Positions 1 through 64,000 of a DNA stretch of 64,000 nt are shown one piece after another; within the stretch, counting starts at the first letter, position 1, and the number at the start of each line of letters is the position of its first letter. The notes beneath the pieces are model-generated. The model saw nothing but the letters and a program-made list of their open reading frames with translations, was not told the origin of the DNA and did not search any database. The stretch lies in assembly GCA_963848815.1 (NCBI GenBank), contig CAWKFY010000020.1, forward strand, positions 74,760 through 138,759. The letters are read 5' to 3'. Source of the DNA: an uncultured Chloroflexia bacterium (GTDB lineage Bacteria > Chloroflexota > Dehalococcoidia > GIF9 > UBA5629). The position numbers and the translations under genes are program-made.

Positions 1-32
1 TCTTCTAGTAGCCTGATTGAAGCTCAAAAGTC

Positions 33-221
33 CTACTTGCAGATGTATGACAGAAGCGTCCTAACGGTAACTTTGTTCTTCTCGAAGTAGAACTCGACTA
101 TGTTGCCCCCGCTCGCCACAAAGGCACATATTCTGTAATCATCGGTCGCCCATATCAGCATCCAGTGGTTCTGTTGTGCCCAGGCCAGCACCTCGGTTGC
201 ACTCTGAATTTTATAAGCCAT
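33..221 (-). CDS. small hypothetical protein
   Basis: 62-aa ORF with GGGGAG RBS upstream; no family recognised. Confidence 0.4.
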   Translation of the reverse strand: MAYKIQSATEVLAWAQQNHWMLIWATDDYRICAFVASGGNIVEFYFEKNKVTVRTLLSYICK

Positions 222-362
222 TTCTCTCCCCCGGATCAGTAAACATTAAATACTTATATTCTGTCTAAACTATACCAGAATTGGGATCGGCTCTCTACTC
301 GTTTGAATTAGCCGCCTGCTCATGGCCGACACTGATAAGGGTGATGATCGTCCCGGACTAAA

Positions 363-776
363 TCAGGCGCCCGCTGTTGGCGGGCCGTCTTTATGCCGCA
401 TAACCTCTTTTACCTTTCGTATCAGTTCCGAAGGCAAAACAGGCTTGGAAATAAAGTTCTTTTCGCCATTTCTTAAGAACTCCTGGATAGCCGGGCTGCG
501 CGTGTCTCCTGTGGTAAGTATCACCCTCTCCAGCATTTCCGGGTGGTCCTGTTCAAGGTAATGATAGAAGTCTATGCCGTTCATGCCCGGCATCTTGATA
601 TCTGACAGGCAGACTTGATAGTCGGTCTCATTGACTTTTTCCACGGCAACCATGCCGTTGGGAGCGAAGTCAACATCGAAACCCTCGCCCGACAGCACTT
701 CGATGAACAGCCTTCCGATGATGAGCTCATCTTCGATTACAAGCGCTTTTCCCTGGTAAACACCGCTCTTGTTCAT
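363..776 (-). CDS. single-domain response regulator (receiver)
   Basis: LVIEDE...SDIKMPGMNG...LTTG...FISKP receiver motifs. Confidence 0.9.
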   Translation of the reverse strand: MNKSGVYQGKALVIEDELIIGRLFIEVLSGEGFDVDFAPNGMVAVEKVNETDYQVCLSDIKMPGMNGIDFYHYLEQDHPEMLERVILTTGDTRSPAIQEFLRNGEKNFISKPVLPSELIRKVKEVMRHKDGPPTAGA

Positions 777-1197
777 AAGATTTCCAGCATATGCACCTTA
801 CTATAGAAGAACGATTTCATCGGCACAACCGCCTGAGCATGCCAATAAATTGAGCCAAAAGGTTAAGAAAGCTGGAAGCCGGCCCCTGAGAGGAAGTTTT
901 ACCCGGCCTCTCTATCGCGACTATAATTATAGGCTGGAATCAGAATTATAAGGCCGGGATAATAATATGAGATGGTTTGGATGCGCTTTGACTATACTGG
1001 GAATTATACTGGTGTTCTTTATACTCACCCATATCTCCGAGATATGGCAATTCCTTGAAAAGCTGTTGCAGAAAGGCTAGCTGCTCTTTGGCTGACCAGA
1101 TACATAATATTCCCTTAATAATTGGCTCCTATACTCATACCAACTGAGAAGAAAATTATATCTCAGCAATATCCACAAAACAGGAGGTTATTTCTAG

Positions 1198-1914
1198 ATG
1201 TGGAAAAAGGTTTTATGGCTGATTGCCGGGATACTTGCTATAGTAATGATAGCGTCCGGCGTCATGACCGCTGTCACTGCAGATGACGCTCAATCAGGCG
1301 GCACTCCATCCGGAGGAACGGGTGGTGGACACGGCGGTCCCGGCGGATTCGGGGCTATGATCAATGATAACCTGACCGCCAAGGTAGCAACGATACTGGG
1401 TATCGACAAGTCCAAACTGACCGACGCCTTTAAACAGGCTGAAACAGAACTCAGCACGGATAGGATGAACGCAATGTTCGCCTCATGGGTAGCCGACGGC
1501 AAGCTGACCCAGGCTCAGGCCGATGCCTACAAAGCCTGGCTGGCCGCCAAACCGGCTGATGTGCCCTTGTTCTTCGGCTCAGACAATACCACCCGCGATA
1601 CCGATATGCTCAACAGGCTGCTCAAAGACGGCAAGCTGACCCAGGCGCAGGTCGACAGCGCAACTGCCTGGCTGGCTGCCAAGCCCGCCGTCAGCCTGCC
1701 CCAGCCTGAAAAGCCGGCCAATGCTACAGCCAATGCCTCTAAGAGCAAGACCGACTGGAGCACGACTATGCTTGACCAGTTGCTCAAGGACGGCAAGATA
1801 ACACAGTCCACTTATGATGCTTACAAGGCCTGGTTCGCACAGAAGCCCAGCGTCGAGCTGCCGGCTCCCGATGGACCGGAGGGTGAGCCCCCCTCACCCC
1901 CAGCAGCCCAGTAA
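1198..1914 (+). CDS. secreted/membrane-anchored protein with three internal DGKLTQ...AWLAAKP repeats
   Basis: N-terminal signal/TM segment, AGGAGG RBS, repeated motif. Confidence 0.75.
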   Translation: MWKKVLWLIAGILAIVMIASGVMTAVTADDAQSGGTPSGGTGGGHGGPGGFGAMINDNLTAKVATILGIDKSKLTDAFKQAETELSTDRMNAMFASWVADGKLTQAQADAYKAWLAAKPADVPLFFGSDNTTRDTDMLNRLLKDGKLTQAQVDSATAWLAAKPAVSLPQPEKPANATANASKSKTDWSTTMLDQLLKDGKITQSTYDAYKAWFAQKPSVELPAPDGPEGEPPSPPAAQ

Positions 1915-1931
1915 TCAGTAAGTAGACAACT

Positions 1932-1965
1932 AAAAAAACCGGCGGCTTTAAAACCGCCGGTTTTT
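1932..1965. terminator. bidirectional rho-independent terminator
   Basis: AAAAAAACCGGCGG-loop-CCGCCGGTTTTT between convergent genes. Confidence 0.8.
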
Positions 1966-1994
1966 ATTTGAGCTAAATTATATCAAGCTGTTGT

Positions 1995-2741
1995 TTACTG
2001 GGACGTCACCTGGCCCGGGTCGGTTAAATAGATGGCCGGAGCCGAGAGATAGCCCGTAAGCATGCCATGAATGAATACGTGCCTCCCCACGTACAGAGTC
2101 GGCGCCCCGGTCGAAGGGTCGACAAAACCGGCTATATTTTCCGGCCTGATGATGGCACGGAAATAAGCGGTATAGTCCCGCCAGCATTCCAGGCAAGGAT
2201 AGCCCAGGTCCAAGGTGGCGCTCGCCCCTTCCCACGGGTTACTCACGAAGAAAATGAAGGTCCAGGGAAACATTGGGCCTTGCTCCAGGTAGCGTGAGGG
2301 CAGCCAGCTTGAGATATAGGTTATATCGCCTTCCACCACCACATCCATGCCTATATTCTTCAAAAGCGTGCCGGTATCCAGGGCCGGTATGGTGGGGACC
2401 TTGACCGGAGCAACCATGGTTATTACGCGTGGGCTGACTGTCAAAGTCAGCGTCCTCTGCACCGAAGTTCCGCCATTTTTAGCCGTGAGAGTATAGGTGG
2501 TTGGTTGCAAAGGGCCGACGCTCAACGTCCCGTTGGCCGGTACGGCCCCGATGCCGTTATCGATAGTAATTTTGGAGGCGCCCGAAACGTCCCAGCGCAG
2601 CGTAGCATTGTCACCCCGGATTACAGGGTCGGGCGTAACCTGGAAATCATTTACGTAAATGGGCGCCGGAGCGCAGTACGCAAATAAGGCCGGAAATATT
2701 AAGACTACAGCGAGAGTAACAATATAAAGTGCGCGCATCAC
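1995..2741 (-). CDS. exported protein with Ig/PKD-like beta domain
   Basis: signal peptide; ATLRWDVSGA...TTYTLTAKN Ig-like pattern. Confidence 0.65.
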   Translation of the reverse strand: MMRALYIVTLAVVLIFPALFAYCAPAPIYVNDFQVTPDPVIRGDNATLRWDVSGASKITIDNGIGAVPANGTLSVGPLQPTTYTLTAKNGGTSVQRTLTLTVSPRVITMVAPVKVPTIPALDTGTLLKNIGMDVVVEGDITYISSWLPSRYLEQGPMFPWTFIFFVSNPWEGASATLDLGYPCLECWRDYTAYFRAIIRPENIAGFVDPSTGAPTLYVGRHVFIHGMLTGYLSAPAIYLTDPGQVTSQ

Positions 2742-2827
2742 GTCCTCCTATCCCAATTCACTGTGTATCCAATTAATGATAAGTATCCCTTCTTGTCGTG
2801 TATACACATACATGATAAAATTATAGC

Positions 2828-3538
2828 ATGTGGAAAACCACACCTCGAATTAAATGGTGGGACACATTGCTCGCTGTATTGGCGATCTTATTCATTGGAA
2901 TTGGGGGGGGTGCCGTGTTAACCGGTATATCCCCTACAATCAGTACACCAGCTGGTATAATCATAGTGCTCATGGGTATATGGTTGTTAATGCATGAATA
3001 TCTCAAATACAATCCTAAACCCAAGGTAATGAAAGTGGCTACTATAACAATTGGTTGCCTTGTAGCACTTACGGTTCTTATTAGTATAGTTCAGTTCATT
3101 TCCCATAGAGATGCGGATGTTGCCAATTCTTCTCAGTCGAATATCTCTCCAATACAAATAGAAACGAGCACACTGATTGATGATATAAATACATTCATTG
3201 TAGATACCAATACACATGCGCCGCCGCTTCCCCATGATCTACCCCTCCCTGGCTCTATATCAGATAATACAACCCAAGATAAAGAAATAACGCTATGGCT
3301 AGCATATATGAATAGTAAAAGTGCAGAATTTTATACGAAATATAATTCTAGGGTTAATACTCTTGTAAATAAATTGCATAACATGAATGTTATTACCGAT
3401 GAAGAATTTAATGAAATGGGGATATCTCTAAATAATGAACCTACTTTTTATGGAATGGCCCCTCTATTATTGCAGAAATTGCACGAATATAATGAACGAT
3501 TAAATCAATTGCAAAGAACTATCAATGAGGAAAAATAA
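2828..3538 (+). CDS. AT-rich membrane protein of unknown function (IS passenger)
   Basis: 236 aa, three N-terminal TM segments, lies inside the IS ends. Confidence 0.7.
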   Translation: MWKTTPRIKWWDTLLAVLAILFIGIGGGAVLTGISPTISTPAGIIIVLMGIWLLMHEYLKYNPKPKVMKVATITIGCLVALTVLISIVQFISHRDADVANSSQSNISPIQIETSTLIDDINTFIVDTNTHAPPLPHDLPLPGSISDNTTQDKEITLWLAYMNSKSAEFYTKYNSRVNTLVNKLHNMNVITDEEFNEMGISLNNEPTFYGMAPLLLQKLHEYNERLNQLQRTINEEK

Positions 3539-3607
3539 TGCTAAAGCGAAAAATAATCAAGCGTGATATTACTGAGGAGCAATTCCTAGCGTTCCTCAGT
3601 AAGACAA

Positions 3608-4483
3608 TTATATCTGAGCCAGCATCGTTAGAAACATCGGAGCCTGGTCAAGACGATGGTTGTAGCGAAATTGATATTCATTCAGATATGATTGAAGATA
3701 CTTTGGACTAACAGCATGATAAACACCGCTTATGCCACGCTTTACAAGGGACCAAAAACCCTCGATGGTATTCGTGCTGGCATTGCCATTAACGTACTGC
3801 CCGATGGAATGATTGACTTCTTTATGCTTGTAGCCAAGATTATCAATCCCGTTATAGATAGGGTACTCGTCAGTATAGACCATCGCTTTCTTGGTCACGT
3901 TCTTTTGAATGAGCGGCATAACGGTAGATCGTTTGGTATCGGTCACAACTTTGCTGATAACCTTACCCTTGCGCTGCGCGATGCCGATAACGGCTGTCTT
4001 CCCCTCTGCGCCACGCCCACGAGTACCATGTCGAGCACCGCCCACATAAGTCTCATCAACTTCGACTTCATTTTTGAACATGCCAGGATTCTCGTCAAGA
4101 AGGGTGCGGATTTGTGTAAACATGCGCCATGCTGTCTTATAGGTAACGCCTGTCCTGCGCTGAAGTTCTTTGGCAGAGTGCCCGCTTCGGGTAGTAGCCA
4201 TCCAAAATATAGCCTCAAACCAAACCTTGAGTGGGGTAGACGACTTGCGGAAGATTGTCTTAGCAAGTGGGCTGACCTGATGTCCGCAGTAATCGCATTC
4301 GTAAACCGGCCTCTTGGCAAATTTGTGGTGCTTCGTAACCTTCTTGCAAACTGGGCACTCAATACCATCTGGATACTGTTTGTCCAGAAGCCATTTGAGG
4401 CAAGCATCGTTATCAGGGAACAGCTTGTCAAAATGTTTCGCTGTATATTTGGCCTGTTTCGCTTTCATTTTCTTATCCCTCAA
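3608..4483 (-). CDS. IS1595-family DDE transposase
   Basis: CxxC...CxxC zinc ribbon, HTH, EVDETY / VYTDE / NTIEGFWS / YLNEYQFRYN motifs. Confidence 0.95.
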   Translation of the reverse strand: MRDKKMKAKQAKYTAKHFDKLFPDNDACLKWLLDKQYPDGIECPVCKKVTKHHKFAKRPVYECDYCGHQVSPLAKTIFRKSSTPLKVWFEAIFWMATTRSGHSAKELQRRTGVTYKTAWRMFTQIRTLLDENPGMFKNEVEVDETYVGGARHGTRGRGAEGKTAVIGIAQRKGKVISKVVTDTKRSTVMPLIQKNVTKKAMVYTDEYPIYNGIDNLGYKHKEVNHSIGQYVNGNASTNTIEGFWSLVKRGISGVYHAVSPKYLQSYLNEYQFRYNHRLDQAPMFLTMLAQI

Positions 4484-4542
4484 CTTGAATCTAGTATAAC
4501 AAAAAGGCTACACGATGTCAAGGGATAGTTACCCAATTAATT

Positions 4543-5700
4543 TTATTTTCTTGACCGGTGACCATTCAATTCAAGGGGATATTGGGCCGTGAATTTTGTG
4601 CCCCCGGCGCGTGAAGAATTAAATGATACCTTGCCACACAGGTAACGTTCGCTCAACAATCTCATACTGTATGTGCCCAGTCCCCTGTTTTTACCTTTAG
4701 TTGAGAACGACCATTTGAAGATCTGTGATTGCACCTTCGGGGGAATGTAGCCCGGGTTGTGGACCCAGAATTGCACTTTATCTACACAGCGGCTACACCC
4801 GATCGTAATGGTCCCTCCTTTGGCCGTGGCTTCAAGCGCATTAGCAACCATGTTGCTCAACACACGCCTTATCAGTGAGGCATCGCTCATAAACTCCAGC
4901 CTGGCGGCATCAGGATCTATGACGATATTTTTTTCTTCACCGACGCTGTGCTTCTGATAAAGTTCTCTGACCTGCTGAATCATTGTTAGAGAATCTATGG
5001 CGCCGGGTGTGACGGACAAGCGATCGCTCTCAGCCGCTACAATTTGCTGCTGGGCATTAACCTCCTCGATGATCTCGGTGCTTAGCTGATTAAGCATCCG
5101 GCAGACCTCAGCCGATCTGGAGTCGGCTACATCCGTTAGAACGTCTACCCACCCGTAAAGCGCTGTTAAGAGATTTTTAATATCATGGAAGAAAATATGT
5201 TCCAGGATATGCATGCGTCTCTCTTGTGTAACGTCCTTGAGAATAAAGATAGAGAAAGCATCGGCGCCGATTGTGAAAGGATACGTATATACCTTAAAGA
5301 GGAAGGGCTCACCCGTCTTATCCTTGGTTATGCGGCATTCAGAGGTAGCCTCAACTCCTTGCAGACTGGATAGAATGGCGTTGACCGCACCGCAATACCT
5401 GCAGAAAGAAGTGGTGCCGCAGCCGCACCGGCTGGTCACGGCATGTTCACAGCACAGGGCTTCGCCCGGTCGAAGGCCATATGGTTCCTTAAATCCGTTC
5501 GTTTCGACTACTTTAACGGCTGCGCTATTGGCAAAAACTATTTGCCTGCAGCCGTTAAGGGCGATAACCGGATCAGGAATTAAATCGGCAAATTGTTTAA
5601 ACTGGGGTAGACCGTCAAACAGTTTCTTCTGGCGGCGCAGGCTATTTTCCCCGGCTCTTTCAGCCGGAGCATATTCAGTGGCAAGCAGCCCTTTTCCCAA
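4543..5700 (-). CDS. sensor histidine kinase with Cys-rich PAS-like domain
   Basis: FFHDIKN H-box, NMVANALEA N-box, FSTKGKNRGLG G-box. Confidence 0.9.
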   Translation of the reverse strand: MGKGLLATEYAPAERAGENSLRRQKKLFDGLPQFKQFADLIPDPVIALNGCRQIVFANSAAVKVVETNGFKEPYGLRPGEALCCEHAVTSRCGCGTTSFCRYCGAVNAILSSLQGVEATSECRITKDKTGEPFLFKVYTYPFTIGADAFSIFILKDVTQERRMHILEHIFFHDIKNLLTALYGWVDVLTDVADSRSAEVCRMLNQLSTEIIEEVNAQQQIVAAESDRLSVTPGAIDSLTMIQQVRELYQKHSVGEEKNIVIDPDAARLEFMSDASLIRRVLSNMVANALEATAKGGTITIGCSRCVDKVQFWVHNPGYIPPKVQSQIFKWSFSTKGKNRGLGTYSMRLLSERYLCGKVSFNSSRAGGTKFTAQYPLELNGHRSRK

Positions 5701-5879
5701 ATCAATTCTCCTACTCCACCGATGGTGGAAATCTGCCCGCTGTCAAGAAAATATTCTATATCTAATATTCCTGTAAGTCCAAACGCGGACGATATCATGA
5801 CCAGTGCCGGAACAAATGCAGTAAATTTTGATATGATAGGTGGCGGCCTGTGAAGCAGGACGGGCAATCAGGTAATTAA

Positions 5880-6707
5880 ATGACAACCGCCAATAACTTT
5901 GATAGCTCCGGATTGAAGGGCATCATCCTCTACTATTCGGGTTCCGGCAACACCAGGCTGGCCTGCCAGTACATCCAGAGCAAGGTCAAAAGCGTTAAGC
6001 TCGAGCTTTTCAACATCGCCAGGAGCGGCGTGCCGGAACTGGACGAGTATGCTTTCGTAGGATTTGCTACCTTCACCGATTTCTGGGGGCCGCCCTATCT
6101 CATGCAGGCCTTCATCGAAAAATTGGGAACGCAATACAATAAGCCCGCCTTCGTCTTCAACACTTACGGCGCTGTTAGGGGCAAAACACTGCCGATGCTG
6201 GGCAAACTGGCCACCGCCGCAGGCTTCAAGGTTGTGGCCGGACACACCCTCCATACGCCTGAGAGCTATCCACCCATGGTGGCCAGCGGCTGGGGTAACG
6301 AAGGCCATCCCAACGAGAAGGAATTGAAGGCTTTTAAGGACTTTGTTTCCAGCCTGGATCGGACGCTTGGCCTGATAAAAGACGGCAACGAGATTAAGGC
6401 GGCCAGGCTGAACGCAGGGATTCTCAACAGCCTGCTTTTCGCCTTCCCACGCACGCAGTCCCGCAAGGATATGGGGATGAAATATGTGGATGATTCGTGC
6501 GACGAATGCGGCATCTGCCAGAAGATTTGCCCGTACGGGGCGGTCAATCTGGACCCCAGGCCTGTCTTCGATATGGATAAATGCTACGGGTGCTGGAGTT
6601 GCTATAACCACTGCCCTAAAAAGGCCATCTACACTAAGAAATACCGGGGCGTGGGGCACTATCCCAAACCCAGCGACCTGCTGAGGGAAAAGCTGAAGAC
6701 CTGGTAA
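5880..6707 (+). CDS. flavodoxin-ferredoxin fusion (EFR1 family)
   Basis: YYSGSGNT flavodoxin motif and two CxxCxxCxxxCP clusters. Confidence 0.9.
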   Translation: MTTANNFDSSGLKGIILYYSGSGNTRLACQYIQSKVKSVKLELFNIARSGVPELDEYAFVGFATFTDFWGPPYLMQAFIEKLGTQYNKPAFVFNTYGAVRGKTLPMLGKLATAAGFKVVAGHTLHTPESYPPMVASGWGNEGHPNEKELKAFKDFVSSLDRTLGLIKDGNEIKAARLNAGILNSLLFAFPRTQSRKDMGMKYVDDSCDECGICQKICPYGAVNLDPRPVFDMDKCYGCWSCYNHCPKKAIYTKKYRGVGHYPKPSDLLREKLKTW

Positions 6708-6795
6708 AGGCTCTGGTCGCGTCGGGGCCGGATGGATATCGCATACCTGAAAAGGCATGTTATACTGTGCCTGACCACATTTTAAGGAGGCTGTT

Positions 6796-8493
6796 ATGAG
6801 CGGCAGTGAACAATATGACCTGAAATCTGTGAAGTTACCCAGGCTGGCGGGCCGACAGCTATCCATGATTGCAGATGCGCTGGAAAGCGGACTGTTGAGG
6901 TCTGTCATCATGCCATCCATGTTGAAGACCGGCGGGATTCAAGCTTTCCGGTCACTGGCGCCGGAAGAGCCTCCCACCGTGTTCCCTATAGCCTTTGTCG
7001 AGAAACCGGCCAAACCCGTTGATGGGCCGGATTTGGATATGCTGAATAAGATCGAGGGCGGCGGAACGGGCATACCCTACAGGACGGCCCGGGGCTATGC
7101 GCAGGTCTACCGTGAAGGAAAGGCCACCCCCGAAGATGTAGCCAAAAGTGCACTGGAGGCCATCAAAAAGTCCGATAGCGGCGAACTGAAATTGCGGCCT
7201 TTCATTGCCGTTAATGAGGAAGATGTCATAGAGGCAGGCCCGGGCCTCGGCCGAGCGCTGGAAGGCAGGCAAGCCTCTGAGCGTGCTGGATGGCGTGCCC
7301 GTAGCAGTAAAGGACGAGGTGGACATGCTGCCATATCCCAACGACTCGTCGGCACATGCTTTATTGGGAAAGAGCGCCAGCCAGACAGGACTGCACGGCG
7401 GTGGCCCGGCTGCGCGCTGCAGGCGCGCTTATTGCTGGGCAAGGCCAACATGCATGAGATCGGCATCAATCCGGACGGGCTCAATGTAAATTACGGTTCC
7501 ACACGCAACCCTTTCAATCCGAAGCATGATACGGGCGGCAGCTCCAGCGGCTCTGCCGACTGCCGTAGCAGCGGGCATCTGCCCGTCGCCGTGGGCGCCG
7601 ATGGCGGCGGCTCCATACGCATTCCCGCTGCGCTCTGCGGCGTGGTCGGCCTCAAACCCACATTCGGCCGGGTGAGCGAATTCGGCGCTTTTCCGCTGTG
7701 CTGGAGCGTGGCACACCTGGGTCCGATGGCGGCCACGCGTAGAGGATGCGGCCATCGCTTATGCCTGCTATGGCGGGTCCGGACATCAAGGAACCCAACT
7801 CACTGCACCAGCCTGCCGTGACGCTTGAAGGCTGGAACAGGGCTGACCTCAAAGGGGTCAGGCTGGGTAGTCTACAGGCCCTGGTTTGAGCATGCAACGC
7901 CCGAGATAGTCCAGGCCTGCAACGCGCTGCTCGGAGAAGCTGGCCGCGGCGGGGCGCAGGTAAAAGAAATTGTGATGCCGTGAGATGGACACCATGCGCA
8001 TTGCGCACATGATGATCGCATCCTGGGCGAGATGGCTGCTTCCATGAACAACTACCCTGCCAACAGGCACGATTTCGGCGCGGAGGTGCGCCTCAGCCTG
8101 AGCCTCGGGCGGGAGTTCACTGCCGACGATTATCTGAAGGCCCAGAGGGTGCGCACGCGTGTTATGAAATCGTTCAGGGAGATTTATAGCGAGGTGGATG
8201 CCATCATCACGCCGGCAACGGGTATCACCGCTCCCGAAGTTTCGATTGCGGACGCTGCCGGCGGCTGGTCGGACCTCTCCAGCACTACGGAAGTCATGCG
8301 TTACGCCTTCCCCGGCAACCTGGCAGGCCTGCCCGCCATCAGCTTCCCGGCCGGCTATGCCGGCAACGGGCTGCCCATCGGCATGCAGGCCATGGGCCGC
8401 TGGTGGGAGGAAAACCTGCTCTTCCGCATCGCCTTCAACGCCGAAAAGCTGGTCGAGCGCAGGAAGCCGCAGGTGTTTTTCGAGCTAGTGTAA
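6796..8493 (+). CDS. amidase-signature family hydrolase (frameshifted)
   Basis: LDGVPVAVKD, GGSSSGS, DGGGSIRIPA motifs spread over several frames. Confidence 0.85.
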
Positions 8494-8782
8494 ATTAGGT
8501 ATCCTCTAAATTCAAATAAAAATATTGGAGGCTGATTATGCCTAGAAAAGATCGAAGCGACATAACTGTTGGGAGCATAGAAAAGAAACATGGGTTACCC
8601 AAAGGGATCATTAGAAATCCGGGTGGGCGGAAAACAAGAAAGGATAAACAGCTAAAAACAATTAAAAAGCAATTAAAAAAATAGCTCGCATAATGCTGAC
8701 AGCTAAATCAAAACTCGGAATCATCAATTCATATACGTTGCATTAATTATATTCTTAAAATATTCCTCTTTTTGTAGCGGAG

Positions 8783-9268
8783 GTGGAGATGCAGCAAACA
8801 TTCATATGCCAGCGCTGTGGCTACAATAATTACACAGGACAACAATTTTGCACCGGTTGTGGCGAAAAAATTCAATATAATTGTCCAAATTGTGCTGCGG
8901 TAATAGATCCAACATGCTCTAACTGCCCCAATTGTCATAATAAGTTAAACTGGCCAAACCAAGAGCAACTGATACCTTGGTCTCAAAAAGATGTATATTC
9001 GGAAAATCATGAAGACTTGGCACAAATAAATACAGAATATAAAAGAAAAGAGAAAAGTAAAACCACAGCTTTCTTGCTAACGATATTTTTAGGTCCATTA
9101 GGTATTCATCATTTTTATATAAATCGACCAGGCATAGGAATTCTATATATAGTAATCTTTGTGATTTTGATCGCCTTCCGTCTGCCTTATCTTATATATA
9201 TCTTGATAATAATAGACCTATTTCTGACATCAAAAAGAGTAAATACGTACAATGAGTATCCTCGCTAA
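8783..9268 (+). CDS. double zinc-ribbon + TM2 domain protein
   Basis: four CxxC; KSKTTAFLLTIFLGPLGIHHFY TM2 motif. Confidence 0.8.
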   Translation: MEMQQTFICQRCGYNNYTGQQFCTGCGEKIQYNCPNCAAVIDPTCSNCPNCHNKLNWPNQEQLIPWSQKDVYSENHEDLAQINTEYKRKEKSKTTAFLLTIFLGPLGIHHFYINRPGIGILYIVIFVILIAFRLPYLIYILIIIDLFLTSKRVNTYNEYPR

Positions 9269-9794
9269 GAGCTCCATTCAAGACTTTGAAAAGCGGAAAA
9301 AAATAGCTGAGGAAGCTAAAACTAAAGTGGAGGCAAAGACTAAGTTACTAGAAGCGATTCAACAAGGGAATTTACCTCAGATTCAAGCCAACATTTTGAT
9401 GCAAAAAGGCGAAGTAGCCCATTTGGAATGTTCTTGCAGGTTATTGGAGGAAGTATCTCATAGAGAATATGTCGGTGGCTCCTCTGGGTTCAGTTTTCGT
9501 ATTACAAAAGGCGTTTACTATCGGGTCGGCAGTTATAGTGGACATCCTGTAACAACGACTGAAATGGCGAAAGTTGATGAGGGAAACTTAGTTATTACAA
9601 ATCAAAGAATTGTCTTCACTGGTAAAAGAAAATCATTAGTCATACCCTATAAAAAGCTAATCGGTTTCAATCTTTATTCCGACGCTATTCAATTCAATGT
9701 TGATAATAAGGTTAAACCTCAATATTTTGCTGTCGATGACCCAGATATAATAGCTTCCGTCTCAAATATGGCAGCTCAAAAGAGTATGGCCTAA
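9252..9794 (+). CDS. hypothetical protein, PH-like fold likely
   Basis: GNLVITNQRIVF pattern typical of bacterial PH-like domains. Confidence 0.6.
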   Translation: MSILAKSSIQDFEKRKKIAEEAKTKVEAKTKLLEAIQQGNLPQIQANILMQKGEVAHLECSCRLLEEVSHREYVGGSSGFSFRITKGVYYRVGSYSGHPVTTTEMAKVDEGNLVITNQRIVFTGKRKSLVIPYKKLIGFNLYSDAIQFNVDNKVKPQYFAVDDPDIIASVSNMAAQKSMA

Positions 9795-9799
9795 ATTAG

Positions 9800-10243
9800 T
9801 TGGCTAATACATACCGTTTTATAGATATGGCAAGATTATTAGAATATATACGCAATTTTTGGAATAACCTACCGAGTAAATGGAGAAATAGACTTGTTTC
9901 ATGGGTTCTTTCTTTCATCTTCAGTGTATTGATTACAGCTATTTGGGGATCGAGCGTACTTTTACAACTTTATGTTTTGATATTTGCATTTGCTCTATTT
10001 TTATCCTGGCTAAAATTATCAAATTGGGCAATTGAACAGTTCTGGACGCACATAAGAGGTATAACAATATCTACGATGTTACCCGTTATATTTACATCAG
10101 TTCAAGAGATGATCACTCATTTTTCATTCGATAGTGTGGTTAATTTAGTTTTTAGCATAGTTATAATAATTATTATCTGGAAATGGTTTGATGAGATTAT
10201 TAAAAAATTTGTTACGCGTAAAAATAAACGCGGGCAAAATTAA
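9800..10243 (+). CDS. AT-rich multi-pass membrane protein
   Basis: about four hydrophobic segments; start may be the internal Met. Confidence 0.55.
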   Translation: MANTYRFIDMARLLEYIRNFWNNLPSKWRNRLVSWVLSFIFSVLITAIWGSSVLLQLYVLIFAFALFLSWLKLSNWAIEQFWTHIRGITISTMLPVIFTSVQEMITHFSFDSVVNLVFSIVIIIIIWKWFDEIIKKFVTRKNKRGQN

Positions 10244-10283
10244 AACCTATCCTTTCTCAGTTGATTGGAGTGTTGATCATGCT

Positions 10284-11687
10284 CTACTGCGGGTAGAAAT
10301 TGCCATGGAATCCAAAGGGAATATGGTGCGGCAATAAAGCCCTGCCCAATTCCTTGAAATCATGTGCATCCATCACCAGCAGAAACGATTTATTCACCCT
10401 GGAATCCAGCACCACGGATAGCAGGACGCCGCCGTCCTCATCCGGCGAGTCCGGTTTGGCGACGAAAACCGGTTCTCCGGGATAGGTGCCGTCTTCGCGC
10501 CAGATATAAGAACTTTTATTCTGGATATCGATCTTTATCAATTGGTCCACAAAATCATAAACGTTATTGGCGGAGACTCCATAGGCAAACCGGTACGGTC
10601 TGCTATTATATTGAGAATAATTGATCCTGGGCAGCTCAAGGGTCTCACTGCTTAACTGCTCTGAGGCTGCCGTGTTTTTATCCAGGTCCAGTGTGAACCT
10701 TGTGAAATGCGCCTGGGGAAAAGACTGCTCCTTATTGAAAATATTATCCAAAAATAGCGACTCTATTATTTTTTGGTCTTCATTCAGGCAGATATCCAGG
10801 ATGATCTGGTTGCCCTGTTCAAATGCATTTATGTGATGGAAAGCAAAAAATGCTTCGGTTTTGATCCGCTTTATTTTGCCATCATTCCTGTTGACGATAG
10901 TGAACTGGGTCCCATCCTCCGGCTTCCATTTATAGTTCTTGATAAAGGGCTTGCTGCTCAAAGCCAGGTCCAGTGCGTTGACCGTTAAGGGGAATTCGGA
11001 AAGGACGATATAGTTTTGCGTAATGGCAAAGCTGTGCATATACGCCGGCCTGCTCACCGGAATTTTGGCAATAAGCTGTCGCTTTTTGCTTGCATCCGGG
11101 ATTTTGTAGACCTGGTAATGGCTCTGGGCCGAAAGGTTGATCAGGTAATTAAAGCTTTCCCCGGTCGCAAAATCGAAGTGAGGATGGGCGGTGGTGACCT
11201 GACCTGCCAGGCCGTCGTCGAACATAAAATGCTCTTTCGTGTCCAGCGTTTTGGGGTCAAAGCTGGTCGGCTTGCTGGTCTCGGTTAACGCGACATATTC
11301 ATCGGCAATTTTGGTGACGTTAACATTATCATTGTCGGTCAGGGAAGCGGTGCCTGATATCGAGGAGAATTTATCGACAATCGAGCGGGAGGGGTCAGTA
11401 GCGAACTCCCGGTAATTCACCTTCCCATTTTTCTGCGCCGAGAGGTAAGCCTCGCTCTGCAGGAACCTGTTTCGATAGGAAACTTGGCCAGCGCTAAAAG
11501 TAAAGTTATGCAGCATGGCAAAACCATCGAACCAATGGTTCAATCTCTGTTCCTTTAGCACGTACTTGGCCGGGCCGGTCCTGATGAGGCTGCCATTAAG
11601 CCATTGGGGAATTTGACCTGAGACCGGCAGGTTGTCTATTGAGACTTCGCTATCTAAATCGTTGAAGCCCGCTCTGTAACCGTTCAT
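10284..11687 (-). CDS. carotenoid oxygenase / RPE65 family protein
   Basis: HWFDG, TAHPH, YMHSF, FHHINAFE, GEPVF, GFHG motifs. Confidence 0.92.
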   Translation of the reverse strand: MNGYRAGFNDLDSEVSIDNLPVSGQIPQWLNGSLIRTGPAKYVLKEQRLNHWFDGFAMLHNFTFSAGQVSYRNRFLQSEAYLSAQKNGKVNYREFATDPSRSIVDKFSSISGTASLTDNDNVNVTKIADEYVALTETSKPTSFDPKTLDTKEHFMFDDGLAGQVTTAHPHFDFATGESFNYLINLSAQSHYQVYKIPDASKKRQLIAKIPVSRPAYMHSFAITQNYIVLSEFPLTVNALDLALSSKPFIKNYKWKPEDGTQFTIVNRNDGKIKRIKTEAFFAFHHINAFEQGNQIILDICLNEDQKIIESLFLDNIFNKEQSFPQAHFTRFTLDLDKNTAASEQLSSETLELPRINYSQYNSRPYRFAYGVSANNVYDFVDQLIKIDIQNKSSYIWREDGTYPGEPVFVAKPDSPDEDGGVLLSVVLDSRVNKSFLLVMDAHDFKELGRALLPHHIPFGFHGNFYPQ

Positions 11688-11892
11688 GATGCCCTCCCAA
11701 CCATTTAATCACGATCACCGGGAAACTATTCTTGATTAATCGTAGAGTAGCAGGCATTACGAACGCATAAAATTGATTGGGAAAAAGTTAATAATTTATG
11801 ACATTTGGCCCCAAAAGAGGTGCGCCAGCCGGGCCCTTTGCAAAGTCACTCCCTCCTGAGACGTTCGGTCGACGGTTTGACCAGGGTTTAAG

Positions 11893-12663
11893 TCACGTTA
11901 TATTCAGTCCGCCGTCGACGCTGATGGTCTGGCCTGTCATATAGGATGCATCATCCGAGGCCAGGAAGAGCACCACCGAGGCCACTTCCTCCGGCCTGCC
12001 CTGCCTCATCATCGGCACCCTCTGCACTACAGCGGTGTCGCGCTTCTCGCCCTGAACGAAGTCCGTCATGGGCGTGGCAATTAAACCGGGGGCAACGCAG
12101 TTCACCCTGACATTGTATTTGGCAGCCCCGAATGCCAGGCAGCGGGTCAGGGCATTCACGCCCGCCTTGGAAGTCGAATAGGCATATATCTGGTGCGAGA
12201 AAAAGGACGCCAGCGATGAATTATTTACGATAGCTCCTCCGCCGTTTTTTGCCATCTCGGGGACGGCATATTTGCTGAGGAAGAGAATGCCTTTCAGGTT
12301 GGTGGACATGATGGCATCCCACTCTTCCTCGGTAACCCTGAGGCCTGGGCCACCCTTCATGAAGGCGATGCCCACGTTATTAAAAAGGATATCCAGCCTT
12401 CCGTATCTGGCAACCGTGCTCTCGATCACACTCCTCGCCTCTTTTTCCTTCGTAACATCGGCCTTGAGCGCAGTTGCCTCGCCGCCTGCCTCTTTGATCA
12501 GTCGGACGGTCTCCTCCGCTGACTCCAGGTTCTTATCGACCGCCACGACCTTGGCACCTTCACGGGCGAACAAGAGGGCTGTAGCCCGGCCGTTGCCCAG
12601 GCCTTCTCTGATGACGCCGGCGCCGGCGATGACGGCAACCTTATCTTTCAGCCTCATGAGCAC
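11893..12663 (-). CDS. short-chain dehydrogenase/reductase
   Basis: GLGNG, NNVG, YSTSK catalytic motif. Confidence 0.93.
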   Translation of the reverse strand: MLMRLKDKVAVIAGAGVIREGLGNGRATALLFAREGAKVVAVDKNLESAEETVRLIKEAGGEATALKADVTKEKEARSVIESTVARYGRLDILFNNVGIAFMKGGPGLRVTEEEWDAIMSTNLKGILFLSKYAVPEMAKNGGGAIVNNSSLASFFSHQIYAYSTSKAGVNALTRCLAFGAAKYNVRVNCVAPGLIATPMTDFVQGEKRDTAVVQRVPMMRQGRPEEVASVVLFLASDDASYMTGQTISVDGGLNIT

Positions 12664-12703
12664 GCCTCCTTGAAACGGCGTTGTGAGTGGCAGGAAAATT
12701 TTC

Positions 12704-13264
12704 TCAGTATTTATCCACGCCCGGAAGAAGAGATTTCTCGCCTGGATCGAGCTCGATCTGCAGAGGGACGAGTATCCTGCACACCATGCCGTAATACCCG
12801 ATTGTGGCAGTCAGCTTAACGATCTGCTCTTCATTGAGAAAGGTTTTCAGTTCATTAAAGGTCTCGTCTTTCGCCTGTACCAGGCGCGTGACCTCGTCCG
12901 TATAAGCCAGAACGGCCCGTTCCTGCCCGTCAAACTTGTCCGAGGAACCCCAGAAAGGTATGTCGTCGATCTGCTGCTGGCTCAGACCTGCGGCCTCGCC
13001 GATAACGACGTGTTTGGTGTATTCATAGAAGGAGCCGCAAAGGCACCCCACCCGCAGTATCGCCAATTCCCTGAGCTTGGGAGATATCACGTCATCCCGA
13101 AGGATGGCGTTGCCCAGGCGCAAGAATTGGCGGGCGATGCGGGGGCTATGCGCCACCGCACGGAACAGATTAAGTACCGGCAGCTTTTTGGCCTCCATTT
13201 TCTGGAAAGCTTCCCCGATGTACGGGTCTGCCTTTTGCGGGTCGATATAACTTACCCGTGCCAT
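12704..13264 (-). CDS. carboxymuconolactone decarboxylase / AhpD family protein
   Basis: LRELAILRVG...YEYTKH motif; start placed at the Met after GGAGG. Confidence 0.88.
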   Translation of the reverse strand: MARVSYIDPQKADPYIGEAFQKMEAKKLPVLNLFRAVAHSPRIARQFLRLGNAILRDDVISPKLRELAILRVGCLCGSFYEYTKHVVIGEAAGLSQQQIDDIPFWGSSDKFDGQERAVLAYTDEVTRLVQAKDETFNELKTFLNEEQIVKLTATIGYYGMVCRILVPLQIELDPGEKSLLPGVDKY

Positions 13265-13369
13265 GTTAACCTCCTGTCCTGATATCGTTCGGATAAACAA
13301 GCCAAATTATAATAGTCTCCTCAACGCTATCGATAGCCACCCGAAGCCGAAATAAAATTCCTGCAGGCG

Positions 13370-13999
13370 TTATCCCTGGGGTTCCTGTGCGGGTGGGGTG
13401 CGGCTCTTGTGAATTTCCTGCACTGCGCGTTCCAGGACGATAATGCTTATGGCTGCTCCCATCCCGTTAGCTATCATCATGGCGGGAATAGCCGTGCGGA
13501 CAACATCCAAAGCATCGTTAAACGGCCGGGCAATTAGAAGCGCCAGAGCGCCGTGCACAACTTCGATGAAGATGGCCGTCAGTATGGCAAAGAATATCCC
13601 GACAAGCTTTTTCTTATTGATAAGATACACTATTCCGCCGATCACACCTGCCAAAACAGTGGCTATTCCACAAGGAACAGCCGTAAATCCACCCATAAAA
13701 TATCGCTGTACACCACCGATTAAACCAGCTCCCAGGCCAACCCACGGACCGGCCACCAGGCCGGCTACCATTGGACCAAGATCCCTGATGCTGCTTATTG
13801 CCCCACCAGGCAATTCGATTCCGGTATATGTACCAAATATGGAAAATGCACCAAATATACACATGACAAAGAAGGTTTCATAGCGGCTGGCTATCCCGGC
13901 CAGCACCTTACGGACACTATCGACGTGAACAATGAGCTCTACAAAGACGTAGATAAAAACTTCCGTAGTTGCAAATAAGGCCAAAATGTTGTGTATCAT
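13370..13999 (-). CDS. stand-alone LytS/YhcK 5TM receptor domain protein
   Basis: SIFGTY...RDLGPMVAGLVAGPWVG...GGVQRY pattern. Confidence 0.85.
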   Translation of the reverse strand: MIHNILALFATTEVFIYVFVELIVHVDSVRKVLAGIASRYETFFVMCIFGAFSIFGTYTGIELPGGAISSIRDLGPMVAGLVAGPWVGLGAGLIGGVQRYFMGGFTAVPCGIATVLAGVIGGIVYLINKKKLVGIFFAILTAIFIEVVHGALALLIARPFNDALDVVRTAIPAMMIANGMGAAISIIVLERAVQEIHKSRTPPAQEPQG

Positions 14000-14222
14000 T
14001 TGCTTTATCCCTTTAAGCTTGACCCATACTTAAATTATTAAACATGATTTTACTACTCTGCGGGCATTACTGCGAGCGGCAAGGTATGGTATCAAATCAC
14101 CTCATTGAGACGCCCTTATGGGATCATAGAGAAGCAATCCTTCGGACGAAGACGGAAGGTTGTATTGAATCCGATATGCTTGCACAGGTTGAGTGAATAA
14201 AACAGAAATCATCCCGGTTATC

Positions 14223-14777
14223 CTAGTCGGCCCCCCTGATTATCATCTCACCCGCTAAGCGGGCGGCTTTCTCCACAGGAATGCGGCATTTCTTGATGGC
14301 GTTGGCTTTAACGAACTCCGCCTGGTCGTTGGCATCGACCAGGTCAAAGCTCCTGCCGAATATATGGTGCTGGACGTCGCGGCAATTGCAGCCGCCGAAC
14401 TCTTCCTCAAAGCGCTTGCACAATTTGCGGGCCGCCTTTACAGTGCGCTGCACTGCTTTGTAATCATCGGGCCTTTCACGTCCGAAGGCCATGCCCAGCG
14501 CCATGATGGCCCCGATGACCGCGCCGCAAGTCTGGCCGCGCAGTGCAATGCCTGGCATGGCAGTGGCAGCCTTGAGCGTTTGCGAGTCTCCCAGCCCGAA
14601 TTCCTCCTGCAGTGCCAGCAGCGTCCCCTGTGCACAACTGCCGAAAAGCTCCTCGTAGTCGCCCGCCTTCTGTTCCAGGCGCGCTAAACGTTCTTCGTTG
14701 GTTTTTTCTTCCTGCATGGCCTTCTCCCTACCCGGTAAATTGAGTGCCGGGTTACATATTTTACTATAGCCGGCCAA
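14223..14777 (-). CDS. C_GCAxxG_C_C family redox protein
   Basis: SCAQ, TCGAVIG, CNCRD, KKC motifs. Confidence 0.85.
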   Translation of the reverse strand: MAGYSKICNPALNLPGREKAMQEEKTNEERLARLEQKAGDYEELFGSCAQGTLLALQEEFGLGDSQTLKAATAMPGIALRGQTCGAVIGAIMALGMAFGRERPDDYKAVQRTVKAARKLCKRFEEEFGGCNCRDVQHHIFGRSFDLVDANDQAEFVKANAIKKCRIPVEKAARLAGEMIIRGAD

Positions 14778-14970
14778 CGCATGCTGAAATAAAGGCAGCC
14801 GGACCCGCTTTGGGTCCGCCCCACTTTATCCGCAACTATTGTTCATTTGTTCGTAATATATTTGTGTTCCCATTAAAACGATTTCCACTACATATAGTTG
14901 TCGATAGAGTGCCTAAGCCTGCTTCCAGCGAAAATAAACATAAAATCAGCGGGCATGGCTCATAGATAAA

Positions 14971-16200
14971 ATGACCTTCGATATAGCTCAAATAGTAAAA
15001 AAGAAGAAGCTGGTTGCACACTTTCAACCGGTTATTTCGATCACCCAGAAAAATGTCTGCGGATTAGAGGGGCTGATCCGGGGTATTAATGTAGACACCG
15101 GGGAAATTATTCCTCCGCTGACCTTATTCGATGCCGCAGAAAAAGAGGGACTGCAAATAGAGCTGGATAGAGCTTGCAGAGAGACAGTGATCCAAACTTA
15201 TTGTGCCATCTACACGCACAGAAAAGATATTCTTTTATTCCTGAATATTCACTCTTCGATATTGGATAAAGTGATCGGCTCTAATCACTTGTTAAACATG
15301 GTCACACATTACGGCATCAAGCCGAACGATATTGCGATAGAAATCAATGAGTCGAAGGTTCAGGACACGGCTTTTTTAAAGAAATTTGTAAATACATATC
15401 GTAGTCACGGTTTTTTAATTGCTCTGGATGACGTCGGCTATGGTTTTTCCAACCTGGATAGAATCCCATTGATTAAACCGGATATCGTTAAAACGAGCAT
15501 GTCTCTTGTGCGGAATATCTGTACCGATTTTTACGTTCAAGAAGTCTTCAGGGCGCTGGTAAGTCTCTCCACAAAAATAGGAGCTCTGGTAGTTGCCGAG
15601 GGGGTTGAGACAAAAGAAGAAGCCGTTAAAACATTGGAACTCGGGGCCCATATGATACAGGGATATTGCATATCGAAACCAAAGAAAATAGATGACGGCC
15701 TGCTTGAGCCCTTAAACGGCAGAATTAAAGTAATTGCCGACTATTTTCAAAATGTTGAAAGAAAAAAGATTGCCCGGAATAGCAGGAAATACGACAAGTT
15801 CAAGGCTATAGCGAGTGGCATTGCCATTAGACTGGCCTTGATACCTCCCGATAATTTTGATGCGGAGCTTCCGAAAATTATTAAGAGCAGGGATGAGATC
15901 GAATGTGTTTATATTCTGGATGACAGGGGCATTCAATGCAGCGCTACGGTGTTTTCCAGTTCAATTGCCAAAATTAAGAAGAGCCGGCTTTTTTCACCGG
16001 CTATCTTAGGCGCCGATCATTCCCTGAAAGTATATTATCGTTATCTCAATAGCGTAAATAGCAGAAGGTATATAACTGACCGCTATATTTCACTTGCCAG
16101 CGGCAATCCCTGTATAACTATTGCTAATACCTTTGAAGACAGACAGAACAGGAAGTACATTTTATGCATCGATTTTAAAGTCGATGAAGTGGAATCCTGA
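14971..16200 (+). CDS. EAL-domain c-di-GMP phosphodiesterase with YkuI-like C-terminal sensor domain
   Basis: FQP, EGL, DDVGYG, VAEGVET, QGY motifs; YISLASGNPCIT C-terminus. Confidence 0.88.
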   Translation: MTFDIAQIVKKKKLVAHFQPVISITQKNVCGLEGLIRGINVDTGEIIPPLTLFDAAEKEGLQIELDRACRETVIQTYCAIYTHRKDILLFLNIHSSILDKVIGSNHLLNMVTHYGIKPNDIAIEINESKVQDTAFLKKFVNTYRSHGFLIALDDVGYGFSNLDRIPLIKPDIVKTSMSLVRNICTDFYVQEVFRALVSLSTKIGALVVAEGVETKEEAVKTLELGAHMIQGYCISKPKKIDDGLLEPLNGRIKVIADYFQNVERKKIARNSRKYDKFKAIASGIAIRLALIPPDNFDAELPKIIKSRDEIECVYILDDRGIQCSATVFSSSIAKIKKSRLFSPAILGADHSLKVYYRYLNSVNSRRYITDRYISLASGNPCITIANTFEDRQNRKYILCIDFKVDEVES

Positions 16201-16208
16201 TAGGGGCT

Positions 16209-16927
16209 TCAGTCGAGGCCCTCATTATCAAACCGGTTGCGATGCGCGAAATTATCAATGTCACGGCGCACCCGCAAGTATTTGGCCGGCTCCGAAATAG
16301 GATAGCCAACGCGGCAGGCAAAGGCGATCTTCAGCTTCCTGGGGATATTGAGGATTCTCTTTACCTCTTTTTCCGTGGGTTCCGATCCCAGCACGCTCAA
16401 GATGTGAAAACCGAGGCCCAGGGAATTGGCCATCAGCCACATGTTTTCCATAACGCATCCGAGGCTGATAATGCCCAGGAAGTCGCCCTCCGATGCTGGC
16501 GCCCTTCTGCTCGGGTCATATATTACGATCAGCAGCACAGGGCTGGTCGGATTAAACCGGCGTATCGACGACAGAGTTTTTTTTCGATTTTAGCCAGACT
16601 GAAGTCGGGGTTTCTCCAGGCCGCAGGAAACATGGTACCCAGGATTCCGACCTTTTTCCTGCGCAGTTCCGCTTCGGAAAAAGACAGCTGCTTATAGTTT
16701 TCACGAACGAAGCTTTCGTTTATGGGGCTCTGGATTTTTCCGATCGTTTCGAGCAGTTTTTTATCATCCACTACAACTATTTCGAAGTTCTGCATATTGT
16801 GGGCTGTTGGCGCCCAGCGCGCCGCCTCCAGAATCTTCTTCAGGTCCCCCTTTGCCACCTTTCGCCTGGTATCGAAGGAAATTCTCAGTGATTTCCTCTC
16901 CTTGATGAGCTTCAAGATATCTTCCAT
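16209..16927 (-). CDS. nitroreductase family protein (frameshifted)
   Basis: RKS.R, AARWAPTAHNMQ, ENMWLMANSLGLG over two frames. Confidence 0.85.
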
Positions 16928-16961
16928 TTCAACCTCCCGGCAAAAAATATTTAATTTGCTC

Positions 16962-17990
16962 TCAGGCGCCCATTTTCAGAACGGCCCTGAAATGCACCTT
17001 CGCCGTCATCATTTTTTCATAAGCCAGTGCGGCCTGTTCCAGCGGAAAAACCTCGATCATCGGCAGAACGCCTGTAATAACGCTGAAATTCAGGACCTCT
17101 TCCGATTTGTGGCGGGCCGGCCTGCCAACCCACCCTCGGATCATACTTCTTTTCGCCAGCAATTGACCCGGGGAGATTTGCATCGGTTCGCCCGGTGCGG
17201 CAACGATGATCAACTGGCCGTCTAAACCAAGCCCGTCTACTAACTGTGAAATAGCCTTGCTGCTGGGCGCCGTAGCCAGGATAACCTTCGCCCCGCCAAG
17301 CTTTTTTAGTTCATCCGCCGGGTTGACGGACTCCGTATCGAGATAAACAAGTGCGCCCAGTTTGTAAGCCAGCTCCTCCTTTTCCCTGCCGCGTGACAAG
17401 GCTACCGTTTGAAAACCGAGCTTCCTGGCGAACTGAATTGCCAGATGTCCCAGTCCTCCTGTGCCGTGGATAGCCACCAGGTCTCCGCCCCTGGCTACAC
17501 TGTTACGCAGCGCTGTAAAGGTAGTCCTGCCGGCGCACATCAAAGGCGCGGCGTCCAGTGAGTCAAGTTCACCCGGAATGAGGGTCATGGCCTGCTGAGG
17601 CGCCACCATATATTCGGCATATCCTCCGTCAAAGGAAATCCCCGTGGCTAAAGCGTTCGAGCAATTATCAGGATTTCCCTTCCTGCAGTTTTCGCACTTA
17701 AGGCAAGGCCCTCCATACCATCCAACCCCGACCCTCTGCCCGACCTCCCAAAAGGAAATGCCGGGGCCTAGTTTATCGATAGTCCCGACGACTTCATGTC
17801 CCGGGACCCTTGGATATTTAATGCCGGGGAAATGCCCCTCCTTTACCACCGCATCTCCGTGACAGATACCGCAGGCCTGGACTTTAATTCGTATTTCATT
17901 CGCCTTTGGTTCAGGGATTTCCTTGCTCACCAATTCAAAATCTGCACCCGGCGCACCTACCTGAACGGCCCTCATCAACGACATAATCAA
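16962..17990 (-). CDS. zinc-dependent alcohol dehydrogenase
   Basis: GICHGD, GHE, CxxCxxC, GTGGLG. Confidence 0.93.
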   Translation of the reverse strand: MIMSLMRAVQVGAPGADFELVSKEIPEPKANEIRIKVQACGICHGDAVVKEGHFPGIKYPRVPGHEVVGTIDKLGPGISFWEVGQRVGVGWYGGPCLKCENCRKGNPDNCSNALATGISFDGGYAEYMVAPQQAMTLIPGELDSLDAAPLMCAGRTTFTALRNSVARGGDLVAIHGTGGLGHLAIQFARKLGFQTVALSRGREKEELAYKLGALVYLDTESVNPADELKKLGGAKVILATAPSSKAISQLVDGLGLDGQLIIVAAPGEPMQISPGQLLAKRSMIRGWVGRPARHKSEEVLNFSVITGVLPMIEVFPLEQAALAYEKMMTAKVHFRAVLKMGA

Positions 17991-18373
17991 GCCCCCGAAT
18001 TGAATTTCAATTTAAATATAGCACAAAATTTTCCATGGAGAGCAGGCGCCTTCAAACGGAGGTCACTGTTAATCTGGCTTTCATTTCCTGTTAATAGCGG
18101 GTTCATTTGGGGATGCTAACATGTATTCAAGGTTAAGAGAATATGATAAAGGAGATGAATGTCATGATCATAAAAGTCAAATTACACAACGGCCAAAAGA
18201 CCAATAATCGGGGGGACCATCCCCCCGTTGATGGGTTACGGTTTTCTTGCGCCGGGGAGAGTTGTGCCATGAAAGAAAGCTGCCCAAGATGGAACGGCCG
18301 CTACAGAGAAAAACACAGCAATAATTGAAGGCCCGCGCGCCGGGTTATAAATTAAAGCACGTTATTCCGGTTG

Positions 18374-18859
18374 TCAACTCATCAGGTCCGAAGTGCAATT
18401 CGGGCATCTGGTGGCTTTAATGGGGATAGTTGTTGCACAGTAAGGACAGTCTTTGGTCGTAGGCTCTGCAGCGGCTTCCTTCTTCGTCTGCAGCCTGGCT
18501 AAGGGGCGAATGATCAAGAAGAACACCACCGCAGCAATTATAAGGAAGTCGATGATGGTGTTGATGAACATACCGTAGTTGATTGTAATGGCGCCTGCAG
18601 CCTGGGCCGCAGCCACAGAAGCGTAAGGGCCGGGAGTAGACCCTTGTTTTATGACCGCAGACAGGTTGGAAAAATCAATGTTGCCCAAGACCATGCCGAT
18701 GGGGGGCATAATAATATCTTTGACGATCGAGTTTACGATGGCGCCGAAGGACGCGCCGATAATGATGCCGACCGCCATGTCGACCACATTGCCTCTCATA
18801 ATGAATGCCTTGAAATCTGTCAACATACTTGATTTCAGGACCTTTTGTGCGTGCCTCAT
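18374..18859 (-). CDS. mscL: large-conductance mechanosensitive channel with C-terminal zinc ribbon
   Basis: FKAFIMRGNVVDMAVGIIIG; CPYC...CPNC tail; true start probably 18826. Confidence 0.95.
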   Translation of the reverse strand: MRHAQKVLKSSMLTDFKAFIMRGNVVDMAVGIIIGASFGAIVNSIVKDIIMPPIGMVLGNIDFSNLSAVIKQGSTPGPYASVAAAQAAGAITINYGMFINTIIDFLIIAAVVFFLIIRPLARLQTKKEAAAEPTTKDCPYCATTIPIKATRCPNCTSDLMS

Positions 18860-18860
18860 G

Positions 18861-19706
18861 TTACTCTCCTCTTATTTCTAATCGTCTGCTTAACAAGTAG
18901 CGCAAAATGACTCCATACACTATACAATCTCCCAGGATTTCCAGACCGTGATAGATCCTTAGCTGTATAGGCCACACACTATTCGTAATAAGGGGCACAA
19001 GGCCTCCGGGTACGTAGAGTAAGACGGCCAGGGTGACTATTAACCATACAGGTCTTAATTTTAGTCCTGCAATCAGAGGTAAAAGAGCCAGTACGTAAAG
19101 AAATCCACGGATTATTTCCAGAGGTATGATTGTTGTGAAAGCGGGGATTGAAAGATGAAGCGCAGGATCCTTGTAGTAGGGAAGAACGAAGGGGCCAATG
19201 ATCATTCCAAAAAAGAAATATACAGGCAGGTAAGCGAGGGAGGCTACTATTATGCGCCACGCCCAGGATGCGGGAGACCTCTGCTGAAAATATAACTTCA
19301 CTTCGGCCGGATACGATGTTTTTTTATCCACAGGTGGGAAAAGCATAACGGCAAAAAATGCCAGGATGCCCGATACCAGAATTCCTATTAACGTGCTAAG
19401 AGCGAAGTTGGAAATAAATGCGGTGAAAAAGACCGCTTCGATCGCATTGCTGAAAAACCCTACTATGAAAAGCACCAGCCACATAATAAGGAAACGCACA
19501 GAGCTTTTATAGCGGAAATGAGGAATTATAAAGGCCAGTGTTATTGCAAGCAGTAATCCTCCAATAAGGTATAGTGGAAAATTGGACAAAGAGGGAATTG
19601 TCAGGCTGGCAAATTTTGATAACGTGTATAGACAGGCAAATAGAACAACCTTTAAAACCCAAAATAAGCGCTTTTTCATCATGCTATACGTTACTCCTGC
19701 TTGCAA
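18861..19706 (-). CDS. multi-pass membrane protein, unknown function
   Basis: about eight TM segments. Confidence 0.7.
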   Translation of the reverse strand: MQAGVTYSMMKKRLFWVLKVVLFACLYTLSKFASLTIPSLSNFPLYLIGGLLLAITLAFIIPHFRYKSSVRFLIMWLVLFIVGFFSNAIEAVFFTAFISNFALSTLIGILVSGILAFFAVMLFPPVDKKTSYPAEVKLYFQQRSPASWAWRIIVASLAYLPVYFFFGMIIGPFVLPYYKDPALHLSIPAFTTIIPLEIIRGFLYVLALLPLIAGLKLRPVWLIVTLAVLLYVPGGLVPLITNSVWPIQLRIYHGLEILGDCIVYGVILRYLLSRRLEIRGE

Positions 19707-19803
19707 AGGTACTCATAGTAGCCCGGCAATCTTTAGCCGAATGGGACACGCGAGTCCGTTAATAATTCCGATACGAAGAAATTAAATATTAACGGCTAGC
19801 CGT

Positions 19804-21086
19804 TCAGTGCGGCAGCTCCTGATCCAACCTGCCCAGAAAGCGACTTACTCTGGCCTCTGCCTCGTCCGTGCGGCTGTGATTTACACTGAAGGTCAGTGAT
19901 TGATTAAAGCTACAGACGGACATGGAAAAAAACGGAGGGTATTTGACGGCTCCGGTGATGAAGGCGTCAGTAATCTTTGCTTCCGAAAAAACCAATTTGC
20001 TGGAATCAATTATACCCAGGTTAGTGAACTCAATGAGCGGCATCGTCTGTAATTTATCGAAGTACTTTTTCATTGTGGAATAAGGCAACAGCTTGAATAA
20101 AAGTATTACGGGCAGTAATCCGACGCCTAATCCCGGATAATTGGCTTTCATAAAACTGGTTAGATCTCGTACTGTCGTAAGTGTATCAGTTAAAGGTCTG
20201 GGCCGGATCATAATTAATTTTTATGGGTATCATCGATTTGAGATTACGAATGGCAGCTTCTTCCTTGTCGTGAAGGTAGCGACGCAGGTCAACGGTCATT
20301 GAGACCTCAAGATTTTTTCCTGCTTCAAATTCAAGCGTGCTGAAAAGGGCTCTGTAGAAAGCTGCCAGAAGGACATCATTCACGGTAGCCTTATATTTCT
20401 TGCCCAGTTCTTTGATCGCCGCAAATCGATCGGCCGAAAGCGTCAGCGTACTCAGCGACAGGCTCCCCGTCGAAATCCGGTAAGGCGGAAAGAAGCAGGT
20501 CTTTCCCGAAAAATTGGTTCGATTCAGACCCAGTCTCAGAATCTTGAACATGTCGATAAGGTTCAATTTGAGCACATCTTCCAAACCCCTGGCGTAATCT
20601 TTGTAGCGGAGCTGGCGAATAACCTGGATTAACTGATAACTCGCTGTATATCCCTGCCAGCAGATACAGATATTGTTTGAATGACGCCGCATCTGCAACC
20701 ATATGATTCATAACAATGCAAAGATGATCGGCGTCAGATCTGAATATCCCTGCTTTTATCTGAGGACCCTTGAGGACATTTATCTTTTGGACCAGGAATT
20801 TGTTTATATCGCTCTCAATATCCCCGGATTCAATTAAAACGAACAGGTTTTCGTCATGCTGATTGATGGACTCCCAATAGGGATGCCAGTCGGATTCTAC
20901 AAAGCGGCATCCCAGCAACGGTACGACATCAAGGGACAGCTCTACCGCCCTGCGCATCAGGTCCTCCCTCAGGCAGTTCTGGAATTTGATCAGGCAGCGG
21001 ATCTGGCTGTCGCTGATCTCCTGAAAAAAGAACTCCATTTGGTCCGAGACCACGGCCGGATAGCGTGTTTTTCCAGCTTTACGCAT
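19804..21086 (-). CDS. stand-alone condensation-domain / acyltransferase protein (frameshifted)
   Basis: NHMVADA (HxxxD), ATVNDVLLAA, TVDLRRY, FTNLG over three frames. Confidence 0.8.
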
Positions 21087-21230
21087 AAGTTTTTCGGCGA
21101 ACAGGCAAGAATACTTTATAATCCATTAACCCAATTATGACGCATATTTTTCATAAGGTCACCTTGCGATACCATCTTGGACGCCAACATTATTTGCGGG
21201 TAAGTATCACAGAGGATTGATGCGATGAGT

Positions 21231-21276
21231 TGGTTGCAGCGACCGGGATTGGACCTGTGACCAGGGGCTTATGAGT
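21231..21276 (-). repeat. tRNA(CAT) 3'-half copy 11 (distal, diverged)
   Basis: tggttgcagcgaccgggattggacctgtgaccaggggcttatgagt aligns to tRNA 42923-42968. Confidence 0.85.
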
Positions 21277-21444
21277 TCCAATCTCCGCTTTTGTTATCGT
21301 TGCAGATTTTGTTAACGTGACACGTCCGGTAATCGCTGTGATATTAAGCTGTCATCGCTGTTCTTTATCTATAGCACGCAATTGTATATACATTGTGCAA
21401 GAGCGCCTTGCCGTGCCATATAATAGTGCGAAGGAGGGGAGAGA

Positions 21445-21865
21445 ATGAGGGATGCAAGTAGTACAATCGGCAATCTGATCGATAAAGCAGGCGTTTCTAT
21501 TATCAGTTCAGTTGATGAAGATGGGTTCCCCAATTCAAAGGCAATGCTTCCACCAAGGAAAAGAGAAGGGATAAAGCATATCTTCTTCACAACCAACACA
21601 TCCTCGATGAGAGTAAAGCAATACACTAAAAATCCGAAAGCCTGTGTGTATTTTTTCGATAAACGCTATCTACAGAGGTGTTATGCTTCGGGGCACCATG
21701 AAAGTCCTGCGTGACAGCGCATCCAAGCAAAGCATCTGGAAGAATGGCGATGAGCTGTATTATCCGAAGGGTGTAACTGATCCTGATTACTGCGTACTCC
21801 GTTTCACCGCTCAAGATGGAAGGTATTACAGCAATTTTAAATCCGAGAATTTTAAGGTTGACTAG
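21445..21865 (+). CDS. pyridoxamine 5'-phosphate oxidase-like / general stress protein 26 (frameshifted)
   Basis: SVDEDGFP...FTTNTSS...NPKACVYF...YYPKGVTDPDY. Confidence 0.85.
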
Positions 21866-21966
21866 ATTAAAGAGAGCGGAATAAGTGAGTGCAGGCATAA
21901 CAGCAGCTATGGCAGCCACCAATGTCTGCCTGTTTCACTGCTGAGTATAATATGAACATAGAAGAA

Positions 21967-22711
21967 TGATTGTCAGGGAAATCCCGGCGAAAAGCATCCT
22001 GTCTGTATCTCAGATCTACGACTATGTCATTAATCCCTATACCGGCTGCCAGCATGCCTGCTCTTACTGCTATGCCCGCGTTTATGAAAAGGTTCACCGG
22101 TCATAAAGAGCCGTGGGGCGAATTTGTCGATGTCAAGGTCAATGCTCCGGACCTGCTGCAAAAAGAAATAACCCGGAAGAAACCGGGCAGGGTCTGGGTA
22201 AGCGGAGTATGCGACCCATATCAACCGCTTGAGTCAAAATATGAACTGAGCCGGCAATGCCTGGCGATACTCAAGCAGCATAAATGGCCCGTAACAGTCC
22301 AGACACGTTCGCCGCTGGTCCTGCGGGATATCGATATATTCAAAGGAATGAATGATCTTGAGGTCGGGCTCACAATCACCACCGCCGATGACAATGATGA
22401 GAAAGCTGTTTGAGCCCCATGCGCCGTCAATAAAGTCCCGGATAAAGGCGCTTGCCGGATTACATGCACAGGGTATCAGTACTTATGCCATGATTGCGCC
22501 AATGCTTCCCGGCGCAGAAGGTCTTGCTTCCATGCTTGCAGGGAAAGTTGATTATATACTGGTTGACCGAATGAATTACCACAATGCCGATTGGGTCTAC
22601 CGGAAGTATGGCCTGGATGAAAAACTCAGTGACGATTTCTTCTATCGGACAAGTCGCGAGCTCGCCTCTGGATGCGAGAAACTGGGCATCGATTGCCGTC
22701 TAGTATGTTAA
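21967..22711 (+). CDS. SPL-like radical SAM protein (frameshifted)
   Basis: NPYTGCQHACSYCYA, VCDPYQP, TRSPLVLRD. Confidence 0.85.
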
Positions 22712-22887
22712 CCTGGGAACCGTGATCTTAAACAGCCTCAATTCCTCAAGTTCTGCCCTTCTACGTTATATGACGACAGTTAGCTCTTAATAGCGTTCGT
22801 AACAGAAATCCCTTATTCGGAAGTGGTAACTAAATATGTTTGAGTCCGGTCGATCTTCCAGGGAAATTGATCAGAGACTTATCAATA

Positions 22888-24741
22888 CTATTTCTTCCTT
22901 TTTAGAAAGGGATTTATCCTGCGAAGGAATTCCCGTGCTTTATTGCGTCTTGCAGCTACACGTTTGCTTGTAGCCGATTGGTGTTCTTTCCCTAAAAAGG
23001 CCCTGCTTACCGCACGCTCGAGCAAGTTATGAAAGCCGAAACTGAATCCGAGCGAAATATATACTATCAAGGCAGAAAGCAATACGGGAAATATCATCTC
23101 ATACGTTCCGTGCGAAAAAAGCCTGGACATAAAGGGGATAAACGACAGCGCTACGAATATAATCGCAACGATGATTAAACCGTGGCGCAGGATCGTCTGG
23201 ATCTTCCGGATACCGAAACGTTGCGCGGCGGGTTGGTCTTTGATCATATGCGCTACACCTTCATCAGCAAGGTTGCTCATATTTTTCAGGACGATTATAA
23301 ATGACGGTAAACACAGTATCATCATTATGGCGCCCATTAACATACCAATCAGGTGTTTTTGCATACCGGTCAAGGTGACGATTTCATCGAAAAATTGCAG
23401 TGCAAATGTCCCTAATCCAACCAGCAAAACAATTATCAGAAGGTTGATGCCAATAATCTTGGCTGTATGTCTCACTATAAACCCGGCCACACTATCCTGA
23501 TTTACAGTGGCATAGAAAGACTGTATGCGGCCGGCAAGATGCTGATAGCTCGACTTTAGCCGGCTTGGGGAGGAGCGTTCGATCAAGGCAGCAACAGAGT
23601 CAGACACTCTGATCAGATACGGAGTTATAAAACATGTGACTGCCGTACATAGTGCTACCAACGGGTAAAGAAAAGAGGCGACTGCCGCGTTCTCCACTCC
23701 GGATTTCATAACAACGAGCGAGAACTCACCCATTTGCGGCATGCTCATGCCAACGTTCAACGCAGTCCTTCCATCATAGCCTGCAAGGAATGTAGCTATT
23801 GTATTAAAAAAGATTTTACCCACTATAAAAACAGCTATCACTATGACAGCTGGTACTACGTAACCGCCGAGTAGAGATAGGTTTATCAGCATACCCATGG
23901 TAACAAAGAATATAGCAGCAAACATCTGCCTTACGGGAGAGGTAACCTCATGAACGTCATTAGAGCTTTGGGTATCTCCAATAAGCGAGCCCATGATAAA
24001 TGCCCCGATTGCAATGGACAGCCCCAGGTATTGTCCGAAAAATGCAGAAGCAAAACATAGTGCCAGGCTGGTGATAAGCAACGCCTCTTTTGAATGGAAT
24101 TGCTGTGTAAAGCGCATAGCTTTCGGTATGAGATTCGATCCAAGGACAACTAAAACAACGATAAATACAACCAGATGCAGAGAAAACATGCCCACGGAAG
24201 CGAGGTCAGCAGTGCCGGTTGATGCAAATTCGGTTAACAAGGCGAAAACGGCAATTGAGATAATGTCTTCGACCAGCAAAGCCCCCAGCACAAGTCTAAT
24301 AAACGGAGCATTAGTCTTACCGCCATCGCTGAATATTTTCGAGACAATAGCGGAACTTGTAATTTGCATAGCATTGCCCAGGAACAGGGCGCCTATTTGT
24401 GACAGGCCTATTAGAAGGCCGATCCAATAGCCCAGGGCAATCATAGCCACACATTCAAAAATGCCGATGAAAAGGATCGAGCCTCCAGCGCTGCGAACTT
24501 TACTCCAGTTAAACTCGAGGCCTATACCAAAGAAGACCAGAACAAGCCCCAGATCGGCAAGATGACTGATGGTCTGCACGTCCGATACGAGGCTTATCGG
24601 CGGCGTATACGGTCCAACCAGCAAACCTGCTACCAGGTATCCCAGTATTGGAGGCTGTTTCAGCTTGCGAAACAGGAGCGTGACAGCGCCTGCCACCACC
24701 AGAATGACAGTGATATCTTTGACAAGTGTTAATTCTTGCAT
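22888..24741 (-). CDS. CPA2 cation:proton antiporter
   Basis: GYLVAGLLVGP, LLVEDI, FFVTMG, QMGEFS. Confidence 0.9.
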   Translation of the reverse strand: MQELTLVKDITVILVVAGAVTLLFRKLKQPPILGYLVAGLLVGPYTPPISLVSDVQTISHLADLGLVLVFFGIGLEFNWSKVRSAGGSILFIGIFECVAMIALGYWIGLLIGLSQIGALFLGNAMQITSSAIVSKIFSDGGKTNAPFIRLVLGALLVEDIISIAVFALLTEFASTGTADLASVGMFSLHLVVFIVVLVVLGSNLIPKAMRFTQQFHSKEALLITSLALCFASAFFGQYLGLSIAIGAFIMGSLIGDTQSSNDVHEVTSPVRQMFAAIFFVTMGMLINLSLLGGYVVPAVIVIAVFIVGKIFFNTIATFLAGYDGRTALNVGMSMPQMGEFSLVVMKSGVENAAVASFLYPLVALCTAVTCFITPYLIRVSDSVAALIERSSPSRLKSSYQHLAGRIQSFYATVNQDSVAGFIVRHTAKIIGINLLIIVLLVGLGTFALQFFDEIVTLTGMQKHLIGMLMGAIMMILCLPSFIIVLKNMSNLADEGVAHMIKDQPAAQRFGIRKIQTILRHGLIIVAIIFVALSFIPFMSRLFSHGTYEMIFPVLLSALIVYISLGFSFGFHNLLERAVSRAFLGKEHQSATSKRVAARRNKAREFLRRINPFLKRKK

Positions 24742-25104
24742 GTACTCGGTTGTTTTTCTTAGCTTTGACCTGTCGTGCTATTACTATCACGACAGGCCGT
24801 GATTATAGTTAAAATTGCTTCAGCAACCGGCGGCTCTATCGGGAAACGCCAAAAAGCGCTTTTGATTATATTCCCCTTGCCATATCCCCGGCAATATCTC
24901 TATGGCGCGTAAAGGCATCGGGCCCGTAATGACATTTAGTTTAACCTAGTCAAATATGGTAGCCTACGATTACATATGCAAAGGTTGCAAAAAATCCAAC
25001 GATCGACCACAGCCAGGCCCACCTCAAATACCTGAATGGCTCATTATAATGAACCGGTAGGGACTATTGCCGCTATAAAACCTGATGTATTATGCGGTAG
25101 CCCT

Positions 25105-26127
25105 ATGAAAATAACCCGTCGCCTTCACAAAGACCAGCAGGGCATGACAGGCCTGGAGACGGCCATTATCCTTATTGCTTTCGTAACTGTGGCGGCTGTA
25201 TTCGGCTACGCCATTCTGAGCGCAGGCCTCTTCTCGGCGGAGAGAGGCAAGGAAACCATCTATGCCGGACTCAACGAGGCCAAGAGCAACCTGGAGCTTT
25301 CCGGTTCGGTCATGGCCAAAAGCGATGACAGCGTCAATGTAAGGTCTATCCTCTTCACAGTCAAGAACGCCATCGCAGGCAACCCCATCGACATGACGCC
25401 CAATGACGGCAGCGGCCACAATAAATGCGTCATCAGCCTCAAGACCAATAACGACTATATCGACAACGTGAAATGGTCCTTCGTCCCCATCGGCGCCGAC
25501 AACGGCAACAACCTTCTGGAAACAGGCGAACAGTTCGAGATCACGGTTGACCTGACCGACCTCGGCTCTGCCGGGTCTCTCAGCGAGAACCTGACGGCCA
25601 ACCAAACATTCACCCTGCAGGTCAAACCGTCGCTGGGCTCCAGCATAACCATCCAGCGGACTTTGCCTCCCGCCATTGGTCCTGTGATGGACCTTGACCT
25701 TATGACCAGCTTTGGCGGCGGCCATTCAACGCAGGCCAGCGAGAATGCCAGCGGCGGTGGCGGGACGCCGGCTCTCACATGCACAGACGTACAGGCATTC
25801 TATATGAGCAACAATATAGCCAACCTTCACTTCTACTTACAGGATAACGGAACTGGTCCAGCTCATATCAGCCCGTCAGGTATTACCATTGCTGTCGATG
25901 GCGGTGGCGCTGTGGTCCCAAGCTGGTGGGTCAATTTCGAAAGCACAAATCCATTTGCAGTAGGGGAAACCTGTCACATAGGAATCGATTTGACATCTGC
26001 ACCGGTTGTGACCCTGCTGCTCGGCGACACGTTTACAGTGACCGTAACACCGGATGGCGGGCCTACACTCACCATAACCAGGACGTTACCGGGCGTGTTG
26101 AGTGCGGGCTACACCGATCTGCCCTAA
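25105..26127 (+). CDS. archaellin (archaeal-type flagellin)-like protein with duplicated globular domain
   Basis: class III signal KDQQG|MTGLETAIILIAFVTVAAVF; C-terminal FTLQVKP...ITIQRTLP motif present twice. Confidence 0.85.
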   Translation: MKITRRLHKDQQGMTGLETAIILIAFVTVAAVFGYAILSAGLFSAERGKETIYAGLNEAKSNLELSGSVMAKSDDSVNVRSILFTVKNAIAGNPIDMTPNDGSGHNKCVISLKTNNDYIDNVKWSFVPIGADNGNNLLETGEQFEITVDLTDLGSAGSLSENLTANQTFTLQVKPSLGSSITIQRTLPPAIGPVMDLDLMTSFGGGHSTQASENASGGGGTPALTCTDVQAFYMSNNIANLHFYLQDNGTGPAHISPSGITIAVDGGGAVVPSWWVNFESTNPFAVGETCHIGIDLTSAPVVTLLLGDTFTVTVTPDGGPTLTITRTLPGVLSAGYTDLP

Positions 26128-26252
26128 GGCATTTCGAGGATTGCCCGCCGGGAAGCAGGCAACAGCTCGACCAGCGAGAACTGCAGCCGGTGTATGCCAA
26201 ACCGCCAACTGATGCTTCAAAAGAGATTCCTGCGAAGATTAATAATATCAGA

Positions 26253-26293
26253 TGGTGGCAGCGACTGGATTCGAACTAGTGATCGGGGCTTAT
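26253..26293 (-). repeat. tRNA(CAT) 3'-half copy 10
   Basis: tggtggcagcgactggattcgaactagtgatcggggcttat. Confidence 0.92.
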
Positions 26294-26752
26294 TTCTACA
26301 ATTGTGTATTTGACTATACCACCTGGCGTGGGAATCTTAACCTTATCTTTGACTGCATGTCCCATAAGGGCTCTACCCACTGGTGAGTCATTCGAAATTT
26401 TACCATCCGCAGGATTAGATTCAACACGACCTACTATAGTAAACTGCTCAACTTTATTGTCTTGATCAAGAAGTGAAACTTTACTCCCAAAGCCCACCTT
26501 GCGAGAATCAGTTGCCTCACGCATAACCACGGCTTGATTTATCATCCCTTCGATGGTTAGTATCCTTCCCTCGATTTGTCCTTGCTCATTTTTGGCATAG
26601 TCATACTCGGCATTTTCAAGGATGCCGCCGTTCTCTCGTGACACACGCAAGTTCTCGATCACTTCGAGTCTGCGCACGTCACGTAAATGTTCTAGCTCCG
26701 CTTCAAGCTTCAGAATCCCTTCTTTAGTCATCAAAATTTGTTTTACTACCAT
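26276..26752 (-). CDS. greA: transcription elongation factor GreA
   Basis: ENAEYDYAKNEQ, ISNDSPVGRAL. Confidence 0.93.
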   Translation of the reverse strand: MVVKQILMTKEGILKLEAELEHLRDVRRLEVIENLRVSRENGGILENAEYDYAKNEQGQIEGRILTIEGMINQAVVMREATDSRKVGFGSKVSLLDQDNKVEQFTIVGRVESNPADGKISNDSPVGRALMGHAVKDKVKIPTPGGIVKYTIVEISPDH

Positions 26753-27029
26753 ATTGTTCTCCTCCTAAAGTTGAAATAGGATATTGCCAGGCATGTTAAA
26801 AGTAACAAATATTAGCAGCTCTAACCTCTGGATTTAGAGAACTTATTGTTTTATTGACTTAGAAAACGAAAAAGCCGAAAAATAGTTTATGGCTTCTTAA
26901 CCAGGCTCTCAGTACCCTGGAATCTACAATGAAGTTGGGATAAATAGAACTATTTTCTTCGATCAAAGGATTGCCATGGCACTTCGTGCGTCGCAATTAC
27001 ATGGGAAGAAGCTGTGGATTTAAAAGGAA

Positions 27030-27075
27030 TGGTGGCAGCGACTGGATTCGAACTAGTGACCAGGAGCTTATGAGT
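27030..27075 (-). repeat. tRNA(CAT) 3'-half copy 9
   Basis: tggtggcagcgactggattcgaactagtgaccaggagcttatgagt. Confidence 0.93.
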
Positions 27076-27209
27076 GCCCATTGTTGTTTATTATCCTGCT
27101 GTAAACTTTGCTTTACGGCGTCGTACAGGATAGATATACTTTAGCCCAGCAATGTACCCATGATTTTAGATTGTGTGCGACCGAAGCTTATTTTTACGGA
27201 GGGGAAATC

Positions 27210-27768
27210 ATGAAAACCAAAATGGTATGGCTCTACGCACGTTATCCTGGCCGTCCTGGCGATCGTTCTGCCTCTATTTAATATCCCGCTGACAGTGGGT
27301 AATCCCAATCTTGGCTCGACGCCGGCTACGCTGGCAGCAGTCTGTTTGCCGTGGCCTTTCGGCATCGTTATCGCCCTGATTAAGGGCATTTCATCATCCA
27401 TAATATCGGGGAGGCCGTGGGTTGAGATGCCTGCAGGCATCGGTGACATATTCATGGCTATCTTTACTTACTGGCTGGTAAAACACATGCACAGAGGATG
27501 GGCGGCGGCACTGGGGCAGCTTTCACGGCTGGTATTGACCAGCGGCACCGTTGCGCTCTGTGCCAGTGCGGCCTTTGCGCTCAACTTTCTCACTCCGGCC
27601 ACATCGCCCATCCCGGGCCTGACATCGTCGTTCTTTTCCAACCTGGGGATTGGCTGGATATCGATGACCTTCTGGGCGATAGTCCTCTCCGCAGCGGTAA
27701 ACGGCATAGTCTCGGTGATAATTGTGCTGTTATTCTCGCGCCCTATAGAAAACAGTTTGAAAAAATGA
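27210..27768 (+). CDS. membrane protein, ECF S-component-like (frameshift near the start)
   Basis: GGAGG + ATG at 27210; hydrophobic helices. Confidence 0.55.
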
Positions 27769-27813
27769 GAGAGCGTACAGGGACTCTGCGATAGCGTAAT
27801 AAGCTAAAAGATT

Positions 27814-27856
27814 TGGTGATAACGGCCGGGACTGAACCGGAGACCAGGGGCTTGTG
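27814..27856 (-). repeat. tRNA(CAT) 3'-half copy 8 (strongly diverged)
   Basis: tggtgataacggccgggactgaaccggagaccaggggcttgtg. Confidence 0.7.
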
Positions 27857-27885
27857 CATGACTGGATGTTTTAGGGAATAATCGG

Positions 27886-27920
27886 GGGAGGGAACAGGCT
27901 TCGTAATCCTGTTCCCTCCC
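27886..27920. terminator. hairpin, probable terminator
   Basis: GGGAGGGAACAGG-N9-CCTGTTCCCTCCC perfect 13-bp stem between convergent genes. Confidence 0.6.
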
Positions 27921-27933
27921 TGATAATCCCGGA

Positions 27934-28350
27934 TCAGCGATGCTGAATTTGTGGGCTGGATTGATTTGGTGAGACGGGCTGGGCGGCCTGCGCCGGTCGT
28001 GCAGTCTGCATAGACTGGTCCCAGGTAGTTCCATGAGTGTTGGAAAGCGAGACCGTAACCGGCTCATCCACCACTCCCGGCTGTGCAGAAACAACATAGG
28101 TATTCTGCTGCTGTTCGGACTGGACTTCACTCAACGACTGCTGCGCTGATTGGAGCTGTTGCTGCGTTGAGGCGAGCGCCTGCTGAGTCGAATTAAGTGA
28201 GACGCCCAGAGAATTGACCTGATTCTGCAGGCTAAAGACCTGGTCACTGGTTGCATACGAAGAGGCGCAACCAGTCGCCATTAAGACTGCTGACAGGGCC
28301 AGGGCTAGTGAAACAATAAAGATTTTGCTTTTCATTTTGTACCTCCTCAT
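27934..28350 (-). CDS. Gln-rich coiled-coil lipoprotein
   Basis: signal ending ATGC lipobox; heptad Q/L pattern. Confidence 0.65.
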   Translation of the reverse strand: MRRYKMKSKIFIVSLALALSAVLMATGCASSYATSDQVFSLQNQVNSLGVSLNSTQQALASTQQQLQSAQQSLSEVQSEQQQNTYVVSAQPGVVDEPVTVSLSNTHGTTWDQSMQTARPAQAAQPVSPNQSSPQIQHR

Positions 28351-28534
28351 TTATTATTTAATTCTCAGTATAGAGTCAAAACCATGAGATTGCTTGATAG
28401 CCGGCTTATAAAAATCTGATATCAAACTTATATCTGCGTGATGGGCAAATAATTTCTAAATATTTAACAAGTTTTTTAAAGACTAATACATAGCCTATAA
28501 ATATCATCCGGCATTTATAGCTTTGAGCATACTA

Positions 28535-28570
28535 TTAGAAACCTTTAAGTTTGTCGGCATAGCATTCCGG
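28535..28570 (-). pseudogene. putative tyrosine-integrase N-terminal remnant
   Basis: ECYADKLKGF* matches ECYSDKLKGF at about 41.7 kb; lies just 3' of a tRNA fragment. Confidence 0.5.
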
Positions 28571-28615
28571 GGTTTGCTTCGCTATGCTCGTAATGACATG
28601 GTGAAATGAAAGGTT

Positions 28616-28645
28616 TAGTGACAGCGACTGAGATTGAACCAGTGA
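28616..28645 (-). repeat. tRNA(CAT) 3'-end copy 7 (truncated)
   Basis: tagtgacagcgactgagattgaaccagtga. Confidence 0.75.
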
Positions 28646-28738
28646 ATTTTCGCCGTAGATTTCATTTTTAACATTCGTTCCCGCAAGCCTTAACAGAAGT
28701 CGCCCTACTGTGAATGCGAATATAACCACATAAGATCG

Positions 28739-29791
28739 TCACTTCTCTAAATAGCTGCCGTCTGTCCTTAGGCACAAATTGAACCCAAGAGAATCCCCAA
28801 CCGGATCATATAGCCTAATGTAGTCTTTGGCCTTTTTACCATCGTATGAAATATAAGACCGTGTATCAATATTTTGTGTGTCAGATATTCTTTCATAGGC
28901 TAAGGCGACATATGATGCGTCCGGCACCGCAGGACCTTGCGACTGGAATAAATTGCTCTCGGTAATTACCTCTACGGTAAAATCACCGTCAACGGTTAAA
29001 TTATCAACCGGAATATTCTTCCATTCCGCTTTGGGAGAAACAGTATAAGTATCAGTGCTGCGGAAATAGCTCCAGGGAATTAGCTTGTTCCATATTTGAG
29101 CGCCGTTTTGGTCCAGTATCCTGACAACGATGTGATGTTTATCATACTCGCCCAGCGGGCCAACCGTATAATATGCGATTCCGCAGAGATTTATTCCTTG
29201 AATTCTATATGGCAGTCTGTCAGGCGAAAATGTCGTCGCCAATCCCCAGCCCCGTTGATTTAACAATGTTTCATCATCAACGTTATCAATGTTTGCACTG
29301 CTGGCAACACTGGCAAGTCTATATCCGCCGGAGTAATCTGCAGCCACGATAAACATGCCTCTCACTCCCTGGCCCGTAATACTCGGGAGTATGATGAGGG
29401 GAGACGCTTGTGTCTCAGAGTCTGTACTGCTCACAGCATTTCCGGTGTCCCCCCGACAAACCAGGCTTCCATACGAAATAGAGCTGCACTTACAGTTTGT
29501 GTGCCATATGGCAATTTGGTCATGCTGATACTCATCGTTCTTATTGGTTAGAATGTCATAGCGGAGGCTAAGCGGCTTCCAAACCTCTTCAGGCATCGGC
29601 GTCAACACGTTGACAGGTTCTCCTTTAGATCCTGAATATTGCTTGGATGCGGTGTTTTCCGCCGGTTGAGAAGTATTGCTGATCGCCGAAGCGCATGCCG
29701 AATATACCGCCAACATGCTGACAGCCAAGGCTATCAGGATGTAACCCGTGATACCGGAGAGGCTGCAATTCATCTTCTCCATAACAACCAC
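28739..29791 (-). CDS. hypothetical lipoprotein
   Basis: hydrophobic signal ending YSAC; 350 aa. Confidence 0.65.
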   Translation of the reverse strand: MVVMEKMNCSLSGITGYILIALAVSMLAVYSACASAISNTSQPAENTASKQYSGSKGEPVNVLTPMPEEVWKPLSLRYDILTNKNDEYQHDQIAIWHTNCKCSSISYGSLVCRGDTGNAVSSTDSETQASPLIILPSITGQGVRGMFIVAADYSGGYRLASVASSANIDNVDDETLLNQRGWGLATTFSPDRLPYRIQGINLCGIAYYTVGPLGEYDKHHIVVRILDQNGAQIWNKLIPWSYFRSTDTYTVSPKAEWKNIPVDNLTVDGDFTVEVITESNLFQSQGPAVPDASYVALAYERISDTQNIDTRSYISYDGKKAKDYIRLYDPVGDSLGFNLCLRTDGSYLEK

Positions 29792-30029
29792 CTTCCCCTC
29801 GAAACTATTGATTTTGCAGATAATCCATCTAAATTATACAAGCTAATATATACATATTCCATTCAGATATTTGTAGATGTATGCTTGAGATAGAGCCGGC
29901 GTTTATATTGAAGCTGACCATGCCCAGGCTAGTGTTGACCGCGGCTGAGACCACATAATATGGCATACCTATAATACAGCATGTCAACGGCCTGTACTGG
30001 AGTATAATCTATTTAGCGACTGAGGTATG

Positions 30030-30315
30030 CAAGGAGGACATTTCAGCGGAAACCAAAGAAGTCATCTCCAAAATACATTGGGCATTGGATGAAGCTGCCC
30101 AAGGCAATACTGATGGATTGGACCAGATCCACGACCCTGACATCGTAATCCATTTGTATCCCTTCCCGGACATCAAAGGGCTGCAAGTGGAGAAACAAAG
30201 CCGGGTTTCCGCATGGAAAGGGTTTCCCGACGTGCGCACCGAATGGGAAGGGACCATAAGCGAAGGTGATACCCTCGTTGCCCGGTATACTGTGCGTGTC
30301 AAACATACGGCGTAA
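30030..30315 (+). pseudogene. SnoaL/ester-cyclase-like fragment
   Basis: GFPDVRTEWEGTISEGDTLVARYT; truncated, no clear start. Confidence 0.5.
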
Positions 30316-30407
30316 ATCCTCAGTTTCCAGTGCGGCCGACGGGCAAAGAAATGGTCCTGAGAGTTTGTTTTATTTCCTACCGGTCAGCTTCAATTCACAT
30401 AATACAA

Positions 30408-30977
30408 CTAATACAGCCTTAGCTGGCTGTCGATCTCTTTGGTGCAATCCTCAAACGGGGGAAACATCTTAGCCTTTATGACGCCTTCGCTGTCGAGAAA
30501 GAACATCCCCGGCTGCTTGTCGGGTATGTACATGTTGAGGATAGCTGCGTCGGTATCGAGGACGACCGGGTTTTTTACTTCGAACAGCTTCGTCCAGCGT
30601 TCAACGTCCTGGACCCTCTCATGGGGCATGATAGCCAGCACTTCCAACTGCTCCCGCGGCCAGTTGGCATAAACCTGCTGAAGGCATGTGGTCATCTCCA
30701 GGCATGAAGAACAGTCGGTCGAAAGGAACGCCAGGATCACCTTTTTCCCCTTCAATGAGTCCAAGGAAATCATTGCTCCGTCCGGAGTGGGCAGAGTGAA
30801 GCCCGGAGCGGGACAGCCAATATCAACACAGGATGCTGTTGAAGCTGCGGTCCGGTTTTCGGTGGTCGGTTCTTGCCCGCCAGCCGGCTGGACCTGTGCA
30901 AGCGAAGGATTCTCGCTGATCGCCGGCCGCGCAGCGCAGGAGCAGAGAATAAGCAAAGCCGGGGCAATAAGGACCAC
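30408..30977 (-). CDS. TlpA/redoxin family lipoprotein
   Basis: APGFTL, CSSC, FFLDSEGVI. Confidence 0.85.
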   Translation of the reverse strand: MVLIAPALLILCSCAARPAISENPSLAQVQPAGGQEPTTENRTAASTASCVDIGCPAPGFTLPTPDGAMISLDSLKGKKVILAFLSTDCSSCLEMTTCLQQVYANWPREQLEVLAIMPHERVQDVERWTKLFEVKNPVVLDTDAAILNMYIPDKQPGMFFLDSEGVIKAKMFPPFEDCTKEIDSQLRLY

Positions 30978-31013
30978 TTTTAGCAGGATCAGAATCTCAC
31001 ACGCATATTCGTA

Positions 31014-31760
31014 TCAATAACGAACAGGATTACCGTTAAGATCCGTCTGATAAACGTCGAATTTAACAGACCCTGTTGCCGTGTGGCCCAGTTTGTCGCT
31101 GATATGAACGTTCACAGTATATTGCCCCGGGACCCCCGGTGGTAACCAGCCTACCCGGCTGGCTTTACCCTCTTCAATGCCGTCGCCCGAAAGCTGACCC
31201 CCCGGCGCAGACCATACTATTGTTAATTGGTTCGGGTCTGCGTTGGTGAAGGTACATTGTATCTCTGAAACGGTGCCGGTAGGCACACTTTTGGAGACCG
31301 TCACCGGGCTTAACGGGGGAAATACAAAGTTCAGGTAAATGGTGTTGTCTACAGGCTGGCTGTATGGGGGATCCACTTCAAATGCTCTGCTTTGCATGGC
31401 TTGAGCTCCGGCTTCATTGGTCACTTTAACGGTTACCGTGTACTGTCCGGCCGTACCCGGCGTTGTCCATGTAACCTGCGGACCATCTCCTCGCAGTGTT
31501 CCTTTGTCGACAGACCAGCTATAGGTCAGTTTGGTGCCCTGGGGGTCTGTTGCCTGACAGGATAGCGAACCACTGGAAGCAGTGGTCCAATACAAGTTGC
31601 CCACTATTCCATTAATGATGGGAGGTTCGACAGCCGGCTGCGAGGCCGGTTCACTTGCCGGCGGAGGTGTTACAACTGGTTGCGGCGCAGTGGAGCAGGC
31701 AGCCGCCGATAATATAAGAACCGCTGTAATGGGTAGCAGACCCGCGCACAATTTATTCAT
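31014..31760 (-). CDS. lipoprotein with two PKD/Ig-like domains
   Basis: AAAC lipobox; LTYSWS...WTTP..GQYTVTV repeated. Confidence 0.75.
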   Translation of the reverse strand: MNKLCAGLLPITAVLILSAAACSTAPQPVVTPPPASEPASQPAVEPPIINGIVGNLYWTTASSGSLSCQATDPQGTKLTYSWSVDKGTLRGDGPQVTWTTPGTAGQYTVTVKVTNEAGAQAMQSRAFEVDPPYSQPVDNTIYLNFVFPPLSPVTVSKSVPTGTVSEIQCTFTNADPNQLTIVWSAPGGQLSGDGIEEGKASRVGWLPPGVPGQYTVNVHISDKLGHTATGSVKFDVYQTDLNGNPVRY

Positions 31761-32023
31761 GCTATTTCTTTTTGTTTGACGCGGTGTTAAAAAATTCGCC
31801 TCATCATGCCAAAGCATTATGATCAAATAGTCCATGCTTCCGCAGCTATAAGCTATAACTGAAATTCCATTTTTTGGTTGCAGAAATATTCAGCCTGGCC
31901 TGAGAAATTTTTAATTATATTAAATGCTATATAAATTCTGACGGTTATGAGCTGATTTCCACCATGGTATTCTTTGCCGTCAAGCGGGACTATCTGCGAA
32001 ACAACTGAACAATATTAAGAAAC

Positions 32024-34144
32024 GTGGTTTACCGCAACTTTGAAAACCCAATGCGAATCATTCATACCCTGAGTCTTACGTTGAAGAAGATAGAGATGGT
32101 GAAAGGAAAATGCTCTAACCTTATACTTGTAAGAGTGGTACAATACTCCGTTAAAAACATTAAAATGTTAACCATATCAAATATTAGCAAGGCCTATGGC
32201 GACAGGGTTTTATTTTCCGATATTGCCTTAAATGTTAATGCCGGAGACCGCATTGCCCTGATAGGGCCAAACGGTTCAGGCAAGACCACGCTTATGGATA
32301 TACTAGTCTGTGAAACTGAAGCCGATTCCGGCAAGCTTCACAGGGAGAAGGATATCATCGTGGGATATTTAAAGCAGGATATAAGCCCATCCTCTGATAA
32401 ACAGCTTCTTCAAGAGGTACTGAATGCCTCTGAAACTATAAACACGATTGTACACAAGATGGACATTATACATGAGGCGCTGGAACGTGAAGCAGGAGAT
32501 GAGAATCATCAGAAGCTTGTGCGTGAACTGGGTGAACTGCAGTACGCCTATGAAACAGCAGGCGGTCACCATATTGAACATGAGGCAAAGACTATTCTCT
32601 CGGGATTGGGATTCAAGCAGCCGGATTTTCAGCGCACGCTGAATGAGTTCAGCGGAGGATGGCTGATGCGAGCCTACCTGGCGAAGCTGTTGCTGATGAA
32701 ACCAAATTTGCTGATGCTCGATGAACCGACAAATCACCTGGATATAAACTCCTGCATCTGGTTTGAAAAGTATCTTGCCGGGTACCGGGGAGCGGTAATT
32801 GTCACTTCACATGACCGCACATTTCTAAACCGCGTGGTAGATAAGGTATGGTCTATTGAGCCGGGCAAAGTGAAACAGTACAGCGGCAACTATGACGATT
32901 ATGTAATTGCACGTCAGAGGGAACTGGAACAGGCGCAGGATGAGGCTACCCGGCAGCAGAAGGAAATTCAAAGGGAGATGGAGTTTGTCCAGCGTTTCCG
33001 CGCCAAGGCTACCAAGGCTTCCCAGGCGCAGAGCCGCCTGAAACGCATTGAGAAAATACAAAAAGTTACAATAGCCAGGACTACTAAAAAGATACATTTT
33101 TCCTTTCCCGAGCCGCCTAAATGCGGCAAAGACGTTATTTCGTTAAAGCACATTAACAAGGCATACAGTGAACATGTTGTCTACCAGGACCTGAATTTTG
33201 TTATATCACGCAGGGACAAGGTGGCACTGGTTGGGCCGAACGGGGCGGGCAAGACCACTTTACTTAAGATACTGGCAGGAGTGCTGCCCTTTGAAAAAGG
33301 AGAGCGGGAACTGGGACACAATGTGAAAATGGCATACTATGCCCAGTATGTGCTCGATCTTCTTAACCCGGCTAACTCCATCATATCCGAGATACGGCAG
33401 TCGTCCCAGGACCTGACCGATCAAGAATTGAGGCAAATATTGGGCGGTTTTCTCTTCAGCGGAGATGACATACAGAAGCCAATCTCAGTTTTATCCGGCG
33501 GCGAGAAAGCGCGAGTGGCACTTGCCAAGATACTGGTTCAACCAGGCAACCTGCTGCTGATGGACGAACCGACCAACCACCTGGATATTGCATCGAGGGA
33601 AATACTGGCAGGTGCCCTAACTGATTACCGGGGTACGCTTTGCATGATAACGCATGACCGTACCTTCATTCAGCAGGTCGCCAACAAGATTATTGAGGTG
33701 GATGGCGGCAGACTCAAAATATACCCCGGTAACTATGACGATTATCTGTACTCAAAAGAACAGGAGGCATTCCTTGCCCGGGGTGAAGCAAAGGCCGTGC
33801 AGGTTTCTGATCATACCTGTAAAAACAACGGCGGAAGTAAAAATGCCGCTACGAATAATCCGAAGCAAAGGTGCGCGGGCAATATCCCGGGGAACACACT
33901 GCAACGCCAGGATATTAAAATTGCACAGAGAATTACTGAGATAGAAAAGAAGCTTGCAGCACTCGAATCCCAGCTATCTGAAATTGCAAAATTGCTTTCT
34001 GATCCGGCTCTCTACGATAACGCTACACAAGTAGCCAGCTCCGGCGAGGAGTATCAGCGTATAAGCCAGGAGATTAATCTGCTTACCAGGGAGTGGGAGG
34101 AGCTTTCAATTGAGGCAGAAAAGGCACGACAGCAAAGATGTTAA
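32024..34144 (+). CDS. ABC-F family ribosome-associated ATPase
   Basis: two GPNG.GKTT, two DEPTNHLD, no TM; real start probably at MLTISNI. Confidence 0.93.
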   Translation: MVYRNFENPMRIIHTLSLTLKKIEMVKGKCSNLILVRVVQYSVKNIKMLTISNISKAYGDRVLFSDIALNVNAGDRIALIGPNGSGKTTLMDILVCETEADSGKLHREKDIIVGYLKQDISPSSDKQLLQEVLNASETINTIVHKMDIIHEALEREAGDENHQKLVRELGELQYAYETAGGHHIEHEAKTILSGLGFKQPDFQRTLNEFSGGWLMRAYLAKLLLMKPNLLMLDEPTNHLDINSCIWFEKYLAGYRGAVIVTSHDRTFLNRVVDKVWSIEPGKVKQYSGNYDDYVIARQRELEQAQDEATRQQKEIQREMEFVQRFRAKATKASQAQSRLKRIEKIQKVTIARTTKKIHFSFPEPPKCGKDVISLKHINKAYSEHVVYQDLNFVISRRDKVALVGPNGAGKTTLLKILAGVLPFEKGERELGHNVKMAYYAQYVLDLLNPANSIISEIRQSSQDLTDQELRQILGGFLFSGDDIQKPISVLSGGEKARVALAKILVQPGNLLLMDEPTNHLDIASREILAGALTDYRGTLCMITHDRTFIQQVANKIIEVDGGRLKIYPGNYDDYLYSKEQEAFLARGEAKAVQVSDHTCKNNGGSKNAATNNPKQRCAGNIPGNTLQRQDIKIAQRITEIEKKLAALESQLSEIAKLLSDPALYDNATQVASSGEEYQRISQEINLLTREWEELSIEAEKARQQRC

Positions 34145-34740
34145 TCGATAATGATATCGAGAGAATTTAGTAAGGATAATGCCTCTGGCAAAGAAAAATG
34201 TGCCTGTTTAAGCGTATTATGCCTTGGATCAATTCCGTAATTAACAGCTCCTTTTAGATTTGCTTTTGTAAGATTGGTTCTAGCAAACACACTCCTCTCA
34301 AAATCTGTGCCCGTAAAACTTCCCTCACTTAGATCTGACTCGGTAAAATCTGTCTCTTTTGCCTCGCAGTTGATCATTTTCATTTTGGGCAATTTCAACA
34401 TTGCGAAATTGGAGTAGCTAATCTGACATTCTGTGAAATCAAGCCCATAAATCTGAGATGCTTTAGTCCAATCGATACCCATAACTTTGCATTTTGAGAA
34501 TTTTAAATCTGCGAATTGGCTATTCACTGGATTTATTGCACTTAATGTACATTCCTTGAAATGGCAATCAATGAACTTGCACTTCTCAAATTTGCAGTCT
34601 ATGAAGCTGCAACTATTAAACTCACATCCTTCAAATTCAACTGATTTGATGGTTTTATTTGACAACGAATAATTAACAAAGTTCTCGCTATCATAGCTAT
34701 CTCTGGCAAAACCGTTCATAGATTGCACTTGATCACTCAT
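34141..34740 (-). CDS. pentapeptide repeat protein
   Basis: F-x-x-C-x repeats throughout. Confidence 0.9.
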   Translation of the reverse strand: MSDQVQSMNGFARDSYDSENFVNYSLSNKTIKSVEFEGCEFNSCSFIDCKFEKCKFIDCHFKECTLSAINPVNSQFADLKFSKCKVMGIDWTKASQIYGLDFTECQISYSNFAMLKLPKMKMINCEAKETDFTESDLSEGSFTGTDFERSVFARTNLTKANLKGAVNYGIDPRHNTLKQAHFSLPEALSLLNSLDIIID

Positions 34741-34803
34741 TATTGCCTTCGACTTGATGGTTTTGACTAATCCCTTGTGATGTTGCGACGGAATTGAGAG
34801 GAT

Positions 34804-34845
34804 TGGTGGCAGCGGCCATGATTAAACTGGCGACCGGGGGCTTAT
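34804..34845 (-). repeat. tRNA(CAT) 3'-half copy 6 (diverged)
   Basis: tggtggcagcggccatgattaaactggcgaccgggggcttat. Confidence 0.8.
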
Positions 34846-34925
34846 ACGCGCTTGTTAGGTTCTCTATTATTATTGCAAATCTCATTTTTATATGAAATGA
34901 CTATGCATACAATGATTACCATTGC

Positions 34926-35264
34926 TCAATATCTCGGTGATGTACCAAGTTTATCACTCCATATTTGCATGAGCATTTTCAAATCTTCTATGAACTCATC
35001 CTGTGATTGATCTACCTTTTTCTCGAGCGGCTCAAGTATTTCGAAGGTAAATGCATCATTGCCAAATGTTGTCCAGTCCTCTTTTAGCCTCATATCTATG
35101 CAAGAACCGGCAGCAACCATGAAATTGAAGGCGTTTTGCTTTGCCTGAAGATTAGTGGCAAAGTCCAGCAGATACATCTCATTGCACGTATTCTTCACTC
35201 TATATATTCCGCCAATGGTTTTCCTCTGCTTGTATTCATTTGTGAGTATTTTTCTTTTATCTAT
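34926..35264 (-). CDS. small GIY-YIG-like protein; start codon reads ATA
   Basis: in-frame DKRKILTNEYKQRKTIGGIYRVKN upstream of the GTG; LKEDWTTFG..AFTFEILE. Confidence 0.7.
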   Translation of the reverse strand: MDKRKILTNEYKQRKTIGGIYRVKNTCNEMYLLDFATNLQAKQNAFNFMVAAGSCIDMRLKEDWTTFGNDAFTFEILEPLEKKVDQSQDEFIEDLKMLMQIWSDKLGTSPRY

Positions 35265-35323
35265 GATCCTTCCTCAATAAGAAATCATAAGCCCTGGGCC
35301 TGTCGAAGGGAATTTAAAATGAA

Positions 35324-35368
35324 TGGTGGCAGCGACTAGATTCGAACTAGTGACCAAGGGCTTATGAG
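35324..35368 (-). repeat. tRNA(CAT) 3'-half copy 5 (45/45 identical)
   Basis: exact match to 42923-42967. Confidence 0.98.
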
Positions 35369-35453
35369 CTTCCGTTCACTATATTTTTATTTGGATATAT
35401 TAGGAAGTATAATCAAACCCAACTGCTTGTACGCGGGCTTCCGGGAGCGACCA

Positions 35454-36290
35454 ATGACAACAGATAAGATCCACTTTACAAAAGAAAAAGAAACGATGCT
35501 CATGACCTTGAGCGGTCGAGCCATCCAGAGCCAATGGAAGAATCCCATCTTGCGCGATCCCTGGGCTGAAGAAGCGATGCGGCATATCGATTACGACATC
35601 GGCAAGCACTACAAGGGAGTGGGCTCGTGGAGCCTGTGGAGCGAGATCGGATGTACCATCATCGCCACGCGCGCCGCGACCTTTGATCTGCTCACGAACC
35701 GCTATCTGGCCGATCACCCGGATGCGACCGTGCTCCACGTGGGCTGCGGCATGGACAGCCGCGCCTTCCGTGTCAATCCGCCTGCCAGTGTCCAGTGGTT
35801 CGACGTGGATTACCCTGATGTGATCGACCTGCGCCGCCAACTGTTTCCCGAACGGGCCTCCTACCACCTGATAGGTGCATCGCTGGACGATTTACGCTGG
35901 TTGGACGAGGTCCCACGGGACCGGCCCGGGCTGCTTATCGCCGAGGGGGTGCTGCACTACCTGAGCGAAACGGAAGTGAAAGCGCTCCTCAATGCGGTGG
36001 TCGCTCACTTCCCCGGCGGTCAGATGATCTTCGATATCTGCAATCCGTGGATTGTGAAAAGAGCGGGCTCGAACGTCGGGGGCACGGGTGCAACCTACAA
36101 ATGGGGCCTCGATGATCCCCAGGACATCAAGCAGCTTGAGCCAAAGCTTGAGCTGATCAAGGAATTCAGACCAAGCGAACTGGTCGCGTTTTCCCGCTTC
36201 CCGTTGTGGTGGCGTGCCCTTTACCGACTGCAGGAGGTCATCCCCACGCTGCGCAGGATGGAACGCATGGTAGTCTATCGGTTTCAGTAA
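35454..36290 (+). CDS. class I SAM methyltransferase (TcmP/LCM-like)
   Basis: VLHVGCGMDSR, DVDYPDVI, IAEGVLHYL. Confidence 0.9.
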   Translation: MTTDKIHFTKEKETMLMTLSGRAIQSQWKNPILRDPWAEEAMRHIDYDIGKHYKGVGSWSLWSEIGCTIIATRAATFDLLTNRYLADHPDATVLHVGCGMDSRAFRVNPPASVQWFDVDYPDVIDLRRQLFPERASYHLIGASLDDLRWLDEVPRDRPGLLIAEGVLHYLSETEVKALLNAVVAHFPGGQMIFDICNPWIVKRAGSNVGGTGATYKWGLDDPQDIKQLEPKLELIKEFRPSELVAFSRFPLWWRALYRLQEVIPTLRRMERMVVYRFQ

Positions 36291-36303
36291 AGGCGTTGTT
36301 GAA

Positions 36304-37000
36304 ATGAGAACTACAAATAATGTTATAAAGAATCCCAAGGTACAGGTATGGCTCTGGCTTATTGTGTGCTTTGTCCTCATCGCATTCGCACTCTTTCTTT
36401 CGGCTGGGACGTTCAATTATTGGCAGGCATGGATCTATCTCGCCGTAGGCGCCCTATCCAGCGTTCCGCTCACGCTGTACATAACAAAAGACCCGATATT
36501 GCTCGAAAACAGGACGAAGGCCGGGCCTTCGGCGGAGCGGCGGCCCATCCAAAAGATCATCGTGCTTGTTCGCGGGGCTCCCGGCTATCGCAACGTTCAT
36601 CGTTCCCGGGCTCGATCACCGTTTCGGCTGGTCGAGCGTGCCGTCCTGGCTTTCCATTGTCGGCGACCTCTTAATTATCGTTGCAATGTGGATAGTCTAC
36701 CGCGTATTCAAAGAGAACTCTTTCGGCTCCGCCACGGTCGAGATCGGCAAGGATCAAAAGGTAATCTCCACCGGTCCCTACGCCATCGTGCGAAATCCGA
36801 TGTATTCTAGCGCGGCAGTGTACTTCATCGGCATGTCGCTCGCCCTTGGCTCTTATTGGGGACTTATCCCCGCCGTTCTTACGGTCCTTGGCCTTGTCTG
36901 GCGGCTCTTCGACGAGGAAAAGTTCCTTGCTCAAAATCTTCCTGGCTACAGGGAGTATTGCGCCAAAGTGCGTTGGCGTTTGATACCCGGCATTTTCTGA
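36304..37000 (+). CDS. isoprenylcysteine carboxyl methyltransferase family (frameshifted)
   Basis: VISTGPYAIVRNPMY, EEKFL, RLIPGIF. Confidence 0.85.
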
Positions 37001-37099
37001 CTTCGACATGGTGTCAGATTTGCCTTCAACCTTGCATGCCAACGGGAACTCGTTATACACTACCCTACGTAATGCTCTGGCTTGGAGTCAGGTAAAGGC

Positions 37100-37545
37100 T
37101 ATTTAAGTAGTGGCAGAACATTATGATAAGAAGGTGAAAAACGTGGACAGAAAAAGCATTTTGGAACAGGCACGGGAACGGTCGGATGTGATGCTCATAT
37201 TACTCGAGTTAGTTCTGAGCGTGGTATTCATTGTGGTGGGATATCTTACAGATAACAACTATTTCCGTGGAGTCGGTGTCGGATTAATAATTGCTTGGGT
37301 GACAAGTGCCATTGCCTATTTATACAAAAGGAAAATGGTAAAACCATGAGCAACGAAGAGCGTATGACATTCACTTCCCGGCCCAAACCTCTATTCCTCC
37401 ATTACCACCTTTGCCACTCCTTCCGAAGCTTCCTTTACCATTTCCATATCAAGACGTATTCAAGTGACTATTGACCAATCCCCTGTTCAATAACTGGTGC
37501 AATAAAAAGTTTGGTGGCAGCGACTAGATTCGAATTGGTGACCAA
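37100..37545 (+). repeat. duplicated segment, direct repeat of 41982-42415
   Basis: highly similar DNA including the small ORF, spacer and tRNA fragment; 37061-37091 also matches 41841-41871. Confidence 0.92.
37110..37349 (+). CDS. small two-TM protein, copy 1
   Basis: near-identical to 41992-42222. Confidence 0.6.
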   Translation: MAEHYDKKVKNVDRKSILEQARERSDVMLILLELVLSVVFIVVGYLTDNNYFRGVGVGLIIAWVTSAIAYLYKRKMVKP

Positions 37546-37552
37546 GATCTTA
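37512..37552 (-). repeat. tRNA(CAT) 3'-half copy 4
   Basis: tggtggcagcgactagattcgaattggtgaccaagatctta. Confidence 0.93.
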
Positions 37553-37561
37553 TTATTCGCA

Positions 37562-38128
37562 CTAAGGTAGCAGCTTAAATGTACGAATAAGACGGTCGAA
37601 ATCATTGTTAACCTGGTCCACCTTATCGAGTCCGGCATACACCCAGATGTCCCATGCTCTATCTTGATAGTCGAAGAATGCTATCTTTTCGAGTTGTGAG
37701 TGCAGATTAAGAGATGGAACATCCTCCGTGTAAAGCATTAATATCTCACAAGGTATGCCTGAAATATTGTCAGAGGAGCGCTCTATAAGTTCCCTGCCGG
37801 CAACGGAAAGCAGTCTATCAGCAGCCCCTCTTGCGTTGTGGTATTCAATTGGATAGTTATATATGGTACAACCCAACACTATCTCCGAGCCGTCTGACAG
37901 CTTGCCAATAAAGCGGACACCATTCACAGCCCTGGGATCAGAGTATGCATTATTCACGGTCATACTATAAGAATCAGGATATTGAAAAGAGTAATGGTCC
38001 GTTCCATTAAGCTGCTCAAAGGTTCTATAACTAGCAGTATTACAACCAAACAAGGTTATAAGATAGGCGAATACCATAGGTATGCACGTTATTGTTATGA
38101 AAAACTTCTTTCTTTTAACATCCAACAC
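37562..38128 (-). CDS. PsbP-like lipoprotein
   Basis: LFGC lipobox; YSFQYP...FDRLIRTFKLL. Confidence 0.65.
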   Translation of the reverse strand: MLDVKRKKFFITITCIPMVFAYLITLFGCNTASYRTFEQLNGTDHYSFQYPDSYSMTVNNAYSDPRAVNGVRFIGKLSDGSEIVLGCTIYNYPIEYHNARGAADRLLSVAGRELIERSSDNISGIPCEILMLYTEDVPSLNLHSQLEKIAFFDYQDRAWDIWVYAGLDKVDQVNNDFDRLIRTFKLLP

Positions 38129-38163
38129 TCCTCTATTTTATGATGCCTGAATGACAAAAGAAA

Positions 38164-38207
38164 GGTGGCAGCGACTAGATTCGAACTAGTGACCAAGGGC
38201 TTATGAG
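38164..38207 (-). repeat. tRNA(CAT) 3'-half copy 3 (44/44 identical)
   Basis: exact match to 42924-42967. Confidence 0.98.
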
Positions 38208-38326
38208 GGCCAAGTTCAGCTTTTGATATCGTTGCAGACTTCGTTTTACTACTTCTTTTCGCGATACTACGACTATATAAGAGGAAGGGACTATCGTCAA
38301 GACCAGATAGTATATTAACGCTACAC

Positions 38327-38932
38327 TTGACATATTTCGCAGTACAGTCCACTATGAAACAGAATATGACGTCGTCAGACTACATCAGTACTTTCTGTAG
38401 ACAGATTCGCTCGCGTTCAGAGGAACATCATAAAGCGATGGAACTACTGCAAACCGGAGGTGTGCCGTCACAAATGGTATCCATCCTACGTCAAGAACTT
38501 GACTCGATGATCAGAGTCATGTATTTATTATCTATCCCCGACCTTAAGTATCGCGCCGAATTGATGCACGCTTCAATTGAAGGCAAGAAATGGACACAAA
38601 AAGGCACCCGAAAAAGAATTACAGATAGAGATATGGTCGCATTTGCTAATAAACTGCAAGGCTGGGCTGAATCGGTATACCGATTTGGGTGCGATTTTAT
38701 TCACCTTTCGAATTTCCACGATTATCGAAACCGTGACCCTATGGAATCCATATCCCAAAATGAGAAGAAGTCCATACTTAAGCATATGCGCTACTATCAT
38801 GGCGGTCCTCTCTGTTCGAATCCGACATTCGCCGATTTGATTCCGTATTTACCACGGGTGTTCGAAAAAATATCATCGAATCTCGAATGTTATGTGAAAG
38901 ATCTTGAGCACGATAAGAGTTTATCTGAATAG
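38327..38932 (+). CDS. hypothetical helical protein, possibly DUF5677/HEPN-like
   Basis: ILRQELDSMIR...YRFGCDFIH pattern. Confidence 0.55.
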   Translation: MTYFAVQSTMKQNMTSSDYISTFCRQIRSRSEEHHKAMELLQTGGVPSQMVSILRQELDSMIRVMYLLSIPDLKYRAELMHASIEGKKWTQKGTRKRITDRDMVAFANKLQGWAESVYRFGCDFIHLSNFHDYRNRDPMESISQNEKKSILKHMRYYHGGPLCSNPTFADLIPYLPRVFEKISSNLECYVKDLEHDKSLSE

Positions 38933-39039
38933 CACTCAATCGTACCGTACGATTTACCCTCAACCTAACAGGATAGCAGGAAGCTATCAATGGCTTGCTT
39001 TATTGTAGTAACTTTTACTTTCGTGGACATTGAACCTCT

Positions 39040-39110
39040 CCTTATTCTCGTTTGAGTGCGTGAGAAGATAGTCTCGAACTAGCAGAAGGTCAATAGGAAC
39101 GTGGATACCA
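39040..39110 (-). pseudogene. putative tyrosine-integrase 5' remnant
   Basis: VPIDLLLVRDYLLTHSNENK; DNA homologous to 41763-41825. Confidence 0.5.
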
Positions 39111-39145
39111 GTTTTTGATTTGACTGAGGCTTAAAGTGGAAGAAA

Positions 39146-39181
39146 TGGTGGCAGCGACTGGGATTGAACCAGTGACCAAGG
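39146..39181 (-). repeat. tRNA(CAT) 3'-end copy 2 (variant T-arm allele)
   Basis: tggtggcagcgactgggattgaaccagtgaccaagg. Confidence 0.9.
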
Positions 39182-39194
39182 TCTGCCCTCTGCC

Positions 39195-40400
39195 CTACAA
39201 GTGGCAATTGCACCGTCCCATGTTCTCTACGAGGCCAGTACTTTCCCAAAGCGCTTTTTCCTCTAGGCAAAGGGCAATATCCAGGTGTGGGCGAAGGCGC
39301 CGCGCAGATTGGATGATCAGCGAATAGATCTCGTGTCGGACGCTACGGGGATAGCGCGCCCTCCCGTCTTCTGCTTTGGGAGACGCACGGTCGATGTGCT
39401 CCGACACTATATTCCGCGCTCCCATTTTCCTCTCCATAAGGTCAAGAGCACCCCGATAGATACAAATTCCGCCGAGGGTCAGACGCTGTATGGGCACAGT
39501 CTCAAGGAGGCGCTTCGTGAATGCACTGTACACATCTTGCCAGCCGTCAATCGGAATGATAGGCATCATAATGGCGCGCACGGGGTAACCGCATTCGGAA
39601 ACTCGACGCATGGCGTCGAGACGCTCATTGACACCAGGAATGTTCTCCTCAAAGACGGAAGATACTTCCGGAGGATTCACGCTCCACGAAAGGAAGGAGT
39701 GCCCGCGGTGATCCAAGCCCAACAGCCGGTCAACGTAAGCGCTCTTCGTTAGAAGGGTAAGTCGAGCCCATGGATGCTCGGCGAAGAAAGACACCAGTAG
39801 CGTGGAGTAAGCTGTGAGAGAATCCAGAGCCAGGGAATCCTGGAGCTTGCCGAGGTAGAACGCCGTGGGGGTTGCTATTCTTCGCGCAATAGTATCGATT
39901 TGTTGCAGTATTTCGGGTAAGTTGACGTATATCTTGACCGAGGGCGAGAACTTAACGCCAGGGGTTCCGGCCAGGTAGCAGTACCTGCAACCGTACGGGC
40001 AGAATCCATAGGGAGAGAAGTGCCAGTAGTTTGGGCAGGCGTTTCCCTTTTCTTCGGCAAAACGCACTGCGGACGCAAGCTCACCGAACACAAGGGTATG
40101 CTTCCCGGCCCGCTGAAGACTGAGAGGGTCTCGTCCACCCAATTCCAACTGGCTATGTGACGTGTGAATCCGTTCTTCCACGCGCGCCTCCGGGTAAAGA
40201 TCGCAGATGCGTTCGACAAAGCGTCTACGCTCCAAAGTGGCCATACTACCCTTGGCAAGATAGATTTGAGACGGCTGAAAGTGGGCTGGGCGAATGGGTT
40301 CGTAGTCCCGCGGTAGGGTTAGAGAGAAGGCTTGCTGTTGAAATAGGTTTAACTGCTCGGTGTTAGAGATCGCGCGTGCTCCTGCCCAATTAGAACGCAT
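39195..40400 (-). CDS. spore photoproduct lyase-like radical SAM protein
   Basis: CPYGCRYCYL, LLTKS, SWSVNP, LCLE, C-terminal CNC. Confidence 0.85.
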   Translation of the reverse strand: MRSNWAGARAISNTEQLNLFQQQAFSLTLPRDYEPIRPAHFQPSQIYLAKGSMATLERRRFVERICDLYPEARVEERIHTSHSQLELGGRDPLSLQRAGKHTLVFGELASAVRFAEEKGNACPNYWHFSPYGFCPYGCRYCYLAGTPGVKFSPSVKIYVNLPEILQQIDTIARRIATPTAFYLGKLQDSLALDSLTAYSTLLVSFFAEHPWARLTLLTKSAYVDRLLGLDHRGHSFLSWSVNPPEVSSVFEENIPGVNERLDAMRRVSECGYPVRAIMMPIIPIDGWQDVYSAFTKRLLETVPIQRLTLGGICIYRGALDLMERKMGARNIVSEHIDRASPKAEDGRARYPRSVRHEIYSLIIQSARRLRPHLDIALCLEEKALWESTGLVENMGRCNCHL

Positions 40401-40517
40401 GTACTAGTCTAACCCATAAACGAGAGGATTGCAAGACCACCATTGAGGCGACACAAACGTGTTGAGTTGCGTGGGGCAACTTGCTATGCTCAGCATAAGT
40501 AATTAGAACACATGTTC
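40393..40517. promoter_or_regulatory. two putative LexA (Cheo-type) SOS boxes
   Basis: GAAC-ACAT-GTTC at 40506-40517 and GAAC-GCAT-GTAC at 40393-40404. Confidence 0.65.
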
Positions 40518-40540
40518 GGTCTGGTTCCCCTTAACCGAAC

Positions 40541-41476
40541 TTGCTCAAAGGTGGTGAAAAATACATGCTCGCGCACAAAACTCTGAATAATTACGAATGG
40601 CGGCGACTTCACGAGAGGCTCGATAGAGCCATAGCGGAGGCGGCACTTGGCTACTTGCACGAACTCACAATTCGCCGAATACCCATCAATGCACAACAGT
40701 TGGCTGGCGAGCTAGATGAATTAAGATTGGGTAGAGAACCCGATTATGACGTGCCGGGCATCCCTCTCGTTTACGCTCTGAAGTATATGCCCAGGCGCAT
40801 TGTTTCAATATTCGGATCATTGTTTTCCGTACTTGATGGCTGGTACCCGAAGTCGGTACTAGATGTTGGGAGCGGAACTGGAGCGACAGCCATTGCGATG
40901 GATTTGCTGGAACTCCCTCGTCATATCAATCTCTTGGGAATTGAGCCAAGCCAGGAGATGATTCGTTTCTCGGAATGTTCCAGATGGTGGGGCCGTGTCT
41001 CAACCAAATATAGACGAGTCTCGATTGCCGACTTGGCAAAGGATAGCGCAGAACTTATGACCTTCGATTTGGTCGTCTTTTCTGCCTGCTTCCCATATGG
41101 CTTTGACAACTGGAGTCCTTTACTGACCGCGCTTGGTGACTATGAGGGACAAGAGTCTAAGATGATCTTGGCAGTCGAGCCCGAGGCGAAGGCTGACCTC
41201 TTGGCGTCTTTTCAACATCGACTCAGATCCAGGGGTTGGCCGACTATCACCTTCTGCTGTCACGATCTTCCAGACGCAATAAAGGACGATACTCTTACGC
41301 TCCGTGAAATGTTGAATGTATGGCGGCGTCTTGGCATGGACGAGTCAAATCGACCCAAGACCTGGTGGAATCCACCCAACGACAAGTTTTTGGTGGCAAA
41401 CCCCAAACCCATACGACCGTGCAGTCAGCCGACGATCCATGGCTCGTTATCTCCTATCAAAGTCCTGCATTGGTAA
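40541..41476 (+). CDS. class I SAM methyltransferase (Rsm22-like)
   Basis: YALKYMP, VLDVGSGTGA, IEPS, LAVEP. Confidence 0.75.
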   Translation: MLKGGEKYMLAHKTLNNYEWRRLHERLDRAIAEAALGYLHELTIRRIPINAQQLAGELDELRLGREPDYDVPGIPLVYALKYMPRRIVSIFGSLFSVLDGWYPKSVLDVGSGTGATAIAMDLLELPRHINLLGIEPSQEMIRFSECSRWWGRVSTKYRRVSIADLAKDSAELMTFDLVVFSACFPYGFDNWSPLLTALGDYEGQESKMILAVEPEAKADLLASFQHRLRSRGWPTITFCCHDLPDAIKDDTLTLREMLNVWRRLGMDESNRPKTWWNPPNDKFLVANPKPIRPCSQPTIHGSLSPIKVLHW

Positions 41477-41692
41477 TATCCCTTATAAGTCCCAATTTCA
41501 CACGAGAGTGTGGTGGAGTCGTCACCGAACAAGCACGCTGATCCAAATTGGTGTGTTGACCCTTGTTGTCAAAAGTCTGACTTATATTTCGAAAAATCAG
41601 GGGTACTCTCCCTTTTTCGGTCTCAGCCCAATTAATATGTCAACAGAACCGAGGAGATTATAGTTCATGCTGGACTTTAAATAGGGGTAAGA

Positions 41693-41830
41693 TCAACACC
41701 AGTAGAAACCTTTCAACTTGTCAGAATAGCACTCTATTGTTTCATAGGGCTTGCCTTCCACTTCTCGTTTGAGTGCGTGAGAGGATAATCCTTTTATGGA
41801 GAAGGTCAATAGGTATGTGGATACACGTTT
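41693..41830 (-). pseudogene. putative tyrosine-integrase N-terminal remnant
   Basis: IPIDLL..DY.LT..VEGKPYETIECYSDKLKGFYW* resembles XerC/D-type core-binding domain starts. Confidence 0.55.
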
Positions 41831-41991
41831 AGTTGTATCATACCCTACGTAATGCTCTGGCTTGGGGTCAGTGGGGATATAGACATATATATTCTGGCAC
41901 TGGTTCATTCTAGCTATCGAAAAAGGTGAAGCCTCGATTAAGAGGTTGCCTAAATAAAGAACCCCGCCCTAAAGGACAGGGTATTTAAGTA

Positions 41992-42222
41992 GTGGCAGAA
42001 CATTATGATAAAGAGGTGAAAAACATGTGGAGAAAAAGCATTTTGAAGGTACGGTTGGATACGACGCTCATATTATTCGAGTTAGTTCTGAGCGTGGTAT
42101 TCATTGTGGTGGGGTATCTTATAGATAACAACTATATCCGTGGAGTCGGTGTCGGATTGATAATTGCTTGGGTGACAAGTGCCATAGCCTATTTATACAA
42201 AAAGAAAATGGTAAAACCATGA
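41992..42222 (+). CDS. small two-TM protein, copy 2
   Basis: paralog of 37110-37349. Confidence 0.6.
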   Translation: MAEHYDKEVKNMWRKSILKVRLDTTLILFELVLSVVFIVVGYLIDNNYIRGVGVGLIIAWVTSAIAYLYKKKMVKP

Positions 42223-42384
42223 GCAACGAAGAGCGTATGGCATGCACTTCCCAGCCCAAACCTCTATTCCTCCATTACCACCTTTGCCACGCCTTCCGAA
42301 GCTTCCTTTACCATTTCCTTATCAAGACGTATTCAAGTGACTATTGACCAATCCCCTGTTCAATGAATGGTGCAATAAAAATAA

Positions 42385-42421
42385 TGGTGGCAGCGACTAG
42401 ATTCGAATTGGTGACTTATGA
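42385..42421 (-). repeat. tRNA(CAT) 3'-half copy 1 (internal deletion)
   Basis: tggtggcagcgactagattcgaattggtgac-ttatga. Confidence 0.92.
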
Positions 42422-42454
42422 ATGATACAGCCCGATAAGTGGCAAAACTTGGCT

Positions 42455-42667
42455 TTATTTGACCACAATATACTCGGCAAATGAATTCGACTTAGGGACT
42501 GACACTTTATCTTCGATTAGTCCCTTAACATGCAGCTCTATAGCTTCGTGCATATTCTTCTCAACTTCCTCACGGGTAGATCCAGTAGCTACGCAACCTG
42601 GCAGATCGGGTGAATATGATGAGTAATTATCGTTTATTTTCTCAATTACAATAAGAAAGCGGTGCAC
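42455..42667 (-). CDS. hicB: HicB antitoxin (short form)
   Basis: YSPDLPGCVATGSTREE...EAIELH. Confidence 0.92.
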   Translation of the reverse strand: MHRFLIVIEKINDNYSSYSPDLPGCVATGSTREEVEKNMHEAIELHVKGLIEDKVSVPKSNSFAEYIVVK

Positions 42668-42668
42668 C

Positions 42669-42860
42669 TTACCGTTCCTCCTTAAGCTCAGCTTGTTTCA
42701 AAATGCTATTCAATGTTCATGGTGCTAAATCATCATCCGGTTTACCTGCGATCGTAATACGTCCGGGTTTCGATTGATGCTTATATTGCCTATGACTTCC
42801 CTTTGTAACCAAATACCACCCGTGAGCTTCAATCAATTTAATAACATCCCGTACTTTCAT
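42669..42860 (-). CDS. hicA: HicA mRNase toxin (frameshifted near the 3' end)
   Basis: MKVRDVIKLIEAHGW..KGSHRQYKH..KPGRITIAG; TLNSILKQA in another frame. Confidence 0.88.
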
Positions 42861-42922
42861 CCCAACATCAATGATATTATTTTTGACTGCCATTTGGAAA
42901 TAAAAGATTTGATGAAAAGGAA

Positions 42923-42997
42923 TGGTGGCAGCGACTAGATTCGAACTAGTGACCAAGGGCTTATGAGTCCCCTGCTCTACCACTGAGCTACGCTGCC
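42923..42997 (-). tRNA. tRNA with CAT anticodon, most likely elongator tRNA-Met (Ile2 not excluded)
   Basis: GGCAGCG/CGCTGCC acceptor stem, D-arm GCTC/GAGC, loop CTCATAA, T-arm ACTAG-TTCGAAT-CTAGT, encoded CCA; G1-C72 pair argues against initiator. Confidence 0.97.
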
Positions 42998-43010
42998 ACA
43001 ACAAGCTAAA

Positions 43011-43039
43011 ATTCTAGCCAGTCTAAGGCCTTATGTCAA
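43011..43039 (-). promoter_or_regulatory. sigma70 promoter of the tRNA
   Basis: TTGACA-N17-TAGAAT on the minus strand. Confidence 0.8.
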
Positions 43040-43255
43040 TGGTATTTTCTATCCCCTCACCCTGCCCTCTCCCCAGGGAGAGGGCAGTTCATTTTCTCTA
43101 AGAGGGAACAGGTTCCCTCTTCAACGCCTTTTTCCCTTAATATCCTTTGATCGAGCTAAGGTAGCTTGACTTAATGCCAAAAGATTGCCACGTCGCCCCG
43201 ATTCTATCAGGGCTCCTCGCAGTGACCTGCAACACCACGTTTGGCTCTAAGGCCG

Positions 43256-43320
43256 TTGACATGCTAAAATTACTGCGGTAAAATATCATCCGGTTACAAT
43301 AGAAATGTGCATGTGCGCAT
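43256..43320 (+). promoter_or_regulatory. sigma70 promoter and putative ArsR operator
   Basis: TTGACA-N17-TAAAAT; imperfect palindrome ATGTGCATGTGCGCAT at 43305-43320. Confidence 0.65.
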
Positions 43321-43341
43321 AAATATCGAGGCGAACGTAAA

Positions 43342-43695
43342 ATGCGTGATCTTCTCAAAGTTTTCAAAGCCACAGCCGACGAAACGAGGCTGCGCATCCT
43401 TTATCTGTTAATGGAAAGGGAGGCCTGCGTGCTCGAAATCAAACAGGCCATGCGCATCAGCCAGACCCGCGCTTCCCGCAACCTGGGCATCCTGCACGAC
43501 GCCGGCCTGCTCAAGGCCCGCCGCGAAGGCCCCCTGGTTTTCTATTCGCTGGATAATAAGGAGATTAAAAAGACCTGCGCCGGCCTGGACGCCATGGTCA
43601 AGCAGGCTTTTGAGCAGGACCAGACCGCCCTGCTGCACCGCGAGCGCCTGAAGAGGCCCGTCGCCAGGGCGAATGACAAACTACCCGGCAGGTAA
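43342..43695 (+). CDS. ArsR/SmtB family transcriptional regulator
   Basis: FKATADETRLRIL...ACV...ISQTRASRNL. Confidence 0.92.
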   Translation: MRDLLKVFKATADETRLRILYLLMEREACVLEIKQAMRISQTRASRNLGILHDAGLLKARREGPLVFYSLDNKEIKKTCAGLDAMVKQAFEQDQTALLHRERLKRPVARANDKLPGR

Positions 43696-43784
43696 TTTAA
43701 AGATTTAGTATTGACAATTAAGCAGGTTGGTAGTTTAATTTACACGGCCTGTTTAAGGTCAAGTCAATACCTTAGCTTACTGAT

Positions 43785-44210
43785 ATGACAGACTTCGAAC
43801 CAAAGATCGTCGCGTTCCTATGCAACTGGTGTTCCTACCGTGGTGCAGATCTGGCAGGCACCTCCCGCATGAAATGCGCCGCCAATGTTCGCGCCATTCG
43901 CGTTATGTGCAGCGGACGCGTCGAACCGGCCTTCATACTACGAGCTTTCGAGCTCGGCGCTGACGGCGTGCTGGTGCTGGGCTGCCATCCCGGCGACTGC
44001 CACTATGCCGAGGGCAACTACAAGGCCCTGCGGCGCATGATGCTGCTTAAAAGGATGCTCAAACAGCTCGGCGTCGAAGAAGACAGGTTCCGCCTCGACT
44101 GGGTGTCCGCCTCCGAAGGCGACCGCTTCACCCATGTTGTCAACGATATGACCGAGAAAGTCAGGGCGCTCGGCCCTTACAGAGCCAAAGAGGAGTCCAA
44201 AGTTGGCTAA
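43785..44210 (+). CDS. mvhD: hydrogenase iron-sulfur subunit MvhD
   Basis: FLCNWCSY.GADLAG, VMCSGRV, GCHPGDCHY, WVSASEG. Confidence 0.95.
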   Translation: MTDFEPKIVAFLCNWCSYRGADLAGTSRMKCAANVRAIRVMCSGRVEPAFILRAFELGADGVLVLGCHPGDCHYAEGNYKALRRMMLLKRMLKQLGVEEDRFRLDWVSASEGDRFTHVVNDMTEKVRALGPYRAKEESKVG

Positions 44211-45168
44211 ACTCAAGGTCGCCCTCTACTGGGCCGCCTCCTGCGGCGGCTGCGAAATCGCCACCCTGGCCATCGGCGACAAAATCCTCAAGCTGGCCGA
44301 AGCCGCCGATATCGTCTTCTGGCCGGTCGCCATCGATACCAAATACGCCGACGTCGAGAAAATGGCCGATAACAGCATCGACGCCTGCCTTTTCAACGGC
44401 GCCATCCGCAACTCCGAGAACGAGCACATGGCCAAACTGCTGCGGCAGAAATCCAAGATCATGATCGCCTACGGCTCCTGCGCCTACGAAGGCTGCATAC
44501 CCGGCCTGGCCAATTTTTACAACCGCAAGATGATGGTGGATACCGCTTACATCGATACCGCCTCCACCGACAACGCAGATAAGGTCATCCCTCAGCCCAG
44601 GTCGAAAGTCCCCGAGGGCGAACTGGAACTGCCGGTACTTTGGGAGACGGTCAGGACCCTGGCCCAGACGGTGGACGTGGATTATTTCGTGCCGGGCTGC
44701 CCGCCGGAGGAAAGGACCACCTGGCTGGCGCTGGAAGCCCTGATCAGCGGCAAGCTGCCTCCCAAGGGCACGGTCATAGCCCACCCGGCCAACGCAGTCT
44801 GCAACGACTGCCCCCGCGTCAAACATGAGAAGAAGATCAAGGCCTTCCACAGGCCTTATGAGATTGTCCCGGAACCCGACAAATGCCTGCTCGAACAGGG
44901 ACTGCTGTGCTGCGGCGTGGCTACACGCGGCGGCTGCGGCGCCCCCTGCCCCCAGGCCAATATGCCCTGCACCGGCTGCTACGGCCCGGTCGAGGGCGTG
45001 CGCGACCAGGGCAGCCACATTTCCTGACGGCCTGGGCCTCGATCATCGACTCCAACGATCCGGATGAGATCAAGAAGATACTGGACGGCATCGTCGACCC
45101 CGCCGGCACATGCTACCGCTACAGCCTGCGCCGACTCCATGATCAACAGGGCAAGGATCAAGCCATGA
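44203..45168 (+). CDS. mvhG: group 3c NiFe hydrogenase small subunit (frameshifted)
   Basis: SCGGC, GSCA, PGCPP, CLLEQG, CTGCYGP. Confidence 0.9.
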
Positions 45169-46628
45169 AAAAGATAACCATCGACCCCATCACCAGGCTG
45201 GAAGGACACGGCAAGATAACCATCTTCCTCAATGACGACGGCAGCGTGGCCAACGTCTACCTGCAGATACCCGAGCTGCGCGGCTTCGAGAAGTTCTGCG
45301 AAGGCCGCCCGGTCGAGGATATGCCCCAGATCACCCAGCGCATCTGCGGCGTCTGCCCCGAAGCGCACCACATGGCCGCCACCAAGGCGCTGGACGATAT
45401 GTTCCATACCGAGCCGACCAGCACCGCCAAAAAGATACGCGAGCTGCTTTACAGCGCCTTTTATGTCACCGACCATACCACGCATTTTTATATCCTGGGC
45501 GGGCCCGATTTCATCATGGGCCCCGACGCCCCGGTCAGCGCAGCGCAACATACTGGGCGTCATCGCCAAGGTCGGCATGGACCTGGCAGGGCAGGTGCTC
45601 AATACGCGCAAGGAGAACCACTGGATCATCCAGGCCGTAGGCGGCAGGCAGATACACCCGGTCTTCGGCCTTCCCGGCGGCGTCAGCAAGCGCATCTCCG
45701 AGGAAGACAGGGCGAAGATCGAGGAGATCGCCAAACGGGACGTGGCATTCGCACAGCTATCGCTCAAGGTCTTCGGCGATATCGTGCTCAAGAACAAGGC
45801 CTACGTGGACATGATCGTCAGCGACGCCTTCACGCACCAGACCTACTACATGGGGCTGGTCGACGATAAGAATAAGGTCAATTTCTACGACGGCAAGGTC
45901 AGGGTGGTCGACCCCGCCGGCAAAGAGTTCGCCAAATACTCCCCGCGCGGAATACCTCGAGAACGTTGCCGAGCACGTCGAGCCCTGGAGCTACACCAAG
46001 TTCCCCTTCCTCAAGAAGGTGGGCTGGAAGGGCTTCGTGGACGGCAAGGACAGCGGCGTTTACCGCGCCACCCCGCTCTCCCGCCTCAACGCCGCCGACG
46101 GCATGGCCACCCCGCTGGCGCAGGCCGAATACGAGAAGATGTATTCCACGCTGGGCGGCAAGCCCGTACACCATACGCTGGCCACCCACTGGGCACGCCT
46201 GATCGAGCTGCTCTACGCCGCCGAAAGGCTGCTGGAGCTCAGCCAGGACAAGGAGATAACCGGTCCCAATATCAGAAATATACCCGCCAACAAGCCCACC
46301 GAGGGCGTGGGCATCGTGGAGGCCCCGCGCGGCACGCTGACCCACCACTACATGGCCGATGAGAAGGGCTGCATCAAGAAGTGCAACCTGATCGTGGGCA
46401 CCACCAATAACCAGGCTGCGCTATTTCATGTCGGTCAAGAAGGCGGCGCAGGCGCTGATCAAGCCGGGCAAGGATATCCCCGAATCCCTGCTGAACCAGA
46501 TAGAGATGGCCTGGCGGCCTTACGACCCCTGCATGTCCTGCTCGACGCACACGTTGCCCGGCACCATGCCGCTCGAGATCACGGTGGTGGACAGCGGCGG
46601 CAACATGGTCAAGAAACTGTCCCGCTGA
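45165..46628 (+). CDS. mvhA: group 3c NiFe hydrogenase large subunit (frameshifted)
   Basis: TRLEGH, RICGVC (L1), EAPRG, YDPCMSCSTH (L2). Confidence 0.9.
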
Positions 46629-46753
46629 CCTTTTTTAAAAAACTTTGTAACTGAATAGGTTTACTGTACACATCCGGCAACTATTTATGAACATATTTAA
46701 ATATGCTGCATAGCCTTATATGGAAAAAATAAAATAACCTGAAGGAGTTGTGT

Positions 46754-47790
46754 ATGCAGAACCGGGTAATTTCCAGGAAAGACCTGGCCGGCTTCGTCGA
46801 TGACCTGATCAAGACGAAGGCCGCCGGGGAGGTCATCGGCATCAAGGCAAAGGGCAATAAATTCAATTTCGGCCCGCTGAAAAGCGCCGCCGAACTGCGC
46901 CTTGATTATGACATCGCCCTGCTGCCGCCCAAGAAGTACTTCTTCCCGCAGATGGAAACGGTGTTGAAGTACGAGTTCGGCGCAACCCCAAAGTCGAGCC
47001 CGTGGTCGCTGAGAAGCCATGTGCCTGATCGGCGTCCATCCCTTCGATATCCGGGGCATCCTGCTGTTCGACGCCGTATACGGCGGGGCAACAACCCCGA
47101 CCCCAACTATTTCCTCAAGAGGAACAACATCGATCATCATCGGCGTGGACTGCCTCAACCCCAACCCCAAGTCGTTCGCCGCCAGCATGGGCACCGCCGT
47201 TACGGAAGAGGGCTTCGACCTGATGCTGACCGACCTCGGCGGCGAATATTTCGTTACGGTCGGCACCACCAAGGGCGACAACCTGATCAAGAAGGCCAAG
47301 ACCAAGGATGCGGCCGCCGCCGACCTGGAGAAACGCGATAAGGTGCGCAAGGATGCCCTGAAAAAATACCAGGTTTCGCTCAAAATGAAGACGGAGGAGA
47401 TACCGGCGCTGCTGGACGCCAACTGGGAAAGCAAGGTTTTCAAGGACAAGGCGGCCACCTGCTTCAGTTGCGGCTCCTGCGTGATGGTCTGCCCCACCTG
47501 CGTCTGCTTCGACGTGCAGGACGATCCGGCGCTCAACCTGAAGGGAGGCGAACGCTACCGCCGCTGGGACGCCTGCATGCTGACTGAGTTCGCCAGCCGT
47601 GGCCAGCGGTGAGAATTTCCGCGAGCACAAGGAGCAGAGGTTCCGCCACCGCATGTACCGCAAGGGCAAGTACCTGCTGGAAAGATATAAGTACCTGGGC
47701 TGCGTGGGCTGCGGCAGATGCGCCATCGCCTGCCTGGCGCAGATCGCCAGCCCGGCCGAAACCTACAACCTGCTCAAGGAGGCAAAGTAA
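46754..47790 (+). CDS. group 3b hydrogenase beta subunit (4Fe-4S; frameshifted)
   Basis: CFSCGSCVMVCPTCVC, RRWDAC, CVGCGRC. Confidence 0.88.
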
Positions 47791-48633
47791 ATGGTAATGC
47801 AGCTTACTGCCAAGCAGTCCATTCACCTGCCCCGTATAGCCGAGCTGATCCGCGTGGAGAAGCTGAGCGACAGGGAAAAAGTATTTGAGTTCAAGTTCGA
47901 CGACGGCAAAGAGCTGGGCCAGATGCCCGGCCAGTTCGTCGAGGTATCCATCTTCGGCGTGGGCGAAGCGCCCATCTCGGTAACCTCTTCACCCACCCAT
48001 AAGGGCTCCTTCGAGCTGGCCGTCAGGGCCACCGGCAGCGTGACCAACAAGCTGCACACGCTGGAAAAGGGCGCCAAGGTGGGCATCAGGGGGCCGTTCG
48101 GCAACGGCTTCCCGCTCGAGACGCTCAAGGGCAAGGACATCCTCTTCGTGGCCGGCGGCATCGGCCTCTTCCCGCTGCGCTCGCTGATCAACTACGTGCT
48201 GGATAACCGCAAGGACTTCGGCGAGGTCAACACGCTTTTCGGCTGCCGCTCCCCGCAGGAGAGGCTTTTCATCGGCCAGCTGGCGGAGTGGAACACCTGC
48301 AAGGACATGTGCTTCCTGGAGACCGTGGACAGGTGCTCCGACGATACCTGGAAGGGCAATGTCGGCGTCATCACCACGCTCTTCCCCAAGGTCTCGTTCG
48401 ACCCGGCCAAAACCTACGCCATCGTGGTCGGCCCGCCCATCATGTACCGCTTCGTCATCGCCGAGTGCCTCAAGAAAGGGCTGGCCGACGACCATATCAT
48501 CATGTCGCTGGAGCGCAGGATGAAATGCGGCGTGGGCAAGTGCGGCCACTGCCAGATCAACGGGCTGTACTGCTGCCAGGAGGGGCCCGTCTTCACTTAT
48601 GCGCAGGTCAAGTCATTAAAGGAGGCAGTATAA
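47791..48633 (+). CDS. group 3b hydrogenase gamma subunit (FAD/NAD(P), 2Fe-2S)
   Basis: PGQF, RGPFGNGF, AGGIG, MKCGVGKCGHC. Confidence 0.92.
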   Translation: MVMQLTAKQSIHLPRIAELIRVEKLSDREKVFEFKFDDGKELGQMPGQFVEVSIFGVGEAPISVTSSPTHKGSFELAVRATGSVTNKLHTLEKGAKVGIRGPFGNGFPLETLKGKDILFVAGGIGLFPLRSLINYVLDNRKDFGEVNTLFGCRSPQERLFIGQLAEWNTCKDMCFLETVDRCSDDTWKGNVGVITTLFPKVSFDPAKTYAIVVGPPIMYRFVIAECLKKGLADDHIIMSLERRMKCGVGKCGHCQINGLYCCQEGPVFTYAQVKSLKEAV

Positions 48634-49381
48634 ATGAAACCGAGAGTCGCTTTCTTCGATTTTACGGGCTGCGAAGGCTGCCAGCTTGAAGTGCTCAACT
48701 TCAACCTGGAGATCGTCGACCTGATCGGTGCGGTCGACATCGTCGAGTTCCGCGAGGCCAGCTCCGACCACTCCGACAATTACGACATCGCCTTCATCGA
48801 AGGCAGCATCACCACCGAGAAGGAGATCGAGCGGGTGCAGGGCATCCGCAAGAAGGCCAAGATACTGGTGGCCCTGGGCGCCTGCGCCTGCACCGGCCGG
48901 CGTCAACGCCCTCAAGAACTTCTATCCCATGGAAGAGAACCTCAAGCTGGTCTACGGCGAAACCGCCAAGTGCTATAAGACCATACCTGCCAGGCCGGTC
49001 CATGCGCGTCGTCCCGGTGGACTACTTCATCCACGGCTGCCCGCCCAATCAGGGGCGAGGTCATCAGCCTGGTCAAATGCCTGCTGACCGGCAAGAAATT
49101 CGAGCATTACCACGACCCGGTCTGCGTGGAATGCAAGCTGGACGAGAACATCTGCGTCTTCGAGACGCGGCGAGACCTGCCTCGGCCCGGTCACCCGGGG
49201 CGGCTGCAACGCCATCTGCGTCAACGGCGGGCACGCAACTGCTGGGGCTGCCGCGCGCTGGTGGACGAGCCCAACCTCAACGCCGAAAAAGAGCTGCTGG
49301 CCAGATACGGCCTGACCGTAGACGACATGCTCGAGCAAGTTCAGGATCTTCAACGGAACACTGGAGGTTGCAAAATCATGA
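48634..49381 (+). CDS. group 3b hydrogenase small (delta) subunit (frameshifted)
   Basis: TGCEGC, LGACA, HGCPP, CWGC. Confidence 0.88.
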
Positions 49382-50678
49382 CAACAAGAACGTAAATTTC
49401 ACAGGTCCATCACGTTGCCCGCATCGAAGGCCACGGCAATATAATCGTCAATGCCAAGGACGGCAAGATCGAAGAGGTCAAGTGGGAAGTCCCCGAGTCA
49501 CCGCGCTTCTTCGAGTCCATGCTGCGCGGCCTGCAGCTATTCCGACGTCAATTTCATCGCCCCGCGCATCTGCGGCATCTGCGCCGTGGCGCACGCCACC
49601 GCCTCCATCGAGGCCACCGAGGCGGCCTTCGGCGTCAAGCTGACCGAGCAGGCGAGCTCGCTGCGCGAGCTGCTTTTCGATGCCGAGACCGTCACCAGCC
49701 ATGTGCTGCACACCTATTTCCTGGTGGCGCCCGATTTCTTGGGCGTGGGCAGCGTCATACCGCTGGCCGCCACCCACACCGACGTGGTGCTGAGGGCGCT
49801 GCGCATGAAGAAATTCGCCAACGACTGGGCGGATATGCTCTGCGGCCGCAAGACGCACCCGCATCTCCAGGTGGCCGGCGGCTTCGTCAAATTGCCTGAG
49901 ATCGAGCAGCTCAAATGGCTCAAGGAAACCCTGGAAGGCCAGTATATGCAGGACCTCGAGGCCACCGTCGACCTCTTCAAGACTCTCAAGTTCCCCGAAT
50001 TTATCCGCGAGACCGAGTACATCGCGCTCTACCAGGCCGGACAAATATTCTTTCATCGGCGGCGCGATCGGCTCCACCGACTGCCAAGCCCATCCCCGAT
50101 CAACGATTACCTCAAGGTGACCAACGAGTTCTGCGTTCCCTGGTCCACCGCCAAGTTCACCAAGCACCTGCGGGATTCCTACCAGGTGGGCGCGCTGGCC
50201 CGCTTCAACGTCAACCACGACAAGCTGCACCCCAAGGCTAAAAAGGTCGCGCAGGCCTTCGGGCTCAAGGCCCCCTGCTACAACCCCTTCTTCATCAGCG
50301 TGGCTCAGCTCGTCGAGACCATGCATGCAGTCGAGAACAGCATCATGATACTGGACAAGCTGCTCACCAAGGGCATCAAGCAGGAGAAGCCCGAGGTCAA
50401 GGTCAAGGCCGGGCGCGGCGTGGGCGCCGTGGAAGCTCCGCGCGGCATCCTCTTCCACGACTACACCTTCGACGATGACGGCAAACTGCATCGCCGCCAA
50501 TATCATCATCCCCACCAACGAGAACCACAACAGCATCCAGCACGATTTCGAGAAGCTGCTGCCCGAGATCATCGACCAGCCGCAGGACAAGATCAAGCTG
50601 ACCATGGAGATGCTGGTCAGGGCCTACGACCCCTGCGTCTCCTGCTCGACCCACATGCTGGAAGTGAAGTTTAAATAG
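49378..50678 (+). CDS. group 3b hydrogenase large (alpha) subunit (frameshifted)
   Basis: ARIEGH, RICGIC, EAPRG, YDPCVSCSTH. Confidence 0.9.
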
Positions 50679-50688
50679 TAGAGCATAT

Positions 50689-50749
50689 GTAGGGACGTAC
50701 CTTCAGGTGCGTCCGCAAAAGCGGGCGGGTTTTAAAACCCGCCCCTACA
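50689..50749. repeat. GTAG-type REP doublet
   Basis: GTAGGGACG-hairpin ... GGGCGGGTTTTAAAACCCGCCCCTAC; also at about 57200-57253 and 57951-58012. Confidence 0.75.
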
Positions 50750-50760
50750 TGTATAAGATA

Positions 50761-50792
50761 AAGGGGCGGCCTGCACGCAGCCGCCCCTTTTC
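50761..50792 (+). terminator. rho-independent terminator
   Basis: AAGGGGCGGC-loop-GCCGCCCCTTTT. Confidence 0.8.
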
Positions 50793-50884
50793 TTACATGT
50801 CATTTGAGCGCTGCAAGGGACCGGCAACGTTCACCGACACATATCAGCGTTGCTGCCGCGCAGAATTATTTTATGCCAGCCGAT

Positions 50885-50935
50885 TTGACAGACTTGATCT
50901 ATAATATCATAATTATTATGAACATATGCTCATAA
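50885..50935 (+). promoter_or_regulatory. sigma70 promoter plus 20-bp palindromic operator
   Basis: TTGACA-N17-CATAAT; TTATGAACATATGCTCATAA at 50916-50935. Confidence 0.7.
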
Positions 50936-50951
50936 CCAAGCGGAGATATTT

Positions 50952-51425
50952 ATGACAAGACCAAGAAAATGCAGACGCATAGCATTTATCCCGGGAGTTA
51001 CCTATTTTAAGCCGGCAGGGATACCGATGAGATTCCTCGAGGAGGTACGACTAACCCTAGAAGAAACCGAGGCCATCAGGTTAAAAGATATCGAGGATTT
51101 GGACCAGGAGGCCTGTGCCGAACGCATGAATATATCCCGGCCGACCGTACAGCGCATCATCGAATCGGCGCGCAAGAAGATAACTGATGCCCTGCTCAAC
51201 GGCAAGTCCATCAGGATCGAAGGCGGCAGCATTGAGATTTTACCGCAGCACTGTATTTGCGAAAACGGCCACGAGTGGGATGTGCCGCTGGAACAGGCTA
51301 TGGGACAGCCTGTACAGCTTTGCCCCGTGTGCAACAGCGCTTCTACCGGGGCATCGCAGATAGAAGGCACATACCTGGGCCGACACCGCCACGGCAGATG
51401 CCGCGGGGGTGGATATAATCGTTAA
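50952..51425 (+). CDS. DUF134 family DNA-binding protein with C-terminal zinc ribbon
   Basis: MTRPRKCRRI..YFKP..EAIRLKD..MNISRPT..ARKKITDAL. Confidence 0.92.
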   Translation: MTRPRKCRRIAFIPGVTYFKPAGIPMRFLEEVRLTLEETEAIRLKDIEDLDQEACAERMNISRPTVQRIIESARKKITDALLNGKSIRIEGGSIEILPQHCICENGHEWDVPLEQAMGQPVQLCPVCNSASTGASQIEGTYLGRHRHGRCRGGGYNR

Positions 51426-51465
51426 AAGAAAAAGAAGAACAATAAACAATACAAAGGAGGTAAAA

Positions 51466-51768
51466 ATGTTATACGGAAGAGGATATGGTTTTAGTGTTGG
51501 AGGTGGCTGGGGCCGGGGAGGAGGCAGAGGTTTCGGTTTTATGGGAGCTTCTGCACCCTGGCCGTATATAGGCCGCGGGAGAGGAGGCCTGCCCAGGTGC
51601 GGATATTACCTGGCCAACCCCGCACTCATCCCACCCTATTACAACTATGCAGCGCAGGCAGCGCCGGAAAATCCGGCTGCCCTGAAAAATATGGCCGACT
51701 CTATCAAAGATACCCTGGCACAGATACAGGCCAGGATCAGCGAGCTGGAACAGCAAAAATCGGTTTAG
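51466..51768 (+). CDS. DUF5320-like Gly/Arg-rich small protein
   Basis: GRGRGGLPRC plus C-terminal coiled coil. Confidence 0.7.
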   Translation: MLYGRGYGFSVGGGWGRGGGRGFGFMGASAPWPYIGRGRGGLPRCGYYLANPALIPPYYNYAAQAAPENPAALKNMADSIKDTLAQIQARISELEQQKSV

Positions 51769-51830
51769 TCAGATGCAATATATTTTTCAGGCAATTTTAT
51801 AAAAATGATATTCAAATGGAGGAATTAAAA

Positions 51831-52091
51831 ATGTCGGGATTTGATGGTACCGGACCAAGGGGGTTGGGACCCAGAACAGGCGGAGGACGTGGATTTTGCT
51901 CCGTCCCGCCCGGTAGTGCAGGAATTCCCTACCGCAGCAGGGATTTCGCAGGAGGCTACTGGGCAGCTTACCCGGGTTTATCATCGCAGGGAGAGCTTGA
52001 GCTATTGAAAAATGAATTCACCCTGCTGCAGAAGGAGCTTGAACTCATCGAGGTAAAAATAAAAGCGATCGAAGCACAAAAGAGTGAATAG
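51831..52091 (+). CDS. DUF5320 family protein
   Basis: DGTGPRGLGPRTGGGRGFC. Confidence 0.8.
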   Translation: MSGFDGTGPRGLGPRTGGGRGFCSVPPGSAGIPYRSRDFAGGYWAAYPGLSSQGELELLKNEFTLLQKELELIEVKIKAIEAQKSE

Positions 52092-52124
52092 AGATACCAA
52101 GCAACTAACAAGGAGGCAATAATC

Positions 52125-52489
52125 ATGAATTTAGCTATAACTGCCAGCGGGGACCGCCTGGACTCGGATATTGACCCACGTTTCGGCAGGTGCAAATACT
52201 TTATCTTTGTCAATCCGGATACGATGGCTTTCAAGCCGTGCCAAATTCCGGCACGGCAGGTGGGGCCGGCATTGCCGCCGGCCAGACCGTAGTCACGTAT
52301 GGAGCCAAGGCTGTACTGACCGGCGACTGCGGGCCCAACGCCTACCAGGTGCTTGCGGCTGCCGGTATAGAGGTCTTTACCGGCGTTTCCGGAAAAGTAA
52401 AAGACGCAATAGAAGACTATAAAGCTGGTAAACTCAAGGCCGACAGCCAGGCCAGCGTGCAGCCTCACCACGGTCAGGCTGCCAGATAG
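52125..52489 (+). CDS. NifB/NifX family protein (frameshifted)
   Basis: DPRFGRCKYF, GAGIAAGQ, TGDCGPNAY. Confidence 0.85.
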
Positions 52490-52529
52490 CAATTTAAAAA
52501 CTAGAAACATATTTAAAAGGAGGTAAAAA

Positions 52530-52802
52530 ATGCCAAGAGGAGATATGACAGGTCCGCCCGGAGGAGCCGGAAGAGGAATGGGCTCAGGCAGGGGCGCAGG
52601 TAGCGGCCGGGGAGCCGGACAAGGTGGCGGCAGAATGGGCGGCAACCGATCCGGGTCAGGCCCGGGCGGTGAATGTGTTTGCCCCAGTTGCGGCGCCAAA
52701 GTTGCCCATCAGGTCGGAATGCCCTGTTACAACATTCAGCTGTCCCAAATGCGGTACAAAGATGGCGAGAGCCTGAATGATCATTTCTGTAGCCAGCGGT
52801 AA
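52530..52802 (+). CDS. Gly-rich zinc-binding small protein (probable frameshift at 3' end)
   Basis: MPRGDMTGP...CVCPSCG..H..GMPC. Confidence 0.75.
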   Translation: MPRGDMTGPPGGAGRGMGSGRGAGSGRGAGQGGGRMGGNRSGSGPGGECVCPSCGAKVAHQVGMPCYNIQLSQMRYKDGESLNDHFCSQR

Positions 52803-53637
52803 AGGTGGGACAGGCAAGACCCTGGTCGCCACCAGCCTTGCTGTATCTATCGGGGATAAGGAAAAGGTGCAGTTCCTCGACTGCGATGTAGAGGAGCCTA
52901 ACGATCACCTCTTCCTCAGGCCGGTTATTACAGCAAGCGAGCCGGTCTGCATCCCTGTCCCAAAGGTGGACTATAACAGGTGCACCTTCTGCGGGGAATG
53001 TGCGCGGGTATGCGCTTACAAGGCCATCGCTGTGGTGCCTGAGAGCGTACTTATCTTCGACCAGCTCTGCCACGGTTGCGGCGCCTGCAGTTATCTATGC
53101 CCTGAGGGTGCAATATCGGAAGAGGGCAGGGAAATGGGAGTTGTCGAGTCCGGGCATGCCAAAACTATAAAATTCGTTCAGGGCAGGTTAACCGTAGGAG
53201 AGGCAATGGCAGTGCCCGTTATACGGCGGGTCAAGGAAAAGATCAAACATAATATGACTTCAATACTGGATGTTTCGCCGGGTACATCCTGCCCCGTGGT
53301 GGAAGCGATCAGGAACAGCAATTATTGTTTATTGGTCACAGAGCCGACGCCTTTCGGGCTGCACGACCTGAGGCTGGCCGTCGAAATGGTCCGGGAACTG
53401 GGCATTCCCTGCGGAGTTATCATCAACCGCGCCATGCGCGGGGAGACCCTGGTGAACGAATTTTGCCGTTCACAGGACATCCCGGTATTGCTGGAGATAC
53501 CGCTCAACAGGGAGATTGCCCGCCTGTACTCCGAAGGCATCACACTGGCGGAGGGCCAGCCACAGTGGCAGGCTGCATTTATAGACGTATATTCCAAAAT
53601 CAAGGAAGCATTGCATGAAAGAAGTCGTTGTTCTTAG
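52777..53637 (+). CDS. MinD/ParA-type P-loop ATPase with inserted ferredoxin domain
   Basis: SGKGGTGKT, DCDVEEPN, CTFCGEC, CHGCGAC, TEPT. Confidence 0.92.
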   Translation: MIISVASGKGGTGKTLVATSLAVSIGDKEKVQFLDCDVEEPNDHLFLRPVITASEPVCIPVPKVDYNRCTFCGECARVCAYKAIAVVPESVLIFDQLCHGCGACSYLCPEGAISEEGREMGVVESGHAKTIKFVQGRLTVGEAMAVPVIRRVKEKIKHNMTSILDVSPGTSCPVVEAIRNSNYCLLVTEPTPFGLHDLRLAVEMVRELGIPCGVIINRAMRGETLVNEFCRSQDIPVLLEIPLNREIARLYSEGITLAEGQPQWQAAFIDVYSKIKEALHERSRCS

Positions 53638-54483
53638 CGGCAAAGGCGGCACGGGCAAGACCAGTATTGCGGGATGTTTCGCCGCGCTGGCAATGATAAA
53701 GTAATGGCTGATTGTGATGTGGATGCCGCCAACCTGCACCTGCTCCTGCAACCCGTCGACCGGCAAAAGGAAGAGTTTTGGAGCGGACAGGTCGCCCTGA
53801 TCGATGAAACTGCCTGTACCGAATGCGGCCTCTGCCAGGAACAATGCCGGTTCGATGCCATTCACGATTTCAAGGTCGAGCCGCATTTCTTGCGAAGGCT
53901 GCGGTTTCTGCGCACGCATCTGCCCCGTCAACGCCATAACCATGCAGGATAACCTGGCTGGTCACTGGTATATTTCCGATACTGGATTCGGGCCGCTGGT
54001 GCACGCCCGCCTGGGCATTGCGCAGGAGAACTCGGGCAAACTGGTGGCACTGGTAAGACAGCAGGCCAGGAAAATCGCGGAGGAACAGGGCTGTGACACC
54101 ATAGTCACAGACGGCCCTCCAGGGATAGGCTGCCCGGTAATATCTTCGCTTTCCGGCGCCGACCTGGCGCTTGCTGGTTACCGAGCCGACGGTATCGGGA
54201 GTGCATGATCTGGAACGTATAATAGAAGTTTGCCGCCACTTCAAAGTGCCGGCCATCGTCTGTATTAATAAATACGATATTAATGAGGAGAAGTCCCGGC
54301 AGATCGAGGGATATTGCACCGGCAGAGGGATAGCCGTAATCGCAAAAATACCTTTTGATACCTCGGTCAACAGCGCAGTGGCGCACGGCATCCCGCTGGT
54401 GGAATACGCAGCGGACAGCCCGGCAGGCCGTGAGATCAAACAGGCCTGGCTGAAAGTCAGATCGCATTCTGTCCGCAAATTAA
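53615..54483 (+). CDS. second MinD-type ATPase with ferredoxin domain (frameshifted)
   Basis: SGKGGTGKT, DCDVDAANL, ENSGKLV, DGPPGIGCP. Confidence 0.88.
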
Positions 54484-54499
54484 TAGAAAGGAGAATATT

Positions 54500-54739
54500 A
54501 TGCCAATTTATGACTATGCCTGCGCCGATTGCGGGCACCAATTCGAGCAAATGCAAGGAATGTCTGCCGAGAGCCGGCTAAAATGCCCATCCTGCGGCAG
54601 CAACGCAGTAAATAAATTGATTTCAGCGCCCGGTCTGATCAGGACCGCCGGCAAACCCGGTGGCGGCCAGACTTGCTGCGGTCGCACCGAGCGCTGTGAT
54701 ACGCCTCCCTGTTCATCAGGGGGACAATGTCACAGATAA
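54500..54739 (+). CDS. FmdB family zinc-ribbon protein
   Basis: MPIYDYACADCG...CPSCGS. Confidence 0.88.
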   Translation: MPIYDYACADCGHQFEQMQGMSAESRLKCPSCGSNAVNKLISAPGLIRTAGKPGGGQTCCGRTERCDTPPCSSGGQCHR

Positions 54740-54785
54740 AAAGATAGAACCGCCAACATCCAGAAATAAAATTAAGGAGTCCTAA

Positions 54786-55124
54786 ATGAAATATGCAATA
54801 CCTGTCAGCGGAGGGATGCTGTCATCCCACTTTGGACACTGCGAACAGTTTGCCCTGATAGACGCCGACGAAAAAAACAAGATCATCCTTGGCAAAGAGA
54901 TCATCCCGTCCCCCGGGCACCAGCCGGGCTTTTTGCCCCCATGGCTGGCCAGGCAGGGAGTTGAGGTGGTTATAGCCGGCGGCATGGGTCCCAGTGCCAT
55001 CTCGCTCTTCCAGCAAAACGGTATCAATGTCCTGCTGGGGGCACAGCCGGCCGACCCCGAGAAAGTGGTAACCGATTATCTCAACGGCAAACTCGTAATC
55101 GGTGATAACACTTGCGATCACTAG
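54786..55124 (+). CDS. NifB/NifX family protein
   Basis: HFGHCEQF, IAGGMG, NTCDH. Confidence 0.9.
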   Translation: MKYAIPVSGGMLSSHFGHCEQFALIDADEKNKIILGKEIIPSPGHQPGFLPPWLARQGVEVVIAGGMGPSAISLFQQNGINVLLGAQPADPEKVVTDYLNGKLVIGDNTCDH

Positions 55125-55186
55125 CCACACGTCCGTAGATTAATTATCGATACAGATAAACAATGGCAGGTGGGTAATTTACAATA

Positions 55187-55856
55187 ATGACGCACGTAGA
55201 TTCTCCTTTCAATACACGGGCTGCTGATTATGACAGATGGTTTGATGAAAAGGATGGCAAACTCATTTTCGCCACCGAAGTCAAGGCATTCCAAGAGATT
55301 TTGCCTGTGCTGCCGAAGCCGTGGCTGGAAATCGGAGTGGGCAGCGGTCGCTTCGCACAGGCACTGGGCATCAGCACCGGTTTGGATCCGTCAGGCAGGC
55401 TACTGGAGATAGCCAGAGGCCGCGGCATTATAACGCTATGCGGTAAGGCGGAAGACCATATCATGCCCGCGGAAAGCTTCGGCAGCGTTTTTCTCATCAT
55501 GACATTATGTTTCATCGATAAACCTGGTATTGCGCTACAGGAAATTCACCACGCCCTTAAGCCCGGCGGCAGGCTGGTGCTTGGGGCTGTATCGAGTGAA
55601 AGCGCCTGGGGAATCCTCTACCAGCAAAAAAGCGGGACGGACATCCATTCTATAAGCATGCTAATTTCTACACATACCTGCAGATAAAGGACTTGCTCCA
55701 GGATGCCGGGTTTTCCATCGATTCCACCATATCAACCCTGTTTCAAAACCGGGGCATTTGACCAGAATTGAGGCCCCTTTGACCGACTTTCATGAGGATG
55801 CGGGGTTCCTTGTAATCGTAGCTGATAAGTTGCCCCGGCCGCCCGGAAGAGGATAG
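55187..55856 (+). CDS. class I SAM methyltransferase (frameshifted)
   Basis: YDRWF, LEIGVGSGRFA, LKPGG. Confidence 0.82.
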
Positions 55857-55857
55857 C

Positions 55858-56622
55858 ATGTCCATTATTTACGGCCCCGTTCCATCCTGGCGTTTGGGAA
55901 AGTCCCTCGGTATAGATATGATATCGACACGCTCTAAAACCTGCTCCTTCGATTGCGTCTATTGTCAATTAGGAGGCACTGTAAACAGGCAAGCCGACCG
56001 AAAAGAATTTATTTCGCTCAAGAGTTTAGAGCGGGAACTTAAGCGATTACCAGCGGTGGATGCGGATTGTGCAACCTTCTCCGGCGTCGGCGAGCCGACG
56101 CTCGCCAACAACATTGGGGAGGCCATTGAAATGGCCAGGCAATCGTTGAGAATCCCAATCGCTGTATTAACTAACTCATCCCTTCTACATGTACGGGGCG
56201 TACGTGAGGAATTGGCCAGCGCAGATATAGTGGTTGCCAAGCTGGATGCTCCTGACGATGACCTTCTGCATCTTGTAAACAGGCCTGTATTCAGCCTGTC
56301 AATTCACCGGTTAATTGAAGGCATTAAATCATTTCGTTCTATATTCGACGGTAAGCTGGCTATCCAGACAATGTTCATTGAGATAAACCGGGGTAAAGTC
56401 GCCCAACTGGCTGAATTAGTTAAAACGCTTGCACCGGATGAGATCCAGATCAACACTCCTCTGAGGCCGTGCCCGGTCAGACCACTAACCCCGGCTGATC
56501 TATCTCAAATAAGCAGGAGTTTTTGCGGATTCAAGCATGTCGTCACTGTATATGAAGCTTCAAAGCCCATTGTTGTACCAATAAATAAGCAACAAACGGA
56601 ACGCCGCAGACCGAAAGAGTAG
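55858..56622 (+). CDS. radical SAM protein
   Basis: YGPVPSWRLGKSLG, CSFDCVYC, SGVGEPTL. Confidence 0.9.
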   Translation: MSIIYGPVPSWRLGKSLGIDMISTRSKTCSFDCVYCQLGGTVNRQADRKEFISLKSLERELKRLPAVDADCATFSGVGEPTLANNIGEAIEMARQSLRIPIAVLTNSSLLHVRGVREELASADIVVAKLDAPDDDLLHLVNRPVFSLSIHRLIEGIKSFRSIFDGKLAIQTMFIEINRGKVAQLAELVKTLAPDEIQINTPLRPCPVRPLTPADLSQISRSFCGFKHVVTVYEASKPIVVPINKQQTERRRPKE

Positions 56623-56764
56623 AAGCCATGAACCGCATAATTAGGGATTTACTCGAAGTAAAATTCAGACAACTTTGATATGGTTGTCCGTTTTTATAGC
56701 TCCGCATGTAATTCTGTAACACAGGTGGCCATCCCGTATAGCCTAAAACACCAAAATTAATAAT

Positions 56765-57070
56765 GTGACGGTGAACGAAATGGATAATTTTGACCTTGAA
56801 CCCAAGTACACTGCCAACGAGGTACCGGGTAAGTGTCTGAAATGCCTGGCCGAGAAAGAGCTGAATACCTGTCTGTTCGGACTTCTCAGTAGGCAGTCCA
56901 GCGATAGCGAGCTACAGCAGCGCTACGAGGCATTGCTGGCTTTATTGCAATCTCCCGACTTTGAAAGGCTGCGCAGTGAGGCTGAGAGACTGCTTTCCGA
57001 AGGCAAACAGGTTAAAGTTAAGGTAGCTTATGATAATGGCAATCTGCAGTGTGCACTGATAATTGAATAA
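56765..57070 (+). CDS. hypothetical protein
   Basis: 101-aa ORF with CxxC. Confidence 0.55.
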   Translation: MTVNEMDNFDLEPKYTANEVPGKCLKCLAEKELNTCLFGLLSRQSSDSELQQRYEALLALLQSPDFERLRSEAERLLSEGKQVKVKVAYDNGNLQCALIIE

Positions 57071-57123
57071 AACTGCGGCTGATTCTGTCTCCAATAAATT
57101 GATAAGATAGTAACCGCTATGCG

Positions 57124-57292
57124 TGGCCAGGGCTTATGAACCCATACGTCTCCTGCTCAACCCATATTCTGGACGCCAAGTTCAAGTCGTAGAGCATCTG
57201 TAGGGACGCACCTGAAGGTACGTCCGAAAAAGCGGGCGGGTTTGCCCCCTACAGCGAAAAATAAGAAGGGCGTGCCTGTGGCCCGCCCTTTT
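57124..57292 (+). repeat. degenerate copy of hydrogenase 3' end + REP + terminator
   Basis: aligns to 50614-50790. Confidence 0.85.
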
Positions 57293-57361
57293 AAATTTTA
57301 ACCTTTGTAATCTTCTCAGGTGACTGTATAATCTAGTTACTACACGCGGAGGTGCAGGCTT

Positions 57362-57781
57362 ATGGAGAATAAGAGCAGGCTGCTCGATACCCTTAATGAC
57401 TCTTTGAAGCTCGAATACTCTATGATAATACACTATCCCCTGATAAACAGCGCCATCCACGACCCCGAGATCAAGAAGATGGTCAATACGTTGGGCGTTG
57501 TATCGATCAAACATGCCGATACAGTGGCTGAAGCCATCACTATGCTGGGAGGAGTACCACAATGGGATTTTGAACCTGCCCCGCAAGAAATGGACCTGAA
57601 AAAAATCTTCCTGCTGCAAATGGACAAGGAAAAAATGGCGCTCAAGCTTCACACTGAAAGCGCAAACATGGCAACCGATGCATCACTCAAGGCCAAATTT
57701 GAGGCAATAGCCGATCAGGAAAAAGAGCATATAGCGCTCGTAGATAGCATCCTCGCATTGCTGGACCAGGGCAAAAGCTAA
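57362..57781 (+). CDS. ferritin-like / rubrerythrin-like protein
   Basis: LE..., SIKH, KE, QEKEH diiron-type pattern. Confidence 0.8.
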   Translation: MENKSRLLDTLNDSLKLEYSMIIHYPLINSAIHDPEIKKMVNTLGVVSIKHADTVAEAITMLGGVPQWDFEPAPQEMDLKKIFLLQMDKEKMALKLHTESANMATDASLKAKFEAIADQEKEHIALVDSILALLDQGKS

Positions 57782-57805
57782 TCGATAACCGGCAGTTCAT
57801 CATAA

Positions 57806-58012
57806 GACTTTGAGAAGCTGCTGCCCGAGATAATCGACCAGCCTCAGTACAAGATCCAGCTTACCACGGAGATGCTGGTCAGGGCTTACGATCCCTGCGT
57901 CTCCTGCTCCACCCATATGCTGGAAGTGAAGTTCAAATAGTAGTGCAGTCGTAGGGACGTACCTTCAGGTGCGTCCGAAAAAGCGGGCGGGTTTAAAAAC
58001 CCGCCCACTACA
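57806..58012 (+). repeat. about 206-bp direct repeat of hydrogenase large-subunit 3' end + REP
   Basis: aligns to 50544-50749; encodes DFEKLLPEII...YDPCVSCSTHMLEVKFK*. Confidence 0.95.
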
Positions 58013-58167
58013 GGCCCGGCAGGCCCGTGGCAATCCCACGGCGTTGAGTCTTGCCTCAAGCTTTCGTACAAAGGATTGCTTCAGCCCCGATCCAATCGGT
58101 GCTTCGCAATGACGTGGTTACAAGCCTTGCCCCTACCTACAGCTTGAAGTACAATTCGGTTGCATCT

Positions 58168-60467
58168 ATGGCTAAAACACTACAAAAGCAGCTTGCCCGC
58201 ATCAGCGCCCGCGGCGTCGTCCAGGGCGTCGGCTTCCGGCCCTTCGTATACGGGCTGGCCAAACAACACAAGCTCAACGGCTGGGTCTGCAACACTTCGG
58301 AGGACGTCAAGATCGAGGTCGAGGGCGAGAGGAAGACCTCGACCTTTTCATCTCCGACCTGGAGGAAAAGGCCCCGCCGCTGGCGCATATCGAGAGCATA
58401 TCAGTCAGCTTCGATGAGCCCGCCGGCTACCAGGGCTTTGAAATCCGCCACAGCGTAGCCCAGCCGGGCAAATACCAGCTCGTCTCGCCGGATATCGCCA
58501 CCTGCGGCCCCTGCCTGGAGGAAATTTTCACCCAGGGCAACCGCCGCTACCGCTATCCCTTCACCAACTGCACCAACTGCGGCCCGCGCTTCACCATCAT
58601 CAAGGACATCCCCTACGACCGGCCGCTGACCACCATGCGCGTCTTCAAGATGTGCCCCGACTGCCAGCGGGAATACGAAGACCCGCTGGACCGCCGCTTC
58701 CACGCCCAGCCCAACGCCTGCCCGGTCTGCGGCCCGCAGCTTGAGCTGATGGACAACAAGGGCAAGCACGGTCAATTGCGATGACATCATCCCGAAAACG
58801 GCCATCCCTGCTGAGGGAAGGCAAGATCATGGCCATCAAGGGGCTGGGGGGCTTCCTGCTGGCCTGCGACGCCCAAAACGCCGATTCCGTGAAGACTGCT
58901 GCGCCGGCGCAAGAACGGCCCTCCAAGCCCTTCGCCGTCATGCTGACCGCTATCGAAGAGGTCCGGCAGACACTGCACGGTCACGCCGGCCGAGGAAAAG
59001 CTGCTGCAGTCCCCGCAGAGCCCCATCGTCCTGCTGAAATGGAAGGAGGGATCGATCCATCTGCACGAGGTGGCGCCCGGCCTGAAATACCTGGGCGTGA
59101 TGCTGCCCTACACCCCGCTGCACCACCTGCTCATGAGGGAGCCGGCCTGCCGCTGGTCATGACCAGCGGCAACCTCAGCGAGGAGCCCATCGCCAGGCAC
59201 AACAACGAGGCGCTGCGCAGGCTGGGCAACATCGCCGACTATTTCCTCATGCACAACCGGGATATCTATTCCAGCTACGACGACAGCGTGACCATGGTGG
59301 TGAATGAGACGCCGCAGCTACTCCGCCGCGCCCGCGGCTACGCCCCTTACCCCATTCACCTGCCAATTCAAGTCTCCGCAGATACTGGCCTGCGGCGCCG
59401 AGGAGAAGAACACCTTCTGCCTGACCCGGGACAACCACGCCTTCGTCAGCCAGCACATCGGCGACATGGAAAACATGGAGACGATGGAGCACTATGAGAG
59501 GACCATCGAGCTGTATAAACGGCTCTTCCGCATCGAACCCGAGATCATAGCTTATGACATGCACCCCGAGTACCTGCCCACCAAATACGCACTGGAGCAG
59601 ATCGAAAAGGGCGGGCTCAAAGGCGTGCCGGTGCAGCACCACCACGCCCATATCGCCTCTGTACTGGCGGATAACGTCGGCCGAGGGCCGGTCATCGGCG
59701 TGGCCTTCGACGGCACCGGCTACGGCACCGACGGCCAAATCTGGGGCGGCGAGTTCCTCATCGCCGACTCTAAGGGCTTCAAACGTGCCGGCCAGCTTGA
59801 ATACCTGCCGCTGCCGGGAGGCTCGCTGGCCATCAAAAGGCCGGTGCGCATAGCCGCCGGCTATATCCTGGCACTGCTCGGGACAGGGGCGCTGGATGGC
59901 AGGCTGGGATTCCTGAAAAGCTTCGAGCCTACCGAGCTGGATCTGGTATGCAAACAGGTTGAGTCGGGCCTAAACTCGCCTTTGACCTCCAGCATGGGAA
60001 GGCTTTTCGACGCAGTGTCGGCCATGGCGGGCATACGCCCGGCGATCGATTATGAGGCCCAGGCGGCCATCGAAATGGAGATGAAGGCCTACGAGGCGGA
60101 ACATGAAAAGGGGACATACCCATTCTCCACTACGGGCGACGAGAGCTATACCATAGTACTTCTTCACGACTTGGTGGCGGCTGTATTGGACGACCTGCTT
60201 AAGGGCTGCCCGCCGCAGGTGGTGAGCATGCGCTTCCATAATACAGTGGCGGCCATGACATGCGACGTCTGCCTCACTCTTAAAGAGCGGTCCGGGCTTA
60301 ATACGGTGGCCCTGAGCGGAGGCTGCTACCAGAACCGTCTGCTGCTGATTAAAACCCTGGATGAGCTCAAAGCTGCAGGTTTCAACGTGCTCATACATAA
60401 ACAGGTGCCGACCAATGATGGCGGGGTATCACTGGGACAGGCGGTGATAGCGGGTAATATTGATTAA
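58168..60467 (+). CDS. hypF: hydrogenase maturation carbamoyltransferase (frameshifted)
   Basis: GVVQGVGFRP, TNCTNCGPR, KGLGGF, HHHAH, DGTGYG, NDGGVSLGQ. Confidence 0.93.
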
Positions 60468-60561
60468 ATAGAAGTAAGTAAATTGCGCTCATTGCCAGCC
60501 CCGATTGCATCGGGACTCCGCTACTCGCAATGGCGTGTTATGACATGGAACCTGAAAATAC

Positions 60562-61755
60562 TTAAACGATTTCCCTGTCCATGAGGTCGGCCAGCTTCTC
60601 CTCGCTGTAGCCCAGCAGTCCGGTATAGACCTCGCTGTTATTCTCGCCCAGGAAAGGGCAGGGATTATACGGGTTGCCCGGAGTTTTGGACATTTTAAAG
60701 ACCGTTCCCGGCATCTTTACAGATCCGGAGAGGACCTGCTCCACGTCCACCACCATCTGCCGGTGTTGCATCTGCGGGTCTTCGGCCACCTGTTTTAAAT
60801 CGAGGACCGGCGCGGCCGGAAGCTCGGCGGCGTCCATAAGTTTAAGGACCTCGGCCACGGTCTTGTCTTTGACCCATTCGTTAACGGCCTTATTGATCAT
60901 CTCCCGATGTTGCACCCGGTAGACCAGCGGCAGCATTTCCATCTCGCTGGCCAGGTCCAGCCTGCCCATCAGCTCGGCGAATTTTTGCCAGTGCCCGACC
61001 GTTACGATGCAAATTATCACAAAGCCGTCTCTGGCTTTGTAGGCGTTCCAGGGCACGATATTCTGGTACTCGTTGCCTATCCGGCCGGGCACGCGGCCGT
61101 CGATGAAATAGGAGCCGGCCGCTTCCACGGCGCTCATGGCCCACACGCAGTCTTGCATGGAGATATCGACAAACTGCCCTTCGCCCGTTTTCTCGCGGTG
61201 ATGAAGCGCGGCCAGTATGGCAACGGCCGTATAGAGGCCGCCGCCCATATCGGCGAACGAGGGGCCGCATTTGGTGGGCGGCGAATCAGGAAAGCCGGTT
61301 ACGCTCATCAGCCCGCCCATGGCCTGCGCCACCATGTCGAAGGCCAGGCGGTTGGCGTTCGGCCCCGTCTGACCGAAGCCGGACATCGAAGCATAGATGA
61401 TCTGAGGGTTTACCTTGCAGATAGCGTCGTAGTCCAGGCCCAGCCTTTTCATCACACCGGGAGCGAAGTTCTCAACCAGTATGCTGCACTTGGCCGCCAG
61501 CTCCATAGCGATGGCAAGCCCTTCTTTGGAACGCATATCGAGCGTGATGCTCTTCTTGCCGCGGTTGACCACCATGAAGGTGTAGCCTTCGCCCCCTTCG
61601 GTGATGGGAGGGATGGTCCTTACGGCATCGCCGCTCTCGCGGAACTCAACCTTGATCACCTCTGCGCCAAGCTGCGCCAGCAAGTCAGTGCAGAAAGGCC
61701 CCGCCAGCATGCGGGTGAAGTCCAGTATTCTAATCCCTGACAAAGATCCAGACAT
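60562..61755 (-). CDS. CoA-transferase family III (CaiB/BaiF)
   Basis: LAGPF, NRGKKS, ENF, GFGQTGP, active-site ADMGGG. Confidence 0.93.
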   Translation of the reverse strand: MSGSLSGIRILDFTRMLAGPFCTDLLAQLGAEVIKVEFRESGDAVRTIPPITEGGEGYTFMVVNRGKKSITLDMRSKEGLAIAMELAAKCSILVENFAPGVMKRLGLDYDAICKVNPQIIYASMSGFGQTGPNANRLAFDMVAQAMGGLMSVTGFPDSPPTKCGPSFADMGGGLYTAVAILAALHHREKTGEGQFVDISMQDCVWAMSAVEAAGSYFIDGRVPGRIGNEYQNIVPWNAYKARDGFVIICIVTVGHWQKFAELMGRLDLASEMEMLPLVYRVQHREMINKAVNEWVKDKTVAEVLKLMDAAELPAAPVLDLKQVAEDPQMQHRQMVVDVEQVLSGSVKMPGTVFKMSKTPGNPYNPCPFLGENNSEVYTGLLGYSEEKLADLMDREIV

Positions 61756-61930
61756 AATAGTCCCCCTGGTTCCCCGTTACTAACGCGGGATATTATGTCC
61801 GTTTACCGGAGCAGGGGCAAGGGATTTTGGTCGCGCGGGCAAATTTTACGCCTATATGCGGAGCGGAGCGGCAACATTCAGCTAAGCATGCTGAAGCCGA
61901 TAGGACGGAGCGAATAAGCTATTAGGCGCG

Positions 61931-63124
61931 CTAGACTATCTCCCGGTCCATCAGGTCGGCCAGCTTCTCTTCGCTGTAGCCTAGCAGATCGGTATAGACC
62001 TCGCTGTTGTGCTCGCCCAGGAAGGGAGCCGGGTTTAACGGGTCCCCCGGCGTCTCCGACATTTTGAAAACGGTACCCGGCATCTTCAGCGGGCCGGATA
62101 TCATTTGCTCGACCTCTACCGTCATCTGGCGGCTCTGCATGTGGGGATCGTTCATAACCTGGGCAACATCAAATACCTGAGCGCATGGCAGTCCGGCTTC
62201 ATCCATCATATTTACCAGCTCAGCAACAGTGTAGTCCTTAACCCAGTTAGCCACAATGGCATCCAGCTCGGCGCGCCTGCCCAGGCGCACAACCATGCGG
62301 CACTCGTCCGGGTCTTGCACCAGGTCCGGCCTGCCTATAATCCGGCCGAACTTTTGCCAGTGCCCGATGGTCAGGATAGTCAGGACGACATAGCCGTCCT
62401 TGGCCCGGTAAACGTTCCAGGGCACGATGCCCGGATGCATATTGCCGATCCTGCCCGGCGCAGTGCCTGTGAGGCCGTAGGCCGCCAGCGATTCAACAGA
62501 GGTCATGGCCCAGATATAGTCCTGCAACGAGATATCGATATGCTGGCCGACGCCGCTATTATTCCTGTATTGCAGCGCCGCCAGTATCCCGATAACGGTA
62601 TAGGCGCCGCCGCCCAGGTCGGCGATCGGCGGTCCGCACTTGGTGGGCGGATTTTCAGAAAAACCTGTCACGCTCATCAGGCCGCCCATGGCCTGCGCCA
62701 CCATGTCGAAGGCCGGCCTGTGGGCGTTAGGCCCGGTCTGCCCGAACCCCGACAGAGAAGCATATATCAGCTTGGGATTTATCTTTTTGGCATCTTCCCA
62801 CCCCAGCCCCAGTCTGTCCATAACGCCAGGGGTGAAGTTCTCCAGTAAAATATCGCTTTTGGCGATCAGGTCACGCACTATCTGCTGGCCTTCAGGGGTT
62901 TTCAGCTCCAGCGTTATACTTTTCTTGCCGCGGTTGAGCATGGAAAAGGTATATCCTTCTCCGCCTTCCGTGATGGGCGGGATGGTCCGGCAGGCATCTC
63001 CGGCCTCCCGGAACTCGACTTTGATAACCTCCGCCCCCAGCTCACGCAAAATCATCGAACAAAACGGGCCGGCATACATGCGGCTGAAGTCCAGGATACG
63101 AATATTTGATAAGGCTCCGGGCAT
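61931..63124 (-). CDS. CoA-transferase family III paralog
   Basis: same motifs, ADLGGG. Confidence 0.93.
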   Translation of the reverse strand: MPGALSNIRILDFSRMYAGPFCSMILRELGAEVIKVEFREAGDACRTIPPITEGGEGYTFSMLNRGKKSITLELKTPEGQQIVRDLIAKSDILLENFTPGVMDRLGLGWEDAKKINPKLIYASLSGFGQTGPNAHRPAFDMVAQAMGGLMSVTGFSENPPTKCGPPIADLGGGAYTVIGILAALQYRNNSGVGQHIDISLQDYIWAMTSVESLAAYGLTGTAPGRIGNMHPGIVPWNVYRAKDGYVVLTILTIGHWQKFGRIIGRPDLVQDPDECRMVVRLGRRAELDAIVANWVKDYTVAELVNMMDEAGLPCAQVFDVAQVMNDPHMQSRQMTVEVEQMISGPLKMPGTVFKMSETPGDPLNPAPFLGEHNSEVYTDLLGYSEEKLADLMDREIV

Positions 63125-63265
63125 GTAATTTTCTCCTTACTTATATTGATTTGCCAGTCAATCAATTAATTATTATCGCAGCTTTTGGGGATGGTGGCAA
63201 ATCCCCCTCAGCCACATCCTGCCTCAATTCTTGTTCGTACTATATTTTTTGAGTATACTAATCAT

Positions 63266-63502
63266 ATGTGTTTGGCAGTCCCGGTTAGGATTACATCCAT
63301 CGACGGCGAAGAGGCGGAAGTCGATATAGGCGGAGTAGGCCGCAAGGTTAGCATCACGCTTACGCCCGAAGCCAGGGTGGGCGACTACGTGCTGTTGCAC
63401 ACCGGCTATGCCATTAACGTTCTGAACGAGGAAGAAGCTCAGGAAACACTCGACCTTTTGGAACGCATGGTCAAGGCCGGCGAAGAGGCGGACCGGCGAT
63501 AG
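63266..63502 (+). CDS. hypC: hydrogenase maturation chaperone
   Basis: MCLAVP...GDYVLLHTGYAI. Confidence 0.95.
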   Translation: MCLAVPVRITSIDGEEAEVDIGGVGRKVSITLTPEARVGDYVLLHTGYAINVLNEEEAQETLDLLERMVKAGEEADRR

Positions 63503-63570
63503 ATTACCCGGCCAAGACGTAGAGCCGACACATGAATTTTCGAATATTTGAGCAGCCAAGGAGGCCGGTT

Positions 63571-64000
63571 ATGTTCAGGCGATATAGCATTCTTACTTGC
63601 TTGGTATCAATAGCTTTAATTGCATTGGGGCTGGGCTGCGCTTCGCAACCGGCTAAATCTCCAGCGGTGTCTGAAAACACTCAATCGGTAACGACGCCCC
63701 CCACTTCGCCGAATCTTCCGGCCATCAGGGTGATCCCCGTCAGGCCCCAGGTTTCGACAGAACCAACCGGACCCCTTAACTATACCGGAAAACTGGTGTT
63801 CACCTCAGGCACCAACGATGTGGGTGGGCCGCAACTCTACACCTCGACTGCTAATGGCGGGAACTGGCTCAAGCTGACCCCCAACACCAAGGGGGGCGAA
63901 TGGTTCCCCAAATGGTCACCCGACGGCACGAAAATCGCCTTCTACTCCGACATGACCGGTCACGAGCAGATCTATGTCATCAATGCCGACGGCAGCAACC
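63571..64000 (+). CDS. TolB-like PD40 beta-propeller lipoprotein (partial, runs off window)
   Basis: GGAGG RBS, LGLGC lipobox, PKWSPDGTKIAF repeat. Confidence 0.8.
   Translation, partial: MFRRYSILTCLVSIALIALGLGCASQPAKSPAVSENTQSVTTPPTSPNLPAIRVIPVRPQVSTEPTGPLNYTGKLVFTSGTNDVGGPQLYTSTANGGNWLKLTPNTKGGEWFPKWSPDGTKIAFYSDMTGHEQIYVINADGSN

Follow-up and report, generated by a model that had tools for sequence, protein, structure and literature searches.

The tRNA fragment array at 21231-42997 of the window, the 64,000-nt stretch analysed here, from an uncultured Dehalococcoidia bacterium, is very probably a tRNA-anchored genomic island made by tandem accretion of integrative elements whose integrases have since been deleted. 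It consists of 11 units in 21.8 kb, which range from 0.5 to 6 kb, with seven shorter than 1 kb. Eleven co-oriented copies of a tRNA 3′ part (23-46 nt) lie in register downstream of an intact tRNA-Met(CAU) gene, some of them foreign tRNA halves with compensated stems, and the array at the orthologous site varies among relatives. Because N-terminal integrase stubs head four of the 11 units, and two congeners carry intact copies of the stub integrase at this tRNA, serial integration followed by backbone deletion, one of two explanations offered in the initial annotation, gains direct support.

The anchor of the array is the only tRNA gene that ARAGORN finds in the window (42923-42997, minus strand; Rfam, 69.1 bits). 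Its sequence is 100% identical in five of five congeners, and a sigma-70-like promoter precedes it (43039-43011; 11/12 in a promoter scan). The gene is the attachment site and forms the attL side of the newest unit. All 11 fragments of the initial annotation were recovered at its positions, ten statistically solid and the one at 27814 only probable, and its unit lengths agree with the recomputed ones to within 1 bp. The fragments, all on the minus strand, were scored against the last 46 nt of the tRNA. Fragment 1 (42385-42430; 34/46, the last 23 nt exact and a 7-nt deletion in the upstream part; profile E=5e-10) bounds U1, the 538-bp hicAB unit. Fragment 2 (39146-39185; 34 identities, E=2e-11) is a foreign T-arm variant with a compensated stem (ACTGG/CCAGT) and ends U2 (3239 bp). 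Fragment 3 (38164-38207; 44/44, the final A absent) ends U3 (982 bp), fragment 4 (37512-37555; 40 identities, also recovered by the profile search) ends U4 (652 bp) and fragment 5 (35324-35368; 45/46) ends U5 (2188 bp). The next two are diverged, with E values from a profile built without them: fragment 6 (34804-34849; 32/46, E=7e-4) ends U6 (520 bp) and fragment 7 (28616-28661; 27/46, E=6e-3) ends U7 (6188 bp). The weakest is fragment 8 (27814-27859), which would end U8 (802 bp). Since its E value is 3.2, it is not significant by itself, and its assignment draws on 29/46 in-register identities (0.007 as the binomial tail multiplied by positions), on orientation and on a compensated T-stem (CCGG/CCGG); should it be spurious, U8 and U9 would merge into a single 1586-bp unit. 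Fragment 9 (27030-27075; 43/46) ends U9 (784 bp), fragment 10 (26253-26294; 34 identities) ends U10 (777 bp, greA) and the last, fragment 11 (21231-21276; 36/46, E=6e-10), which has a foreign T-arm, ends U11 (5022 bp).

The last 20 nt of the tRNA, with up to three mismatches, occur seven times in the window and not once in 100 shuffles. A non-circular profile, built from the tRNA and the eight strong copies only, was searched over the whole 2.25-Mb assembly, a check proposed in the initial annotation; copies are confined to the tRNA-Met locus, except for one on contig C9 (567-611) and a weak match on C36. T-stem pairing in the diverged fragments is retained in 85% of cells, compared with 3-40% after sliding of the partner, and seven T-stem cells are altered on both sides. 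Since the stem is kept by compensatory change, the diverged fragments are displaced functional tRNA halves of other lineages. Each fragment is linked to the head of the next unit away from the tRNA. Fragments 1 and 4, for example, have the same variant sequence and arms that are 91% identical. These two also have in common two T-stem mismatches that are missing in their G005 and G001 relatives; no explanation tested fits them, and gene conversion inside the array would be a guess. The tail motif CTGCAACGATA precedes fragment 3 by 31 nt and fragment 11 by 30 nt, and is found exactly 30-31 nt before a fragment in seven units with unrelated cargo from five genomes, while the assembly holds only three exact occurrences, two of them at fragments.

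Two congeners, G005 and G001, encode an intact 314-aa Xer-like tyrosine integrase (PF00589, 2.9e-31) at the same tRNA; their enzymes are 81% identical. In G005 the gene starts 115 nt downstream of the tRNA, and in G001 it comes after a fragment and a 636-nt arm, about 640 nt downstream of a tRNA end. The far ends of both integrase elements are 45-nt fragments beginning at tRNA position 31. The best matches of the enzyme are the NCBIfam XerA/integron-integrase model (7.7e-50, below cut-off) and the PDB XerA entry 5hxy (1.8e-28). It is a two-domain Xer-like enzyme in which no match reaches the residues before about aa 10, which would leave no space for a distinct arm-binding domain.

The window has no intact integrase, as the initial annotation stated: none of the eight PF00589 matches of the assembly falls there, nor does its single PF00239 match. 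What it overlooked are the four N-terminal stubs, in U2, U3, U5 and U8, which a tblastn search with the intact integrase as query places co-oriented and in the predicted position. The head of U3 (38917-39145, minus) contains the integrase promoter arm (TTGACC...TATCTT, RBS, ATG) and codons 1-38, with 92% identity to the intact enzyme of G005 (E=1e-16); the frame ends after codon 38 and is followed by unrelated DNA. The promoter arm is complete here, with an alignment score of 173 versus at most 21 in the other heads. The U2 stub (41699-41794, minus; aa 12-43, 62% identity, E=7e-8) sits within a 71-aa ORF (41693-41908), with a promoter remnant at 41809-41782. The stub at the head of U8 (28517-28573, minus; aa 30-48, 68% identity, E=0.004) includes ECYxDKLKGF and lies 44 nt downstream of fragment 7. 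The U5 stub (37016-37054, minus; aa 15-27, E=0.4) is weak alone; in the alignment it is collinear with a G004 and G005 stub that has the same deletion junction. The head arms of U5 and U2 are two copies of one 447-bp repeat (self-BLAST, 91.3%). The U5 copy (37096-37542, minus) contains a 79-aa membrane-like ORF (37110-37349, plus), and the U2 copy (41978-42415, minus), which contains a 76-aa ORF (41992-42222, plus), is 94.8% identical to the G001 arm preceding the intact integrase. In the other seven units (U1, U4, U6, U7, U9, U10 and U11) neither a stub nor an arm of this family was detected, so for these we infer decay from an integrase-bearing element.

The accretion of such elements would proceed by repeated site-specific integration into the 3′ half of tRNA-Met(CAU), with a block of identity that runs from the anticodon loop through CCA. 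The intact element, of 7-10 kb, has its Xer-like integrase gene just past attL, together with one to several cargo genes. Each incoming element would bring a new tRNA 3′ half and shift the prior half to its own far end, where it would stay as an attR scar. Every integrase of this genome would later have been deleted, with promoter arms and N-terminal stubs left behind, and the remainder would be att-flanked cargo units, or CIME-like remnants. The crossover position and the order of events are those that we infer, and the sub-kb units were probably produced by deletion rather than by direct entry of mini-circles. Among the points against accretion, the identity of the fragments to the tRNA does not drop steadily with distance, and neither excision products nor an empty site were seen.

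The units at the orthologous tRNA of relatives, a comparison also suggested in the initial annotation, differ from those described here. Five congeners, with a right flank that is 87-89% identical, hold six, five, three, one or more, and one fragments, with different cargo, and in other genera three genomes hold three, two and one, and one genome holds none. Of the 33 ORFs of the present array, only nine have homologues anywhere in the nine other arrays. Among 51 units in 21 non-redundant arrays (median 1606 bp), a full integrase is found in three, only a partial one in 16 and none in 32. Parts of U11, the unit farthest from the tRNA, recur in the outermost unit of the G004 array with a core-like identity of 84-89% (BLAST), which fits the oldest unit being at the far end. 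The hicAB pair adjoins the tRNA also in G018, from another genus, at the about core-like identity of 82.6%; if this placement is vertical, later units entered at internal fragments, unlike the prediction of strict stacking.

The 33 array ORFs, with fragment-overlap artefacts left out, are of mixed orientation (17 and 16 on the two strands) and have no common promoter. Pfam bears out the earlier labels hicA/hicB, methyltransferases, ABC-F, pentapeptide protein, greA and archaellin. U1 (cargo 42455-42893, minus) carries hicA (42717-42893; HicA_toxin, 1.9e-13), which begins 29 nt past the tRNA, and hicB (42455-42667; HicB_lk_antitox, 2.8e-12). U2 carries an SPL-family radical SAM protein (39195-40400, minus; Pfam SPL, 2.4e-35) and a SAM methyltransferase (40541-41476, plus; NCBIfam, below cut-off). 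This is one of two radical SAM proteins proposed earlier as SPL-like; the second (28739-29791) has no Pfam match at E<=1 and no NCBIfam match. The 201-aa protein of U3 (38327-38932, plus) retains its DUF5677 label only as a weak match below cut-off (Pfam E=0.0055). The 188-aa ORF of U4 (37562-38128, minus), once called PsbP-like, has no Pfam match at E<=1 and no NCBIfam match, and the 90-aa ORF of U6 (34926-35198, minus), once called GIY-YIG-like, has no Pfam match at E<=1. U5 contains an LCM-type methyltransferase (35364-36290, plus; Pfam LCM, 9.7e-18) and a truncated PEMT-like membrane methyltransferase (36304-36810, plus), whose homologue in G005 is full-length and matches PEMT (1.3e-14). 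In U7 (28739-34740; Pfam) there are an unknown 350-aa protein, an AhpC/TSA peroxiredoxin, a PKD/CopC protein, an ABC-F ATPase and a pentapeptide-repeat protein. The 138-aa coiled-coil-like ORF of U8 (27934-28350, minus) has homologues (cluster 2) in the G001, G002, G004, G005 and G019 arrays. U9 has a 157-aa membrane-like ORF (27295-27768, plus; weak ECF_trnsprt, E=0.0033) and U10 has greA (26276-26752, minus; Pfam GreA_GreB, 4.5e-25, and its N-terminal domain, 4.5e-24). The cargo of U11 (21369-26127), which includes small ORFs, contains an archaellin (25036-26127, plus) and a Na+/H+ exchanger (22888-24741, minus), both from Pfam. No transfer, replication or relaxase genes were detected in the parent elements, which consist of integrase and cargo only.

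A live cassette system, possibly operating alongside decay, is conceivable but rather doubtful. The tRNA halves of about 45 nt would then be complete sites for a simple Xer-like recombinase. Units without an integrase would leave the array as circles formed between adjacent fragments and go back in at the tRNA or at any of the fragments, with the integrase supplied in trans by a resident or incoming element; functionally, this would parallel integron cassettes or cis/trans-mobilizable elements. U5 has an identical integrase-truncation junction in the present genome, G004 and G005, with pairwise identities of 96.1%, 95.0% and 94.1% versus 77-89% and 89.9% for the core flanks. Its homology halts at the bounding fragments, and its neighbours and position in the array differ (fifth, third and fourth unit). 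Since U5 is truncated yet common to these species at above-core identity and among other neighbours, movement of integrase-less units in trans may occur, and to that extent the "integron-analogous capture platform" of the initial annotation keeps some force. A single-gene DUF1254/DUF1214 unit with an integrase stub is likewise 90.9% identical between genera, versus 82% for the core flank; however, its heads differ between G001 and G018, which favours homologous recombination. The two-domain integrase, the constant spacing of the tail motif and the lack of a full integrase in 48 of 51 units would suit such a system. Against it, four of the units can be shown to descend from autonomous elements by decay, the genes are found on both strands and the G005/G001 integrase family was not found in the assembled genome (74.7% complete). 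Homologous recombination through conserved fragments, arms and stubs could also shift units with no site-specific step.

Integrons are arrays of mostly single-gene units split by short recombination-site repeats, with a recombinase from the Xer-like branch of the tyrosine recombinases. Even though the present array is similar in these respects, a true integron-type platform, with a fixed integrase and primary site, promoterless cassettes, structured attC-like sites and one promoter, is very improbable, being contradicted on three of its defining features. The array has no integrase within it or beside it, and there is no platform intI, attI or Pc. The congener integrase is inside the newest element rather than in a fixed platform and varies by genome, and its weak match to the integron-integrase model TIGR02249, 58.5 bits, is far under the cut-off of 265. 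The repeats are tRNA 3′ halves and not attC, the ORF strands are about equal, and the units, unlike integron cassettes, are demonstrably derived from autonomous elements. It is also most unlikely that the array is an artefact or arose without integration, through chance matches, a chimeric MAG contig or local tRNA-pseudogene amplification, even though the assembly is a 46-contig MAG with signs of strain mixture (C9/C5 overlap, 96% identity) and fragment 8 is weak, since zero matches are expected by chance, the stubs have the predicted place and orientation, and the same architecture is present at the same tRNA in the single-contig 2.46-Mb genome of G004 and in independent assemblies.

The closest known systems are CIME accretion arrays, tycheposon islands and Dehalococcoides ssrA islands. 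In the CIME/ICESt1 arrays of Streptococcus, elements integrate site-specifically at a target gene's 3′ end, their integration genes decay while attL and attR are kept, and renewed integration at that site yields tandem arrays (PMC5704250), which is the sequence of events proposed here. As described there, those arrays usually contain two or three many-kb elements from conjugative or mobilizable elements, whereas here 11 units fill 21.8 kb and the parents are limited to integrase and cargo. The tycheposon islands of Prochlorococcus lie beside tRNA genes; a partial tRNA copy alone splits tandem elements, older elements are displaced inward by newer ones, pieces of integrases and additional partial tRNA copies occur throughout the islands, and the cargo consists of adaptive accessory genes (bioRxiv 10.1101/2020.12.28.424599). 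The present array resembles them in tRNA adjacency, partial-tRNA boundaries, fragmented integrases and accessory cargo. Tycheposons, however, belong to another host phylum, have another integrase by description and carry replication modules (primase, helicase), some of them PICI-like, none of which is seen here. The ssrA islands, from the same bacterial class, are multiple and tandem downstream of the gene for a small RNA, with direct repeats of that gene's 3′ end as their boundaries; in some the integration module is missing, and the authors discuss possible cis-mobilizable elements (PMC3146451). According to that account they are about phage-sized, have a 20-bp ssrA repeat and use a large serine recombinase (DsiB) in a six-gene module, whereas here the units are 0.5-6 kb, the repeat is 45 nt of tRNA-Met and the enzyme is a single tyrosine recombinase. 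The array is very probably what is left of small integrase-carrying elements, a known route of island building in unusually miniature form.

The only tRNA gene in the window is a minus-strand tRNA-Met(cat) at 42923-42997 (ARAGORN, in agreement with Rfam). All 11 copies of its 3′ half that the initial annotation had placed downstream of it were found at their sites, co-oriented and in register, and the lengths it gave for the intervening units (U1 nearest the tRNA, U11 most distal) agree with those measured here. The last 20 nt of the tRNA occur seven times in the window with up to three mismatches, and not once in 100 shuffles. Since a profile of the full set of 12 copies would be circular, it was rebuilt from the tRNA and the eight strong copies and run against the entire assembly, a 74.7% complete MAG of 46 contigs and 2.25 Mb. 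The E-values of this non-circular profile across the assembly were 7e-4 for the fragment starting at 34804, 6e-3 for that at 28616 and 3.2 for that at 27814. On these values ten fragments are solid, while 27814, which matches at 29 of 46 positions in register and has a compensated CCGG/CCGG T-stem, is probably a real one; if it is not, U8 and U9 are a single 1.6-kb unit. An intact tRNA gene at one end, followed by co-oriented direct repeats of its 3′ end, is the arrangement of an accretion array. The fragments are not scattered over the genome, as beyond the array only one good copy is found, at C9:567-611.

The diverged fragments retain a T-stem: 85% of their T-stem cells are paired, compared with 3-40% in slid controls, and in seven cells both sides have changed. 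Since the stem is kept by compensatory changes, these fragments are displaced, once-functional tRNA halves brought in by elements of other lineages. The crossover would then lie on the 5′ side of the T-arm, the simplest position being the anticodon loop, at the start of the block of identity. Each fragment pairs with the head of the next unit away from the tRNA. The fragments at 42385 and 37512 have a common variant sequence, and the 447-bp arms that follow them, in U2 and U5, are 91% identical.

The outlying copy on contig C9 is part of a 55-nt fragment (tRNA positions 21-75) that lies between two archaellin paralogues in G000:C9:1-1712. It looks like a separate conserved locus, because a congener, G004, has a fragment of the same positions at G004:C1:2120710-2120764, well away from the array in that genome. 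It is unusual for a bacterium to have archaellin genes; further paralogues occur in this genome on contigs C43 (three copies), C29 and C38. Contig C9 also overlaps another contig end (G000:C9:15559-20356 and C5:1-4780, 96% identity), which points to mixed strains in the bin or to a recent duplication. Immediately past many of the fragments there is a recurrent imperfect palindrome, ...CACGTCATTGCGAAGCACGAAGTGCTGTGGCAATCC...; examples are in the U10 head (window ~26960-27029), the U8 head, at C9:612-680 and in several unit heads of the congeners G001, G004 and G005. It may be a terminator that the element supplies to the tRNA, or a protein-binding site.

The explanation that survives best is the serial integration of tyrosine-integrase elements followed by loss of their backbones, one of two alternatives offered initially. 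As first reported, no intact integrase is present in the window: none of the eight PF00589 matches of the assembly falls there, nor does its sole PF00239 match, which is on contig C35. An intact 314-aa tyrosine integrase (PF00589, 2.9e-31) is found at the same tRNA, within the array, in the congeners G005 and G001. Its gene begins 115 nt past the tRNA in G005, and in G001 it is preceded by a fragment and a 636-nt arm that is 94.8% identical to the arm of U2. At the far ends of the two intact elements, which measure 7.3 and 7.5 kb, are 45-nt fragments starting at tRNA position 31. The nearest named relatives of the integrase are Xer-type (NCBIfam XerA/integron-integrase, 7.7e-50, below the cut-off; PDB XerA 5hxy, 1.8e-28). 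A scan of IMG/VR with the integrase returned no relative; nothing in that collection points to a phage origin.

A tblastn search of the window with the intact protein finds N-terminal stubs, co-oriented and at unit heads, in U3 (39030-38917, residues 1-38, 92% identical), U2 (41794-41699, residues 12-43), U8 (28573-28517, residues 30-48) and, weakly, U5 (37054-37016, residues 15-27). U3 retains the entire integrase promoter arm and is alone in this, since none of the other ten heads matches the G005-type arm. The integrase gene thus adjoins attL in some elements at tRNA-Met, intact in the two congeners and as stubs in 4 of the 11 window units. Because of these stubs, at least four of the 11 units are demonstrably integrase elements from which the integrase has been deleted, and the remaining seven presumably arose in the same way. 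C-terminal integrase remnants were not found in six-frame translations of the whole assembly (profile search, best E=0.86).

Such remnants do occur in other Dehalococcoidia. At eight loci (L025, L028, L029, L030, L034, L036, L041 and L054) just the last 50-60 integrase codons are present, 12-100 nt past tRNA-Met. Site-specific enrichment of these remnants was considered and rejected, there being at least four different junctions, and sampling explains at least part of the enrichment because the loci were ascertained through a C-terminal peptide pattern. At five other loci, L023 (on a contig of G017), L038, L039, L047 and L035, the final ~69 nt of the integrase gene (residues 292-314) are repeated in tandem and in one orientation, 0.5-5 kb apart and without tRNA fragments; no such repeats are present in the genome under study. 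The repeats start sharply at TGTCAGGC, directly past the catalytic RY codons, and in five clear cases are preceded by a conserved ~70-nt arm ending in GTTCACCAAA, which is also found alone, with no integrase end beside it. In G017 and two other genomes they separate units of 0.5-2 kb and may mark a second attachment site, nested in the integrase gene, behind which cassettes would be stacked.

Intact tyrosine recombinases, which the initial annotation had proposed to look for elsewhere in the genome, lie beside three other tRNA genes outside the window, each with one to four 3′ fragments. The tRNA-Val(tac) island (G000:C20:37448-57018) has an adjoining 394-aa integrase frame and fragments ~7.6, 12.5 and 19.2 kb away, while the tRNA-Gly(tcc) island (G000:C24:49975-61467) and the tRNA-Pro(ggg) island (G000:C38:31555-37028) each have an intact integrase and one fragment, at 11.4 and 5.4 kb respectively. 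Since full-length integrases accompany 3′ fragments at all three, tRNA-targeted integration is routine in this organism. A second array of small units, also outside the window, is located at the initiator tRNA-fMet (G000:C31:38057-42947; tRNA 42873-42947, minus strand). It has fragments at 41454, 40148 and 39182 and, at 38057, a near-full-length but damaged copy of the tRNA; its units measure 1.0-1.4 kb, the downstream flanks are conserved (…AAAAAGCCCGTCTT…), and no PF00589 match is found nearby. The 3′ end of a [NiFe]-hydrogenase large-subunit gene (...DPCVSCSTH...KFK stop), together with a terminator hairpin, is present in three co-oriented copies in the window, at 50544-50749, 57119-57243 and 57806-58012. 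These copies flank inserts of 6.4 and 0.56 kb that are missing from three congeners and encode a DUF134 protein, a DUF5320 protein, a MinD/Fer4 protein, a NifX-like protein, a methyltransferase and a radical SAM protein; no recombinase was found in the inserts. This looks like integration into the 3′ end of a protein gene with replacement of that end, following the same logic as at tRNA-Met.

The tRNA-Met gene is present in all 41 genomes searched and is 100% identical in five congeners. The orthologous locus was compared in nine genomes; the relatives are uncultured Dehalococcoidia of peat, fen and soil. The right flank, with genes for an ArsR regulator, MvhD and hydrogenase subunits, is conserved (87-89% identity within the genus, 82.5% in G018, a member of another genus), but the order of genes in the array is not fixed among the relatives, as both the number of fragments and the cargo differ. 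The 11 fragments here compare with 6, 5, 3, at least 1 and 1 in congeners and 3, 2, 1 and 0 in other genera, and a homologue in other arrays exists for only 9 of the 33 array ORFs. Variable content at a tRNA with a conserved flank is again characteristic of an accretion array. One genome of another genus (G007) has the tRNA and no fragment across the 17 kb examined, which is compatible with an empty site. Simple stacking, in which each new element displaces older ones outward, receives some support from U11, which is common to the most distal unit of G004 at a core-like identity of 84-89%. Three features do not fit it: fragments farther from the tRNA are not progressively less identical to it; hicAB adjoins the tRNA both here and in G018 (82.6% identity); and the U2 and U5 arms have in common two T-stem mismatches that are missing in their relatives.

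The units have a G+C content of 39-52%, compared with 59% in the conserved right flank. Pfam agrees with the initial labels for hicA/hicB, an SPL-family radical SAM protein, methyltransferases, ABC-F, a pentapeptide protein, greA and an archaellin, and adds an LCM methyltransferase, AhpC, a PKD/CopC protein and a Na+/H+ exchanger. The labels 'PsbP-like', 'GIY-YIG-like' and a second SPL-like radical SAM have no Pfam match even at E≤1, and neither the U4 ORF nor the ORF at 28739-29791 has an NCBIfam match. Elsewhere in the window, tandem family III CoA-transferase paralogues (60563-61755 and 61932-63124) are 69.6% identical in nucleotide sequence.

Serial integration with backbone loss leaves room for later movement of the integrase-less units. 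U5, which encodes LCM and PEMT-like methyltransferases, has an identical integrase-truncation junction in this genome, G004 and G005, with pairwise identities of 96.1%, 95.0% and 94.1% compared with 77-89% and 89.9% in the core flanks; its homology stops at the bounding fragments and its neighbours are not the same. A stub-bearing single-gene unit (DUF1254/DUF1214) shows 90.9% identity across two genera (flank 82%), but its heads are unlike in the two genomes. The tail motif CTGCAACGATA lies exactly 30-31 nt upstream of the fragment in seven units of unrelated cargo from five genomes. In a census of 21 non-redundant arrays, a full integrase is absent from 48 of 51 units and unit length has a median of 1.6 kb; this genome is the extreme, contributing 7 of the 11 sub-kb units. 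Together these observations show that integrase-less units spread horizontally, whether by a site-specific recombinase acting in trans or by homologous recombination between the conserved ends. Among public sequencing runs, none contained above 12% of the words sampled from 33100-43099. In short Logan contigs from four runs on other samples, U2- and U5-type sequence is covered at 90-99.5% identity, and contig joints link 42224 to 39140 (two runs, two studies), 41965 to 37100 (two runs, one study) and 26997 to 35324 (one run). These joints put unit ends in other contexts; a circle, a tandem copy or the array of a relative all fit. Metagenome scans with the U5 tail-fragment-head junction pattern gave no matches, nor did scans with the U5 tail alone.

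The other initial alternative, an integron-analogous platform served by a recombinase in trans, holds only in a weakened form, in which integrase-less units may be moved by an integrase supplied in trans. A stronger form, which we regard as rather doubtful, is that the 45-nt tRNA-Met halves are self-sufficient for a simple Xer-like recombinase and that units are exchanged between species with the integrase acting in trans, as an independently arisen counterpart of the integron. An integron proper is dismissed because an IntI-type integrase with attI and Pc was not found by the array, the repeats are tRNA 3′ halves whereas attC bounds integron cassettes, and the ORFs lie about equally on both strands whereas integron cassettes are co-oriented behind a common promoter; against TIGR02249 the integrase family scores 58.5 bits, with a cut-off of 265.

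As judged from sequence, the units would be cis-mobilizable elements (CIME-like), as they have no recombinase and keep their fragments and conserved tails. The accretion/CIME scheme is known for streptococcal elements, in the excerpts available of PMC5704250, and the mechanism here appears to be the same. In the portions of their reports available, tycheposon islands (bioRxiv 2020.12.28.424599) and Dehalococcoides ssrA islands (PMC3146451) have a similar architecture, the latter being of the same class. Tycheposons have an integrase of their own clade and a replication module (primase/helicase); no replication genes were found among 50 array ORFs scanned in this genome and its relatives, which include a sample of the ORFs of the intact elements. 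The ssrA islands use ssrA and the serine recombinase DsiB, whereas the present arrays use tRNA-Met and a tyrosine recombinase. From the parts of these sources at hand, the arrays differ from all three systems in how far they are miniaturised, in a minimal parent element that consists of just an integrase and cargo, and probably in the recombinase. Full-text searches of the literature returned no description of arrays of this kind in Dehalococcoidia; the supplementary files of the cited papers may hold relevant element lists.

The arrays represent a route by which these uncultured Dehalococcoidia of soil and peat, whose streamlined genomes measure ~2.2 Mb, acquire and retain accessory genes. 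One tRNA gene serves as the landing pad, and the backbone is stripped to little beyond a cargo gene and a 45-nt scar, leaving an ordered, readable record of acquisition. They also offer a natural setting in which to learn whether remnants flanked by att sites are still mobile. Should mobilisation of the units in trans prove correct, the arrays would be a second cassette-array system next to integrons, with an evolutionary origin of its own.

Follow-up and report, generated by a model that had tools for sequence, protein, structure and literature searches.

Strand exchange in one class of tRNA-targeting tyrosine integrases takes place at sites that flank the 7-nt anticodon loop. Tandem tRNA integrations accompanied by partial-tRNA scars are described for the tycheposon islands of Prochlorococcus (Hackl et al., bioRxiv 10.1101/2020.12.28.424599), and self-disrupting integrases are stated in a review to be exclusive to Archaea (PMC8371274). 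Here we analysed a stretch of 64,000 nt (the window) from an uncultured bacterium of the Dehalococcoidia. Very probably, its region 21231-42997 (21.8 kb) is a scar array, produced as elements that carried a translation start module next to the att core integrated site-specifically, one after another, into a single tRNA-Met(CAT) gene.

One tRNA gene and eleven copies of its 3' half

A repeat search returned 12 sites in a single orientation: the tRNA-Met(CAT) gene and eleven copies of its 3' half, which span 21231-42415 and are oriented like the gene (Table 1; position 1 of each site is the first coordinate given there, save for the copy listed from 38164, where it is 38163). With a 44-nt probe and up to 3 mismatches allowed, 4 sites were found in the window and 0 in 100 shuffles. 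The CCA (3' end) of the gene lies at 42923, and the gene sequence is 100% conserved across five same-genus genomes. As the preliminary description of this DNA had predicted, only 42923-42997 was called as a tRNA, both by ARAGORN and by the Rfam tRNA model, the latter even at E<=10 (20500-43500). The same Rfam search gave zero partial-tRNA matches in that region and is useful as a negative control only.

Two copies are perfect. On the + strand, 35324-35368 is identical to the gene at 45/45 positions, from the CCA end to TTATGAG, the next base being C (T in the tRNA); 38164-38207 is identical over 44/44 and is followed by G. The copies at 27030 and 21231 extend one base more (T46) and then differ from the tRNA. 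All of this agrees with the preliminary description, which had also held that no copy contains the D arm or the 5' acceptor strand. Indeed, past position 45 only 5-11 of 30 ungapped positions (mean 8.1) in the 11 window copies agree with the 5' half of the tRNA, approximately the chance level, and both parts are thus absent from all 11 copies. That homology breaks at the anticodon loop was thus confirmed, with one qualification: the break at the loop edge is clean in only 4 of the 11 copies (21231, 27030, 35324 and 38163), three diverged ones remain recognizable as far as the loop itself (27814, 34804 and 37512), and the other four stop earlier, at positions 30-38 (26253, 28616, 39146 and 42385). 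When the window, contig C9 and six related genomes are counted together (37 partial copies), the last tRNA-like position is 45 or 46 in 15 copies and falls within 42-50 in 23; scattered ends at positions 27-38, found in 9/37 (4/11 in the window), count against the integration model. We attribute the off-loop ends of truncated copies to probable later deletions. Comparison of the T stems yielded a few compensatory variants (ACTGG/CCAGT), which suggests that some of the tRNA halves may derive from other tRNA alleles. Copy 21231 is orthologous to L001_17400 of genome G004, and the junction and right flank of copy 35324 are also found in genome G005 (L004_19353).

Table 1. Coordinates of the tRNA gene, its partial copies and associated features in the window
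Feature	Coordinates	Strand	Basis
Outermost partial copy, diverged (36/46), to loop edge +1 nt, then canonical R arm	21231..21276	-	
Canonical R arm, leader KSATITKAEIGT, ATG lost (ACA)	21277..21326	-	
Eleven cargo modules between copies, 474 to 6154 bp	21277..42922	.	Pfam scan, ORFs, paralogue check
Partial copy cut at position 30, overlapping end of greA paralogue	26253..26282	-	
Partial copy to loop edge +1 nt (43/46), then degenerate R arm	27030..27075	-	
Strongly diverged copy, traceable to ~position 44	27814..27857	-	
Possible integrase remnant, aa 30-48, 68% identical, weak match (E = 0.02)	28517..28573	-	tblastn
Strongly diverged copy, traceable to ~position 33	28616..28648	-	
Diverged copy, traceable into loop, anticodon codon changed to TAT	34804..34845	-	
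Diverged R arm, ATG and 13-codon leader MRFAIIIENLTSA kept, in frame with copy	34847..34900	-	
Perfect copy (45/45), end at 5' edge of anticodon loop	35324..35368	-	
Duplicated 0.5-kb proximal end: 79-aa membrane protein gene, conserved left flank and copy	37052..37546	+	
Copy with two T-stem changes, clean to 35, traceable to 42	37512..37553	-	
Perfect copy (44/44), end at loop edge	38164..38207	-	
Canonical R arm (element's distal end), start-module remnant	38208..38257	-	
Integrase remnant, aa 1-38, 92% identical to G005/G001 integrases	38917..39030	-	tblastn
Copy with alternative base-paired T arm (ACTGG/CCAGT), cut before loop	39146..39183	-	
Integrase remnant, aa 12-43, 62% identical	41699..41794	-	tblastn
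Copy cut at position 31, left border of hicAB module	42385..42415	-	
Intact tRNA-Met(CAT) gene, current attL/attB	42923..42997	-	ARAGORN; Rfam tRNA model 69.1 bits

Integrases, flank exchange and the crossover site

Downstream of the same tRNA, at a distance of 114 nt, sister Dehalococcoidia MAGs carry a gene for a 314-aa Xer-like tyrosine integrase. In G005 this gene (L005:10399-11340; PF00589, E = 2.9e-31, and a SAM-like N domain) is co-directional with the tRNA and lies 114 nt from its CCA end. A second intact integrase (L006:10604-11551, PF00589 and SAM-like N domain) is found inside the array of G001, and integrase remnants adjoin the tRNA in G004 and G002. The window itself holds no complete integrase in a Pfam scan of 49 ORFs, only N-terminal remnants, which counts against the integration model, and any activity here would be hypothetical; 115 nt separate the ATG of the remnant at 38917-39030 from the CCA end of copy 39146. 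The integrases have a canonical catalytic signature (R..HxxR..Y), and an arm-binding domain was not detectable in this small Xer-like enzyme. Pfam detected just PF00589 and SAM-like domains in 5 integrase proteins, without PF16795 (Phage_integr_3). The nearest solved structure is XerA (5hxy, E = 1.8e-28), and the scores fall below the equivalog cut-offs for XerA (169.9 vs 220), XerC (151.5 vs 335) and XerD (136.5 vs 330); the integrase shares a fold class with the XerC/XerD/XerA resolvases and is a separate family.

The flanks of the copies assort independently between genomes, i.e. they recombine at the copies. L005_4190 and L006_17447 are 98% identical on the right and 50% on the left, and window_35324 and L004_19353 likewise (98% right, 54% left); the left flank is the conserved one between window_42385 and L005_1760 (100% left, 54% right) and between window_39146 and the intact tRNA of G005 (88% left, 50% right). 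A SNP at position 20 goes with the left flank (the pairs L005_4190/L006_17447 and window_38163/L002_8351 differ at both), and SNP segregation places the crossover interval at + positions 21 to 46. We infer that strand exchange occurs in or beside the anticodon stem-loop; comparison shows the sharp break at the loop to be the 5' limit of identity between attP and attB. In G041, the loop of the distal copy reads CTCATAG and that of the tRNA CTGGCAG, a mismatch that is hard to reconcile with an overlap region covering the whole loop; this one relative suggests that the exchange may lie 3' of the anticodon (nt 36). Copies belonging to the tRNA-Ala clade of integrases begin at tRNA nt 30 or 32.

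All same-genus genomes have the same chromosomal locus, and the content of the array varies near the tRNA. Identity between these genomes is 86.5-88.4% in the backbone (43178-50680) vs 94.5-96.1% in shared modules; that modules are more alike between species than the backbone lends indirect support to the perfect copies being recent. Public contigs lend weak support to the integration model, with three weak joints in all (sides of 29-62 nt, likeness threshold 90): one contig joins 42224 to 42915, omitting copy 42385 and hicAB, and further contigs join 42224 to 39140. The public runs contain <=0.13 of the sampled words, and the contigs are 200-780 nt long; uncovered parts are uninformative.

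Start modules and reading frames across the att core

The conserved sequence beside canonical copies consists of an RBS and an ATG followed by 12-13 codons whose frame crosses the tRNA half. An RBS, ATG and 13 codons in frame with the anticodon codon were found at L006_19181, L008_13172, two junctions in L010, L037 and L045. Remnants of this start module are also present in the window: in the R arm at 38208-38257, the 13-codon leader (T)KSATISKAELGP runs into the copy and the ATG is changed to ACG. We rejected a decayed tRNA 5' half as the source of the R arm, as copies that break within the anticodon arm gave 4-12 of 30 ungapped matches, about chance. By eye, the R arm and the acceptor strand are alike at 5/7 positions when shifted by one base, a likeness that was dropped because the R arm is the RBS-ATG module.

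In L117 (Met clade), which is a tandem junction rather than a free circle, and in L124 (Ala clade), an unbroken ORF connects the start module with the integrase by way of the tRNA half and a linker. An own RBS and ATG are missing from 12/12 integrase N-termini of the tRNA-Ala clade, and the frame is open through the entire tRNA in all nine Ala-clade loci with the tRNA 59-71 nt upstream. An in-frame ATG is found 2-8 codons upstream of the distal copy in 3/3 elements (G041 2, L129 5, L116 8), i.e. all those whose distal copy was located. Moreover, across 9 diverged sequences the linker has zero stops and a sole indel of 9 nt. Since the frame continues via the tRNA half and the linker into int, integration would part the integrase from its translation start. 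We thus infer that in these related loci attP lies inside the int ORF and that integration removes the start, although the Ala-clade integrases may, alternatively, use a non-canonical internal start instead.

Among the Met-clade loci examined, 47 of the 52 integrase N-termini have their own RBS and ATG, among them both intact integrases from the genus of the window (G005 and G001), which counts against a split int ORF. In that genus the cross-att frame closes 40 nt before the int RBS. An SSV-style att core inside the int gene of this genus was rejected, since 114-115 nt separate the core from the ATG downstream of it and the frame across att does not stay open. The start module of the window is vestigial, because int in its subclade has its own start.

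It is fairly probable, judging from these reading frames, that Dehalococcoidia have bacterial Xer-like "suicidal" integrases, whose integration into tRNA-Met or tRNA-Ala would remove the start and which would explain the arrays of the window. In the free or tandem form of such an element, translation of the integrase would begin at a promoter/RBS/ATG module located at the element's distal end and would then pass through attP, where the tRNA 3' half sets 15 codons, and through a linker of 25-35 aa. Loss of the start on integration would lock the element in place; the silent integrase would then decay, giving rise to arrays of tRNA halves, integrase stubs and orphan cargo, and a newcomer inserted next door would re-arm the integrase of the resident. 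The "R arms" of the window would be displaced 5' ends of int genes.

Origin of the array and comparison with known systems

The cargo between the copies includes a Na+/H+ exchanger, a flagellin-like protein, a third greA paralogue, AhpC-like, PKD, ABC-F and pentapeptide proteins, LCM and PEMT methyltransferases, a lipoprotein, an SPL-like radical SAM enzyme, a methyltransferase and hicAB. GC content is 45-51% in the array vs 58-61% to the right of the tRNA. The partner of the duplicated 0.5-kb end at 37052-37546 lies at 41832-42417 (about 90-94% identical; repeat families D4, D6 and D8), and this module is also found in G005 and G001. Several modules of just 474-800 bp lack any integrase trace and may never have been autonomous, which counts against the favoured model.

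In the model that we favour for the array, each element would bring its own Xer-like tyrosine integrase, together with an attP that contains the tRNA 3' part (anticodon loop to CCA plus a few bases), and its distal end would be a promoter-like element with the RBS and ATG module across the att core. Integration would restore the tRNA with the 3' half of the element and move the older 3' half outward; with the tRNA rebuilt and the earlier half displaced, every partial copy is a junction. To the left of each copy (+ strand) thus lies the integrase-proximal end of the older element, and to its right the distal end of the younger one, as comparison shows. In this genome, the integrase genes would later have been deleted to short N-terminal remnants and four copies truncated by deletions, so that cargo modules of 0.5-6 kb would remain.

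That site-specific integration played no part, and that the copies are instead decayed tandem tRNA duplicates or products of homologous recombination or gene conversion between repeats, is highly improbable. Gene conversion with the functional gene could preserve perfect 44-45-nt repeats, and the duplication of 37052-37546 and 41832-42417 shows that segmental duplication happens in the array; however, the 5' half is absent from every copy and a single tRNA is called, the same breakpoint position occurs in different genomes beside unrelated neighbours, and the distance that separates the copies from conserved element ends and from integrases is fixed. The drop from 100% to chance identity across the loop means that uniform decay of duplicated tRNA genes cannot be the source. 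The preliminary description had proposed att junctions rather than decayed tRNA duplicates, and the sister integrase at the tRNA, the integrase remnants, the recombining flanks and the recurrent breakpoint bear this out.

An unlikely reading, if less so than duplication, is an integron-like cassette platform. Most modules would then be non-autonomous single-gene cassettes bounded by tRNA-half sites, rather than decayed autonomous elements, and a single integrase near the tRNA would act in trans to capture and shuffle them. The single orientation of the copies, the conserved arms on both flanks and the independent assortment of the flanks all suit a platform, as do the 6 of 11 modules of 474-800 bp that hold one small gene each without integrase trace. 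Likewise, the tRNA of L117 is separated from an element that bears an integrase by a 0.86-kb module with a start module at its end, and "cis-mobilizable" integrase-less islands are discussed for Dehalococcoides (McMurdie et al., PMC3146451). Nevertheless, two or three modules hold integrase remnants where autonomous elements would have int, and many junctions are truncated without the loop and could not serve as sites. There is no fixed platform, as the integrase comes with the newest element and the window lacks it. Scores against the NCBIfam integron-integrase models are far under the cut-offs (TIGR02249, 58.5 vs 265 bits; NF011946, 31.6 vs 435), and the repeats are tRNA halves instead of attC sites, so that the locus is no integron as defined by IntI, attI and attC.

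A tandem scar array of integrated elements, as favoured here, is a known phenomenon (tycheposons, Dehalococcoides ssrA islands), and this one is an ordinary record of accessory-gene gain at one tRNA hotspot of a ~2.2-Mb uncultured wetland Dehalococcoidia genome. The start module beside the copies is unexpected; the start-splitting design is described as exclusively archaeal in the review cited above. If true, the removal of the start by integration would be an independent bacterial version, with a different recombinase family and two tRNA targets, and would point to a convergent origin of the design. It would also offer a simple mechanism by which integration becomes one-way and islands that hold cargo alone accumulate. 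As designs with the start module on either side of the att core coexist, the evolution of the switch would be directly testable.

As described in the preprint, tycheposons resemble this array in their single-tRNA specificity, with one of three tRNA-Met(CAT) genes among their targets, in newcomers that displace older elements outward, and in islands of partial tRNAs, fragmented integrases and cargo genes. Here, in contrast, the host belongs to the Chloroflexota and the modules are much smaller. The pairing of integration and replication modules described for tycheposons was not encountered in the intact elements either: among 22 ORFs of two intact-element regions, Pfam found no primase, helicase or polymerase, its matches being an Mrr-like endonuclease, TPR, DUF4760 and RNase T/BRCT. 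The ssrA islands of Dehalococcoides, as reported by McMurdie et al. (2011, PMC3146451), belong to the same bacterial class; they too stand in tandem downstream of a small stable-RNA gene, are bounded by direct repeats of its 3' end with a conserved motif by the repeat, and in some cases lack an integrase. There, however, integration targets the T-loop of the tmRNA, the repeats measure 20 bp and the recombinase module is of the CcrB-like serine type, whereas here the anticodon loop of a tRNA is targeted, the repeats measure 45 bp and the recombinase is a tyrosine enzyme.

With the anticodon-loop class (Williams 2002, as summarized in PMC8371274) the array shares the block of identity from the anticodon loop to the tRNA 3' end, restored after integration; this segment is indeed the direct repeat of the 45/45 and 44/44 copies. 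The integrase gene adjoins the tRNA in that class (PMC8371274), as it does in G005 and as remnants do in the window. Unlike in that class, the enzyme here is small and Xer-like, and the element arm by the loop has little dyad symmetry with the anticodon stem (just 2 bp common, by eye).

The integrase of Myxophage Mx8 (PMC6070905) is also bacterial, with attP within the int coding sequence and a gene altered by integration. In the Mx8 account, it is the int 3' end that is replaced, the enzyme staying active with altered specificity, whereas here the 5' end and the start would be displaced. The archaeal SSV-type "suicidal" integrases resemble the design proposed here in that attP is a ~45 bp tRNA 3' part inside the int ORF, the int 5' end is cut off by integration, int(N)-like pieces are left at the distal junction and non-excising scars accumulate in the chromosome (Badel et al. 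2020, PMC7253208; review PMC8371274). An attP inside int is found in the relatives L124 and L117 and in the Ala clade, and not in the subclade of the window (G005, G001). Compared with the SSV type as described in these sources, the enzymes here have PF00589 and SAM-like domains, not PF16795, and the hosts are bacterial; the split affects just the RBS, the ATG and 2-13 codons and leaves the body of the enzyme whole, and a sister design with its own start coexists.

Partial tRNA copies and the modules between them

Read on the plus strand, the tRNA-Met(CAT) gene begins at its CCA end, position 1 of every copy. A repeat search recovered 12 sites, the intact gene included, all in the same orientation, and a 44-nt probe with <=3 mismatches gave 4 matches in the window versus 0 in 100 shuffles. 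The preliminary description had reported two full-length copies breaking sharply at the anticodon loop, copies devoid of the 5' half and a single tRNA to be called. These observations are correct: the two perfect copies meet a mismatch directly after their last matching base, agreement of the 11 partial copies with the tRNA 5' half beyond position 45 is at chance level (5-11/30), and the intact gene alone was called by ARAGORN and by the Rfam tRNA model, which detected no partial copy at E<=10. A breakpoint common to all copies holds only in part: four of the 11 reach the loop edge cleanly and three are diverged yet traceable into the loop, but four end short of it, at positions 30-38. Two features of the tRNA are kept in other genera, a G27-U43 pair and, atop the anticodon stem, an A31-G39 mismatch; it is presumably closer to tRNA-Ile2 (lysidine) than to elongator tRNA-Met. 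Contig C31 of the genome encodes two more CAT tRNAs.

The assembly comprises 46 contigs and 2.25 Mb, with the window on contig 20. The GC content of the array is 45-51%, versus 58-61% right of the tRNA. When 49 ORFs from the 15-50 kb interval were scanned with Pfam, cargo-like genes and no integrase were found. The cargo comprises a Na+/H+ exchanger, AhpC-like, PKD, ABC-F and pentapeptide proteins, LCM, PEMT and another methyltransferase, and an SPL-like radical SAM enzyme. One module, of 747 bp, consists of the greA paralogue, the genome's third (identity of 46% to the C19 copy and 31% to the C31 copy), whose stop codon falls within the truncated tRNA copy at 26253. The 506-bp module adjoining the tRNA is taken up by the hicB/hicA toxin-antitoxin pair, with the hicA start ~28 nt from the CCA end. 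A 0.5-kb proximal end is present twice, with a membrane protein of 76-79 aa, the conserved left flank and a copy. The small modules may represent non-autonomous cassettes and not the remains of decayed elements.

The PF01917 proteins are a multi-copy family in this bacterial genome, found in the array and on contigs C9, C43, C38 and C29. Contig C9 also holds a lone tRNA-half copy with a counterpart in G004, a complete same-genus genome, where it is inverted and 0.69 Mb from the tRNA gene. Both have a common left flank and an adjoining flagellin-like gene cluster, and may be a secondary site or an inversion relic.

Coordinates of features in the window and, where indicated, in related genomes
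Feature	Position	Remarks
Intact tRNA-Met(CAT)	42923-42997	minus strand; sole ARAGORN call
Position 1 of the 12 sites	21231, 26253, 27030, 27814, 28616, 34804, 35324, 37512, 38163, 39146, 42385, 42923
Perfect copy	35324-35368	45/45; T arm, variable loop, anticodon 3' stem, loop TTATGAG
Perfect copy	38164-38207	44/44
Array	21231-42997	11 modules of 474 to 6154 bp, divided by the copies
Archaeal flagellin domain (PF01917) protein	25036-26127	inside array
GreA	26276-26752
hicB/hicA	42455-42895
Duplicated proximal end	37052-37546, 41832-42417
Integrase stub, aa 1-38	38917-39030	92% identical; 115 nt from copy 39146, a G005-like spacing
Integrase stub, aa 12-43	41699-41794
Third integrase match	28517-28573	weak
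Linker-like stretch	34714-34803	left of copy 34804
GC-rich palindromes	43053-43121	directly upstream of tRNA; weak whalefall-1 match, E = 0.37
Lone tRNA-half copy, own genome	C9:566-611	46 nt, minus strand
Lone copy, G004	G004:C1:2120710-2120764
C-terminal pieces, related loci	L026 (8), L049 (6), L042 (2), L028, L031-L033, L036, L056
C-terminal pieces, same genus	L006 12578-12622, 14644-14694, 19305-19367
Short palindromic repeat	L114:480-520, L062, L004, L013, L001	within P' arms

Flank exchange and the position of the crossover

Flanks of the copies (150 nt left, 50-200 nt right) were compared across genomes by global alignment, in which unrelated sequence gives about 50-55% identity. Copies L005_4190 and L006_17447, named after their loci, are 98% identical in the right flank and 50% in the left, as are window copy 35324 and L004_19353 (98% and 54%). 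The left flank is the conserved one between window copy 42385 and L005_1760 (100%, right 54%) and between window copy 39146 and the intact tRNA of the same-genus genome G005 (88%, right 50%). This independent assortment of left and right flanks supports the proposal that the copies are att junctions. Array modules common to the window and sister genomes are 94.5-96.1% identical, versus 86.5-88.4% for the chromosome right of the tRNA (43178-50680), and therefore postdate the species split or moved between species. Polymorphism at the borders of copies is weakly suggested by public contigs, with sides of 29-62 nt: in one, 42224 is followed by 42915, copy 42385 and hicAB being absent, and in others 42224 is joined to 39140.

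Breakpoints were tallied in 37 partial copies (11 from the window, one from contig C9 and 25 from related genomes), among which five orthologous pairs are not independent. Homology ends within positions 42-50 in 23 copies, 15 of them at 45/46, at scattered positions 27-36 in nine, at position 55 in two and at position 64 in one; in three it ends earlier, divergence being too great for scoring. In the pairs L005_4190/L006_17447 and window_38163/L002_8351, the right flank, or its first bases, is common, and the copies differ at a position-20 SNP as do their left flanks. Because this SNP goes with the left flank, the crossover falls between positions 21 and 46. This interval fits the anticodon stem-loop, but the narrower placement in the 7-nt loop, as overlap region, is left unproven by the SNPs. 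In a further relative, G041, the distal copy of a tRNA-Ala(GGC) element (L065, G041:C4:174615-174666) has the loop CTCATAG, with anticodon CAT, where the tRNA (L035:3055-3130) has CTGGCAG, the stems being identical on both sides. The exchange may thus be located 3' of the anticodon; alternatively, the difference suggests an element derived from a CAT-loop target.

Integrases and the start module

An identical tRNA with adjacent partial copies is present in all five same-genus genomes. G005 encodes a 314-aa tyrosine recombinase (PF00589 and a SAM-like N domain) that starts 114 nt past the CCA end and reads in the same direction as the tRNA. The array of G001 contains an integrase 81% identical to it, and in G004 and G002 the gene is reduced to stubs adjoining the tRNA; the window too has stubs only. 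The integrase is Xer-like, with XerA as nearest solved relative, and scores below every NCBIfam equivalog cut-off. Other genomes abound in short C-terminal integrase pieces, which cover about aa 250-314 or just the last 16-23 codons, often lie 50-100 nt past an intact tRNA or in arrays, and have fixed 3' and variable 5' ends; in 4/5 independent tRNA-adjacent cases they are fused in frame with the tRNA-half frame. Either internal deletion within a silent gene or another type of repeat boundary could account for them.

Canonical copies have a right flank that is conserved among elements. On the tRNA-sense strand it reads AAGGAG, seven bases, ATG and 12-13 codons (MKSATI...G) in frame into the copy, where the frame translates as THKPLVTSSNLVAAT, the anticodon CAT being His. 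Three of the four canonical arms in the window keep a 13-codon leader, and only the 34804 arm keeps the ATG. Left of that copy the tRNA-half frame goes on as ..NPLNSVATSQGISQNHQ..., which resembles the linker of continuous-ORF integrases in relatives, with its two QGI motifs about 14 aa apart; these may equally be direct DNA repeats, i.e. putative arm-type binding sites.

In loci of other Dehalococcoidia the start-module frame runs on into the integrase. L117 is a single ORF of RBS, ATG, 12 codons, tRNA half, 30-aa linker and integrase; in L089 the integrase is full-length and the tRNA precedes it by 80 nt, L114 has a tRNA nearly identical to that of the window, and L021 an integrase with an internal deletion. 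A short palindromic repeat within several P' arms, reading ..VIASEAKQS.. or ..RHCEARSAVAI.., is in frame in L114. A sister integrase clade, 39% identical, targets tRNA-Ala(GGC): none of its 12 N-termini has its own RBS and ATG, and in all nine loci where the tRNA lies 59-71 nt upstream, the int frame is open across the entire tRNA, with no in-frame start between. The reading frame of the linker is preserved across nine sequences (69-100% identical to the L035 integrase, the reference, itself counted among the nine), the sole indel being of 9 nt. Where the distal copy was located, in three elements, an in-frame ATG always lies a few codons ahead (eight in L116, five in L129, two in G041), and two of the three have a strong RBS; in L124 the full ORF is uninterrupted. 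This ORF architecture is the basis of a split-start model, in which integration would part the integrase from its start.

In the tRNA-Met clade, 47 of 52 N-termini in the loci collected have their own RBS and ATG, a proportion biased because an own-start query seeded the collection; in G005 the cross-att frame is closed 40 nt ahead of the int RBS. In this own-start design int is preceded by a promoter-like TTGACC...RBS...ATG region with which the distal start module of L117 aligns, so the same module occurs upstream of the att core in some elements and downstream in others. Within the subclade to which the window belongs, it follows the core.

Comparison with known systems

Structures like the array itself are already known. 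Prochlorococcus tycheposons are described as accumulating in tandem at tRNA genes, together with partial tRNAs and integrase fragments, and a tRNA-Met(CAT) target is common to them and the window array (10.1101/2020.12.28.424599). Tandem islands at Dehalococcoides ssrA are bounded by stable-RNA 3'-end repeats and driven by serine recombinases (PMC3146451). The identity block of the window copies spans the anticodon loop and everything 3' of it, as in the anticodon-loop class outlined in PMC8371274. An attP inside int, splitting the gene, is the hallmark of archaeal SSV-type 'suicidal' integrases, which that source describes as exclusive to Archaea and PF16795-bearing. The integrases described here, in contrast, have PF00589 and SAM-like domains only; they would be SSV-like in mode of working and are not members of the SSV family. 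Phage Mx8 provides a bacterial attP within int, but at its 3' end and with activity retained (PMC6070905). Keyword searches of the open-access literature found no report of a bacterial integrase parted from its start by integration, which does not prove absence. A bacterial variant of the self-disconnecting integrase design thus appears to occur in the element family behind the array, but no more than vestiges of it are present in the window.
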